A stretch of DNA of 53,290 nt, filler included, from Jimgerdemannia flammicorona (lineage: Eukaryota), in assembly GCA_003990765.1 (NCBI GenBank). It is 3 parts of 3 records of this genome, joined end to end, with 100 filler letters (N's around TTAATTAATTAA, not from the genome) between each part and the next. Parts side by side here need not be neighbours in the genome. Positions count along the whole stretch, not along the records: positions 1 to 17,699 come from RBNJ01002446.1; positions 17,800 to 35,495 come from RBNJ01002447.1; positions 35,596 to 53,290 come from RBNJ01002448.1. One strand, 5' to 3'. The position numbers and the translations under genes are program-made. Of this stretch, positions 1 to 53,290 are shown in pieces. How positions within the stretch are numbered: the first letter of the stretch is position 1; each line of letters begins with the position of its first letter. The notes below the pieces were generated by a model. It was given only the letters and a program-made list of their open reading frames with translations. It made no database searches and was not told where the DNA came from.

Positions 1-482
1 TTTAACTGGAACTGAGAGCTGATGTGGTAGCCTGTAGGCTTGATTAATAGGATATTGGGAAATTTCTCTTATCTTATATATAAGTCCTCTACTTATCTAA
101 TTGGAGAGAACTAGGTCCTACTCACTACTCTGTATTTTTTATAGAGTTTTTCTTTACCTATTACATAGCAGGAACTATTCTATTCAGCTCTGACGTAGTC
201 TTGTATATATGATTGAGATTTGGGCATATACCTTTAGTTATTAATATATAGTTACTTTCTCCCTAGTAGTAGGGAGAGTATGGTATATAGAATGAGGTGT
301 GGGCTGCCTATGCCCTACTCTGCCTTGTATGGTGGAGCTGCTGGACAATAGCTAGCCTAGGTTTAATGGGGGTATAATGCTTGAGAGAAGGTGGGGAAGA
401 GTTTTGGCCTATATAGTCTAGGTTTCCTTTTAATAAAAATTTACAGAACATAGAGTCTATTAAAAAAATAAATAAATAAAAA
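1..482 (+). mobile_element. 3' remnant of a LINE-like element (third family) ending in AATAAA and an A-rich tail
   Basis: Bases 141-470 align by eye with 25531-25551 plus 31417-31729 (e.g. GCTGCTGGACAATAGCTAGC and GTTTTGGCCTATATAGTCTAG). Both copies end AATAAAAAT...GAGTCTATT followed by an A run. Confidence 0.6.
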
Positions 483-1476
483 AGGTAGATAAGCTTAAGA
501 AATTTTTTATATTGAATAAGGAATCACCTAGAGTAATTATAATAAGAAAGATAATAAGAAAGATCTCTTAGTTAAAACCCATAAGGACTCCTTCAAGAAT
601 ATAAAAAACCAGAAGAAAAAAAGCCAGTCAAGGAGTGAAAGAAAGAGAGAAATGAAATTCAGAACCTCAACTCCAAGTTACCATTTGGTTGGACAAATTG
701 AAAAACTCACTATATATAAAAATTGGAATTACTTATAAGACAACAGAGGTTATATACTATAAAGTAACCAAGACTACTCATCCAAAGATAACATAAACTA
801 TCAGCTATAAGAAAAAAGAAGATATCTACTCTAAGATAGAAAGCTACTTCTCTGGAAAAGATCTGAGATTCTCTATCAAGTTTGGAGGAGTAACTATTTC
901 AGTAAATGTGATTGTCATAAATGCCACTAACTATAATATTCTCATTAACAATCAGTAGCTTCACAAGACTAAGGCTATAATTAATATAAATATCTAGAAG
1001 ATATAGATTGTCTACTGGGGGCAAAAGATGTGAATTTAAATCAATATCAACAAAGAAGTACTCTCAGATAGAGGAAGAAGATTGTGACCAATAAGAAGTC
1101 TATATAATAACTACTCAGAAAAAGATGAAGAAGATCAGAGAGATCAATAAAGAAGATTGATATAAGAAGATTGTCAAAGGATATACTCTATAAGGAGTTT
1201 ATCCTTATAGAATTCAGATATACTATATATATATATATAATTTATAGACAAGTATGAAAAGAAGACAGAAGTAGCAAGAAAAGGAAAATTAGGAGGATGA
1301 ATTACTAGCCCTTCTAGAAGATAGTAATGATGAAGAAGAAATCAAGATCATAATTTAGTGGATTTATCCTGATATAGTCTTGTTAGAATATAAGTCAGAA
1401 AATGCAGCTAGAATAGATATTACTAGAGTTGAAGAGATAGTTCTTGAACTATAGACAACTATTCTACTTATAACTA

Positions 1477-1486
1477 ATCTAGAGAT

Positions 1487-1490
<4 letters not shown>
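1477..1490 (+). repeat. Target-site duplication of LINE-1 (ATCTAGAGATGACT; partner at 7243-7256)
   Basis: Identical 14-mers flank the LINE. Confidence 0.95.
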
Positions 1491-1544
<54 letters not shown>

Positions 1545-1645
1545 TTTTTTTTATAGTTACTTGGACTCCTTTATTAGAATCTAATATAAAAAAACAAACT
1601 CTATGCCACAAATACTACAACAATAATGTACAAAGATAAGACCCT

Positions 1646-4600
1646 TCAGCCAATCTCTTTTTTCCACTGAACTCTCCTGTTTCCTAGAACTAAGTTACCT
1701 CAGCTCCTCTGTACAATGTTCTATATCTTCCTTAGAGCCCCCAGCTGTCACCACTTCTCTTGATATCACTACCCTTGTACCACCTCCCAAAGGAGCCACC
1801 TTCACTGCTCAACCAACTCACCTATTCCCATCCATGAGTTCTGTTTGAACACCCATCACCAATGTACCACCATTAAGATTCAGACTTCCAAAACTCAACC
1901 CATTCTACCCCAGATATCACCAGTCTCCCCCACCAGACACTGCTTGACTACCAGACTAGTGGGATCCCCTGGCTGCCCATTCTCAGAGCCCTAATACTCT
2001 TCTAGTGTCTGCCAATACTCTTCTAACACCCAGTATCTGAACCACCCCCCCATCTATCTCACTACACCACTCACATTCCCAACCACCTTCCACTCCCATC
2101 CAACTGGTCCTGTTGCCCAACATCACATTCCTCCTTAAGAAGCGCCACCATACTACCCAGTACTTAGGTGGTACAACTTTAAGGAAGAAGGCCCCCAGCT
2201 CCAGACCTGACCCCAATCCTAGTGTTCTCTGAATCCAGCCTTCTGCCAGCTAACTGGCCATCTCTCAAGTAGGCCAGACCTCATCCATTCCATTTCCTCA
2301 GACAGAGAGTACTCTACCAACCAGTACCCACCAATGTAAAGGTCCTCCAGCCACTACCATCACTGTTCCAGATCCTCACCCTCATCTATCCCCTGCCCTG
2401 TCAACCCCATAGCTAGCCAGACCTCTACAATACCCCATCAGAACTCCTTAAACCACAATCTACTAACCCTTTCCACCTGAAGCAACCCTCACATATCCTT
2501 TCAGACCTTACCACAGGGGCAGAACCTGATCTCCCAATTATCTATAGTCAGTCTGCTCCAACTATTCTCCCTCAACTCTATCAATTAATACCCCCACCAA
2601 TCTCTGAGTATCTTCAACCACCTCTGGAAGTCCACTAACCCCAGACTCCTATCTATCATCTGTAACACCACCATCTCCCAACCAAACTGCAGCCACTCTT
2701 CTTGCTATAACCATCCTTCCACTACCTTCTTCAGCCTCTGCACCACTCATTCAGAAAAATCCAGATGGTACTCCAAGTACCACAACTTAGGCAACCAGTA
2801 TATATTCAAAACCACCACTCTCCCAATTAAGGAGAAGCACCTCTCTGACCAATCTGTCAAAGTGCCCTCCCACTTCTATATTATACTGTACTACTACTCC
2901 TTCAGTAATACTGTCTCCTATACTAAAAACCAGATGTCCAAATATTGAACAGCATTCCCCATGGCCACTGTTTGTCCAAATCACCCATTCTCTCCCAAAC
3001 CAGCACTAAGCTCTATCATCTCACACTTACCCCTGTTCAATTTTGCTCCTGCCAGCCTCTCATACTGTTCTACTCCTTTCTGCAGGCTTTTCATATCCTC
3101 CAAACAGTCTAACCCTACCACTATATCATCAGCAAAAGCCCCCAGCTTTCAGACCACTTTACCCATCTGCAATCCAGTTAGCCACCCCTTCAGCCAAGCT
3201 AGCAAAGGCTCCAATGGGAGAATATGGAGTAGGGGGAAAAGGAGATCACTCTGTAGTATACCTCTCCCCAAGGCAAACTCGGGACCACTCCATCCATTCA
3301 TCAGTATAGCTACTTAACAGCCTTGCATCAGGCCCATCAATCTCCTTATATCTATCACACTGAATGCTGTTCTATAGCACTGCTTCCAAATAGTTCCACC
3401 ACACCCTGTCATATGTCTTCTCTTGGTCCAAGAAGACTATCTGCCCATTCACTTGTCTGCTCCTACAGTCCTTCAAGACATTCTGCACCTAGGCAGTAAT
3501 GTCTCTAATCTGCCACATTTTGACAAAACCAGGATAATCCTCACCTACCAATCTGCCAATCCACTACTGCATCCTCCCAGCCAGAATCTTAGACACCAAC
3601 TTTCTATCCACATTCAGTAGCATAATTGGTCACCAGTTTTGCCACACTCACCAATCTCCCTTCTCTTTATATAACAGAGTGACCAACTCTAAGAAACTAT
3701 TACCAATCCAGCTGCCTTCTCTCAGAACAAAGTTTGTCATTTTTACTAACTAGCCACCAAACTCAAACTGGAACTCCTTCCAGAATTTCCAAGACAGCCC
3801 ATCCTCCCCAGGTGAAGAATCTACCTATACTTTCCTCAACACCTTCACACCTCTTCAAGGGTCACTATGCCCATTACTGCTCCACCTATCTCAGGTATCA
3901 CTTCCACTGACCAACTGTCCACCAAATTGTCATTGTTTTCCAGCATCACCTCTCTCTCCACAGGCCCCCCATCATCCTGCCAGAGTACCTGCCATTGTCC
4001 TGAGAGCTTGTCCAGCATTCCCACAATTTTGATGACCTCAGCACCATCCTCTCACAATACTGAGGCCCAGCTGTGTCTTATCCTCCTGGCCTTCAAAACA
4101 TCTGATAAATATTTAGTAGGCCACTCTCCTTCTTCCAACTGTCTAGCCCACAGTCTTGCCAGCAGGCCATTTACCACTCTATCCTCAGCTGCCTTTAAAT
4201 CCAGCTGCAACTCAGCCACCTCTGCTACTAATTTGGAGTGCATCTCCCCAGACAAATTTTCCCCTTCCATCAACTCCAACCACTACTGCAGCTCTTGCTC
4301 AACTCTCCTCTTCTTATTCTTCTGCTCCTTTCCAGCTATCTGTCCAATATCATGCCAATAAGTACCAGCTAGGTGTTTAAATTTTCCCCACCACTACTCT
4401 ATTGGCTGTCCTTCAGCCTTCTACTGTGTCACCTCCTGTTGAGCAATTGCCACAAATTGTTCCCACTCTGCCTACTTTCTGAGAAGAGCTACATTGAGCC
4501 ACCAGTAGCCCCTACCCCACTGATAGCCTGAAACCTACCACACATCTCCACTCCCCAGTGATCTGGTCAAGGGCACCATCATACCTCATAGTATCTAGCA

Positions 4601-5249
4601 TATTTCCCCAGTATTCAGCCACCAGAAACCAATCAATCCTTGTTCACACCAGATCCTCATTGACAGAATACCACCAAGTAAAGGGCTCTGGCATTTCCTC
4701 TTGATACTGATGGACTCTATCAACCAATCCCATATCTCTCTCAACTTGAAGCCATCATGAAAGCCCAGCTAAGACTACCACACCCACCCCTTCATCAGAC
4801 CTATCCAATATCCTATCTCATACTATATTAAAGTTCCCTCCTAAAATGTCCAGCCCAACTCCCTCCCAGCTCTCTTAAGCCAGCCAACCCTCCACTCATT
4901 GCTTTTGCTCTCTGCCAACTACTGGAAGGTAAACAGAGCCCACCACCAATTCATTTTCAGCTCCTTCCTTCAGTCTATCCCCAATCAGTTGATCACTGTA
5001 AACTTCCACCTCTATCAGCTCACCTCTGCCAACACTAACCAATATGCCCACCTGCATATTCCAGCCAGTGCTACCATACCATTCCATACACCACCCTACA
5101 TAATCCTGCTCACTATAGGCTCTAATATTCTGAAGAAGCACTACATCATACCTCCTGACTTTCAGCCAATAAAACAGATACTGTTGGTTAATTTCATTAT
5201 ATAGACCATTGACATTTAGTAATAATATATGTAGACTGTTCATCATCAT
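1646..5249 (-). pseudogene. LINE ORF2 (APE endonuclease, reverse transcriptase, zinc finger), many stops
   Basis: ORF-track fragments 4896-5249, 4052-4279 and 1983-2216 are collinear with ORF2 of the copy at 35596-41404. Confidence 0.9.
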
Positions 5250-5269
5250 TAATAAAAATGTTTAAAGCT

Positions 5270-7074
5270 TCTTAGGAATTACCACCACCTTCTCTACTCT
5301 GCTATGGATAATTTTCTTTTATTCCTTACAGATAGCCCTCTAGATACAAGCTCCATTCCCACTGCCACAGAATATATCCACTCACTCTGATGTAACCTTT
5401 CTAATGTTAGCTATCCTGCCCTCATCAACATCATACCCCTCATTATTCAGAAGAGCTGTCACTATAACTATCACCAACTTTGGTCCCTATATAGATCTGT
5501 GAAATATATTCACTTCCTTGATGTCTTTCTCTGTAAGTTTCTCAAGCACCACCTGGTACCAGCTATCTGTCATCATCACCAGAGGCCCAGAGGTAGCAGA
5601 CCTAGGGGTCCTACTTAACTCCTGAAAATTCTCTCTATCTGCCAAGACATCAGAGGCCACATCTACCAGGTCATCCTCCTCAGTAATCTTCTCCAGCCTC
5701 ACTACCTCATCTGCCTCTGGACACTCCTAATACACATTCACCACCCCCACTATATGCTGAGTCTCTGGTACTATTTCTGTGATATCTTCAAAACCTCTCT
5801 CTCTCACCTCCTCCTTGTCAGCCCACTTCCCCATCAACAGTGCATGAACTGAACTCTCTACCCCCCCCAACTGCAAAAAGAATACCTCTGCTATCTCTAC
5901 CTCTTTTATCTGATTTTTGGCTGCTTCTGCCCTCACCACCTCCTCCTCTTTTGAACACTGGAGGACTATCTGCAGGCATTCCCAGTTCTCTTTCCACTAT
6001 CTCTTCCTCCTCCCATCTGTTGGAATCCAGATCCAGTCCTTGGCAAACTCCTCCTACCTTTGCTTCTACATATCCTTCACAGCCTCCCTCTCCTCCAGAG
6101 CTAATAACAATTCCTCCTCCTCCTACTCAGATCCCTTCCTCCTCCACACCTTGCACTCTTAACCACTAATACAAATCATCTCTGGCCAGTCCCTCTCTAG
6201 CCCTGTGGCCTCCTTGCTCTCCTGCCTCACCATCACCTCACAGTTGCCATTCCTTAGCTTGCTCTCTTCTCAGAATATGAAGCCAATATTGACCATCTCA
6301 CCAAAGCCCCCCAGTGCCTCCACCACTATCTCCTTAGTCTCCTACCTCACCAGAGTTGGCAATCCCTCCACTATGAGATATATGGCATGTAGGTCTCATC
6401 TGAGACACCTTGTTATCTCAATCTTGATACTCTTGTCCACCAATCCTTTCTCCAGAGCCTTCATCAACTCTTCTTCTTTGACAAAGTCAATCTCCACTAC
6501 CTCTTCCAATGGGATAAAATTCAGTAACTCTACACCAGCAACCTCCTCATCCACCAGCTACAGAACCTCTCTAGCAGACATACCCAGCCTCAAGAAGTTC
6601 ACTGAGATTTCCCAGGTCAATACCAATTTGTGGAAGAATGGACACACTATTAGTTCACCACAGCCAGCTGTCATCATCACCTTCTCTTTACTCCCAGAGA
6701 CTTCTGCAGTCACTCCTCTTACCCTAGTAAGCCTACTAGCTATCCCTCTACCAGCCACTGGCCCAGTCCTAGAAATGCCAGTACCAGTCATCACACCATC
6801 AGACCCCTGTCCCCTGTTGGTCACCTGACCCATCATCTGACCCAGCACCTGACTCCTACCCCTGCCTCCCCTGCTCTACCACTTGGGGCCTGGCTACTGC
6901 CCTCCTACCCCCTATTACAGTGCACCAACCTTCAATACCCACAGATCTCCCCTGACCTCCAGATCCTCCTGCTGTACTATCTGCTTCAGTTGTCATTACA
7001 TAGCTCTTGGGGAGGTCTAGGCCAAGCCTTCTCCTCTTTAGATACTTAGAGTGTAATGAACTTTGGCTTACCAT
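5270..7074 (-). pseudogene. LINE ORF1 remnant
   Basis: Fragments 6856-7074, 6558-6848, 5727-5939 and 5487-5702 match ORF1 fragments at 39428-41220 (PFFHKLV, FLQLGGVE, DVASDV). Confidence 0.75.
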
Positions 7075-10000
7075 TTGCTCAAAAATGATCAGAATTTAGT
7101 AAAACTTACTGTGTCTTAAAGCTTGACCTCTGTTGCACCTGATACACCTGAGTGTATAATGTAAAAACTTGAAAATATCATAAAGATACTTGTGTGGCTT
7201 AGCTTAGTCTGTTTGGTTCAAGCAAAAGAAGTCCAACCCTTTATCTAGAGATGACTATTCTCAAGAATCATATCAGAATACTCAAATTAAGGAGCAGTCT
7301 AGCTAAAATGAAATTTTGATTAAAGGAGGAGTTATCAATTCTAGTTATATTAGAGAAATCCTACTTATTGTCAGAAATCACAATCTTACAATTCTATTTG
7401 TAGTCAAGAAGAAGAATCAACTTATACAAATACTAATCTTTTAGTACTACAACCCAGGATCATAGAAGTAAAGCAGCTAAAGGAAATAGGAAGAGAAAGA
7501 AAAGAATTCAGATATATAGAAAGAGAAGTTTTTATTAGTACTAAATTACCAAATTAGACTATAAAAAGGAGAAAATTACAGATAAGTACTACTATACTAT
7601 TGGAAATAAATTCTCATTCAAGAGGGAACCTAAGTAGATATTGTATAAATTTTAAGATATCCTTAAGAATATTAAAGAAAAGATACTATACTACTATCAT
7701 AATCAAGATATGGATCCAATCTACTAAATAGCAAGACCAATTTCAATAGTATATCATGAATAGTTTAGAGAAGAGATCAAGCAGATATAAGAAGCTAGCA
7801 TTATTATGAATGCTATAAATCCATAGTTCTCACCAATTATACTGACTCTGAAAAAAGAAAGCAAGCTGGAAGAATTTGTCTCAAAACTCTATACAGACTA
7901 TAGAAAGCTCAATGAGATTGCTAAGAAAGATCACTAACTACTACTCCTCATCAGTAATATTCTAGAAACACTAGGAGATGAAGTATAATACTATATTATC
8001 TTATATTTATACTCAGAATTCTATCAAATTAGTCTCACCAAAGAAGTCAGCCTTCATTATCTCAGATGGAATCTATGTCTAGCTTCAAATACTATTTAAA
8101 TATCTAATATCTCAGTAAGTTTCCAGAGAATAATGAATAAGAAAATAGATAATAGTCTATATAGATTATATAATTATCTTCAGTAAGACAGTTAAAGAAT
8201 ATCTGAACTATATCAACTAAATCTTGCAGATATTGAGAGAGTATAATATATTCATCAAGTCTAAGAAGTATAAATTTGCAGAAATTGAAATCTCCTATCT
8301 TGGACATATTTTCAATAAGACTGAAACCCATACAGACTCTATTAAGATTTAAGCAGTGATACCCTAAGACCTACCACAGTTACTGAAGCTCAAGCATATA
8401 TGAGACTTACTACTTATTATAGAAGGTTTATTAAAGTATTCAACAATATTACACATTATATCTATATATAAACTATTTAGGAAGAATACTAAGTTTCAAT
8501 GAACCAGCAGGTAGTAATAAGCTTTTGAATATCTCATAGTCTGATTGATCCAAGCACTCATCTTGAGAAGGTCTAACTAGTCTTAAGAATTGATCTTATA
8601 GAGAGATATGTATAAGCTAGAAGGATATAGTTGAATATATAATTATCTATAGAACTTGTAGAGGAGAAAGAGAATATGAATCCTATAAGTTGAAGTACTT
8701 TATAGTTATTTAGACTATAGAAATATTATACTACAACCTCACAAGAAGATACTTTACTATTCTGACTGACCATTCAGCTCTCACTTAGCTGTTAATCATA
8801 AGCAAACTTAAAGGAATATTTGCAAGTTAGATCATAAAGCTATATATAAGTCTATGACATCATATACATATTACCTAAAAAGAGCTAATACTAATATAGA
8901 TACTTACTTACAGATATTCCAAAGAATCTGCAATCAGTAAAACCAAAATGAAATAAGAAACTCTTCTACAGAATTATTAACTATTTGGGAGAGTAAAAGA
9001 AATTTCAATATCTGAAAGAATAGATATAAACAATTATCAACAGAATCTGAAAACAATTTGAAACTAGTAAAGATATAATAAAAAAAGAAAAATTACTAGT
9101 TAAATCAGAATATAAGAAGAAATAAGTAATAAAGTTAGTATATAAAGTTAGTGATCTAGAAGAAACAAATACCTATAATAAAGTAAGAAGAAAAATATAC
9201 TTAGTAGTCAGGAATAGTGAAAGATATTAGATAATTTATCAAGACCTATGATAAATGCCAAAAATAGAAGCAATCAAATACTAAGGTCAGTAGATATAGA
9301 ATCATTATTATTTACTCATATTGTAATAAATATTTATAATTAGTCTCCTATCTCTGATATTAACTAGTAACTAATATGTCATTATTATTATAGACCTCTT
9401 TATGAAATAGATTGAAGCAGAATCTCTCACAGAAGCCAATATACAGTCAATTACTGATTTCTTCTATAGAGAAATTGTCTGCTGATTTAAGACTTCAGAA
9501 AGAGTAATAATGGATAGAGGAAAAGAATTTATGAACCAGCTCTTTAAGATTTTCTACAAGAATTATAAGATTTGATACATTAGAATCATAGCTTATCATT
9601 CTTAGAAAAATAGATAGATAGAAAGAACCAATAAGACTCTCAAGAATATTATTACTAGGATCTATAATAACTATGAAAATTGGGACCACTATCTGTCAAT
9701 AGCATTATCTGTCTGAGATATATAATTATAAAGTACCCACTTTACCCCTCAGAAATTATTATTTAGAGAAGAAAGTTCTGAAAGAACTCTATTATCTAAT
9801 GAGATATAGTTTAAAATAAGTAGATACTGAGATATAGCGAGTACACCTAATAAGAAATAAGATAGAAGATTATATAATTAAGATACAGGTATTATATTAT
9901 ATAGAATAATATAGAGAAGATCTATAAGTCCTTAGAGATTATCAAGATAGGAGATGAAGTTCTAGTATATTAAAATATGGTGGAAGCTTCAGAGTTATAA

Positions 10001-10126
10001 AAACTAGAGCTCAAGTAGAAAGGACTCTATCTTATGCAAAATCAAAAGAAACTGTCTTTTGGTTATAAAAATTATCAGATATAATTATCTCTATTACTAC
10101 CTACTGAAACTAACTCAAAAAGTACC

Positions 10127-10600
10127 ATAGCTAGCTAATGAAGTACTGCCATAGCTCTTAAGATTACAAGTAATACTCAGTAAGCTATAGAGAGACAATA
10201 GTGTTCTACTAAGTCACCAGCTATAGAGAAATCCTTTAACAATATTCAAAGCATCATACAGATTTATATATTTTATATTTTATACTTTAGAGTTTACTAA
10301 AATCATGCTGAGTTTCAAGAATACTTCAAGTTGAGACAATTACTAAACAAGATGAAAGACTTGACTAAAGTGAATAGATTATCAAGTATCAGATATTCTA
10401 CTCCCAAATTACTATTACCAAGTAGGTCTAAAAAATATTTAAAGATGATAAGTAAGCTCTGATCTATTTCTGAGAAATAGTTTTAAGAGATTTCTAGTAG
10501 GTAAAAAGACCTCATTGAGAGAATATAATTAAGCAGATTATAAAGTATAAGAATATATAATTGATCAAAGTATAGAAGATTGCATATAATAATTTATAGT
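10127..10600 (+). pseudogene. Extra ORF downstream of the integrase in Gypsy A, function unknown
   Basis: STAIALKITSNTQ*AIERQ*...IQSIIQ...EFQEYFKL matches the frame at 11393-11836 in element B. The end is approximate. Confidence 0.6.
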
Positions 10601-10615
10601 TAAAATCTCTTATTT

Positions 10616-10909
10616 AGGAGAAAATTATAAAGATTGATCCAAATTAGAAATAATAATAAAAAGATAGATATATATTTAATTAAATATAATATCTGAATTT
10701 AATTTCTGATATAGTATATATAATAGTATTATAGTTTAGTGGTTACTCAATCTTATTGTTATATAATTTTTATAATTATATAAAGTATAACTATGTGAAA
10801 TTCACAATTATATAGATTATACAAATGTATAATTTATATAGATATACAGATCTCTCAACTATAAAAAATAACTTACAAGAAAATAAGTCCTAACTTAGTT
10901 ACTATATAG
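10616..10909 (+). repeat. Polypurine tract and partial 3' LTR of Gypsy A
   Basis: TATTTAGGAGAAAATTATAAAG...CCAAATTAGAA aligns to the B junction TATTCAGGAGGAAGTTGTAATAG...CCAAATTTGGAA. It abuts the end of the B LTR. Confidence 0.5.
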
Positions 10910-11356
10910 TGTAACATAGCAGATGCTTAATCTTGAAAGTATGTTGGATTTCTATATCTTGGAATCTTGATCTTCTTTGACTTCACAGTGTCCTTGAAAT
11001 ATAGGAGTGGGTGAGTTCAAAGTATATCTGCCCACAGGCTTACTAGTTCCTTTGCTTTCTCTTTGCTTTGAACTATTTTGATCTGTGGTTTATTCACTCT
11101 AAGATACTGGGTTATTTATATAAGTTTGTTAGCTATGAAGTGGGTGGCTAAGTTATGAGTTATTTCAAAAAATTGAAATATTTCAATATTGTAGAAATGC
11201 TATACTATATTGGGTCTTCAATTTCAAATCTTTTGAAATATTTAGAAATTGTCAAAATCAGGAACTGCTAACTATAAGGCTATACTAATTTGGGACTGGT
11301 GGCAATCAAGTATCTATTCTCTATATCCTTCTTCCAAATTTGGTTCTACTATTACA
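10910..11356 (-). repeat. 3' LTR of Gypsy B (447 bp)
   Basis: Begins TGTAATAG right after the PPT CAGGAGGAAGT, ends TGTTACA, and contains TATATAAATA near 11114-11123. There is no 5' LTR in the contig to confirm it. Confidence 0.7.
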
Positions 11357-11392
11357 ACTTCCTCCTGAATAGATGGTCTCATCTCTGAAACA

Positions 11393-11836
11393 TTAATTCA
11401 AATTTCCAGGCCTCAACAGTCTACATGGTCTTTTACTGTACAATCTGTTGTATCACCTTACTAGCTTGAAATCAGTAGGAGTTATTTCTTACAGATGGGC
11501 TAGTACTGGTTTATCATCTCAAAATAACTTATGAATTCTTTTGGAAATGGTGATTTGTGAATAGAAGAGCTAACACTCTGCAATCCAATTATTCCTAGTT
11601 ATTTCTAGGCTCTTATTAAGTATCAGTCCAAGTTTGAAGTACTCTTGGAACTCTGTCTGATGGTGATAGATCTTAAAGTGTGAAATTTGAGAGAGATGGG
11701 TCTGTATGATACTTTGGATACTATCATAAGATCCTTCTATAGTCAGGGGTTCTGTGGTGTTCCATTGTCTCTCAATGGTGCTTTGAGCAGCACTAGTGAT
11801 CTTGAGTACTGTTGCTGTACTTCAGTTATAGACTAT
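11393..11836 (-). pseudogene. Extra ORF of about 148 codons overlapping the integrase end in Gypsy B, function unknown
   Basis: STATVLKITSAAQSTIERQWNTTEPLTIEGSYDSIQSIIQTHLSQISHFKIYHHQTEFQEYFKLGLILNK...ISKRIHKLF*DDKPVLAHL*EITPTDF, conserved in element A. Confidence 0.7.
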
Positions 11837-14800
11837 GGTACTTCTTGAGTCAGTTTTGGTAGATGATAGTATGGATGATTGTGCCTGAGAGTTTTCATAG
11901 CCAAAAAGTGGTCTCTTTAATATCTTGCACAAGGTAAGGTCCTTCCTACTTAGGCTTCAGTTTTCATGGTTATGAAGCTTCTACTATATTCTGATATATC
12001 AGGACCTTGTCTCCTATCTTGATAATCTTCAAGGGCTTGTGAATCTTTTCTGCATTATTCCACTATAGTGCCTGGACCTTGGTTATGTAATCCTTGATCT
12101 TCTTCCTGATTTGATATAGTCTCTATATTTCTCTATCCATATGTTTCCATACAGTATCTCTATTGGATGATAGGGTTTATTAAGAACTTTCTTTTCTAAA
12201 CAGTATTTCCCAAGAGGTGAAATGGGTGCTTTGTGATTGAATATCCTGGAGAGCAGATAATGCTATTGGCAGATAGTGATCCCAGTTTTCATAGTTATTG
12301 CAGATCTTGATAATAATATTCTTGAGGGTCTTATTAGTCCTTTTTACCTGTCCATTTTCTTAAGGATAGTATGCTGTGGTCTGAATGTACTGGATCTTGT
12401 ACTTCTTATAAAGAACCTTAAAGAACTGGTTCATGAATTCTGTTCCTCTGTCTGGGTTACTTGTGTTGGGGTCTTGAACTGACAGATAACTTCTTTGTAA
12501 AAGCAATCAGCAATTGACTGTGCATTGGTTTCCTTGAGAGGTCCTGCCTCTATCCATTTTGTGAAAAGGTCTATGATGACAATGATGTATTGGTTGCCAG
12601 TCAAAGTCAAGGGTAGAGGGCCAATCACATCTATTGAAATGTGGGCAAATGGTACTAGTTCTATGTATACTGATCCTGGGGCTTGATTTCATTGATCTTG
12701 TTTCTATTTCTGATATTTGTCACAGGTCTTGACAAATTGTCTGATATCTTTCTCCATTCCTGGTCACCATATTGTTCTTCTTGCTTTATCATATATATTC
12801 ATTCCTCCTAGATAGCTAAGTTTATATACTGATTTTATTGCTTGCTTCTTCTTATGTTCTGATATAACTAGTAGCTTTTCTTTCTTCAGTATTTCTCCAT
12901 CAGTTTAGAATTATTTCCATGTTCTATTGATAATTGTTTGTGTCCATTCTTCCAGATATTGGGGCATCTTTTGCTGTCTCAGATAGGTGACAATTCTGTG
13001 GTAGAGCTCTTTATTCATAATTGATTTGCTGGTTGGGAGTCCTTTGGGGGGTCTGTGAGAGGACATCTGTGTTGGCATTGGTTTTTCCTGAGTGGTGCAT
13101 GATTGTTACATCATATACTTGCAACTTCATGATCTATCTGACATAGATTTCTTTGGGTTACCCAGTGATCAGTAGCCAAGTGAGGGCTGAGTGATCTGTC
13201 TGAATGGTGAAGTGTCTTCTGATGAGATAGTAGTGGAACTTCTCTATAGCCCAGATGACTGCAAGACATTCCAACTTATAGGATTCATACTCTTTTTCAG
13301 CTCCTTAGGTTCCTCAGCTGAGATATGTGATGACATACTCCACCTTGTCTTTCTTTTGAGCTGAGACTACTCCTAGTTCTTGGGCACTTATATCTGTCTG
13401 CAGGATGAATTCTTGAGTCCAATTGGGTCTTCTGAGGAGGGTGCCTGAGTCAGTCTGACCTTAAGCTCATCAAATTCTTTTTGTTGTCTGCCAGTCTATT
13501 GGAACTTAGTATTCTTCTTGTTGAGTTCATAGATTGGGCCTGCAATGTTAGAGAATCTCCTGATAAATCAGTGGTAGTATGAGGTGAGCCCCATGAAGGC
13601 TTGGGCTTTAGTAACTGTAGTGGGCCTTGTGTATGCTGCTACTGCTTGTATCTTGAGAGGGTCAGTGTATGTTCTATCTCAGTTAATAATATGGCCAAGA
13701 TAGGAGATCTTGATTTCCAGGAATTTGCATTTCTTGGGATTGATGTACAGGCCATCCTTTCTCAGCTTTTCCATTATCTGCTGGATGTACTGTGGATGTT
13801 CCTCTGGTGTCTGGCTGTAGATAATTACATCATCCATATAAACCATCTTCCATCTTCTTATGTCATTGTAGAAGATTTTGTTCATCATTCACTAGAAACT
13901 TCCTGGTGTATTGCACATTCGAAATGGCATTTGCAAGTAGATATAGGTTCCATCTAGAGTGATGAAGGCTGATTTCTCACATACTGTTTCTGTGAGTCCG
14001 ATTTGGTGGAATCCTGAGTATAGATCCAAGGTACTATAGTACTGTACTTTGTCTCCCAGAGTTATAAGGATATAACTGATGAGGGGCAGTGATTGGCAAT
14101 CCTTCTTAGTGACATTGTTGAGTTTTCTGTAATCAATACAGAGTCTTGGAGTAAATTCTCCAGACTTGCTTCCTTTCTTTGGGGCTAGTACAACTGGTAA
14201 AGACCAGGGGCTGCTGGCTTTCTTGATGATACCAGCTTCTTCCATCTGCTTGATTTCTTCTCTAAGCCACTCTTGGTAGGCTGGCACGATAGGTCTTGTC
14301 TTTTGATAAATTGGTTCAGTATCTCCAGTATCTATATCATGATAGTAGTATGGAGTCTTTTCTTTGATATCCTTGAAGAGCATAGTGAGGACATCCTCAA
14401 ATTCATAGAGTATTTTCTTGAGCTCTGTCTTGAGTTGGAATTCATTTCTAATAGTATAGCTGCACTTATTTGTAGATTCCTTCTTCTTGTACCCTAGTTT
14501 GATAATCTTGATACTGATGAATACTCCACTTTCTGTGGATTCAAATCCTTTCTTTCCTCTCTCTGTTTTCTCTAGCTTCTTGACTTCTATGATCTTTAGT
14601 TGTAGGATCAAAAAGATCAGTATCTGTATCAACCAGTCCTTTTTCTTGACTGGAAATGGTATTGTAGAATTATGGTTCCTAGCAATGAGTAGGATTTCTC
14701 CAGTATAATCTGAATTGATGACTTCTCCTTTAATTGTATCTTCGCTCTTGGCCAGGCTGCATCTTGTCTTCAGGATCCTGATATGATCCTTTGGAATTGT

Positions 14801-15291
14801 CATCTCTAGGTCAGTTGCAAGTAGAGTAGTTGTCTGAGGTTTGAGTATAGTTTCCTCCACTGTAGTGATATCCATTCCAGCTGCATTTTCTGACTTAAAT
14901 TCTGGTAGGACTGTATCAGGATGAATTTTCTGAATCTTGATCTTGATTTCTTCTTCATTATCACTGTCTTTGAGGAGAGCTGGTGGTTCATCATCCCCTT
15001 CTTCTTTCATTTTCTTTTCTTCTCTTGCCTGTTTCTTGAGGGCCTTCTCTCTTCTTTGGTAGTAGATCTTCTTAATTTTGCCAGTGCACTGGTAAAACTT
15101 GTTGACATGCTCCATATATTACATTTGGATCCCATGGGGGCAGACTTCCTGTAGTGCATATCCTTCCATAATCTTCTTGCACCAGTCTTCTTTACTCATC
15201 CATCCGATTTTCTTCTTCTTTTTCTGAGTTGTCACCATATAGGCTTCCTCTTGTTCACTCTCTTCTTTCTCCATCTCAGACAGGACTCCTT
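11825..15291 (-). pseudogene. pol: pol of Gypsy B (Cys/His module, dUTPase, RT, RNase H, integrase)
   Basis: Motifs SPWSLPVVLAPKK, RLCIDYRKLN, LDLYSGFHQI, MPF, YMDD and YLGH; interrupted by stops. Confidence 0.9.
14534..14947 (-). pseudogene. Trimeric dUTPase domain in Gypsy B pol
   Basis: All five dUTPase motifs in degraded form: AAGMDI, TRCSLA, GEVINSDYTGEI, KDWLIQ, RGKKGFEST. Confidence 0.9.
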
Positions 15292-17699
15292 GAGAGTACT
15301 GAAGGAGAGGTGGAGAGGTCTGTGGAGTGAGGAGGAAGGGGGTGCAGATGAGGAGATGATTGGAGATACATTAGAGGAGTGGGACCTGCCACAGGTAGAG
15401 GGCCTTGGAGACTTGATACTACCAGTCTGAGAGGAGGAGGTCCAGAGAGTCCTGGTGGCAACTAAGCTTGGGACAGCACCAGGAGTGGATGGGTTACCTT
15501 GGGACTTTTGGAAGAAGATGGTGAAGGTCCCTGGAGTGTTAGGAGAGATGGCAGCCCTCTGTGACCAAGTTCTTCTGAATGGGGAGTGGGTTGGAGAGCA
15601 GAACTTAGGGTTGGTGGCCTTGTTGTATAAAGAAAAAGAGAGGAGGGAGGATTGGAGGAGCTGGAGGCTGATCATGCTTCTGGATATAGACAGAAAGATG
15701 GTGACTAAGGTGATTGTTATAAGGCTACAGAAGGTTGCCCAACAAGTGCTGGGTGAGGAGCAGTGGGGCTTTGTTAGAGGCAGGCTAATCAGAGATGGGA
15801 CAGCCTGAGTTCATAGCATCATTGAAGGAGCCAGAGCTTGTGGATTGGATGGGAGACTAGTCTTTCTGGACCAGGAGAAGGCCTATGATCGCATTCAGCA
15901 GGTGTGGCTGGACAAGGTGCTAGATAGAATCAGTATTCCTCTATGATTTTGAGCTTCTATGTTGAATCTGTTAGAGGGCAGTAGGGCAGCTCTGATGTGT
16001 AATGGTCACCAGGGTTTGGCATTTCCCTTGGGGAGAGGAGTTCCTCAGGAAGACCCACTGTCACCTATTCTTTATGCCCATTAATTGGAACCTTTGATAG
16101 ATAGGATTTAATGGAAGGTAGTAGGACTCTCTATATATGGGGTGGTGTAGAAGGTGGGAGCCTTTGCCAATGACATAGTAGTTGGACTTGGCTCAGTAGT
16201 GGATGTTGAGGTACTTAAGGAGACAGTGGAATGGTATGAGGCACATTCTGGGGTAAAGCTCAACTGGTATAAGTGTGAGACAATGGTGCTGGAGAATAGG
16301 CTAGTGGGAGGGGACATCATTGGAACAATTGTCCCTACAGGAGAAGTAGTATAGTATCTGGGCATCTTCCTTTCTGTATATGGATCTGTCTTACCACAGG
16401 TGTGGTGGGAGAGGAGGGTGGCACTTTGGAGGGGGGCTCTTAGAGGTTGGAGAGGTCACCCTATCTCCCTAGCGGACCGGGTGTCAATTCTAAATATCTA
16501 CTGGTTCCCCAAGCTATGGCATGTTGCTTATCACTTAGACTTTCTAGCTTGGGTGGTGAAGAGACTGATAAAACAGACTAGAGATTGGATTTGGGCAGAG
16601 AGGTGGTCTCAGATCAGTTGGGATACTCTTGCAATGCTGATGGTTAGGAGAGGGCTAGGCTTAGTGGATGTTCCTAAGAGGCTATACTGCCTGTGAGCTT
16701 GGTGGTTGAAAAGGACTGTTGAACTGCAGGGTGGGAGTTGGGTACCACTGATGCAGAAGGTGTAGGAGATGAGATTCTCTCTTTGTGGGTCATCAGGAGA
16801 TTTGCTATCTCTGGTGGGCCTGAATGGAAGCTAATGGCTATGGTATAAGAGCTTCTGGTAAGGAGTGGTGGATGGAGTATACTGTATTGGCCTGCACTGG
16901 TGGAGCAATGAAGGAGAGATGCTGTGGGGGCCAGCTATGTGGCAATAAGACAGACTGCTTATGGGGGGTGTTCTACTTGCTGAGTTTGATACTGGTGATG
17001 GAGTAGAGTATCAGTGAGAACTTGGTCAGGATCTTTGGCCAAGTAGTTGGTAGGCAGTGAGGATTGGTGAGAAGTGAGACTAGGCAGGAGTCTGGTCATA
17101 AGAGTGCTGAGGTATAGAGGTAGCTTTCTCCAAAGTTCTGGGTGATATAGTAATGGATACTATAGAGGAATGTTATGTTGAATTTCTATACTGGCCATCT
17201 GGTGGATGGTGGCTGATTGGATTGTGAGGAGTGTTATAATGTAGGGCAGGTTGGGGGATTTGTGCAGACACCAGAACATTGGCTGGGAGAGTGTGAGGTT
17301 CTGGGGGACTTTTGGATAGCAGTAGGAGACTGGCTGGGTGTGAAGAAGAGACCAGATGGGGAGTGAGACCACTGGAAGGATTTGAAATCTAGGCTAGTGA
17401 GTGGTGTGGACAATGGATGGCTCACTGTAGGGTGGTTTTTAGTAGTATGGGTAGGGCTGGCTGGACATTGGCTCTTTGTGTTTAAGGAGGGGTGACAGAT
17501 GGATTTACAGGAGAAGTTGTTAAGGTGGGAGGGGTTGATAGGAGATCTGCTAACAGGGTGGTGGGTTGGTTGGGGTCCCCAGGGTAGGTGATGGCACTGT
17601 CTGGTGGAAGAGATCTGTGAGCAGAGTGGAGGGTGGGTAGTGATGGTAAATGGCATAGCAGTCTTTCATTGAGAGAGTATAGGGAGAGGGGGCCCCTAG
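15292..17699 (+). mobile_element. 5'-truncated LINE, subfamily II (RT and zinc finger), inserted in Gypsy B; runs to the contig end
   Basis: APGVDGLPWDFW, WRLIMLLDIDRK, FVRGRLIRD, LDQEKAYD, FAND. Collinear with 21465-23873. Confidence 0.92.
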
Positions 17700-17799
17700 N
17701 NNNNNNNNNNNNNNNNNNNNNNNNNNNNNNNNNNNNNNNNNNNTTAATTAATTAANNNNNNNNNNNNNNNNNNNNNNNNNNNNNNNNNNNNNNNNNNNN
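17700..17799. other. Artificial contig spacer N44-TTAATTAATTAA-N44
   Basis: Exactly 100 nt, with stop codons in all six frames; identical to 35496-35595. Confidence 0.98.
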
Positions 17800-18081
17800 T
17801 AGGAAATTTCATAACAGGGTTAGAAGTGGGACCTAACAGAGAGTAGATTTACTTAAGAGTGGTTTGTGGGTTATTAAATAGATTTATTCATTATTCATGA
17901 TATGGCTATACTAGGAGTAGTTGTATGAAAGAATATTGTGGAGAAGTGTTCAGGAATGTTCTTGTGTATTTGAGTCTGTGTAAGTTGCTGGAGTAGTAGT
18001 TATGGGTCTAGAGTGAGGGCTCGATAGATAGCTATCTGTTACTATATAGATATATTTTATTCTGATGAAGGTGTATCTCCT

Positions 18082-21000
18082 CACCCCCACCTTTCTCCTG
18101 TATAATTCATGTTACACCAACTTCAAGTAATAGTTTTTGATATAACTCAGAGAAAAGTTACTATAAAAATGTCATTGAGCAAGAGTTCCAATGGACATAC
18201 TGGATTGGGTGGACCTGGGGCTTTCAGCTAGCAGCAGGTAGAGAGAGGTTATGGACTGGGGATGGGGGTTTTTGGAGGGTCGAAGAATGGGAAAGGCTCT
18301 GGAGAAGGACTGGTGTCCAGTGGGACTAGGGGAGGACCTGATCTCTCCAGCTTTACAGACAAGGTAAAGACAAGTGGATGGCCAGCTGGAATCAAAGCTG
18401 GTGCTGCTGAAGAGAAGGGCAAAATGAGCATTGGGCAGAGGAGTAGCTTTCAGAAGGGGGCTGTGGGTGTCAGGACTGGAGGTGTTATAGCTAGGGAAGT
18501 GACTGTTGATAGGAGTATGATGGAGAATCAGAAAAAAAAAAAGAGATGTGATGGCTAATGGCCAGGTGGGGCAGGAGTTCTCAATGTGGAAGAGAGATCT
18601 GGCAGATAGTATAATGGGGCTGGCAGTGGCCCTATTGCTCAAGAAGTTGATCTTAGAGTTTGTAGCTACCTTGTACTTTCAAAGCTTAGCAGTGATGATG
18701 AGGATGGTCCTGGGGCTTATTTCAAAGCAGGTGGCTGGGGCAGCCTCAGTGAAGTTCCTGAAGAGACTGGAGGGGGTTGAGGTGGGCTTTGAGGAGGTGG
18801 GTCCACTGGATGAGGCTCTGAAGACCAGAGTAGTAGTTGGGGAAGTGGTGGTCCCCATAGTGTGGTGCTTGAGGTAGGACCCCAGGGTAGTGTAGTTACT
18901 GGTAAGAAGAGTGCCTACAGTAATAAAGGAGGAGACTAGGAGGAGGGTAGAGGAGGTGATAGTAGAGTATAGTGACATGGTGGACATTGGCTTCCAGATG
19001 TGAGAGAGGACCACCTTCAGAACAAGTAATGTCAATGTTAGGATTCAGCTGGTGGGGAGAGAGGCCACAGGGAAGACAAGTGACTGGCCCTTGGTGCTGA
19101 TGTGGGGGGTGTTTGTCTGTAAGATATCAAGGGTAAAAGGGAGTAAAGAGGAGGAGAAGAACTTGTTGGAGGCTCTGGAGGAGTTGAGTGGTACAGTAGA
19201 GAGGAGGATGAAAGCCTGGAAGCTGTATGAAGAGTTGACACATCTGGAGATTGTGGATGGGAAATATATCTGCACTGATAGGAGGCAGTGGGAGAGGGCT
19301 CAAGGATGCAGAAGACAAAGAGATCTGCTGGCAAGCTTGAATAGAGGGGTGAAGAGAAAGACTGGGAGCTTGGAGAAGTCTGAGGGTATAGAGGCAAGTG
19401 TCTGGACTAGTAAGGAAGGAAGAGATGTGGTGGAGAATCTGGAGGGGGCTGGGAAGACACCATGCACAGACCCTTTTGCAGATGGCACATTTGAAGTCTG
19501 GGAACTAATCTTGGATGATACTCCCCCTCTGATTAGGAGGGGTCTGGCTGCAAGGGGTCAGGTGGCAGAGGATGTACTGATGAAAGGTGCTCAGTAGGTA
19601 TACTTTGGGGTTCCTGACATGATGAAAGGTGGACAGGTGGTGGCAGTCAGTGAGGATGAGTTAGCAGATATTCTGGAGGAGGGGTGAGATGAGACTACCA
19701 GTATAGGAGCTGACACCATGATGCTTGATGTGAGAAGGCCAGGGATACCAAGAGGGAAGGAGGTGGGAAATCTGCTGTAAATAAGCAAGGTGATAGATAA
19801 CCTCGTAGCTGAGGAGTTGGGGGAGGTAGACTTACATATGATACCTGAGGAGTATTGAGTGCAGATTCTGCAAGATGATGGGGTGGTGGGGGCACTGAAG
19901 GTGGAGATACTTGTAATTTTCATAGAGAAGGAGGGGTATGAGATTGACAAGGCAAGGGAGGTAGAGTTAGCAGTCATTGCTGGTGAGTGGGCTGCCTACT
20001 GTTGAGCAGAGTGTTATGGGTTGCAACTCTGGCAGGAGATATGCCTGGAATATCATGAGAACTTTGAGGAGAAAGAGGATAGGGCAATGACTGAACTTCT
20101 GGCTGGATTGGAGGCACAGGCAGATAAAGAGAAGGCACTAGCTGCAGAACATAACTTGAACTTGGTATAGGAGGAGTTGAATGCAGATTTATAGAGAGTA
20201 CAATTGATAAACAACATTATTCCTTATAAACAGTACAACTAATATTTTCTCTCTGAATGTAAATGGGTTATGGGGATCTGGGCAGTGTAAGAACATTTTT
20301 ACTTAGCTTAAGAGTTTAGAGGCTGATCTCTTTTTACTGCAAGATGTACAGTGTGAGGGTGAGGAGAATTAGGTAGAGTGGGCTAGAGAATGGGGTGGAG
20401 CTACTGCTTGGACTGGCAAAGTGGTGATTTTGGTGAGAAAGGGTAGAGGAGATTTGGGAGATATCAGGAGCTGGGGTGACCAGTTGGTCTGGAGAGAATA
20501 GTATCAGCCTGGTTGGGAATTAGTAAGGGTTGGCTCTTGCTACTGCCCTGTAGTTAGGGGTGAGAGAATTATGTAGATTAGGGCTCTGCTGGAGGAGAGT
20601 GTTCTCTTGGAGGAAGGAGTAGATGTTTTGGGTGGGAATTTTAATATGGTGAGGGATCTGCAGGTGGATAAAACTGATGGAGGGAGAAATGTGAGTGGGA
20701 GGAGTGGTGGTCTGGATGCATGGGAGGAGGTGGAGAACCTTAGCTCATTAGGAGATATGGGCAGAGCATGGTGGAGTGATACAAGGGTATACACACATTG
20801 GGTGAATGGATTGAATATAAGGATTGACTGGATTCTGACAGCTGAATGCTGGGGAATAGATGTTTGGAAGACTTTAGAGATAGAGTAGTACCTGTGGTCT
20901 GATCACTGGGGGCTATTAGGGCAGAGGCAGTTTGGGGAGAGTGGAAATGGACCCAGACATTGGTGCCTTAACTCCTTCCTGCTATCTGAGAAGATGTTGT

Positions 21001-23951
21001 AGGACCTATGGATGGAGGACATTCAGGCGAAGATAACTCTCTGGATACATGAGGGCTCAGATGTGGGTATCTGTTGGATGAGATTGAAGGAGGCTGCAAG
21101 GGTTTATTAGGGAGGAGCTAATAGGGAGGCTGGGCAGCAGTGGAGGAAGCAAGTGAGGTTTGCTTCTAATAGGCTGTTGCAATTACAGTTAGATTGGGCT
21201 GATTTGCTTTCTTCTACAGGAGTGGAGGATTGGAGGCTAGAATGAGTGAAATTGGAGATAGTGGAGCTACAACAGATGTTGCAAGTAGAGGAGGAGATTC
21301 ATATGAAAGAAATGGTGGCCAGGCTTAGATGGCAGAGACTTGAGGAGAGAGAGTGGCCCACTAGGTATCTGACTAGGCTCCTCAAGGCTAAGAGGGTGCA
21401 ATATCAATGGAATAGGGTCCTTGATACAGAAGGGGAAATGGTGCATAGTATACAACAGATCCTGGGGATATTGAAGGAGAGATGGCAGGGTCTGTAGAGT
21501 AAGGAGGAAGGGGATGCAGATGAAGAGGCAATTGAAGATATACTGGAGGAGTGGAAACTACTGCAAGTAGAAGAACTTGATGACTTGATTCTACCAGTTC
21601 AAGAGGAGGAGATCTAGGGAGTCCTTGTGGCAACTAAGCTTGGGACAGCATCTGGAGAGGATGGACTACCTTGGGACTTTTGGAAGAAGATGGCAAAGGT
21701 CCCTAGAGTGTTAGGGGAAATGGCAGCCCTCTGTAACCATGTAATTCTGAGTGGTACATGGGTTGGTAAACAGGACTTAGGGTTGGTGGCCTTATTGTAT
21801 AAAGATAAAGGAAGAAGGGAGAACTAGAAGAACTGAAGACTGATCATACTTCTGGATATGGACAGGAAGATGGTGACTAAGGTGATTGTGGTAAGATTAC
21901 AAAAAGTTGCCCAACAGGTGCTGGGTGAGGAGCAGAGGGGCTTTGTTGGGGGCAGGCTTATCAGAGATAGTACTGCCTGAGTGCATGATATCATTGAAGG
22001 GGTGCAGGCCTGTGGACTAGATGGAAGACTGGTCTTTCTGGACCAGGAGAAGGCTTATGACCATATTTGGTAAGTATGGCTGGGCAAGGTGCTGGATAGA
22101 ATTAGTGTCCCTCCATGATTTTGAGCTTCTATATTGAATTTGTTAGAGGGCAGTAGGGCTGCACTGATGTGTAATGGTCATCAGGGTCTGGCATTTTTCT
22201 TGGATCAAGGAGTTCCTCAGGGAGATCTACTATCTTCTATTCTGTATACCCTTTCATTGGAATCATTAATGGATAGGATTCACTGGATGGTAGCAGAGCT
22301 CTCTGTGTATGGTGTGGTGTGGAAGGTGGGGGCTTTTGTTGACAATATGGTAGTTGGACTTGGCTCTGTGGCTGACATTAATGCACTTAAGGAGATGGTG
22401 GACTGGTATGAGGCACACTCTGGGATGAAACTCAATTGGCATAAGTATGAAACAATGGTGTTGGGGAATGGGCTAGTAGGAGGGAACATCATTGGAACAA
22501 TTGTCTCTACAGGAGAGGTGGTGCAGTATCTGGGCATCTTCCTTTCTGTATATGGATCTGTCTTATCATGAGTGTGGTGAGAGAGGAGGGTGGCCATTTG
22601 GGAGGAGGCTCTTAGAGGATGGAGAGGTCACTATATTTCTCTGGCAGGGTGGGTGTTAATTCTGAATATCTACTGGTTCCCCAAGCTATGGTATGTGGCC
22701 TATCACTTGGACTTCTCAGCTTGGGTGGTGAAGAGGCTGATGAAATTGACTAGAGATTGGATTTGGGCAGAGAGGAGGTCCCAGATCAGATGGGACACTC
22801 TTACATCACTGGTGGGTAGGGGAGGACTAGGCCTTGTGGACTTCCCTAAGAGGCTGTACTGTCTGTGAGCTTGGTGGTTGAAAAGGGCTGTAGAACTACA
22901 GGGAGGGGGCTGGGTACTACTGATGCAGAAGGTGTGGGAGATGAGATTCTCCCCTTGAGGGTCTTTAGGAGATTTGCTCTCTCTGGTGGATCTAAATAAG
23001 AGCTGACAGCTGTGGTACAAGGGCTTCTGGTGGAGGGTGGTGGATAGAGTATACCAGATAGGCCTACACTGGTGAGGCGATGAGAGGGAGGTGCAGTGGG
23101 GTCTGGCTATGTGGCGATGGAACAGATTGCTTCTGGGGGGTGTTCTACTTACTGAGTTCGATATTGATGATGGGGTGGAATGTCAGCAGGGACTTGGCCA
23201 GAATCTTTGGCCCAGTAGTTAGCAGAGAGTGGAGATTGGTGAGGAGTGGGACTGGGCAGGAGTCTGGTTGTGGAGTGTGGAGGTGTAGTAGTGGCTTCTG
23301 CCCAAGTTCTGAGTAGTGTGGTGGTAGATACTATGAAAGAATATTATGTTGAATTTCCATGCTGGACATCTGGTAGATGGCAGCCAATTAGATTGTAAGG
23401 AATGTTATAATATAAAGCAAGTGGGGGAAGTTGTACAGACATCAAAATATTGGTTAGAAGAGTGTGAGGTTCTGGGGGACTTTTGGATAGTAGTAGGAGA
23501 CTGGCTGGGTGTGGGGAGGAGGCCAGATAGAGAGAGAGGTCACTGGGAGGATTTGAAATCTCAGTTAGTGGAGGGTGTGGGCAATAGTTGACTCACTGTA
23601 GGGTGGGCTTTAGCAGTGTAGGTGGGGCTGGCTGGATACTGGCTCTTTGTTTTTGAGGAGAAGTGATAGATGGGTATATAGAAGAAGTTATTGAAGTGGG
23701 AGGTATTGATGGGGGATTTGCTGACTGGGTGGTGGGTTGGCTGGAGTCCTCAGGGTGAGAGACATTGCTGTCTGGTAGAAGAGATATGTATGAGGAGTAG
23801 TGGGAGGGTAGAGATAGTATTGGATAAAGTGGTCTTTCATCAAAAAGAAGTGGAGGGGGGGGGGACCCCCTAGAGAGATCGGTTAGGAGTGGGCTATGTG
23901 TATTATTAGAGGATAGACAGATATATTAATAAAGGAAGGAGTTCAAGTGAC

Positions 23952-24027
<76 letters not shown>
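18082..24027 (+). mobile_element. Full-length L1/Tx1-like LINE, subfamily II (LINE-2), nonsense-mutated
   Basis: ORF1 about 18169-20190. ORF2 about 20226-23873 (SLNVNGL, GGNFN, RIDWIL, SDH, PQGDLLS, FVDN, CKEC). 73-nt poly(A) at 23955-24027. TSD AAGGTGTATCTCCT (18068-18081) / GAGGTGTGTCTCCT (24028-24041). Confidence 0.95.
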
Positions 24028-24031
<4 letters not shown>

Positions 24032-24807
24032 TGTGTCTCCTTTGGTGATATATTTGGAATCAAATTCACTGAGATACTCCTCCTCCTCTTGGCTTTGGTC
24101 TCCATATAATTGGGTTTGCTCAGCATTAAAGTAGATAGAATCAGTTATATATCTGATTTCGGAAGGACTTAATTCAAAGTCAAGTTCTGGTTTGGTATTG
24201 GTTTCAGGTTCAGATAGAGCTGTAGTAGAGCCTGCTTCTGGTTCAGGGTCAGGTTGTTGATGAAGAGTTTCTCTTACTTCTTCTTTAAGAATATAGCAGA
24301 CCTTGCTGTTCTGAAATCAATAGTATAATGCAGTCTTGGTCCTGGTATGGTGAAAGTTGATAGAGTTGAGCTACTTGGCTACAGAGGCTTGGGCTTTATG
24401 AGAAACTAAGGCTAGAAAGACTACTGTTGGTTGTCCTAGGTCACTTGGATTTGTAGAGCTGATAAAACTCTTATTGAGAAGAGTAAAGAAGGCTTCTATA
24501 AGACCTTCTTCATCTTGACTTACTGGGTATAGTGTAAGGAGTTCAGTATATAAGGTTTTGTCTATCTGCTGATTTAACTGGAATACTTCTTTTTTTGAAT
24601 GAAGTTTGTCTCACTTGTTGCAGGTGTGAAGGTCAAATTGTCCTTGTATATTAGGTTCAATTCTCTCCAGATTGTCAGATGATTCAGAATAAATTCCAGT
24701 TCAGAGGTTGGGCTTACTACCAACTTATAGGAATTCTCAAAGAGATTTATAGCAGGGTGAGGAAGTATCTTGAAGTGGAATTGGATTGTAAACCACTACT
24801 ACCAAAT

Positions 24808-25289
24808 TATAAGAGGGTTACTTATTAGAGTAACTATTATATAGTTCTAAAAGAGTTTTCTGGAAGTTCTGGATATTTTGGAAGGCTGTTTTCTTAAGGT
24901 CAAAATCAATTTTGTATGGAGTATATCCTCTATGCTTATTGATTTCAAGATCAGGTTGATGTCTCAACCTAAGTCCTTTTTCAGACTGGTTCTGGATGTT
25001 CATGAAATTTCCTAATTGGGTATTGTCTGCAGTGATATACCAATTCAACTAAGCTGGTCTTAGTTTCTTAAACTTTCTGAAATATAGAAAATTCTGAACA
25101 TTCAGAATCAGTCTGAAAAAGAACTTAGATTAAGATATCAACCTGATCTTGAAATCAATAAGCATAGAGGATATACTTTATATGAAATTGATCTTGACCT
25201 TAAGAAAATGGTCTTCCAGAATATCCAGAACTTTCAGAAAACCCTTTCAGAACTATGTAACAGTTACTCTAATAAGTAACTCTCTTACA
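24808..25289. repeat. Inverted repeat of the LTR 3' end: 195-bp arms (24808-25002, 25095-25289) with a 92-bp spacer
   Basis: The left arm reverse-complements to TGAACATCCAGAACCAGTCTG...CCCTCTTATA and the right arm reads TGAACATTCAGAATCAGTCTG...CTCTCTTACA. Confidence 0.9.
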
Positions 25290-25302
25290 TTAGCAATGTA
25301 TA

Positions 25303-25528
25303 ATCTGATTTTAATATTCTTGATATCATTAGAAAGGCCCTATTAAGAGCTTTTAAATGACATCAAGATTATTAAAATTGGATAATTATTCATTGAGTTA
25401 TTGATATAAATTTTTAATTATCTAATTTTGAAATCAAAACAATAGTTAATTCAAATTGATCTGAATGAGATTCAATCCAAATCCAATCCAAATTCATCTG
25501 GATTAAATTGACTCATTTGGAGCACTAA
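25303..25528. mobile_element. Possible end of a degenerate DNA transposon or MITE
   Basis: Imperfect hairpin at 25303-25383, clustered AATCC repeats at about 25474-25490, and an end TTTGGAGCACTA. No partner terminus is seen. Confidence 0.25.
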
Positions 25529-25550
25529 CTTTGAGAGAGGTTTTTCTTTG

Positions 25551-25551
<1 letters not shown>

Positions 25552-25581
<30 letters not shown>

Positions 25582-28500
25582 GTTACTTAGACTTTACTAT
25601 TTATTACCAGTTTATTAATACATAAGTATACAGTATTGTCTCCCACTACCCAATCTCCATAGGAGAGCTTCTCCCCATCTCCTCACAAATAAAGACCACC
25701 CTCTCACCCACTACTCCAACTCTCTCCCTACTCTGTCCACAGATTTTCTCCACTAAGTGGTGCCTTCAACCACCCTGCAACCCCCAACCAAACCACCAGC
25801 CTATCAAGGTGTCTTCCATAAGGCTATACCACCACAACAGCTGGTCCCTCAAGCCCTATCTCCTCTCATCCTCAAAAACAAATAGCCAGTGACTGGCTAG
25901 CCTCATCCAAATGGCCAAAGCCCAGCTTAAGGTAAGTCACTCCTTTCCCACCCCCTCTATCAGTCTATCCCTCAAATCCTCCCACTGCTCCCATATGCCA
26001 TCTCCCCTATACATTATCCCCAAACAGTCTCCAATAGTCCGCCAAAAGTCACCAAGTACCTTATACTCTCCTAGTCAATGTTCAGGCATCTGTATATATC
26101 CCCCTTCCTGTTCTACATTATGGCACTCCTCACAGTCAAAGTAACTCCCCTTGATAAGGTGACCCAAGTAGAAGTTGAGTATTACATTCCTTCTCAGTAT
26201 ATACCATCAGACCACTCAGTACTTCAGTGGCATCTATCTCCTCACCTCAGCACTCTAGGCTCAAACACCATACCAGTTTCACTCTTCTCTGATTCCCACT
26301 CCTTGCCAACCACTAGGCTATAGATTCTGGTCTGGTCCTCTTTGGCATTCTATTCCATCACTAATATCAAACTCAATTAAGGGAACACCACCCAGCAGCA
26401 CTTGGTCCCATCTCCACATCACCAGGTCCCAAGCTACCTCTCCTTTATTTTCCTGCTAACGAATTCCAATGTGGTGCACCCCCTCTGCTACCCCTCACTA
26501 GAAGCCTTTGTATCACAATTGTTCAGTATTCCAAAGCCCAACTAATGATAAGAGATCTCCAGTTGAGCCTCTTGGTGAGGACCTCATCTCTCAGACCTTC
26601 TGCAATAGTGAGACCCAACTACCCCCTCTCAACTCTACCACTCTCTTTAACCACCATGCTCTCAAGCAGTATAGCTTTTTTGGAAAATCAACCAGCCCAA
26701 GTCTATCTCTTACCACCAGTAAGGATAAGATCTCCCAACTGATCTGACTCCTTCTTCCAGCCCAGATCCACTTCTTTACTAGCTTTATCAATCTCTTCAC
26801 TATCCAGGCTAGGAAGTCCAGATGATAAGTCAGATACTACAACTTTGGCAGTCAATAGATGTTCAAAATCAAGACATGCCCCACCAGAGACAGATGGTGA
26901 CCACAGGGCCTTTTCCCAGATTTCAACCCTCTGCTCTCACTAAAGTCTGGGCAGAACTGACCCATATACTGACAAATAAATACCTAAGTACTACACTATC
27001 TCACCAGCAGGGATGATTGTTCCAATAACCTCCCCTCCCACCAGACTATTTCCTAGCACTATTGTTTCATACTTATGCCAATTATGTTTAGCCCCAGAGT
27101 TCTCCTCATACCACTCCACTGTCTCCTTGAGCTCCTCAACATCAGCAATTGATCTCAGACTAACCATCATATCATCTGCAAAGGCCCCAACTTTCCACCT
27201 GATTCCAAAGATAGAGAGCCCCACTATCTTTTGCCTAATTCTGTCCATTAGGGGTTCTAGGGAAAGAGCATACAAAATGGGGGACAGTGGGTCCCCCTGG
27301 GGCACCCCCCTATCTAGGAGAAATGCTACCTCTCTATGTCTATTACACATGAGTACAGCCCTACTCCCTTTCAGTAGGCTGACCATTGCTGACTGGAACT
27401 GGCACAGAACTCCAGTTCTATCCAATACTTTCACCAGCCAGACTTGTCACACCTGGTCATAAGCCTTCTCCTGGTTCAAGAAGACCAGTCACCCATCCAG
27501 TCCACAAGCTCGTGCCCCTTCAATAACTTCATATACCCAGGCTGTGCCATCTCTAATGAGCCAACCTCTTACAAAACCCCTCTGCTCAACACCTATGACT
27601 TGCTGGGCCACCTTTTGTAGCCTTGTGACCACTACCTTAGTCACCAACTTTCTGTCCATATCCAGTAGCATAATCAGTCACCAGTTCTTCCAGTCCTCTC
27701 GCCTTCCTTTATTCTTATAAAGTAGTATCACCAGCCCCAGATTCTGCTCCCCCACCCATCTCCCTGTCTATAGTATAAAATCACACAATACCATCATCTT
27801 ACCCAGTACTCCTTGGACTCCCACCATTCTCTTCTAGAAGTCCCAGGGCAGACCATTTCCCCCAGGGACTGTATCTGGTGTTGTTATGGCAAGAACTTGG
27901 CAGATCTCCTCCTCTTGTACTGGCAATATCAAGTCACCCAGCCTATCTACTTGTGGAGAGTACTAATCCTCCAATACCTGGTCAATGGCAGCAGCATCTG
28001 CCCCACTCTCCTCCTCACTCCACAATCCACTCTATCACTCCTTTAACAATCCAAGAATGTCTTATATACCATATACTAGTATACCATCAGAATTAAGTAC
28101 CCCCTCCCACCTTTGCTGTATCCTTCTCACCTGAAGGGCCCTCATGAGATACTTTGAAGGTCTCTTCCCTTCCTCCAGACCCTGCCAATGAAGCTGTGCC
28201 ACCAAGCTCTGCACCCTTGCCTCTTCCTCTTCCCACAGCACTTGTTGTAGTTCTCTAACCTCTATTTTTACCCTCATTAATCTCCAATCTTCTTCCCCCT
28301 CCAACATTGCCAGCCTTGCCCAATCCTCCAAGAGTCTAGATAGTTTGATAGAAGCCCATCTCACCTGTTGCCTTCTCTGCTTCCCAACCTCCTTGCCAGC
28401 CTCACTCTAGTAGATTCTGGCCATCTCTTTTATCCTCATCTACCAAACACCAACTGGGGCACCTTTCTGCCTCCAGCTCTCTACTCTCAGTTAAATATCT

Positions 28501-31401
28501 TTAGCCCACTCATCCCATCAGATCCTATTATCTAATAAAGAGGAATTGAGGTGCTAATGTCCAGACCCATCCCCACTCTCCCTAAAATGCCCCTGTTCTA
28601 AAAGCCCCCAGTGATCTGACCATGGACACCATTCCACCTCCAGTGACTTCCAAACATCTAAGCCCCAGTAGCTGGTCATCAGAATTCAGTTAATTCTTGT
28701 CCCCAGGCCCCCTGCCCAATGCATATATACCCTTCTATCTCCCCAGTACTCTCTACTAGTATCTACCAGAGTACTTAGCCTTTCTACTTCCTCCCATACC
28801 ACCAGCCCTCCACTCCTACTCTCAGCTCCCCATCCTCCATCTGTTTTATCCATCAGTATGTTCCAAACCATATTGAAGTCTCCACCAAGCATATCCACCC
28901 CAGCCTCTATAAGGATCCCACTCTCCTGGAGACCCTTCATCCAATCTACATACTCACTCTATACAGCAGGGCAGTAACAGGAGCTCACTGTAACTGGTTC
29001 CCAACCTATATATATTTACTCTCAGACCAATCTATCTCCCCAGCTCCTCATATCCCTTATCTCCCCTCTGCCTTTCTAAATCAGAATCCTAATCTTGCCC
29101 TTCCAAACTGCCTCATCTCTTCATTCTTTCATCCATTTGAGTTTATCTCAATCATCCTCACACCTGATGTCCTATAAGAGGAAGAGATCAGCCTCCAATT
29201 CCTTCAGTCAAGTAAAAATGTTCCTATATCTAGCAGCACTCTATAACCTATTCATGTTCATAGAAAAAATGTTGGTTGTACTATTCATAATGAAATATAG
29301 TGTATTATCAAATCCTTCCCTACTGCTCCATGTTCATCTCTTCCTGCACCATATCTAGATTATGTTCCATAGTCACCTCCTCCTCTTCAGCTCTCTGAGC
29401 CTCCAATTCAGTCAACAGCTCATTCATCTCCCCATCTGCCTTCTCCTCAAACTCCTCTCAGTACTCTAGGTAGGCCTTCTGCCAGAGCTACAATCCATGA
29501 TACTTGTTCTAGTAGTATTCAGCCCTCTCTCTAGCAATATCCACCAGCTCCACCTCCTGCTCCTTATCTACCTCATATCCTTCCTCCTCCAGATATACTG
29601 TAAGGATTTCTGCCTTCAATACCATCATTACTCCATCTCTCTGCAGGATCTGCACCCAATACTCATCACTCATTACTCTCAAGTTCACCTCTCCCAACTC
29701 TTCAGCTGCTAAGTTATTCATCATCTGGTACATCCAAAGTAGGTTCCCCACCTTCTTCCCTCCAGAAGTCACTGACCTTCCTCTATCCAGTATTGTAGTA
29801 TTAGCTCTAGCACTCACAGACTCATCTCACATCTCTGGGACATCCACCAGTTCCTCCTCTTCAGCCACCACCACTTGTCCCCCATTTGCTACCTCCAGAA
29901 CTCCAAATTTCACTCACTGGGCCCCCTGCATTGGTACATCCTCCACCACTCTGCTTTGGGAAGCTGGACCTTACCTGATAAGAGGAGTAGGGGTAGGGGA
30001 GTTCTCTCAGGCCTCCTTCCAAACCTCAAGCATACTATTAGCATACAGGTTATTACCAGTTGCCTCTCTGTCCTCCTCTGTCCCCTTCCTAGTATTCCCA
30101 CCACCCTTGCCAGTCCAGACACTTGCTTTGGCCCCCCCCACACCCACCATTCTGCTTGCATCCTTCAGTGATCTGCCTTCCAGCTTAGTCAGCAGCTCCT
30201 TCTATCTCTTATACTCTGAGCTCTTTCCCACTACTCTTTGTCTACTCAAATCTGCTTTCCATCCACTACCTCCAAGTGCATCGACTCTACAAAAGCCTTC
30301 TAAGCCTTTACTCACTACTCTACAATACCACTCAACTCTTCCAGTACTTCTAATAAGTCCTCTTCCTCCTTCTCACTCCCCTTCACCCTTGTCACCTTGC
30401 ACAAGATTACTCCCCAGACCATCACCAAAGGCCAGTTCCTTGTCTTCTTAATAGCTTCTTTCTCTGTCAGCCAAATCCTCACATCTATGTCTTCAGTCCT
30501 AAGCAAAGTTCCTTCCCAAACTCTGAATCTGATATTCACCACCTCTTTATACTCTGCTATGACCTTCTTGACTCTCCTTCTCATCTCCACTACTGTTATT
30601 GTGGACACTTCTTTCACCAGCAGTTGAACTACCCTGAGATCTCATTTCAGATAATGTACCATTGGAACACACATCTCCCCAACTACCAATCCAACCTTCA
30701 GTGCCTCCTCTAAGGGCTCAGCCTCCTCAAAGCCCACCTCCACTCTCTCTAATCTCTTTAGAAACTTTACTGATACAGCTCCTGCCACCTGCTTAGTAAT
30801 AAGCTCCAGTATCATTTTTGCCATCATCACTAGGCCCCAGAAGCACAATGTAACTGTGAACACTGAGATTAGTTTTTTGAGTAATGGGGCCACTACTAGG
30901 CCCATCACACCATCTACCAAATCTCCTTGCCTTCCAAGCCTCCACTGCTCAGCTGTACCATCAGCAGTCATATCTGGATTTTTTTCCAGATTAGTAGTCC
31001 TGTCACTATCAGCCATCATGCTCCCCCCAGCCACTATACCCCCAGCTCCACTGCTTACTCCCCCACATACTGCTGCCTTCTCCATCTTCTTGCCTTTCCT
31101 CAGCCAACCCTCCAGCCCTGATACCTACTATCTCTCCTTCATCATCTCTGCAAAGCTTGTCCTTCCCAATCCTTATCCTCCACTACTGTCTCCACCTTCT
31201 ACATCTACCCACCCCAGGCCAGGGCCTCTCCCCACCTACTGCCAGTCAAACACACTTGGGCCACCCTGCCCAGTACACACCTCAGATTGCCTGTCAGTCA
31301 CCATGTTACTAGTCTCTTTTCTTCAAAAATGATATTGTAAGTACTTTCCAGAGGTTGTGTAACCCAAATGGTACTGGAGAAAGATGGAAATTTTCTGGCT
31401 G
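25552..31401 (-). mobile_element. Full-length L1/Tx1-like LINE, subfamily II (LINE-3), nonsense-mutated
   Basis: Poly(T) at about 25551-25578. TSD GAGGTTTTTCTTTGT at 25537-25551 and 31402-31416. ORF2 from ATG 29288 (GGDFN, PQGDPLSPILY, FADD); ORF1 from about 31304. Confidence 0.95.
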
Positions 31402-31729
31402 GAGGTTTTTCTTTGTCTATTACTCTACTTAGAGTAGCAGAAGCTATATTAATTGGCTTGGACATAGCCTTAGAGTTTTAAGCATATGTCTTTGGTCATT
31501 AGCATATGGTTGCTTACTCCCTAGTGATAGAAAGAGCATGGTGTGCAGAATAAAGTGTGGGCTAACATAAGCTCTGCTGCACCTGGCATGGCCAAGCTGC
31601 TGGACAATAGCTAGCTTAGGTTTAATAAGGATGTAGTGCTCAGGGGGAGATGAGAGAGAGTTTTGGCCTATATAGTCTAGATTCCCTTTCAATAAAAATC
31701 TGCAGGACTTTGAGTCTATTAAAAAAAAA
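31402..31729 (+). mobile_element. 3' remnant of the third LINE-like family (second copy; target of LINE-3)
   Basis: Homologous to 141-470; ends AATAAAAATCTGCAGGACTTTGAGTCTATT followed by A9. Confidence 0.6.
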
Positions 31730-32174
31730 GGGGGGGAATTTGGAAGAAGCTCACAATCTCGGAGAACCGTGGAGCAAAACCCTCCCCCCCTAAAGGAGAT
31801 CCTATGGCGCGTTTATGGTCAAGATACATCAACGAAACCTGTGTCCACAATTCTAATCTGAATTAGCCAGGCCCTTCCACTCCGAGTAGAAAATGGGGGG
31901 TTCCCCCCCCCCCCCCCCCCCCCCCACCCCTACGCACTCAGCCTCCGTTTAAGTCGACGCAGGCAGTTTGCTTGGCTTATGGACCACCAGCGTCGCATAA
32001 AATGGTTGCAGCTGCTTGATTTGGATTCGTACCCCTCCCCCATTCGCTTTGACGCGATATAAAACAATTTACTCGCACCAAAATGTAGATTCCCGACCGA
32101 GATTCCCTCTCTATCCTCCCTCTACGGCAAACATTCTATTTATATAATTCATGTGTTTTCAAAGAACACTGTTA

Positions 32175-32306
32175 TTCTGCGCTGCATTTTTCTGCACTAC
32201 ATTGTTCTGATTGTCATTTTTCACTGCATTGTCGTGTTCTGCACTGCATCGTCGTTCTGCGCTGCATTCTGCGCTGCATTCTGCGCTGCATCATTCTGCG
32301 TTGCAT
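32175..32306 (+). repeat. Degenerate tandem repeat, core TTCTGCGCTGCA
   Basis: Three perfect 12-nt units at about 32255-32290, with several variants on either side. Confidence 0.7.
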
Positions 32307-33475
32307 TAATATCTGTCGGCCTGGATTCGCAACGCTCAGCCTCGCTGACAGTTCATCGTCCTGTATTTGCAACTCTCAGCGGCCTAGTTACAGACCTATA
32401 GCTACATGCACAAAAATATATATTGTCGGTATTTATCAACACGAGATTCCCTCCACTGAGATTCTACCAAAATTTCCGCAACTTTGAAGATGGCTTTTGT
32501 CCTTGTCAGCTTTGATATAGCGGGCAGGGCACTGCGCGCACACGAGCTCAAATGGTTTCGCTTGCTCAAAGTGACTGGAATTCTCGGACTGTTTGGAGTG
32601 GAAAGACGAAACTGCCGTTCGCAATGGTTTCCCGTGAAGCCAAAATAAGTAATCTTCGCCTCTTGCTGCATAAATCGGTTTACCATCCCATCAGCCACGA
32701 CTCCAGTTTCCATGAAACTGGGATATTACGGATCCATCGCGTTTAGTCAACGAACCACTCGACATGTGCGTAACACACTTATATTCGCAGACGGGGCACC
32801 CAACTACTCGTACATGCACCAACAGACGACGCTCATGGTCGAAACCATGAAATGGAAGAAAATAAGGGGAACAAAAAAATGGGGGAGAGAATGCAAAAAT
32901 ACAATGCAATGCAATGGAGAGGGGGTATAATATAATGAATTGTGCGAAGCCATTAAAAAACAGAGGAAAGGAGGAAGGAAATAAACCAGCATCTAAACGA
33001 AACGAAACCGCACTCCGCATTCCGTCGCACGAGGCGACGAGGATATCATACAACAATTTCCTTGAATAAATGTTGCACAACCATAAGGAAGCGGGTGTAG
33101 ATCGTCGGGAGCATCGGTCATTTCGGTGAGAAAAGAAAATCAGAGCGGAGGATGCTGATAATTATTAGATGATGGAATGGAACGGCTACATATTTTACTT
33201 CTTTAAATAGGAAGGAACTTCTACACCCGTCTTTCAACGGCCGAAAAAAAAACCTCCCGTTGCGACTTCGAGCGAGAACCCAGTCCCGCCCATGCAAAAC
33301 AACGAAAAGAGAAAAAAAACGCGAACACCATACACACCTCCCTCTTTCAAGGGTTCCAGAACCCAGTCTACACACTCAAACACAGGTTTCTACTACTCGC
33401 GTTCTACGCACCAAACAACAAGGAAAAAAAATTCCATAACCACCCTACCACAGCCACCATCATTACATTACACCT

Positions 33476-35446
33476 CTACCACGCGTTGCTCCATCCAAGC
33501 GAGTTCTCCTGCATGATGGGAGCGGATATGGACGGCCCGTAGATCTGGGCGTTCTGGTGCTGGAGCTGTGCCTGCTTCTGCTTCTTTCGCTTGTACGTGC
33601 GGATGACGACGGCGGTGAGCCCGGCGTAGAGGATGGTGCAGCCGCCGACAGCCAGCCCAATTATCAGGCCTTTGCCCATGCCCGCGCTCTTTTGAACGTC
33701 CGAGGGAGAGCTACTGGGGTTCACGTCGGGGTTATTAGGGTCAACATTGCTGTTAGACTCGGAGCTAGTGCCCGGCACGCCAGGAGCGACGAAGGCGAGG
33801 GAGTAGGTCGGGTCGATGAGCTGGCCGATCTGGCCGGTCTTATTCGAATAGAGCTCCGACGAGGGGTCACGGATCTCCTGCTGGAGCGGGGCGACCTGTT
33901 TCTTGGGCAGAGCGAAACGGATGACGATGCCAGAGCCTGCGTCGCGGCGGCGGCGGCGAGAGCTTTGCAAGGTGTTGGAAGCGGAGCAGATAGAGAGGAT
34001 AATGACATCTGAAAGAGAGCAGTCTTCGAGTGTCGCGCAGATGCAGGTGGGGAAGAAGTTGATGATCTGGGATGAAAGGACGGGGTCGACGACGAGCTGG
34101 GTGTAATCAATATTTAAGAGCCTCATACGGACGATGGAACTCGACGCGGGGATAACCACATTCAGGTTCGGGGTGATGAACTGAGGTACGTTGGCGGGTG
34201 TATCGGTGGGCGTCAAGGTAATGGTGGAGGAGCCGCTGACGACAATAATAGGGGATGCCGACGTGGTGGGTACGACGGTGGCGGAGCGGAGGTCGAGTGT
34301 CGATGGCAACCACGTGAGCGAAGAGTAGACGAAGCTCTTGAGCGGAGTGGAAGAGACCGTCATGTACGAGGATGAGGTGGTGATAACCTTGGACGACGTG
34401 GATATGATGGTCTTGGACGTGGAAGTTGTGCGGATAGAGACGGCGGACGAGGAGATGGTGATGACAGGAGCGCTAGAGATTGTGTAGATGGAGGCGGCGG
34501 ACGAGGTGATGTTGATGACAGGAGCGCTAGAGATTGTGTAGATGGAGGCGGCGGACGAGGTGCTGGTGATGGCAGGAACGCTAGAGGTTGTGCGGGTGGA
34601 GACGGCGGACGAGGTGACGACGAAGACAGTGGAGGACGAGACGAACGTGCTGGACTCCTTGGTGCTGGACTCCATGGTGCTGGACTCCTTGGTGCTGGAC
34701 TCCTTGGTGCTGGACTCCTTGGTGCTGGACTCCTTGGTGCTGGACTCCTTGGTGCTGGACTCCTTGGTGCTGGACTCCTTGGTGCTCGGTAAAAACCAGT
34801 CAAAGGTCGGGGTCACGCGAGATGTCTGAATGTCGGTGCTGGACTCCTTGGTGCTGGACTCCTTAGCGCTCGACGGCAACCTGTTAAAGGTCGGAGTCAC
34901 GCGGGAGGATGTCTGAATGTCGCTGCTAGTCTGGGTCACATACGAGGACGAAGCCGAGAAAGATGCCGTCAGGTGGTCGCTGCTTCGGGTCACATCCGAA
35001 GACGAGGTCGCCGGGACACTGCTGCTCCGGTTCACACCCGGAGACGGGGCTGCCGAAACGCTGCTGCTCTGAGTCACGTATGATGATGAACCTGTCGGAA
35101 CGTCGCTGCTCTTGGTCATGTAAGACGACGAAGCGCTGCCACTCTGGGTTACATACGGCGACGGCGAAGCCGCCGGAGCCGCCGAAGCCACCGAAGCGCT
35201 GTCACTCTGAGTCATATACGAGGACGACAGCAATGGGCGAGTATCGCTGGTTTTAGTCACAAACTTTGAGGTCGAGTCTGAGGACTGGGCCGACGAAATC
35301 GTTGTGGTGGTGCTAGGGGTGAAGATGGGGCCGGTTTTGGAGCTCGAGTTCGGAGCTTCTGAAGAGCTGGCGGACAATGTGGTAACGATGGGCGAGTTTG
35401 TGCTCACTGTGGGTAGGAAAATGGCAGATAGAATGTTGGGATTCAT
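33476..35446 (-). CDS. MSB2: Msb2/Hkr1-family signalling mucin (possibly 5'-incomplete)
   Basis: Intact 656-aa ORF. It has a long Ser/Thr-rich repeat region, an Hkr1-Msb2 homology-like domain (YTQLVVDPVLSSQI...IRDPSSELY...LIDPTYSL), one transmembrane segment (LIIGLAVGGCTILYAGLTAVVI) followed by RTYKRKK, and the family C-terminal motif ISAPIMQENSLGW. Confidence 0.88.
   Translation of the reverse strand: MNPNILSAIFLPTVSTNSPIVTTLSASSSEAPNSSSKTGPIFTPSTTTTISSAQSSDSTSKFVTKTSDTRPLLSSSYMTQSDSASVASAAPAASPSPYVTQSGSASSSYMTKSSDVPTGSSSYVTQSSSVSAAPSPGVNRSSSVPATSSSDVTRSSDHLTASFSASSSYVTQTSSDIQTSSRVTPTFNRLPSSAKESSTKESSTDIQTSRVTPTFDWFLPSTKESSTKESSTKESSTKESSTKESSTKESSTKESSTMESSTKESSTFVSSSTVFVVTSSAVSTRTTSSVPAITSTSSAASIYTISSAPVINITSSAASIYTISSAPVITISSSAVSIRTTSTSKTIISTSSKVITTSSSYMTVSSTPLKSFVYSSLTWLPSTLDLRSATVVPTTSASPIIVVSGSSTITLTPTDTPANVPQFITPNLNVVIPASSSIVRMRLLNIDYTQLVVDPVLSSQIINFFPTCICATLEDCSLSDVIILSICSASNTLQSSRRRRRDAGSGIVIRFALPKKQVAPLQQEIRDPSSELYSNKTGQIGQLIDPTYSLAFVAPGVPGTSSESNSNVDPNNPDVNPSSSPSDVQKSAGMGKGLIIGLAVGGCTILYAGLTAVVIRTYKRKKQKQAQLQHQNAQIYGPSISAPIMQENSLGWSNAW
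34440..34615 (-). repeat. 51-bp coding repeats in the mucin (SSAASIYTISSAPVIxI-like, about 3 copies)
   Basis: GGCGGACGAGG recurs every 51-57 nt, with two near-identical ACAGGAGCGCTAGAGATTGTGTAGATGGAGGCGG units. Confidence 0.8.
34647..34786 (-). repeat. 15-bp coding minisatellite (KESST)x9 in the mucin; two more units at about 34836-34865
   Basis: GTGCTGGACTCCTTG repeated nine times with a single T>A variant. Confidence 0.95.
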
Positions 35447-35495
35447 TGTCGGATTTTTTTATGGGACTCCATTTTTTACACCTCCAGCTGCAAAA

Positions 35496-35595
35496 NNNNN
35501 NNNNNNNNNNNNNNNNNNNNNNNNNNNNNNNNNNNNNNNTTAATTAATTAANNNNNNNNNNNNNNNNNNNNNNNNNNNNNNNNNNNNNNNNNNNN
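35496..35595. other. Artificial contig spacer N44-TTAATTAATTAA-N44
   Basis: Identical to 17700-17799. Confidence 0.98.
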
Positions 35596-35695
35596 TTTTA
35601 TAGTCTCTTGGACTCCTTTATTACAGCTATCGAATATAATTACAGAGAACTACAATACACTACCAATCCTAAAACATATACTGAAGTAGAGTCCT

Positions 35696-38600
35696 TCAGC
35701 CAACTCCTTCCTTCCATTGCACCCCACTATCATCTAACACCAGAAACCCTCAACTCTGCAGTACAATGTCTTGTACTTTCTTCACTGCCCCCAACTTCTG
35801 ATGTCTCCCCTGATACCACCAACCCTGTACTACTTCCTGCACCAGCCAATGCCATCGCTCAACCAGGTCCCCAATTCCCTTCCAACATTCACCTTCAAAG
35901 ACCCATCGCCAGTGTGCTACCATTAAGACCCACACTCCTAAGATCTGCCCGACACCTCCCCAAATGTCCCCAACATCTCCCACCAGTCTCCTCCAGATGA
36001 CGACACTAACTGGCTCTCCCAGCCTCCTTTGATCCGAACTCCAATATTCCTCCAACATCTGCCAATACCCCTCCACCCCTGGACAGGCCCCCAAGACATA
36101 CTCTGGGGTCTGAACCACTTCTCCAGAAATCTCCGCACACCATTCACAATCCCTGCATCCATCAGTCACTATCCACCCTGTCCAATAGTTTAACATTACA
36201 TTCCTTCTCATGAACCTCCACCAAACTACCCAATACCAAGGAGGTACCACCTTATTCAAGATGGTGGCCCATCCCTAGATTCTACCCCATTTCCATGTCT
36301 TGCCAATACCAGCTGTCTGCCATCCTACTGGCCACCGCTCAAGAGGGCCTGATCTGGCCCATTCCATCGCCTCAACCAGAGAATAATCCTTCAGCTCCTT
36401 CCCTCCCACCCTAAGTAATTCGAGTTGCCACCACTGCTGCTCAGGGTCCACCTCCTCCTCTATCACCTCCACCTCCGGCCCCATCAGGCCCATCGTAAGC
36501 CAGGCCTCAATGATGCCCCACCAGAACCCTTTGAACCGTATCCTCCCCACAGATCTGATCTGAAGTAGCCCTCGCAAATCCTTCCTCTCTGCACTCTGGG
36601 GGCAGAACCTGATCTCCCAATTGTCCATTGCTAATCTGCCCCAGCTCTCTTCCCCTAGCTCCACTAGTCGGTGACCCCACCAGCCCCACAGTGCCTTCAA
36701 CCTTCGCCGAAAGTCCACCAACCCCAAACCACCATCAGCAATTGGCAGCACCAATGCATCCCATCCAATCTGCAGCCGTCTACCCTTCCAGAGCCACCCT
36801 TCCATAGCCTTCTTGAGATGCCGCACCACCCAATCAGGAAAATTGAGGTGGTAACCCAGGTACCACAGCTTCGGCAGCCAGTATTCATTCAGAACCACCA
36901 CTTTTCCTACTAGAGAAAAGTTTCAACCAGCCCAGCCCGTCAACACTCCTTCCCATTTTTGTACCATAGAACTCCACCACTCCTTTGGCAGAACTGTCCT
37001 GAACACTGAAAACCATATCCCTAAGCATCTGACTGCCTCCCCCTTAGGCACCACTCGTCCAAGCCCTGCTACCCCTAAGCCTGTGCCAAGCTCTAAGGTT
37101 TCACACTTCCCCCAATTCAACTTTGCACCCGCCAACCCTTCATACTGTTCGATTCCTTCTTGCAAAATGTCCACATCCTCTATGCTACCAAGCCCTACCA
37201 CCATGTTGTCCGCAAAGGCCCCCAGCTTCCAAACCACCTCACCTATATGCAGTCCATTCAGCCTTTCTCTCAGCCATGCCAGCACCAGTTCTAGTGAGAG
37301 GATATAGAGAAGTGGCGAAAGTGGGTCCCCTTGCAGAACCCCTCTTCCTAAAGAAAACTCTGGGCCACTCCAGCCATTCATCAGTACTGCCCCTCGATAG
37401 CCTCGCACCAACCCTATCAACCATCTAACCTCTTTCTGCTTAAAGCCAACTTTCTGGAGAATCGCTTCTAGGTAGCACCACCACACCCTGTCATAGGCCT
37501 TCTCTTGATCCAAAAAGACCATCCTCCCATCAATCTGCCTACTTCTACAGCCTTCCAAAACGTTTTGCACCCAGGCAGTACTGTCTCTGATCTGCCGGCC
37601 CTTCACAAAGCCCCTCTGTTCCTCCCCTACCAATCTTCCAATCCACTGCTGCAACCTCCCTGCTAAGATTTTCGAGACTAGCTTCCTGTCGACGTTTAGC
37701 AGCATAATTAGCTGCCAGTTGCACCACTCCCTCCTGTCACCTTTCTCCTTATACAACAAAGACACCAGACCTAAACTTCCATTCCCAATCCACCATCCTT
37801 TCTCTAGTATGAAATTAACCATTTCAACAAGCCAAGCTCCAAATTCTATCTTAAACTCCTTCCAAAATTCCCAAGGGAGGCCATCCTCCCCTGGTGAGGA
37901 ACCACTCGGCACCTTCTGCAGAACCTCCAACACCTCCTCCAAAGACACTCTGCCAAACACTGATGCTCCAATCTCCAGTTGTGGCACCACTGGCCAGTTA
38001 TGTACTAGAGGAGCCTCTGCAACCTCCTCTACTCCAACACCTCCACCCATATCATCATCACTCCAAAGGGTCTGCCATTGCCCTGAGATCTCCTCCAACA
38101 TATCTGCTACACTGGTAACCTTGACACCATCTTCTCGCAAAACTGAAGACCAGCTACATATGTCTAACATTCCTCACTTTCAAGATACCAGATAAGTACT
38201 TAGTTGGCCTTTCACCCTCTTCCAGTCGTCTAGCCCTTAGGCGCGCCAGGAGCCCATCCACAACTCGATCCTTGGCCTCTCTCAAGGTTGCCTGTAGGTC
38301 AACTACCTCTCTGGCGAGTTGTCTCTTCCTCTCTTCTGCTAGTGAACCATCTTCCAATAGCTTCAGCCACTGCTGCAATCCCCTTTCAACTCTCCTCTCC
38401 CTGTCCTTTTGCTCCTTTCCAGCCACTTCCCCAGTGTCTCTCCAATATGCGCCAGCAAGGTGTTTGAATCTGCCCCACCAATCCACAATAGGTAGACCCC
38501 CAGCCACCCAACGCTCTACTTCCTGTCGGGCCATGTATACAAATTGCTCCCATTCTGCCAGATGCCGGAGCAGTGCCACATTGAGACACCAGTGCCCACC

Positions 38601-39338
38601 TCCCCCATTAACAGCCCAGAATCTCCCACTCACCTCCACTCCCCAATGGTCCGACCATGGGCACTACCGTACACCGACCATATCGAAAACATTACCCCAA
38701 TGTTCAGCTACCAACACCCAGTCAATCCATGTACCAACCATCCCATTGTCTATAGAATGCCACCTGGTAAAGGGGCCTGACCCATCTCCTGCCCTCAATC
38801 GGACCCCATCCACCAATTCCATCCCCTTCTCCACCTGAAGCCACTGAGATAGCCCTAGAGAGACCGCTACCCCAGCCCCGCCATCAGACCGATCTAGTGC
38901 ATGGTCTCTAACCATGTTAAAGTCACCCCCCAAAATGTCCAACTCTAAAGCCGCCCAATTCTCCCAAGCCAGCCACTCCTCCACTCATTGCTTTCGCTCT
39001 CTGCCAACTGCTGGCAAATATACTAAACCAATGAAAAGTCCATCTCCTTTCCCTCCCTTTAACCTCCCCCACACCAGTCGATCACCATAACCTTCTACAT
39101 CAACTAACTCCCCCTTCCCAACTCTAACCAGAATACCAACTTGTTTACTCCAACCTGTATTCCCAAACCATTCCTGACTCCACAATTCATAGTCCTCCTC
39201 CCCATAGGCCCGAATATCTTGAAGAAATACCACATCATACTGTCAGACCTTCAACCATCGAAAGAGATGCCTCTGCTTCACACCATCTCGCAAGCCATTG
39301 ACATTGATAGACAGAATTTGTAGGTCGTACTTCATCAT
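35696..39338 (-). pseudogene. LINE ORF2 (APE endonuclease, RT, zinc finger); a few stops and one frameshift near 38165
   Basis: MMKYDLQILSINVNGLRD, FLQD, GGDFN, WIDW, SDH, SPGEDG, LDQEKAYDRV, QGDPLSPLLY, FADN, CEWC. Confidence 0.92.
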
Positions 39339-39344
39339 GAAAAA

Positions 39345-41220
39345 TTTGGAGTTTAGATATCAGCTGTCACTGCCGCCACCTTCACTGCTCTGCCCTTAAT
39401 GATGTCTCGACGCTTCTCACAGACTGCTCACCAAATCCTTTCACCATTGACACTGCTGCAGAAGCAGTCCACTCGCTTGGATGCCACCTTACGGATATCT
39501 GCCATTCGGTCATCATCCACCTCATACCCTTCATCCTCTAGCAGGGCTGCCACCATTGCAGCCACCAGCTTCGGTCCCTGCATTGCCACCTTGAGAAACC
39601 CTTCCCATGCCTCCGGAGAACCCTGAAACACATCCACTTCCTTAATGTCGTCCTCTGCCAGTTCCTCCAGAACTGCCTGGAACCAACCATCGGCCACCAT
39701 TGCCATTGGCCCTGGAGTCGTGGGCCTGGGAGTCCGGCAAAGCTCCTGAAGCAGCTCTCTATCTGCAGAAACATCTGAAGCGACATCCACCAGCTCATCC
39801 TCTTCAGAGACCTTATCCAGCCGCACCACCTCCCCTGCTTCTGGACATTCCCAGTGCACATTCGCTGACCTAGCCATCACCATGTCTTCCATTGGAGTTT
39901 CGGGAACCACCTCAACATTTTCTTCGAAGCCCTCTCCTCTCTCTTCCTCTCCATCTGCCCACTTCTCTGTCACAGGTGCATGCGCAGATTCCTCTACTCC
40001 CCCCAGCTGCAAGAAGGACACCTCCGCCACCTCCACTCCTTCCATTTAATTCCTGTCAGATGCCACCCTTTCAACCTCCTCCTCCTCAGAAGCATGCAGC
40101 ACTGCCTGCAGCCGCTCCCAGTTTGCTCTATGCCAACACTTCCTCTTGCCATCTGTTTCGATCCAGATCCAATCCTTAGCAACTTCCTCTTATTTCCTTT
40201 TCTGCAAGGCCTTTGCCTCATCACGCTCCTCAAGGGCTATCAGCAGCTCCTCCTCTTCCTGCTCAGAGCCTTTCCTTCTCCAGACCCAGCAATTCTGCTC
40301 CCCAACACGAATGATCTCTGGTCAATCTCGCCCCAGGCCCATTGTCTCCTTTCCCTCCAGCCACACCATCGCCTCACAATTACCATTCCTCAACTTTGTG
40401 CCCTTCCAAAACATGAATCTGAAATCAACCATCTCACCAAAGCCTTCCAGAGCCTTAGCAACCACCATCTTAGTCTCCTGCCTGCTCAGTGTTGGCAATC
40501 CTTCTACCACCAACCTCACCACATGTGGGTCCTATTGCAAGCACCTCACCATCCCCACCTTAACATTCTTGACCATCAACCCTTTCTCCAAGGCCTTCAC
40601 CATAGCCTCCTCTTCAACGAATCCGACCTCGACTGCCTCAGCCAAGGGGATAAACCTCAGTGACTCAGCCCCTGCTACCTCCTCACCCACCAGTCATAGA
40701 ACTTCCTTGGCTGACAGACCAAGGCCCAAGAAGTTGGCAGAGACTGCCCACAATGACACTAACTTGTGAAAAAATGGTCGCACCACAAGCTCTCCAGTTC
40801 TTGCTGCCAGAGTCGCCTTGTTCTTGCTACCTGAAACACTAGCTACTATCTCGCTAGGAGCTACTGCGCCACTAGCAGTCCTACTCCCAGCCACTGGCCC
40901 AGCTCCAGGAAAGCCAGTTCTGCCGTCACACCCCTGGACCCCTGACCCCTGCTGGGCCCCTGACCAGTCAGCTGACCAGTCACCTGACATCCACCCCTGT
41001 CAATACTATGCCCCTGCTGCCCCCCAACTATAGGCCTAGCGACCGCCCGCTTACTCCCCACCACCGTGTGCTAGCCACCCACTCCTGCCACTGATCTACG
41101 GCCTCCTGCTTGCCCTCCTGCCCCACCTTGACCCACTGCCACTGCAAAACTCTTGGGGAGGCCTAGGCCAGGCCTCCTCCTCTCCAGGCGCTCCGAGCTT
41201 GATGAGTCTTGAGTCGCCAT
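39345..41220 (-). pseudogene. LINE ORF1 remnant (low-complexity N-terminus, RRM-like core, acidic C-terminus)
   Basis: Fragments 40694-40990, 40322-40522 and 39428-40045 share one frame and match ORF1 pieces in the other LINE copies. Confidence 0.75.
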
Positions 41221-41404
41221 ACCACGGAAACTTGACGGATTTTGAAGAAACTTGCTGTGAATTGTTGCCAGACTTCTGCCGCACCTTGCACACCAGTATG
41301 GACGAAATGAAAACTTGAAAACGCGTTGCTTTTTGCAAAAGGTTACCTGTGTGGCTTAGCTCTCTCTGAATGGTTTGAGTAAAGGAAGTCTCTCCAAGTT
41401 CCCC

Positions 41405-42096
41405 AGATAGCTTAGTAGTTATAGTATAGTTATATTAGCCTTATATGATGTAACTGTGAACTGACTCAGTAGTCAGACAATCCCTTGATATATCAGATCA
41501 AACTTGTACTATGTGACTGTATTCTGACTCAGCAAGGCACTAAGTACTATATCTATATTCAGTATAGCTCAGATAGCCTCTCACTAGTATAAATACCCCC
41601 TCTCTCAGACCTCAGAATCTCAGACTTAAATAGACTTGAACATATGAACAATTCAAATACAACTCTTGAGCACTTCCCTATAATATCCTTTCACACAACT
41701 ACTCCTAGTATAGCAATATCATAAATAGCAAATAAACTTATTTAATAAACTATAAACCACTCTTAAGTAAATCCACTCCCTGTTAGGTCCCACTCCTAAC
41801 CCCATTACAAAATTTCCTAATTGGGTATTGTCTGCAGTGATATGCTGATTCAACTAAACTGGCTTTAGTTTTTTAAACTTCCTGAAATTTAGAAAATCCT
41901 GAATATCCAGAACTAGTCCAAAAAGGAACTTTGGTTGAGATATCAACCCAATCTTGAAATCAATAAGTATAGAGAATGTACTCCATATGAAATTGATCTT
42001 AACCTTAAGAAAAATGATTTTTCAGAATATCCAGAACTTCCAGAAAACTCTTCCAGAACTACATAATGGTTATCCTAAAAAAGCAACCCTCTTACA
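41405..42096 (+). repeat. 5' LTR of Gypsy C (3' 692 bp only; truncated by LINE-4)
   Basis: Aligns with 49984-50674. TATAAATA at 41588-41595, AATAAA at about 41731 and 41744, ends CTTACA before the PBS. Confidence 0.92.
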
Positions 42097-42099
42097 ACT

Positions 42100-42111
42100 T
42101 GATAGCAGCAG
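42100..42111 (+). promoter_or_regulatory. Primer-binding site, probably for initiator tRNA-Met
   Basis: TGATAGCAGCAG lies 3 nt after the LTR end; the derivative copy reads TGGTAGTAGTGG. The reconstructed TGGTAGCAGCGG fits a tRNA ending ...GCUACCA. Confidence 0.7.
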
Positions 42112-44122
42112 TTTACAATTCAATTTCACTTCAAGATGCTTCCTCACCCCACTACAAACCCCTCTGAGAATTTCTATAAGTTGGTATAAAGCCCAACCTC
42201 TAAACTGGAATTCATCCCAAACCATCTGACAATCTGGAGAGAATTGAACCTGATGTATAAGGACAATTTGACCTCTGCACCTGTAACAAGTGGGACAAAT
42301 GTCATTCAAAGAAAGAAGTACTCCATTAAATCAGCAAATAGATGAAACCCTATTTACTAAACTCCTTGCTCTACACCCAGTAAGTCAAGACAAAGAAGGT
42401 CTTATAGAAGCCTTCTTTACTCTTCTCAATAAGAGTTTTGTTAGCTCCACAAATCTAAGCAATCTAGAATAACTAGCAGCAGTCTTTCTAGCCTTAGTTC
42501 CTTATAAAGCCCAAGCCTCTGTAGCCAAGTGGCTCAACTCTACTGACTTCTACTGAACAAGAACTAAGACCACCTTATACTACTACTTCCAGAATTGTAA
42601 GGCTCACCATATTCTTAAGGAAGAAGCAAGGGAAACTCTCCATCAATAACCTGACTCTAAACCTGAAGCAGGCCCAGCTATAGCTCTACCTGAACCTGAA
42701 ACCAACACTGAACCAGAACTTGACTTTGAATTAAGTCCATCTGAAATCAGATATATAACTGATCCTATCTACTTTGATGTTGAGCAAACCCAATTACATG
42801 GGGACCAAACTGAAGAGGAGAAGGAGTATCTCAGTGAATTTGATTCTGGATATACCATAGAAGGAGATGCACCTCCATCAGAACAGAATACACCTACACA
42901 GCAACAGACTGCTATCTATCAAGCCCTTACTTCAGACCTACAACTACTACTCCAGCAACTTACACAAACTCAAAGAACACCCTCACACTCTGTACCAGTA
43001 CCTTAAGTAGTACTAGTAACACTACTACCAGCAGTCCAACTGCCTTCAGTAAACAATATGGCAAACCAACAGATTCTAGACCTCACAGCCCAGATAGCCA
43101 TAATGGCAGCAACCATCACTACCTTAGCCGAACAGACCCAACCAACTAAAAATCTAAGTCTACCTACCTTCAATAGTACTGCACAAGAAGTTCAAAGCTT
43201 TATCAGTATAGTTGATACCAACTTCGAAGCCAACCAATGGACCAACAAGTGAGTTGCTGACTGCCTTCTAACAAACAATCAAGACTATACTCTAGAACAA
43301 CTCTTTGCTACTACTACAGCCTATGTCTACTGAGTTGTTACATTCTTCCAAGAACCTGCTGAAGAATGGTGGCAAACCCTTTCTGGAAAATCTCTCACAT
43401 GGGACACCCAACCTGCAGTAGTTGCCCAGAATGCAGAAAATAATGCCCCAGAATATGGAGCCCATCCTGCAGCCCCTGGACTCAAACAACTCATGATTGC
43501 TCAATACTATAACAAAACCATAATTGCTGAATCTTGAGTTAAACTCTGCAACCTCAAATTTGATGTACATGGTAAGGAGGAATTCAAAACCTTCTGTACA
43601 AAACTCGAGTCACTCCTGAACACTGTTGGCCTAGGATATATTGCCAATGATAAAGTGCAAAATAGTACAAAAGCAGACTATTTATTCAATACACTACCTG
43701 AATGGCTTATTAGAAAAATCTGAGAACAAGGCTGCCCATTTGGTTGTAATTACTAACAATAGTGTCTAGCAAGAATCAAGATCATAGTCAAGTGAATTCT
43801 AACAGCTGGACTAATTCTGCCCCAAAGACAATTCAACAACAAGGAAAAGACTTAGACTAAGAAAGAAGAACCCAAGCATGAAACATCCTGAGCTCCCTCT
43901 ACATCTACCTCATGGACCTCTAGAAATCATAAACCCACCCAGCTGAGTACCTTCAAGAAACTCACTGAAGGAGAAAGAAATAAACTTTGAAGAAGTGGAG
44001 TATACTTCTATTGCCAAAAGACAGGACACATGGCCAGTGCCTGCCCTAACCAAAAACCTCAAACAGTAATACAAACAACTGTCACTATTCTGCACCACCT
44101 CAATAACCTAACTACCAGAATA

Positions 44123-44530
44123 CTGAACTTTGTGAAGTTAAGGCAAACTGCCAAGGCCCCAACCAAAGGAAGTCAAAAAGCAGCAGGATATAACCTGTAT
44201 ACAGCTAAAGAAGCTATAGTCTCCAACCAAGAAGTCAAGCAAGTCTATACAGGAATCAGTATCCAAATCTCTGAAGGATATATTGGAAGGATATGCTATC
44301 ACAGCAGCCTAGCATTGAAAGAACACTCAGTAGAAGGAGGAGTCATTGACAAAGATTACACAGGCAAAATTATTATCCTTATCTGAAACTATAGTTGGAC
44401 ACTCTTCAAGATCTCTATTGGTTTCTATATCACACAGATCCTATTTGAGAAAATTGAGTCAACTCTGACAGTCAAGGAAGTCCCTGAACTACTGTCCACC
44501 ATCTAAGGATCCAAAGGATTTAGCTCATCA
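44123..44530 (+). pseudogene. dUTPase domain between the Gag zinc knuckle and the protease in Gypsy C
   Basis: AAGYNL, YHSSLA, GGVIDKDYTGKI, ITQI, *GSKGFSSS. Confidence 0.9.
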
Positions 44531-47500
44531 AACAAAGCTCCAGCCCAACCTACTATGAGCAAAGAAGAACAATTCTATAAGAAAATCGAAGATAGATATG
44601 TACCAAGTGGCTGATATTCCCATGGTATTAGAATATACTCTTTCTGAATGATCAATGATTGCTTCTTTTGTGTCAATGAACTGGCTCAAAGGAGAACCAA
44701 TAGATGGAAAGCTTCAAGTACTGAAATCACTACTATCAGATCAGAAAAACTGCTTCCACTTCAAGCTTTTATCAATCAAGCACTCATCAAGATCATGATA
44801 GACAGCAGTGCCTCAGGCAACTTCATCAATGAAGAAACAGCTAACAGACTCAAGGTCTTCACTTCTCTAGTACAACAGACTCAAGCAGTTGCCACAGCTG
44901 ATGGAACCTTGTATATTATTAGCAAGGAAGTCTGAAATCTACCCTTCCAAATTGGTGACTACTGAGTATATATTACTCTCCAGATTATACCACTTTCTTA
45001 CAATGAAATCATCCTTAGAACCCTATGATTAAAATAAGAGAACCCCATGATCAATTGGATAAACTATTCACTAACTATCAAGAAAGGATGCCATAACTTC
45101 AAACTGCAAGGTAAAAGGGACCTACTCAGTTCTAGTGACTCTGGACCAAAGATTACTTATATCAATAAGCTACAGCTCAAGAAATTGGCCAAGAAATGTC
45201 CTCTCTTTGCCATCCCCATCTGCCCATCCAAAGGAGAAGCTGAGAACTCTGAAGAAGACTTTTTCAAAGTTAACAGCCATTGAGATATATTTCCAAAGAA
45301 ACTCCTGAAAGACCTACCACCTAAATGAGCAGTAGACTATGTCATCAAGACCATCCCAGATGCCAAGCCAGCCTTCAAATCAATCTACCACATGTCTCTA
45401 AGAGAAATTGATGTACTCAAGAAGAAAATCAACAAACTCCTAGAACAAGGATTCATCAGACCCAGTGTATCACCCTATGGTGCACCAGTCCTCTTTGTTG
45501 TCAAGAAAGGAAGAGACCTGCAAATATATATTGATTACTAAGATCTCAATGAACAAACCATCAAGAACTGCTGCCCACTGCCTAGAATTGATGAAATATT
45601 CAATAGACTCACCAACCTGCAATTCATGAGCTCTTTTGATCTGCAAAATGACTATTGGCAAATTACTATGAAAGAAGAAGACATCTACAAAACAGCCTTC
45701 CGAACTCACAATGGACACTTTGAGTTCCTGGTTATGCCTTTTGGCTTAACTAATATCCCAGCAACCTTCTAGATACTGATGAATACCATTCTATACCCAT
45801 ATCTTGACAAATTTGTTGTTCTCTACATTGATGACATCCTAGTCTTCAGTAAAACCCTGGAGGAACATCTTGAATATCTTGAATTAGTACTACTGAAACT
45901 CCAAGAAAACTGACTCTTTGCAAAACTTAGCAAATGCAAATTTCTCCTGAAGGAAATTCAATTCCTTAGACATATTATCATACCAAATGAAATCAAAGTG
46001 GACCCCAGCAAAATCTCCACAATCAAGGATTGGTCCAGACCCAAGAAGCTGAAAGACCTCTAGTCATTCCTGGGATTAGCAAACTATTACAGATGATTTG
46101 TTGCCAACTTTGCCAAAATCACTATTACTCTTACCCAAATAACTAAGTACAATAAGAAAGGAGAACAGCCCTGGACCATGAAAAAAGAGAAAGACTTCAA
46201 CAATCTTATGAATTGGGGGCCTGAACAAGATACAGCCTTTCAAGTACTAAAAGATGCCTTGATAATCACTTCAGTACTTCAAGCAGCAAATCCTGCCCTA
46301 CCATATGAAGTTACTACTGATGTCTCTGATCTAGCTCTTGGAGCAGTGCTCATGCAAGAAGGACACCTAGTTGCCTATCACTCCTGTAAGTTCAATGATG
46401 CTGAAATCAACTATGCAACTTACAAGAAAGAAATGCTAGCCATTGTAGACACTCTGATCAAATAGCAATTATATTTAGAAGAAGTACACTTCACTGTATT
46501 GATTGACCACAAGTTATTAGTCAACATCAAGACCCAGGCTACTCTTTCTCAAAAGCAAGCCAGATGGATGAAAGTTCTCACCAATTTTGACTATGAAATC
46601 CAGTATCAGTCTGACAAGGAAAATATTGTTGCTGATGCAATCTCCAGACTACTAATCAAAGAAGTTATCCAAACCCTTACCTTGGTTATCAACACTATTA
46701 TGGAACAAATTATTGCAGCATGTGCTGATAATAAGGAAGCTCAAGTACTCTGAGAAATCCTGAGCAGTGATGATACCAATAAGTACACCCAGTACCATCA
46801 ATACTAACTGAAGGATAATGCTATCTACTATAAGGACAGATTGTATGTTCCAAACAACCAAGACCTCTAAAGGACTATCCTATTTGAATGTCATGATACC
46901 CCTATAGCTGGACATTTAGGATTTGACAAATGCTATGAAGTTATCTCCTAGAACTTCTATTGGTCCTGTATGGCAGATCAGCTCAAAACCTACATCACTT
47001 CCTGTGATACCTGCCAATACAACATGTCCTCAACACTAGCAAAACCTGGCCTACTCCACCCTATCCCAGTACTATCTGCTAATTGGGAACAAATCTCGAT
47101 GGATTTCATTGTACAACTACCCTGAACCAAGAATGGGAAGAATACAATTGTTGTTTTTGTGGACTATCTCAGTAAGCAAGCCCACTTTGTACCAACTACT
47201 ACTACCACAATAGCACCAGACATAGCCACACTCTTGTTTGACAATATCTTCCACTATTATGGTCTTCCTAAGATCATTGTCAGTGATCAAGACCCAAAAT
47301 TCACCAGCCATTTTTGGAAAGCCCTCCATGTACACCTGAGAACAAAACTTGTACTATCTATAGCCTTTTACCCCAAAACTGATAGCCAAACTGAAAGAAT
47401 GAACCAAACTCTGGAACAAATGCTAAGGAATTATGTTTTCTATAAACAAGATGATTGACATGAATACCTCACCATAGTTGAGTTTACCTACAACAACAGC

Positions 47501-47994
47501 AAGCAAGCCTCTCTTAGAATAACCTCATTCTTTGCCAATACAGGACAAAACCCAAACACACCTCTGACACTTATCTGGACCACTGATGAACTCTCTACAG
47601 TCGAAGCTATTGAAGAATTCCTACTCCAAATGTACAATCTAAGCCAGATTGCCATCAAGAATTTATCACAATCCTAAGAACAACAGTCACAGTATGTTAA
47701 CTAATACCACCAAGAAGAAACTTTGATATTGGAGAAAAAGTTCTACTGGATATCTGAGGATACCAAGTTGACAACCTCAAGTACAGACCATCTACAAAGC
47801 TGAATAGTAAATTTATTGGGCCATTCAAAGTCATTGTACAAGTCTCTCCTACTTCATATAAATTGGTACTACCAGGTACTATTAAGATCCACCCAGTCTT
47901 TAATGTCCAATGTCTCAAGTGATACAATGAAAATGATGATGAACTGTTTTCAAACTGGATCACTAAACCACCTGCACCTGTTATTAATGATCAA

Positions 47995-48162
47995 GAAGAA
48001 TATGAAGTTGAACAAATCCTCAACAAATGCAGCCACAAGAACTATCCAGAATATCTTGTTAAATGGAAAGGCTATCTGATTCATAATGTAACATGGGAAC
48101 CTAAAACCAATCTACAGAATGCCACTGACTTAGTTCAGGAATATAATTTCTTAAACAACTAA
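47995..48162 (+). pseudogene. Chromodomain at the integrase C-terminus
   Basis: EEYEVEQILN...EYLVKWKGY...TWEPKTNL. Confidence 0.92.
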
Positions 48163-48575
48163 AACTATTCACTTAGTACCTATCAGTATATACTATATAT
48201 TATCCTCCTGAATATTATAATTATTATGAACAAAATCAAGAACTCAGCAAAGATAAGACAAAGAATATTGACCCTCTAGAAAAATAACAAAACTGAAAGC
48301 AAGCCTATTCTCTCCATATTACTTGTGGGAAACAAGATATAGACATTTAAGAAGATTTCTTAAAGGAAATTCTCCAGCAGTGAATGACATCAGAATCACT
48401 TCCAGTACATGGTATTGAACACATAACCCTTTAATATATAAATCCAATGTATTAGACAACTTTACTACAAGTATGCCACTTTCTGAAAAAATAGACTTCA
48501 TTGGACTTTTGACCTCCCAAATGATATAACAATACTAGAATAAATTAGAAGGCCCCGATGAGGACATCAAAAGCT

Positions 48576-48588
48576 AAGAAGGGGAGAG
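48576..48588 (+). promoter_or_regulatory. Polypurine tract of Gypsy C
   Basis: AAGAAGGGGAGAG, then T, then TGTAAG. Confidence 0.8.
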
Positions 48589-48589
48589 T

Positions 48590-50674
48590 TGTAAGTGCAC
48601 AACCTCTAAGCCACTGAAATCACATATTACCCTCTGAATAAGCCACTGAAATCATATGCGACCTCTGAACAAATCTGGAAATCATTTGCATGATCACAAA
48701 GCTGAGTCAAACTGAAGTCACAGTACACAAAGCTGAGTCAATATGAAGTCATGGAATACAAGATTTATACAAACAGAATCTTACCAATCAGGATCAAATG
48801 CATATATACTGAGCACTGAGACATGTTGAAACAGAGAACTAAAAAAAACAACAAACACAACTTCTAAATATACACAAACATGACCACCAAGATCTATAAT
48901 CACATCTGTGCTAATATTTGGAATGCTATTGTCAACCGAGTCACACTCTCTCTGTCCCTCATGAATATCTATAGCCTAGCACTCTTTTACTTCATGGAAG
49001 CCCAATGGAATGCCCTGAATATACTTAGTGAAGTCTACCAAATTGGACAAATCTCAAGCTACTACCAGATTGGCTGCCTCCTAGAAGACATGGTCAAATA
49101 CCACTATAATATAGACATTACCTAGATGTCCCAGCACCAGAAGCTCATCATCCGTAAACATTGAGAACTCTTCTATGAGTTCAGCACTGTTATTCCCCAC
49201 CTCTGAGTTACCACTAGTAAAATGGTTGCTACTCTGTCTTATGGCCAAATCAATGACATGATACAAGAACTCAACCACAAGTATCTCAAGTATGTTTAGA
49301 CCACAGACAGAATCTTTCTGCACCCTGATGACTATATTCTGTGAATACCCTAAGTCAGATATGCTATAAAGGATATCTATGATATAATCCAATTTGATGA
49401 AGATGAAGCAGAAGATAATGATCCCTCTGATGCCAATATGACCTTAAGCCAAGGATCTCTGCCAACTCTGATCACTCCACCAATACTGCTGATGAACTTA
49501 TAACAGTTCATAACCACCTATGAGACCTATTGGGACAATGACTACTGACACAAATACCAACCCACATTCACTCTCAATTACTTTAACTATAATGAAGAGA
49601 CAGGAGAACACAATCTGTATTTTCAGACAACCCTCAAGACTGAACCAACCACTCCACCACCTGAGTATGAACAACATGAACCACAGCCACCAGCTTACTA
49701 TAACCCCACAACTCATAGTGCCATAACCTATAGAAGGTATACAGACAGCAAATCTGATGAAAGTGAAGATGATGTACCACTCCTTCATCCACCAACTCCA
49801 TACCCAACATATGAGACAGACAATACTATCTTATGGGACAATGATGAAGTCCCAATATATTACTACCTCAGTGAACAAGGAGAATTAATCTGCAAACCAC
49901 TCTTCCTAGATGACTACTTTATCAAAGATGATGTCATTGATGATAATGTCATCAAAGACTACCCAGACAGCATCTAAATCTATAGATAGCTTAATAGTCA
50001 TAATATAGTTAGATTAGCCTTGTATGATGTGACTGTGAACTAACTTAGCAGTCAGATGATCCCTTGACATGTCAGATCACACTTGTATTATGTGACTGCA
50101 TTCTGACTCAGCAAGACACTAAGTGCTATATCCATATTTAGTATAGCTCAGATAGCCTCTTACTAGTATAAATACTCCCTCCCTCAGACCTCAGAATCTT
50201 AGACTTAAACAGACTTGAACACTTGAACAATCCAAACACAACTTCTGAGCACTTTCCCACAATATCTCTTCACACAACTACTTCTAGTATAGCAATATCA
50301 TGAATATCGAATAAACCTATTTAATAAACCATAAACCATGCTTAAGTAAATCTATTCCCTGTTAGGTCCCACTCCTAACCCCATCATGAAATTTCCTAAT
50401 TGGAGATTATCTGCAGTGATATGCCAATTCAACTAAGCTAGCCTTAGTTTCTTGAACTTTCTGAAATATGGAAAATCCTGAATATTCAGAACTAGTCCAA
50501 AAAGGGACTTTGGTTGAGACATCAACCCAATCTTGAAATCAATAAGCATAGAGGATGCACTCCATATGAAATTGATCTTAACCTTAAGAAAATGGTCTTC
50601 CAGAATATCCAGAACTTCCAGAAACCCCTTCCAGAACTATGTAATGATTACCCTAAAAAAGCAACCCTCTTATA
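48590..50674 (+). repeat. 3' LTR of Gypsy C (inferred length 2,085 bp)
   Basis: Starts TGTAAG directly after the PPT and ends CTTATA (CTTACA in the 5' copy), giving a 6-bp terminal inverted repeat. Only the last 691 bp can be confirmed against the truncated 5' LTR. Confidence 0.75.
48880..49977 (+). pseudogene. Decayed 366-codon accessory ORF inside the LTR U3, function unknown
   Basis: One frame from ATG 48880 (context ACAAACATG) to TAA 49977, with 8 internal stops and no frameshift needed. Contains an acidic run (FDEDEAEDND) and a Pro/Tyr-rich region (PPPEY, QPPAYY, HPPTPYPTY). Confidence 0.65.
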
Positions 50675-52914
50675 TAGACCCCTTTGCTATAGAAGAAGCA
50701 GGAGAACTACAAGTTAGTATAAAGGACATGATCATCTCTATAATCTACTAAATCTAAGTACTTCAAGTATAACTAGAATAGTAGAAAACAAGAACTGTGA
50801 GTACATCATATTCTGCTATAGCACCAGTCTGTTTCAAGCCACTCAAGCCAGATATCTTTGATAGTCACTAAGGAGGACTATCTATAGAAGTATAGATCTT
50901 CTAATTAGATCAATACTTTGAGCTTACAAGAATGAAAGAAGATATGCAAGTCCAATTTGCTGCCACACTTCTCCAAGGAAATACAGCCATTTGGTAGTGC
51001 AATTACATTATAACTATATCTATATACTTATATATATAAAACAAAGATTGAGAAGCTTTCAAGAGAGCCCTTTATAGGTAGTTCAAGCCAGCTAATGCTA
51101 CCAAGCTAGCCAAAGATAAGCTAGCAAACATCAAGTAACTCAAGTCTATATAAAGCTATAATATATAATTCCTGTTAATCCTACTTGAACTACCAGTGAT
51201 AGCTGAGGATAAAAAGATAGATCACTATATCTGAGGTCTGAAGAGAAATACATGAGTCATGGTCAAGCTAGAAGAGCCACAAAGCCTTGATAAAGCTATG
51301 AGAATTGCTGATAAGTTCAATATTATTATCTTTAGCAACTATTTCAAACCAGAACACTGCAAGAAGAACTACTTTGAGAACTACCACAGAAACCAATCAA
51401 GGACTTAGACACTATGAATAAAAAGAACACCAAGCTCACCTCTGAAGAAAAGGATTGTCTGAAGAAATCTGGAGTCTGTTTTTTCTATTGCCAAACAGAA
51501 CATATTACAACCAAATATTTTAAGAAGACTAGTACACCTTCTAGACCAGTCATCATATTTTCCAAAGATATACCTATCAACCCTACTATCAGTCAATCTG
51601 AGCTCAAGATCAAGAAGCTTCACCCAAAGGCCCAGGCCCCTCAATATCAAACAGAAGAAGCCATTGGTCTTGACTTATACTCTGTCAAACAAGTCACTCT
51701 TCCAGCCAAGAGCTGAACTTTAGTGCCTACTGGAATTGCAGTCCAATATTCTGAAGGACATTATACCAGAATTGCACTATAATCAGGACTCAGTGTCAAA
51801 TATAGGTACTGACCCAGACTTTCAAGAACAAGTTCAAGTTCTGCTTATCAACCAGAAGGATCAAGACTATACAGTCAAGAAAGGAGACTGAGTCATACAA
51901 ATGATCTTAGGAAAAACCAGTAAACTCAAGATTACCAAAGTCCAAGAACTCTCTGAAACCAAATGAGACCAAAAAGGTTTTGGTAGCACCAATTAAGCAG
52001 TAAGTCTTACTGAAAATCAAGCTCAAGCTATGCTCATTTTCAAAGGCCTAGTCAAAGAAAAAGACATTCAAGTGCTTATAGACAGTAGAGCTATAGAGAA
52101 CTTCATCAATCAGAATCTCATTAAAAGCCTCAAGATCCTCACCAAGCCTGTATCCAAGAATAACAATATAGTTACTGCAGATAGTACACTACACCTCATC
52201 AAGTCAATTGCTGCCAAACTATCTATCAAGATCCAGAAATATTGGGAATAAGTAGACTTCAAGATTGTACTACTAAGAGATCATGACCTAATTCTAGAAA
52301 AACCCTGGCTTATGAAATACAACCCAGATATCAATTGGTACAAGAATGAAGTCACCTTACTTTAAGGTAGAGCAAACATCACTATCAAGACAGACAAAAC
52401 TATGAGCAAGATCCAGATTATAATACTGTTGGCCATATAGTATAAGAGAGTACTCAAGAAGATAATATATGTCTTTATTATAATAGTCTATCTCAAGAAA
52501 TAAGACAAGAGACTATTAGTCAATAAAAGTATCAAGTTACTACTAGAAGAATTCAAGGATGTCTTTCCAGATAAGCTATCTGGTCTACTGCCTATACAAG
52601 AAGTTGATCATGAAATCAGACTGACCCCAGGAGCTATATGACCCAAAAATATATATACTGCATATCACCACTCGAAATTGAAGCAGTCAAGAAGAAACTA
52701 GAAGAACTACTTACATGAGGAGCCATTCAGTCAAGCAAGAAGAAGAATGGTATCCTGTGAATATATATAGACTACTGTATACTCAATAAGCTGCTACCCT
52801 TGATTGATCAAATCTTTAATACTCTTAAGAATGCCAAGTACTTCACTAAGTTAGACCTCATATCAGAATCTTTAGTATAACTAAAAAAGAATACCTCAAA
52901 CATATTCAAACAGT
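50675..52914 (+). mobile_element. Ty3/Gypsy element D fragment (gag-zinc knuckle-dUTPase-protease-start of RT), host of element C
   Basis: Gag KPDIFDS...F*LDQYFEL...FAATLLQGNTAIW*, knuckle GVCFFYCQTEH, dUTPase, protease LIDSRA...LILEKPWL, then EEFKDVFP and a deleted RT start. Confidence 0.88.
51600..51993 (+). pseudogene. dUTPase domain of Gypsy D
   Basis: AIGLDLYS, LVPTGIAV, *SGLS, DPDF, KGD*VIQ, *DQKGFGSTN. Confidence 0.88.
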
Positions 52915-53290
52915 CAGGGGGACCCTCTATCCCCTATTCTCTATGCCCTGTCACTGGAGCCGTTGATGGATAGAATTCGCCGGAAGATAGCAGGGCTCTC
53001 TATCTATGGTATAGTGTGGAAGGTGGGGGCCTTTGCTGATGATATGGTGGTTGGACTTGGGTCTGTGGTGGATGTAGGGGAACTTCGGGAGACAGTGGAA
53101 TGGTACGAGGCTCATTCTGGGGCGAAACTCAACTGGCATAAGTGTGAGACAATGGTGCTAGGGAATGGGTTGGTGGGTGGGGACATCATTGGAACAATTG
53201 TCCCTACGGGTGAGGTGGTGCGATATCTGGGCATCTTCCTCTCTGTCTATGGTTCTGTCTTGCCAAGGGTGTGGTGGGAGAGCAAGGTGC
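52915..53290 (+). mobile_element. 5'-truncated young LINE, subfamily II; open RT frame to the window end
   Basis: QGDPLSPILYALSLEPL...GAFADDMVVGLG...RYLGIFL with no stop in 125 codons; CpGs intact. Confidence 0.92.

What the first reader, a model, noticed from the sequence alone, without database searches (positions are those of the whole stretch)
14534..51993. Three distinct Gypsy lineages all carry dUTPase, in two different polyprotein positions
Seen: A/B have protease-dUTPase-RT (14534-14947; split in A). C has knuckle-dUTPase-small module-protease (44123-44530). D has knuckle-dUTPase-protease (51600-51993). Known: dUTPase is common in betaretroviruses, non-primate lentiviruses and ERV-L but only sporadic in LTR retrotransposons; the gag-dUTPase-protease order mirrors betaretroviruses. 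Inference: finding it in every pol-bearing Gypsy here suggests repeated capture or exchange, driven by a uracil-rich nucleotide pool or a uracil-based host defence.
Basis: partly seen in the sequence, partly recalled or inferred. Interest (0 to 1): 0.72.

Follow-up and report, generated by a model that had tools for sequence, protein, structure and literature searches.

The report
Fungal Gypsy retrotransposons carrying dUTPase
Every Gypsy-type jumping-gene family sampled in this fungal genome carries its own uracil-clearing enzyme, in one of two positions; such elements are already known from other fungi, and what is unusual here is only how completely they dominate.

Summary
Dead elements A/B, C and D carry dUTPase, after the protease (A/B) or before it (C, D). 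B's protease is not in the window. In a 517-kb sample of the genome, 13 of 14 Gypsy protease loci had an adjacent dUTPase; the 14th belongs to a family that has one. All 9 families distinguished carry it, roughly 6,000 copies. A Copia element with a long open frame lacks it. Both layouts, and independent capture, are published for Postia (2010).

Repeated capture is likely but unproven. The dUTPase trees differ from the RT and protease trees, are unstable, and do not reject congruence (p-AU 0.06-0.32). The best sign of exchange is a 35-residue Cys/His module, 71% identical across a divide where the proteases share 23%.

A special uracil defence is not supported. The host has intact DUT1, UNG-like loci, a TDG-like hit and thymidylate synthase, and no APOBEC hit. 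Decay is strand-symmetric C-to-T, highest at CpG.

This scan noted the layouts and the module before, on other pieces of this genome.

The parts
854..1030 (+). Element A: decayed aspartic protease, C-terminal part
   Evidence: tblastn 63% to B-family protease; local profile 24 bits; no Pfam hit
1128..1229 (+). Element A: remnant of the Cys/His module Z
   Evidence: 15.5 bits with a profile built from C-type rows only
1365..1489 (+). Element A: dUTPase, 5' part
   Evidence: 71% to B-family dUTPase
1490..7242 (-). LINE inserted into A's dUTPase; target-site duplication 1477-1489 / 7243-7255
7245..7509 (+). Element A: dUTPase, 3' part
   Evidence: 64% to B-family dUTPase
7797..8316 (+). Element A: decayed reverse transcriptase
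13682..14233 (-). Element B: reverse transcriptase
14534..14941 (-). Element B: dUTPase, between protease side and RT
   Evidence: PF00692 E 6e-19
15062..15211 (-). Element B: Cys/His module Z; element cut by a LINE at about 15284, protease not in window
   Evidence: 37 bits with C-type-only profile
41405..42094 (+). Element C: 5' LTR
   Evidence: 88.7% identical to 49984-50672
44006..44050 (+). Element C: decayed CCHC zinc knuckle
   Evidence: PF00098 E 0.013; intact in other copies
44123..44530 (+). Element C: dUTPase, between knuckle and protease
   Evidence: PF00692 E 1e-23
44552..44707 (+). Element C: Cys/His module Z
   Evidence: homology to B's module
44756..45106 (+). Element C: aspartic protease
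   Evidence: PF13975 E 7e-5, PF08284
45449..47581 (+). Element C: RT, RNase H, integrase
48001..48147 (+). Element C: chromodomain
   Evidence: PF00385 E 3e-15
49984..50672 (+). Element C: 3' LTR; element D's leader starts directly after it
50926..51369 (+). Element D: Ty3 capsid
   Evidence: PF19259 E 5e-11
51477..51518 (+). Element D: decayed CCHC knuckle
   Evidence: read from the translation; PF00098 in a related D1 copy
51603..51990 (+). Element D: dUTPase, frameshifted
   Evidence: PF00692 E 2e-8 in two frames; 79% to family D2 copy L047
52012..52386 (+). Element D: aspartic protease
   Evidence: PF08284 E 4e-10
52719..52868 (+). Element D: start of RT, followed by LINE sequence

Best explanation
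These are ordinary Ty3/Gypsy retrotransposons whose polyprotein includes a trimeric-type dUTPase. Inferred function: the domain is released by the element's protease and packaged in the virus-like particle, where it removes dUTP during reverse transcription, so the cDNA is not uracilated and cut by host uracil-DNA glycosylases. The domain was gained long ago, at least twice (once in each main backbone, and probably separately in the D lineage), inherited within lineages and kept under selection. The protease-dUTPase interval has occasionally swapped modules between lineages. A few dUTPase-bearing lineages then expanded to thousands of copies and came to dominate this genome's Gypsy pool. Shown: domain orders, prevalence, motif conservation, host genes, mutation spectrum. 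Inferred: enzyme activity, packaging, number of captures, the selective reason.
For: Prevalence: 13 of 14 protease loci in 69 stretches (517,414 nt) had an adjacent dUTPase; all 17 RT loci best matched dUTPase-bearing families; the 14th family has one in another copy. RT and protease data strongly split B/B2/E from C/F/D1/D2 (six alternative topologies p-AU under 0.05), yet dUTPases are 27-39% identical between lineages regardless of that split, about as far as from host DUT1 (34-42%). None of three trees with non-element dUTPases joined the element families into one clade. Codon-position divergence between subfamilies is 3rd > 1st > 2nd (0.56/0.33/0.19 for B vs B2; 0.51/0.30/0.24 for D1 vs D2). 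The motif-3 Asp is kept in 28 of 29 D-set, 19 of 19 C and 12 of 15 B copies. The C model folds as a dUTPase (pLDDT about 90 or more over the core; top matches yeast, human and vaccinia dUTPases). Module Z is 71% identical between B and an F-type protein, 60% between B and B2, while B-F proteases share 23% and RTs 44%. Host has two UNG-like loci. A processed DUT1 retrocopy shows that host DUT1 mRNA gets reverse-transcribed. The role in non-dividing cells is established for non-primate lentiviruses (PMC4531489, passages).
Against: No AU test rejected congruence. The non-chromovirus protease label is clustered on the dUTPase tree (3 changes against 8.0 shuffled, 0 of 500 shuffles as low), so there is vertical signal. 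The B/E/C/F clade (96/85) fell apart with other taxa. Family C lacks the basic residue of motif 4 (FCIAQ or FCITQ in 17 of 19 copies), so it may be weak or inactive. A Copia element with a 1,522-codon open frame has no dUTPase, so the enzyme is not required for LTR retrotransposition in this host. The Z comparison rests on 35 residues, and the 71% figure uses P0031, a protein from an unnamed source; the decayed genome copy gives 61%.
Confidence: 0.6

Rival explanations
1. Host-driven sweep: an unusually uracil-rich nucleotide pool or a uracil-based defence in this fungus forced every Gypsy lineage to capture or exchange a dUTPase.
For: 9 of 9 families across both backbones carry it, against 'several' Postia families among more than 150 in 25 other fungi (PMC2864245 section 5). 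Two UNG-like loci. Module Z shows exchange.
Against: DUT1 is intact with three introns and canonical motifs; thymidylate synthase present; no APOBEC_N match (absence not proven). C-to-T equals G-to-A on the sense strand (0.057/0.054, 0.080/0.075, 0.095/0.085), unlike deamination of single-stranded cDNA. Copia lacks the domain. The dUTPases are not recent host captures (34-42% to host). A dUTPase cannot undo cytosine deamination (established biochemistry, recalled).
Confidence: 0.15
2. One ancient capture, inherited vertically by all these lineages, with later relocation of the domain across the protease and many losses elsewhere.
For: Monophyly of all element dUTPases is not rejected (p-AU 0.32). 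Module Z or its shorter core sits beside dUTPase on both backbones. Vertical clustering.
Against: It needs a domain move plus many losses, since most fungal Gypsy families lack the domain. D1/D2 dUTPases lack Z, have shorter branches and never joined the B/E/C/F rows in trees with outgroups. Z identity between B and F exceeds that between B and B2.
Confidence: 0.17
3. The domain is kept mainly for a non-catalytic role (a trimeric scaffold, or a partner of the neighbouring zinc-finger modules), at least in family C.
For: Family C lacks the motif-4 basic residue. Cys/His modules flank the domain in six of nine families. BIV keeps a dUTPase-related peptide without activity (PMC4531489, passages).
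Against: B, D1 and E keep all five motifs, which is hard to explain without catalysis.
Confidence: 0.08

Closest known systems
PosPlaTy3-3, -4 and -5 of Postia placenta; elements of Phanerochaete chrysosporium and Tuber (Tmt1), as described in PMC2864245 (passages and section 5 read; supplements not read)
   Same: Fungal Gypsy elements with dUTPase at the amino terminus of Pol (as C, D) or between protease and RT (as A/B), in different families of one genome; the authors inferred independent acquisition.
   Different: There it is several families among many. Here 9 of 9 families distinguished and thousands of copies, on both main backbones, in a Mucoromycotina-like host. The carboxy-terminal position was not seen here. 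No Cys/His module is mentioned in the text read.
Juno, Vesta and TelKA elements of bdelloid rotifers (PMC5408684, passages read)
   Same: Most lineages of one genome (3 of 4) carry dUTPase; Juno has an extra zinc knuckle next to it.
   Different: Animal host, a single position (protease-dUTPase-RT), low copy number.
Betaretroviral NC-dUTPase (MMTV, M-PMV; PMC4531489, passages read)
   Same: Order knuckle-dUTPase-protease, as in C and D.
   Different: Betaretroviral dUTPase is a trans-frame product of a gag-pro frameshift; here knuckle, dUTPase and protease lie in one frame. The sequences are closer to eukaryotic and large-DNA-virus dUTPases. The likeness is convergent.
Entomophthora muscae (10.1101/2023.09.13.557621, one passage read)
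   Same: A transposon-inflated early-diverging fungus in which PF00692 is enriched together with retroviral protease and knuckle families.
   Different: The passage does not describe element structure or count families.

Membership tests
Ty3/Gypsy LTR retrotransposons | Pol order protease-RT-RNase H-integrase | tested here: met
   Complete in C; protease-RT in B, D1 and E family copies
Ty3/Gypsy LTR retrotransposons | Flanking LTRs | tested here: met
   C: 690-nt direct repeats, 88.7%. Not established for A, B or D.
Ty3/Gypsy LTR retrotransposons | Gag capsid and CCHC knuckle | tested here: met
   PF19259 in D, PF00098 weak in C; both in a D1 copy
Chromoviruses | Chromodomain after integrase | tested here: inconclusive
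   Met for C. Not scanned for D1, D2, F, G, which are placed on C's side by trees only; no named reference elements were in the trees.
Trimeric dUTPases (PF00692) | Profile score over the curated cut-off | tested here: met
Trimeric dUTPases (PF00692) | Five conserved motifs including the motif-3 aspartate | tested here: inconclusive
   Met in B, D1 and E family copies; family C lacks the motif-4 basic residue. Motif numbering and residue roles are partly recalled.
Trimeric dUTPases (PF00692) | dUTPase fold | tested here: met
   Model of a C-family copy matches human, yeast and vaccinia dUTPase, rmsd 1.5-2.0
Trimeric dUTPases (PF00692) | dUTP hydrolysis and trimer formation | not testable with these tools
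   needs an assay
Betaretroviruses | dUTPase made by gag-pro frameshift | tested here: not met
   Knuckle, dUTPase, protease and RT lie in one frame in C and D1 copies
Betaretroviruses | dUTPase sequence of retroviral affinity | tested here: not met
   Retroviral chains rank at the bottom of the 60 shown (49-57 bits against 84-124 for the best). The assignment of 2d4l, 1dut and 1duc to M-PMV, FIV and EIAV is recalled.
Betaretroviruses | env gene | tested here: inconclusive
   C's extra downstream frame has no Pfam match in two copies

The most novel reading that the evidence does not exclude
In this fungal lineage dUTPase is a near-obligatory Gypsy gene. It spread across the deepest split of the Gypsy tree by recombination between co-resident families in the protease-dUTPase interval, together with or alongside an unnamed zinc-finger module, because Gypsy particles reverse-transcribe in a compartment or life stage that the host's DUT1 does not sanitise while Copia particles do not. 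This would be a natural system for asking why some retroelements need dUTPase.
Probability: 0.2. Interest if true: 0.65.

Novelty: new member of a known kind. Interest (0 to 1): 0.4.

Why it matters
Why only some retroelements carry dUTPase is an open question; Novikova et al. called its role and origin unclear. A genome where every sampled Gypsy family has it while Copia and LINE elements do not gives an internal control, and extends the trait to an early-diverging fungal group. The layouts and the idea of repeated capture are already in print, and all window copies are dead, so the gain is one of scale, not of kind.

Tried and rejected
Loss of host uracil control: rejected. The top host-like dUTPase hit looked damaged but is a processed retrocopy; the real DUT1 is intact; UNG-like loci and thymidylate synthase are present. 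Deaminase attack on cDNA: no strand bias, no APOBEC_N match. Shared LTR between C and D: rejected; D's leader matches a D2 copy that has no such LTR directly beside it, so C most likely inserted there. A single dUTPase-plus-Z cassette for B, E, C, F: suggested, not reproduced. Mixture-model AU run timed out; all dUTPase trees used LG+G4, which is prone to long-branch attraction. Homologue search with a B-family region among long proteins found nothing (weak evidence). Atlas search with module Z gave no usable hit. The Z-only model was too poor to search (pLDDT 59). Cluster look-ups gave no organism names for 20 of 20 proteins, so donors could not be named. Only one Copia family was read in full; other Copia families were not fetched. 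G_L084 and the window's decayed copies were left out of the AU tests; L021 was dropped from the D set as a C-family copy.
Full report
Setting. The window is a scaffold of three contigs from a 231-Mb, 35,354-contig eukaryotic genome, filled with decayed LINE and Gypsy copies. Its one host gene found a single homologue, in Bifiguratus adelaidae, which suggests a Mucoromycotina-like fungus.

The observation. All four dUTPases are real. A and B are one family (67-68% DNA identity) with the order protease-Z-dUTPase-RT. A's dUTPase is split by a LINE with a 13-nt target-site duplication. B's protease lies outside the window; the order is confirmed in other copies. C is a full-length 9.3-kb element with LTRs and a chromodomain, in the order knuckle-dUTPase-Z-protease. 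D is knuckle-dUTPase-protease with no Z.

Genome-wide prevalence. A PF00692 search gave 8,265 first-look candidates, and a Gypsy RT query gave 8,989; these are not copy numbers. I took 69 stretches at regular contig numbers from C100 to C26100 (517,414 nt); smaller contigs were not sampled. They held 14 dUTPase, 14 protease and 17 RT loci. Thirteen of 14 protease loci had an adjacent dUTPase; all 14 dUTPase loci adjoined a Gypsy protease or RT; all 17 RT loci best matched dUTPase-bearing families. The 14th protease locus is cut by a LINE, and another copy of its family has a dUTPase. I distinguish nine families by identity: B, B2, E, H (protease first), C, F (dUTPase-Z-protease) and D1, D2, G (dUTPase-protease); 9 of 9 carry the domain. 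G rests on one decayed copy and H on one partial domain. Scaling 14 per 517 kb gives about 6,300 copies (Poisson range about 3,400-10,500; my arithmetic). The queries came from dUTPase-bearing elements, so very divergent or rare Gypsy families could have been missed. Control: a Copia element with a 1,522-codon open frame has no dUTPase from Gag to RT, and the remaining 208 or so codons leave no room beside RNase H (inference). Four Copia fragments and 27 LINE RT loci in the sample had no dUTPase of their own in view.

Elsewhere. A profile of dUTPase plus protease against 1.84 billion proteins returned 43 of the best 150 with retroelement domains, in both orders. Nine of 80 metagenome loci were in retroelement context. 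None could be named.

Trees. RT and protease separate B/B2/E from C/F/D1/D2; six alternative topologies were rejected in both (p-AU under 0.05). dUTPase identities between lineages are 27-39% and ignore this split. The best dUTPase trees differ from the RT tree: a B/B2/E/C/F clade apart from D (96/85; SH-aLRT 91 with more rows). With other taxa that clade dissolved: B/B2 joined foreign knuckle-dUTPase-protease elements (98/89) and E joined protease-first elements (98/91). No AU test on dUTPase rejected congruence (0.06-0.12; 0.195 and 0.32; 0.305 and 0.42), and the backbone label is clustered on the dUTPase tree. So 135 columns cannot settle the number of captures. More than one origin rests on position, on the rarity of the domain in other fungal Gypsy families and on D's separation.

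Module Z. A profile built only from dUTPase-Z-protease rows scores B and B2 at 70-71 bits; the best of 1,000 shuffles scored 8. Over 35 residues B matches the F-type protein P0031 at 71% (61% to the decayed genome copy), B2 at 60%, C at 43-46% and E at 15%, the reverse of the backbone. This is the best evidence of exchange between lineages, but the dUTPases did not move with it (B-F 38%, B-B2 56%). A shorter CxH-CxxC core occurs in E, H and foreign elements. Zinc binding is inferred from the residues only; Z had no Pfam or Atlas match.

Function. B, D1 and E keep the five motifs; C lacks the motif-4 basic residue. Codon positions indicate purifying selection, weaker than on RT. The fold is that of a trimeric-type dUTPase. 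Closest solved sequences are eukaryotic or from large DNA viruses, with retroviral ones far down.

Host side. DUT1 is intact; there are two UNG-like loci, a TDG/MUG-like hit (subfamily name recalled), thymidylate synthase and four C5-methyltransferase matches; APOBEC_N found nothing. Among the best-scoring copies (28 D, 19 C, 15 B) C-to-T and G-to-A rates on the sense strand are equal, with CpG (0.22-0.33) above CpA, CpC and CpT. That fits methylation-linked or RIP-like decay after integration (inference), which a dUTPase cannot counter. Nucleotide pools cannot be read from sequence, so a high-dUTP stage or compartment remains possible.

Literature. PMC2864245 (passages and section 5) reports dUTPase before, inside and after Pol in Postia families and infers independent capture; its supplements, including the dUTPase tree, were not read. 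PMC5408684 (passages) reports it in three of four bdelloid lineages. PMC6431247 and PMC2774666 (passages) mention fungal, rotifer and planarian cases. PMC4531489 (passages) covers retroviral function. Eight searches showed no description of near-universal dUTPase among Gypsy families of a Mucoromycota genome; the library lacks most subscription papers, and the Phanerochaete and Tuber papers were seen only as citations. This scan already holds 138 dUTPase notes for this genome, including both layouts and module Z.

Verdict. A real feature and a new member of a known kind. The prevalence is striking, repeated capture is likely but unproven, and a special uracil defence is unsupported. Interest 0.4.

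Noticed in passing
window 33476-35458 (-): Host gene for a Ser/Thr-rich membrane protein; its only homologue found was a Bifiguratus adelaidae Mid2-domain protein (45%, E 1.5e-50), pointing to a Mucoromycotina-like host.
   Followed up: partly
window about 48235-49950 (+): Decayed extra reading frame between C's chromodomain and 3' LTR; 265-311-codon open stretches in other copies have no Pfam match. Earlier notes of this scan describe such accessory genes.
   Followed up: partly
L001 (G000:C6287) and L148 (G000:C33350): Intronless retrocopy of host DUT1 that differs from the gene by 12 changes, all C-to-T or G-to-A.
   Followed up: yes
L142:3367-3774: In family E a second beta-rich stretch follows the dUTPase and by eye resembles a degenerate dUTPase-like domain; Pfam gave no second hit.
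   Followed up: no
   Followed up: no
window 24028-25290 and 17800-18081: Inverted and partly palindromic fragments of the C-family LTR and leader.
   Followed up: no
window 215-468 and 31473-31727: 255-nt repeat, 77% identical, upstream of element A; possibly an A/B-family LTR remnant.
   Followed up: no
L151: Metagenome element with a further order, protease-RT-dUTPase; 9 of 80 metagenome dUTPase loci lay in retroelement context.
   Followed up: no
G000:C5369 and C1630: Two intron-split UNG family-1-like loci; C1630 shows a TAG inside two matches, and neither was fetched.
   Followed up: no
window 1490-7242, 15284-17669, 18594-23840, 25730-30925, 35596-41390, 52914-53290: Six related LINE copies, 42-71% to one another's RT; they break elements A, B and D.
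   Followed up: partly

Follow-up and report, generated by a model that had tools for sequence, protein, structure and literature searches.

The window, that is, the whole stretch of DNA analysed (53,290 nucleotides, filler included, from Jimgerdemannia flammicorona, GCA_003990765.1), is made up of three contigs joined by N44-TTAATTAATTAA-N44 linkers at 17700-17799 and 35496-35595. The LTR and the gene relic studied here sit in the third contig (35596-53290), together with the decayed internal region of a retrotransposon, a LINE and part of a second LTR element. The features of this contig are given below with coordinates, strand and supporting evidence.

35596-41389, minus strand: full-length LINE cutting the 5' LTR; RVT_1 at 36926-38173 on the minus strand, 5' end at 41389
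41405-42094, plus strand: 5' LTR remnant, comprising the final ~215 bp of U3 followed by R and U5; ends CTTACA
42095-48575, plus strand: decayed internal region from gag to chromodomain, recognised by Pfam; 43 stops in the 1,900 codons of the main frame
44150-44530, plus strand: dUTPase (Pfam E 4.9e-24)
~44738-45082, plus strand: aspartyl protease (Pfam E 2.9e-05)
45521-45967, plus strand: reverse transcriptase, RVT_1 (Pfam E 2.6e-25)
46214-46588, plus strand: RNase H, RT_RNaseH (Pfam E 1.1e-25)
46856-47365, plus strand: integrase (Pfam, zinc domain Integrase_H2C2 E 8.8e-17, core E 5.4e-06)
47797-48147, plus strand, one frame shifted: Tf2-type SH3 domain and chromodomain (Pfam E 8.5e-14 and, for Chromo, 1.3e-14)
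48576-48588, plus strand: polypurine tract (PPT) AAGAAGGGGAGAG, a 13-nt purine run followed by one T and then by TGTAAG at 48590
48590-50674, plus strand: 3' LTR, TGTAAG...CTTATA, 2,085 bp; its start is the reverse complement of CTTACA of the 5' copy
48607-48756, plus strand: tandem repeats of enhancer-like type opening U3, two units of 32 nt (48607-48669) and two of 31 nt (48695-48756)
48803-48879, plus strand: putative promoter and leader of the gene, with TATATA at 48803 and an A/C-rich leader, preceded by CCAAT at 48784
48880-49977, plus strand: accessory-gene relic, 365 codons free of frameshifts, interrupted by 8 internal stops and ending in TAA
49657-49668 and 49687-49698, plus strand: PPEY (residues 260-263) and PPAY (residues 270-273) of the window sequence
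49960-49974, plus strand: YPDSI, conserved C-terminus, identical in P0001 and P0003
50008-50340, plus strand: main LTR promoter and R, with TGACTCA at 50104, TATAAA at 50167 and AATAAA at 50310 and 50323
50675-53290, plus strand: different Ty3/gypsy element (capsid, dUTPase, protease and reverse transcriptase by Pfam)

The nature of the host element was analysed from its protein domains. As the Pfam domain set indicates, it is a Ty3/gypsy chromovirus which also encodes a dUTPase, with the order gag-dUTPase-PR-RT-RH-IN-chromodomain. The polyprotein (42095-48150) runs in a single frame to ~47795 and then shifts by one base. Among the 120 pol matches listed, the nearest named relatives were chromoviruses of plants and green algae with 33-47% identity, and no fungal name appeared in the same list. 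The scan of the sequence after 42094 gave no recognisable PBS match. The sequence following the 3' LTR belongs, by its domains, to a different Ty3/gypsy element in which the studied element is nested. The idea of a tandem arrangement, with the sequence after 50674 serving as PBS of an element sharing the LTR, was rejected, as the two elements show only 25-37% amino-acid identity.

The other flank is formed by the LINE, whose tail end is the start of the third contig. Its 5' end (41389) has the same motif as the end (7233) of a second copy of the family at 1549-7233, and 15 bases (41390-41404) lie between it and the LTR remnant. The CpG observed/expected ratio is 0.33 for the LINE against 0.03-0.06 for the LTR element (0.04 beside the decay counts of the LTR pair). 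The LINE is taken to be younger than the chromovirus because it is much less CpG-depleted, and insertion of this LINE into the 5' LTR is the natural explanation. Truncation of the 5' LTR by a LINE had been proposed from the sequence, and the LINE end adjoining the remnant and the far weaker CpG decay of the LINE are in accordance with it. Since the LINE tail lies at the contig start, the 1.4 kb absent from the 5' LTR must be located on another contig.

The boundaries of the 3' LTR were defined by the PPT and by the termini. The sequence-only reading had described an LTR of 2,085 bp that starts TGTAAG after the PPT, ends CTTA(C/T)A and contains a TATA box, and the window coordinates confirm each of these, with TATAAA present at 50167. 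The 5' copy ends in CTTACA (42089-42094), which makes a perfect 6-bp inverted terminus with TGTAAG, while the CTTATA ending the 3' copy (50669-50674) is one transition off. There are 16 purine runs of at least 10 nt in 41405-50674, and the PPT is the last of them. TGTAAG occurs three times in the same 9.3 kb and adjoins a purine run of this length at 48576-48588 only. The alignment of the 5' remnant with 49984-50674 showed 88.7% identity (612/692 alignment columns), the differences being 69 transitions, 8 transversions and 3 gaps. A second copy of 48590-49983 was looked for in the whole window and none was found; the gene-bearing 1,394 bp are present in one LTR alone within the window, the 5' LTR being cut at 41405. 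The gene starts 291 nt downstream of the PPT. Because it lies downstream both of the PPT and of a TGTAAG mirroring CTTACA, the gene is with high confidence placed inside the LTR, in U3. Such a placement would give two gene copies in each complete element and one in each solo LTR.

Relatives of the element in environmental DNA were also considered. The sequencing runs listed as matches comprised one coded as a soil metagenome (word share 0.08) and none of RNA. The soil-metagenome run yielded 6,243 short contigs that are 80-100% alike along 41244-50875, the gene included. These contigs are ~200 nt long, too short to bridge the LTR boundary informatively. Their summed depth, which is not a copy number, goes up in the bin that includes 48590 and drops past 50674; read with the same limit, it is 386-738 over 48812-49843 against about 1,000-1,100 over R-U5. 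Scans of metagenome_contigs, viral_contigs and genome_contigs found no DNA relatives.

In a different placement, the gene would be an internal ORF3 between pol and an LTR of ~690 bp starting near 49984, the PPT-like run and TGTAAG (48576-48595) having arisen by chance. The depth over the ORF is nearer to that of the internal region than to that of R-U5, a comparison that is unreliable as copy number. The start of the 5' LTR remnant, equivalent to 49984, falls 6 nt past the stop codon of the gene (49977), as would be expected with a short LTR too, and passages of PMC5408684 give good documentation of extra ORFs situated between pol and the 3' LTR. Against this, the purine-run scan revealed no purine tract between the ORF and 49984, and transitions could not erase one. 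A short LTR would begin AGATAG, without TG and without an inverted match to CTTACA, and the ORF does not lie between pol and the PPT but starts beyond the latter. The chance of TGTAAG following one of the 16 purine runs is roughly 0.01, as estimated from counts. The short LTR further requires that the younger LINE inserted no more than 15 nt away from where the element truly ends. This coincidence is about equal to the one it explains, and therefore the PPT and the termini decide the placement. An internal ORF3 is accordingly regarded as improbable.

The frame at 48880-49977 had been claimed to hold eight stops in unbroken phase at a density like that of gag-pol, and the counts bore this out (8/365 vs 43/1,900, or one stop per 46 codons in the gene frame and one per 44 in gag-pol). 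The other two sense frames of the gene region contain 18 and 45 stops, and the five other frames of gag-pol 90-188 stops per ~1,900 codons. The codon-aligned antisense frame of the gene also has 8 stops in 366 codons, with one window having 6. Among 104,386 windows of 366 codons taken over the whole window, 11.8% have at most 8 stops, mostly in the G+C-rich LINEs. As the antisense frame is equally open and 11.8% of windows are similar, stop density alone is weak evidence for a gene. The codon model built on gag-pol, which tells phase apart but not strand, gave +51.5 for the sense frame, +50.4 for the antisense frame and -53 to -90 for the four others.

These values raise the question of whether there is a sense-strand gene at all, as the low stop count could come from base composition or the true gene could be antisense; the openness of the antisense frame and its nearly equal codon score are compatible with either. 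However, the two genes called independently on other contigs both use the sense frame and share its Met and its stop. Trp, Ile and Val abound in the antisense translation, which looks like a mirror of the sense frame with its many Pro, Asp and Asn, and the sense ATG is preceded by an A/C-rich leader with A at -3. The absence of a sense-strand gene is considered very unlikely. The frame is beyond chance because two stop-free proteins homologous to it are encoded in the sense frame.

These homologues were searched for using the frame translation with X at each stop as the query. The word-indexed search gave one protein of similar length (1/712 candidates) and one shorter protein (1/27 candidates). 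The exhaustive HMMER scan of 1.84 billion representative proteins returned P0003 and P0004 as the sole matches at E<=0.001. P0004 is a stop-free predicted protein of 128 aa from a 1,180-bp environmental JGI contig; it aligns with residues 1-128 of the window frame with 94/128 identical (73%), ungapped and with the same Met-Thr-Thr start. P0003, also predicted and stop-free, has 247 aa and comes from a 998-bp environmental ENA contig; its alignment with residues 115-365 has 154/251 identical residues (61%) and 201/251 positives, with two gaps of two residues each, both in frame, and the same YPDSI-stop end. A paralogue in the window was not found by tblastn with three proteins. The alignments show the frame to be homologous, from start to stop, with proteins that are encoded elsewhere without stops. 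Maintenance of the frame is suggested by the shared start and stop and by the two indels, both in frame.

The decay of the window copy was analysed by comparing it with these two proteins. All eight internal stops are aligned to Gln, Arg or Trp of the homologues. Out of 375 aligned residue pairs 127 differ, of which 66 correspond to a single C>T or G>A in the window codon, 20 to a transition the other way round and 41 to neither kind of change. Judged from the aligned codons, the differences of the window copy from P0003 and P0004 are thus mostly C>T and G>A. At 48913, 49548 and 49925 all the soil-metagenome contigs covering the position differ from the window and agree with the homologue residues. 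Since the homologues are stop-free and the stops and transitions follow this pattern, the window copy is read as the deaminated version of a gene that is open elsewhere in the family. The proposal of an accessory gene is thereby upheld, in that the frame is what remains of a genuine protein-coding gene of the element family, with P0003 and P0004 as intact homologues.

The same data bear on the possibility that the ORF was captured from the host, as a gene or part of one, and travels in the LTR as a passenger without a role for the element. The ORF is unrelated to gag or pol, and LTR retrotransposons are known to capture gene fragments, which is reportedly the subject of a maize study. On the other hand, no cellular homologue was found, the two matches among 1.84 billion representatives coming from short contigs that resemble copies of the family. 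The start and the stop are kept across copies which are 61-73% identical, both indels are in frame, and the gene is equipped with a complete promoter-like module akin to that of the LTR itself. A passenger origin is therefore held to be unlikely, and the reading as a gene of the element family is retained.

The promoter-like module was compared with the main promoter of the LTR. The tandem duplications lie within the first 290 nt of U3, and each 31-nt unit (48695-48756) contains TGAGTCA. This unit recurs inverted at 50082-50112 with 80-81% complementarity, inside the 43-nt repeats (50008-50050 and 50071-50113) that precede the main TATAAA. The alignment of the two promoter regions on the reverse strand had a score reached by 0/300 shuffles, while the forward alignment was weakly above shuffles, with 3/300 reaching its score. 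The leader of the gene is ~40 nt long, A/C-rich (48840-48879) and AUG-free up to the ATG at 48880, with A at -3. The 14-mer CAAACACAACTTCT is found in both leaders, at 48852-48865 and at 50233-50246, the latter after the main LTR TATA box. The main LTR promoter, 1.3 kb downstream, thus has the 31-nt unit and the 14-mer in common with the module of the gene, and the features of this main promoter are also seen in the 5' LTR remnant. The enhancer-like repeats, TATATA and leader at the 5' end of U3 suggest that the gene would form its own transcription unit. In the simplest case a 1.5-kb mRNA would start near 48835 and end at the AATAAA signals in R, and could be produced from any LTR; alternatively, a spliced sub-genomic RNA may provide the message from the 3' LTR.

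The predicted protein is acidic (pI 4.4) and lacks signal and membrane segments. Its first ~140 residues are neutral, with helices predicted. Residues 141-365 (225 residues) contain 44 Asp+Glu but 11 Lys+Arg; Tyr occurs 22 times and Pro 23 times. Speculatively, the models and composition would describe a helical N-terminal part of ~140 residues followed by an acidic, Tyr/Pro-rich and disordered C-terminal part of ~220 residues. The blocks conserved with the homologues include QFITTYETYW, YFNYNE-TGEHNLY, HPPTPYP and an acidic aromatic tail ending YPDSI. The last motif is similar to the YPx(n)L/I motifs that ALIX and PalA bind, and is taken as a lead only.

The A/C-rich leader (48840-48879), the acidic tracts, PPEY and PPAY noted in the sequence-only reading are all present in the window. 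At least two PPxY motifs occurred in 176/20,000 composition-matched shuffles. The conservation expected of the motifs did not hold, as 0/2 are kept in P0003, the one homologue covering them, which has PLSEY and PLAY at these sites. The change from Pro to Leu is a C>T change, and P0003 may itself carry C>T changes. The role suggested for the protein as an Rsp5 adaptor is unsupported because neither PPxY motif is found in P0003; roles in anti-silencing or trafficking are unsupported as well. Plants are not known to have Nedd4-type WW-HECT ligases, which would tell further against the Rsp5 idea if the host were a plant.

The relationship of the product to known proteins was explored by profile and structure searches. 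Pfam gave no family at E<=1 for the gene product, and in a profile search of PDB sequences the best E was 0.12, with no relative. The ESM Atlas model of P0003 had a pLDDT of 0.39 with no usable feature match, and the matches of P0004 in the same resource were non-specific and below the recognition bar. AlphaFold2 gave no confident model for the full frame (pLDDT 30.4); for P0004 alone it gave five helices at pLDDT 51.3. Foldseek against the PDB returned 0 matches at E<=0.001. The gene product is an orphan, outside any known family and with no confident fold. Speculatively, it may serve the element in trans, with short linear motifs through which it would work as an adaptor or a regulator.

Taken together, the observations are best accommodated, with moderate confidence, by reading 48590-50674 as the 3' LTR of an old dUTPase-encoding Ty3/gypsy chromovirus that has decayed by cytosine deamination and whose U3 holds the relic of a family-specific 365-codon gene. 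A bolder form of this reading is entertained only tentatively. According to it the LTR is a complete gene cassette with enhancer repeats, TATA box, leader, the 365-codon ORF and the poly(A) signal of the LTR, so that each insertion would deposit two expressible copies and a solo LTR would remain as a gene standing on its own. The product would be a largely disordered adaptor or regulator acting in trans on behalf of the whole family.

Complex retroviruses are the group for which accessory genes within U3 are considered typical. The U3 'LTR ORF' of the betaretrovirus MMTV, sag, has about 320-370 codons, is duplicated with each LTR and does not depend for its expression on the genomic promoter alone. 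The gene described here, with 365 codons, is likewise an accessory ORF of similar length, probably lying in U3. It is unrelated to sag in sequence and fold (Pfam gave no family at E<=1, and the best PDB E was 0.12). Unlike sag, it belongs to a Metaviridae chromovirus without env, and its product is acidic and without a signal or membrane segment. The HIV/SIV nef and foamy virus bel2/bet genes overlap U3, and foamy virus Tas is driven by an internal promoter. These genes are also regulatory or adaptor genes at the 3' end of the element, and foamy viruses use a second promoter; however, they start upstream of the LTR and run into U3, whereas here the whole gene and its promoter-like module lie past the PPT. 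By analogy, the gene would resemble the U3 genes of complex retroviruses such as MMTV sag while being a member of no known family.

Extra genes are also carried by other Ty3/gypsy elements. The plant Tat/Ogre elements have extra ORFs. A study of U3 variation in Podospora crapaud does not deal with ORFs. The bdelloid elements Vesta, Juno and TelKA are described in passages of PMC5408684 as having family-specific extra ORFs (ORF3/aORF), which are often separate transcription units. The extra genes of Vesta, Juno, TelKA and Tat/Ogre are similar to the present one in being family-specific, and their function is varied, but they lie outside the LTR, either ahead of gag or after pol and before the 3' LTR. 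Fungal chromoviruses with a dUTPase at the N-terminal side of Pol, namely PosPlaTy3 (Postia), the Phanerochaete elements and Tmt1 (Tuber), appear in passages of PMC2864245. They share with the studied element the Ty3/gypsy type, the chromodomain and the dUTPase, and differ from it in that the same passages of PMC2864245 mention no LTR-borne ORF. In the titles, abstract openings and few passages that made up the literature surveyed, MMTV-type LTR ORFs and internal ORF3s were found, and no ORF wholly within a Ty3/gypsy LTR.

If the cassette reading is true, this gene would be the first of the sag-like U3 type among LTR retrotransposons that are not retroviruses. Confirmation of the placement in U3 would mean that genetic complexity of the retroviral kind can evolve in LTR retrotransposons without env, and that long LTRs may conceal genes which annotation pipelines mask as repeats. 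Solo LTRs would then be a route by which a TE-borne gene is spread in hundreds of promoter-equipped copies. With the same placement, the orphan protein family could be used for testing how an element responds to a heavily methylating and deaminating host.

Elsewhere in the window, the second contig contains an intact 660-codon gene with a CpG observed/expected ratio of 1.08, encoding a Ser/Thr-rich membrane protein which we take to resemble a fungal signalling mucin.

The window is made up of three unrelated contigs which have been joined artificially, and the linker N44-TTAATTAATTAA-N44 occupies both 17700-17799 and 35496-35595; neighbourhood across either of these joins therefore carries no meaning.

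The dUTPase domain was located upstream of the protease or RT in three different Ty3/gypsy elements within the window:
44150-44530, dUTPase domain
13895-15118, (-) strand, dUTPase domain
about 51630-51990, dUTPase domain
The domain seems to be common among the gypsy elements of the J. flammicorona genome. It also seems to be missing from the Pfam annotations of the closest pol relatives, 120 listed hits in all.

Further fragments of the studied chromovirus family were mapped:
24028-25290, chromovirus-family fragments
17800-18081, chromovirus-family fragment
In the former, an LTR end with the start of gag on the (-) strand abuts, near 25000-25015, another LTR end on the (+) strand in head-to-head orientation. 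In the latter, part of the LTR is fused directly to gag sequence, which is an internal deletion. The U3 gene, the accessory gene relic that probably lies in the 3' LTR, is missing from all of these fragments.

A LINE family is represented by two copies, which are 66% identical:
1549-7233, LINE copy 1
35596-41389, LINE copy 2
On the + strand, C strongly outnumbers G in this family, with a GC skew of about -0.45. The CpG observed/expected ratio was 0.01 in one copy and 0.33 in the other, indicating that the two are far apart in age or methylation history. The 15 bases between the LINE 5' end and the remnant of the chromovirus 5' LTR (41390-41404; TCTCTCCAAGTTCCC, then C) match neither LINE nor LTR; they may have been added without a template or represent a 5' extension that arose when the LINE inserted.

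A further gypsy element is present as an inverted pair of copies (7245-10421 versus 14809-11541) with 68% identity. In one of them, C>T and G>A decay has been extreme and has lowered the G+C content to 25-28%.

One intact ORF was observed:
33479-35458, (-) strand, 660 codons
Its G+C is 0.58 and CpG observed/expected 1.08, and its surroundings are a mass of CpG-depleted transposons. The product, for which Pfam gave no match, is Ser/Thr-rich with SSTKE repeats and carries a single C-terminal membrane segment followed by a short basic tail; the ORF looks like a host gene for a cell-surface mucin or sensor.
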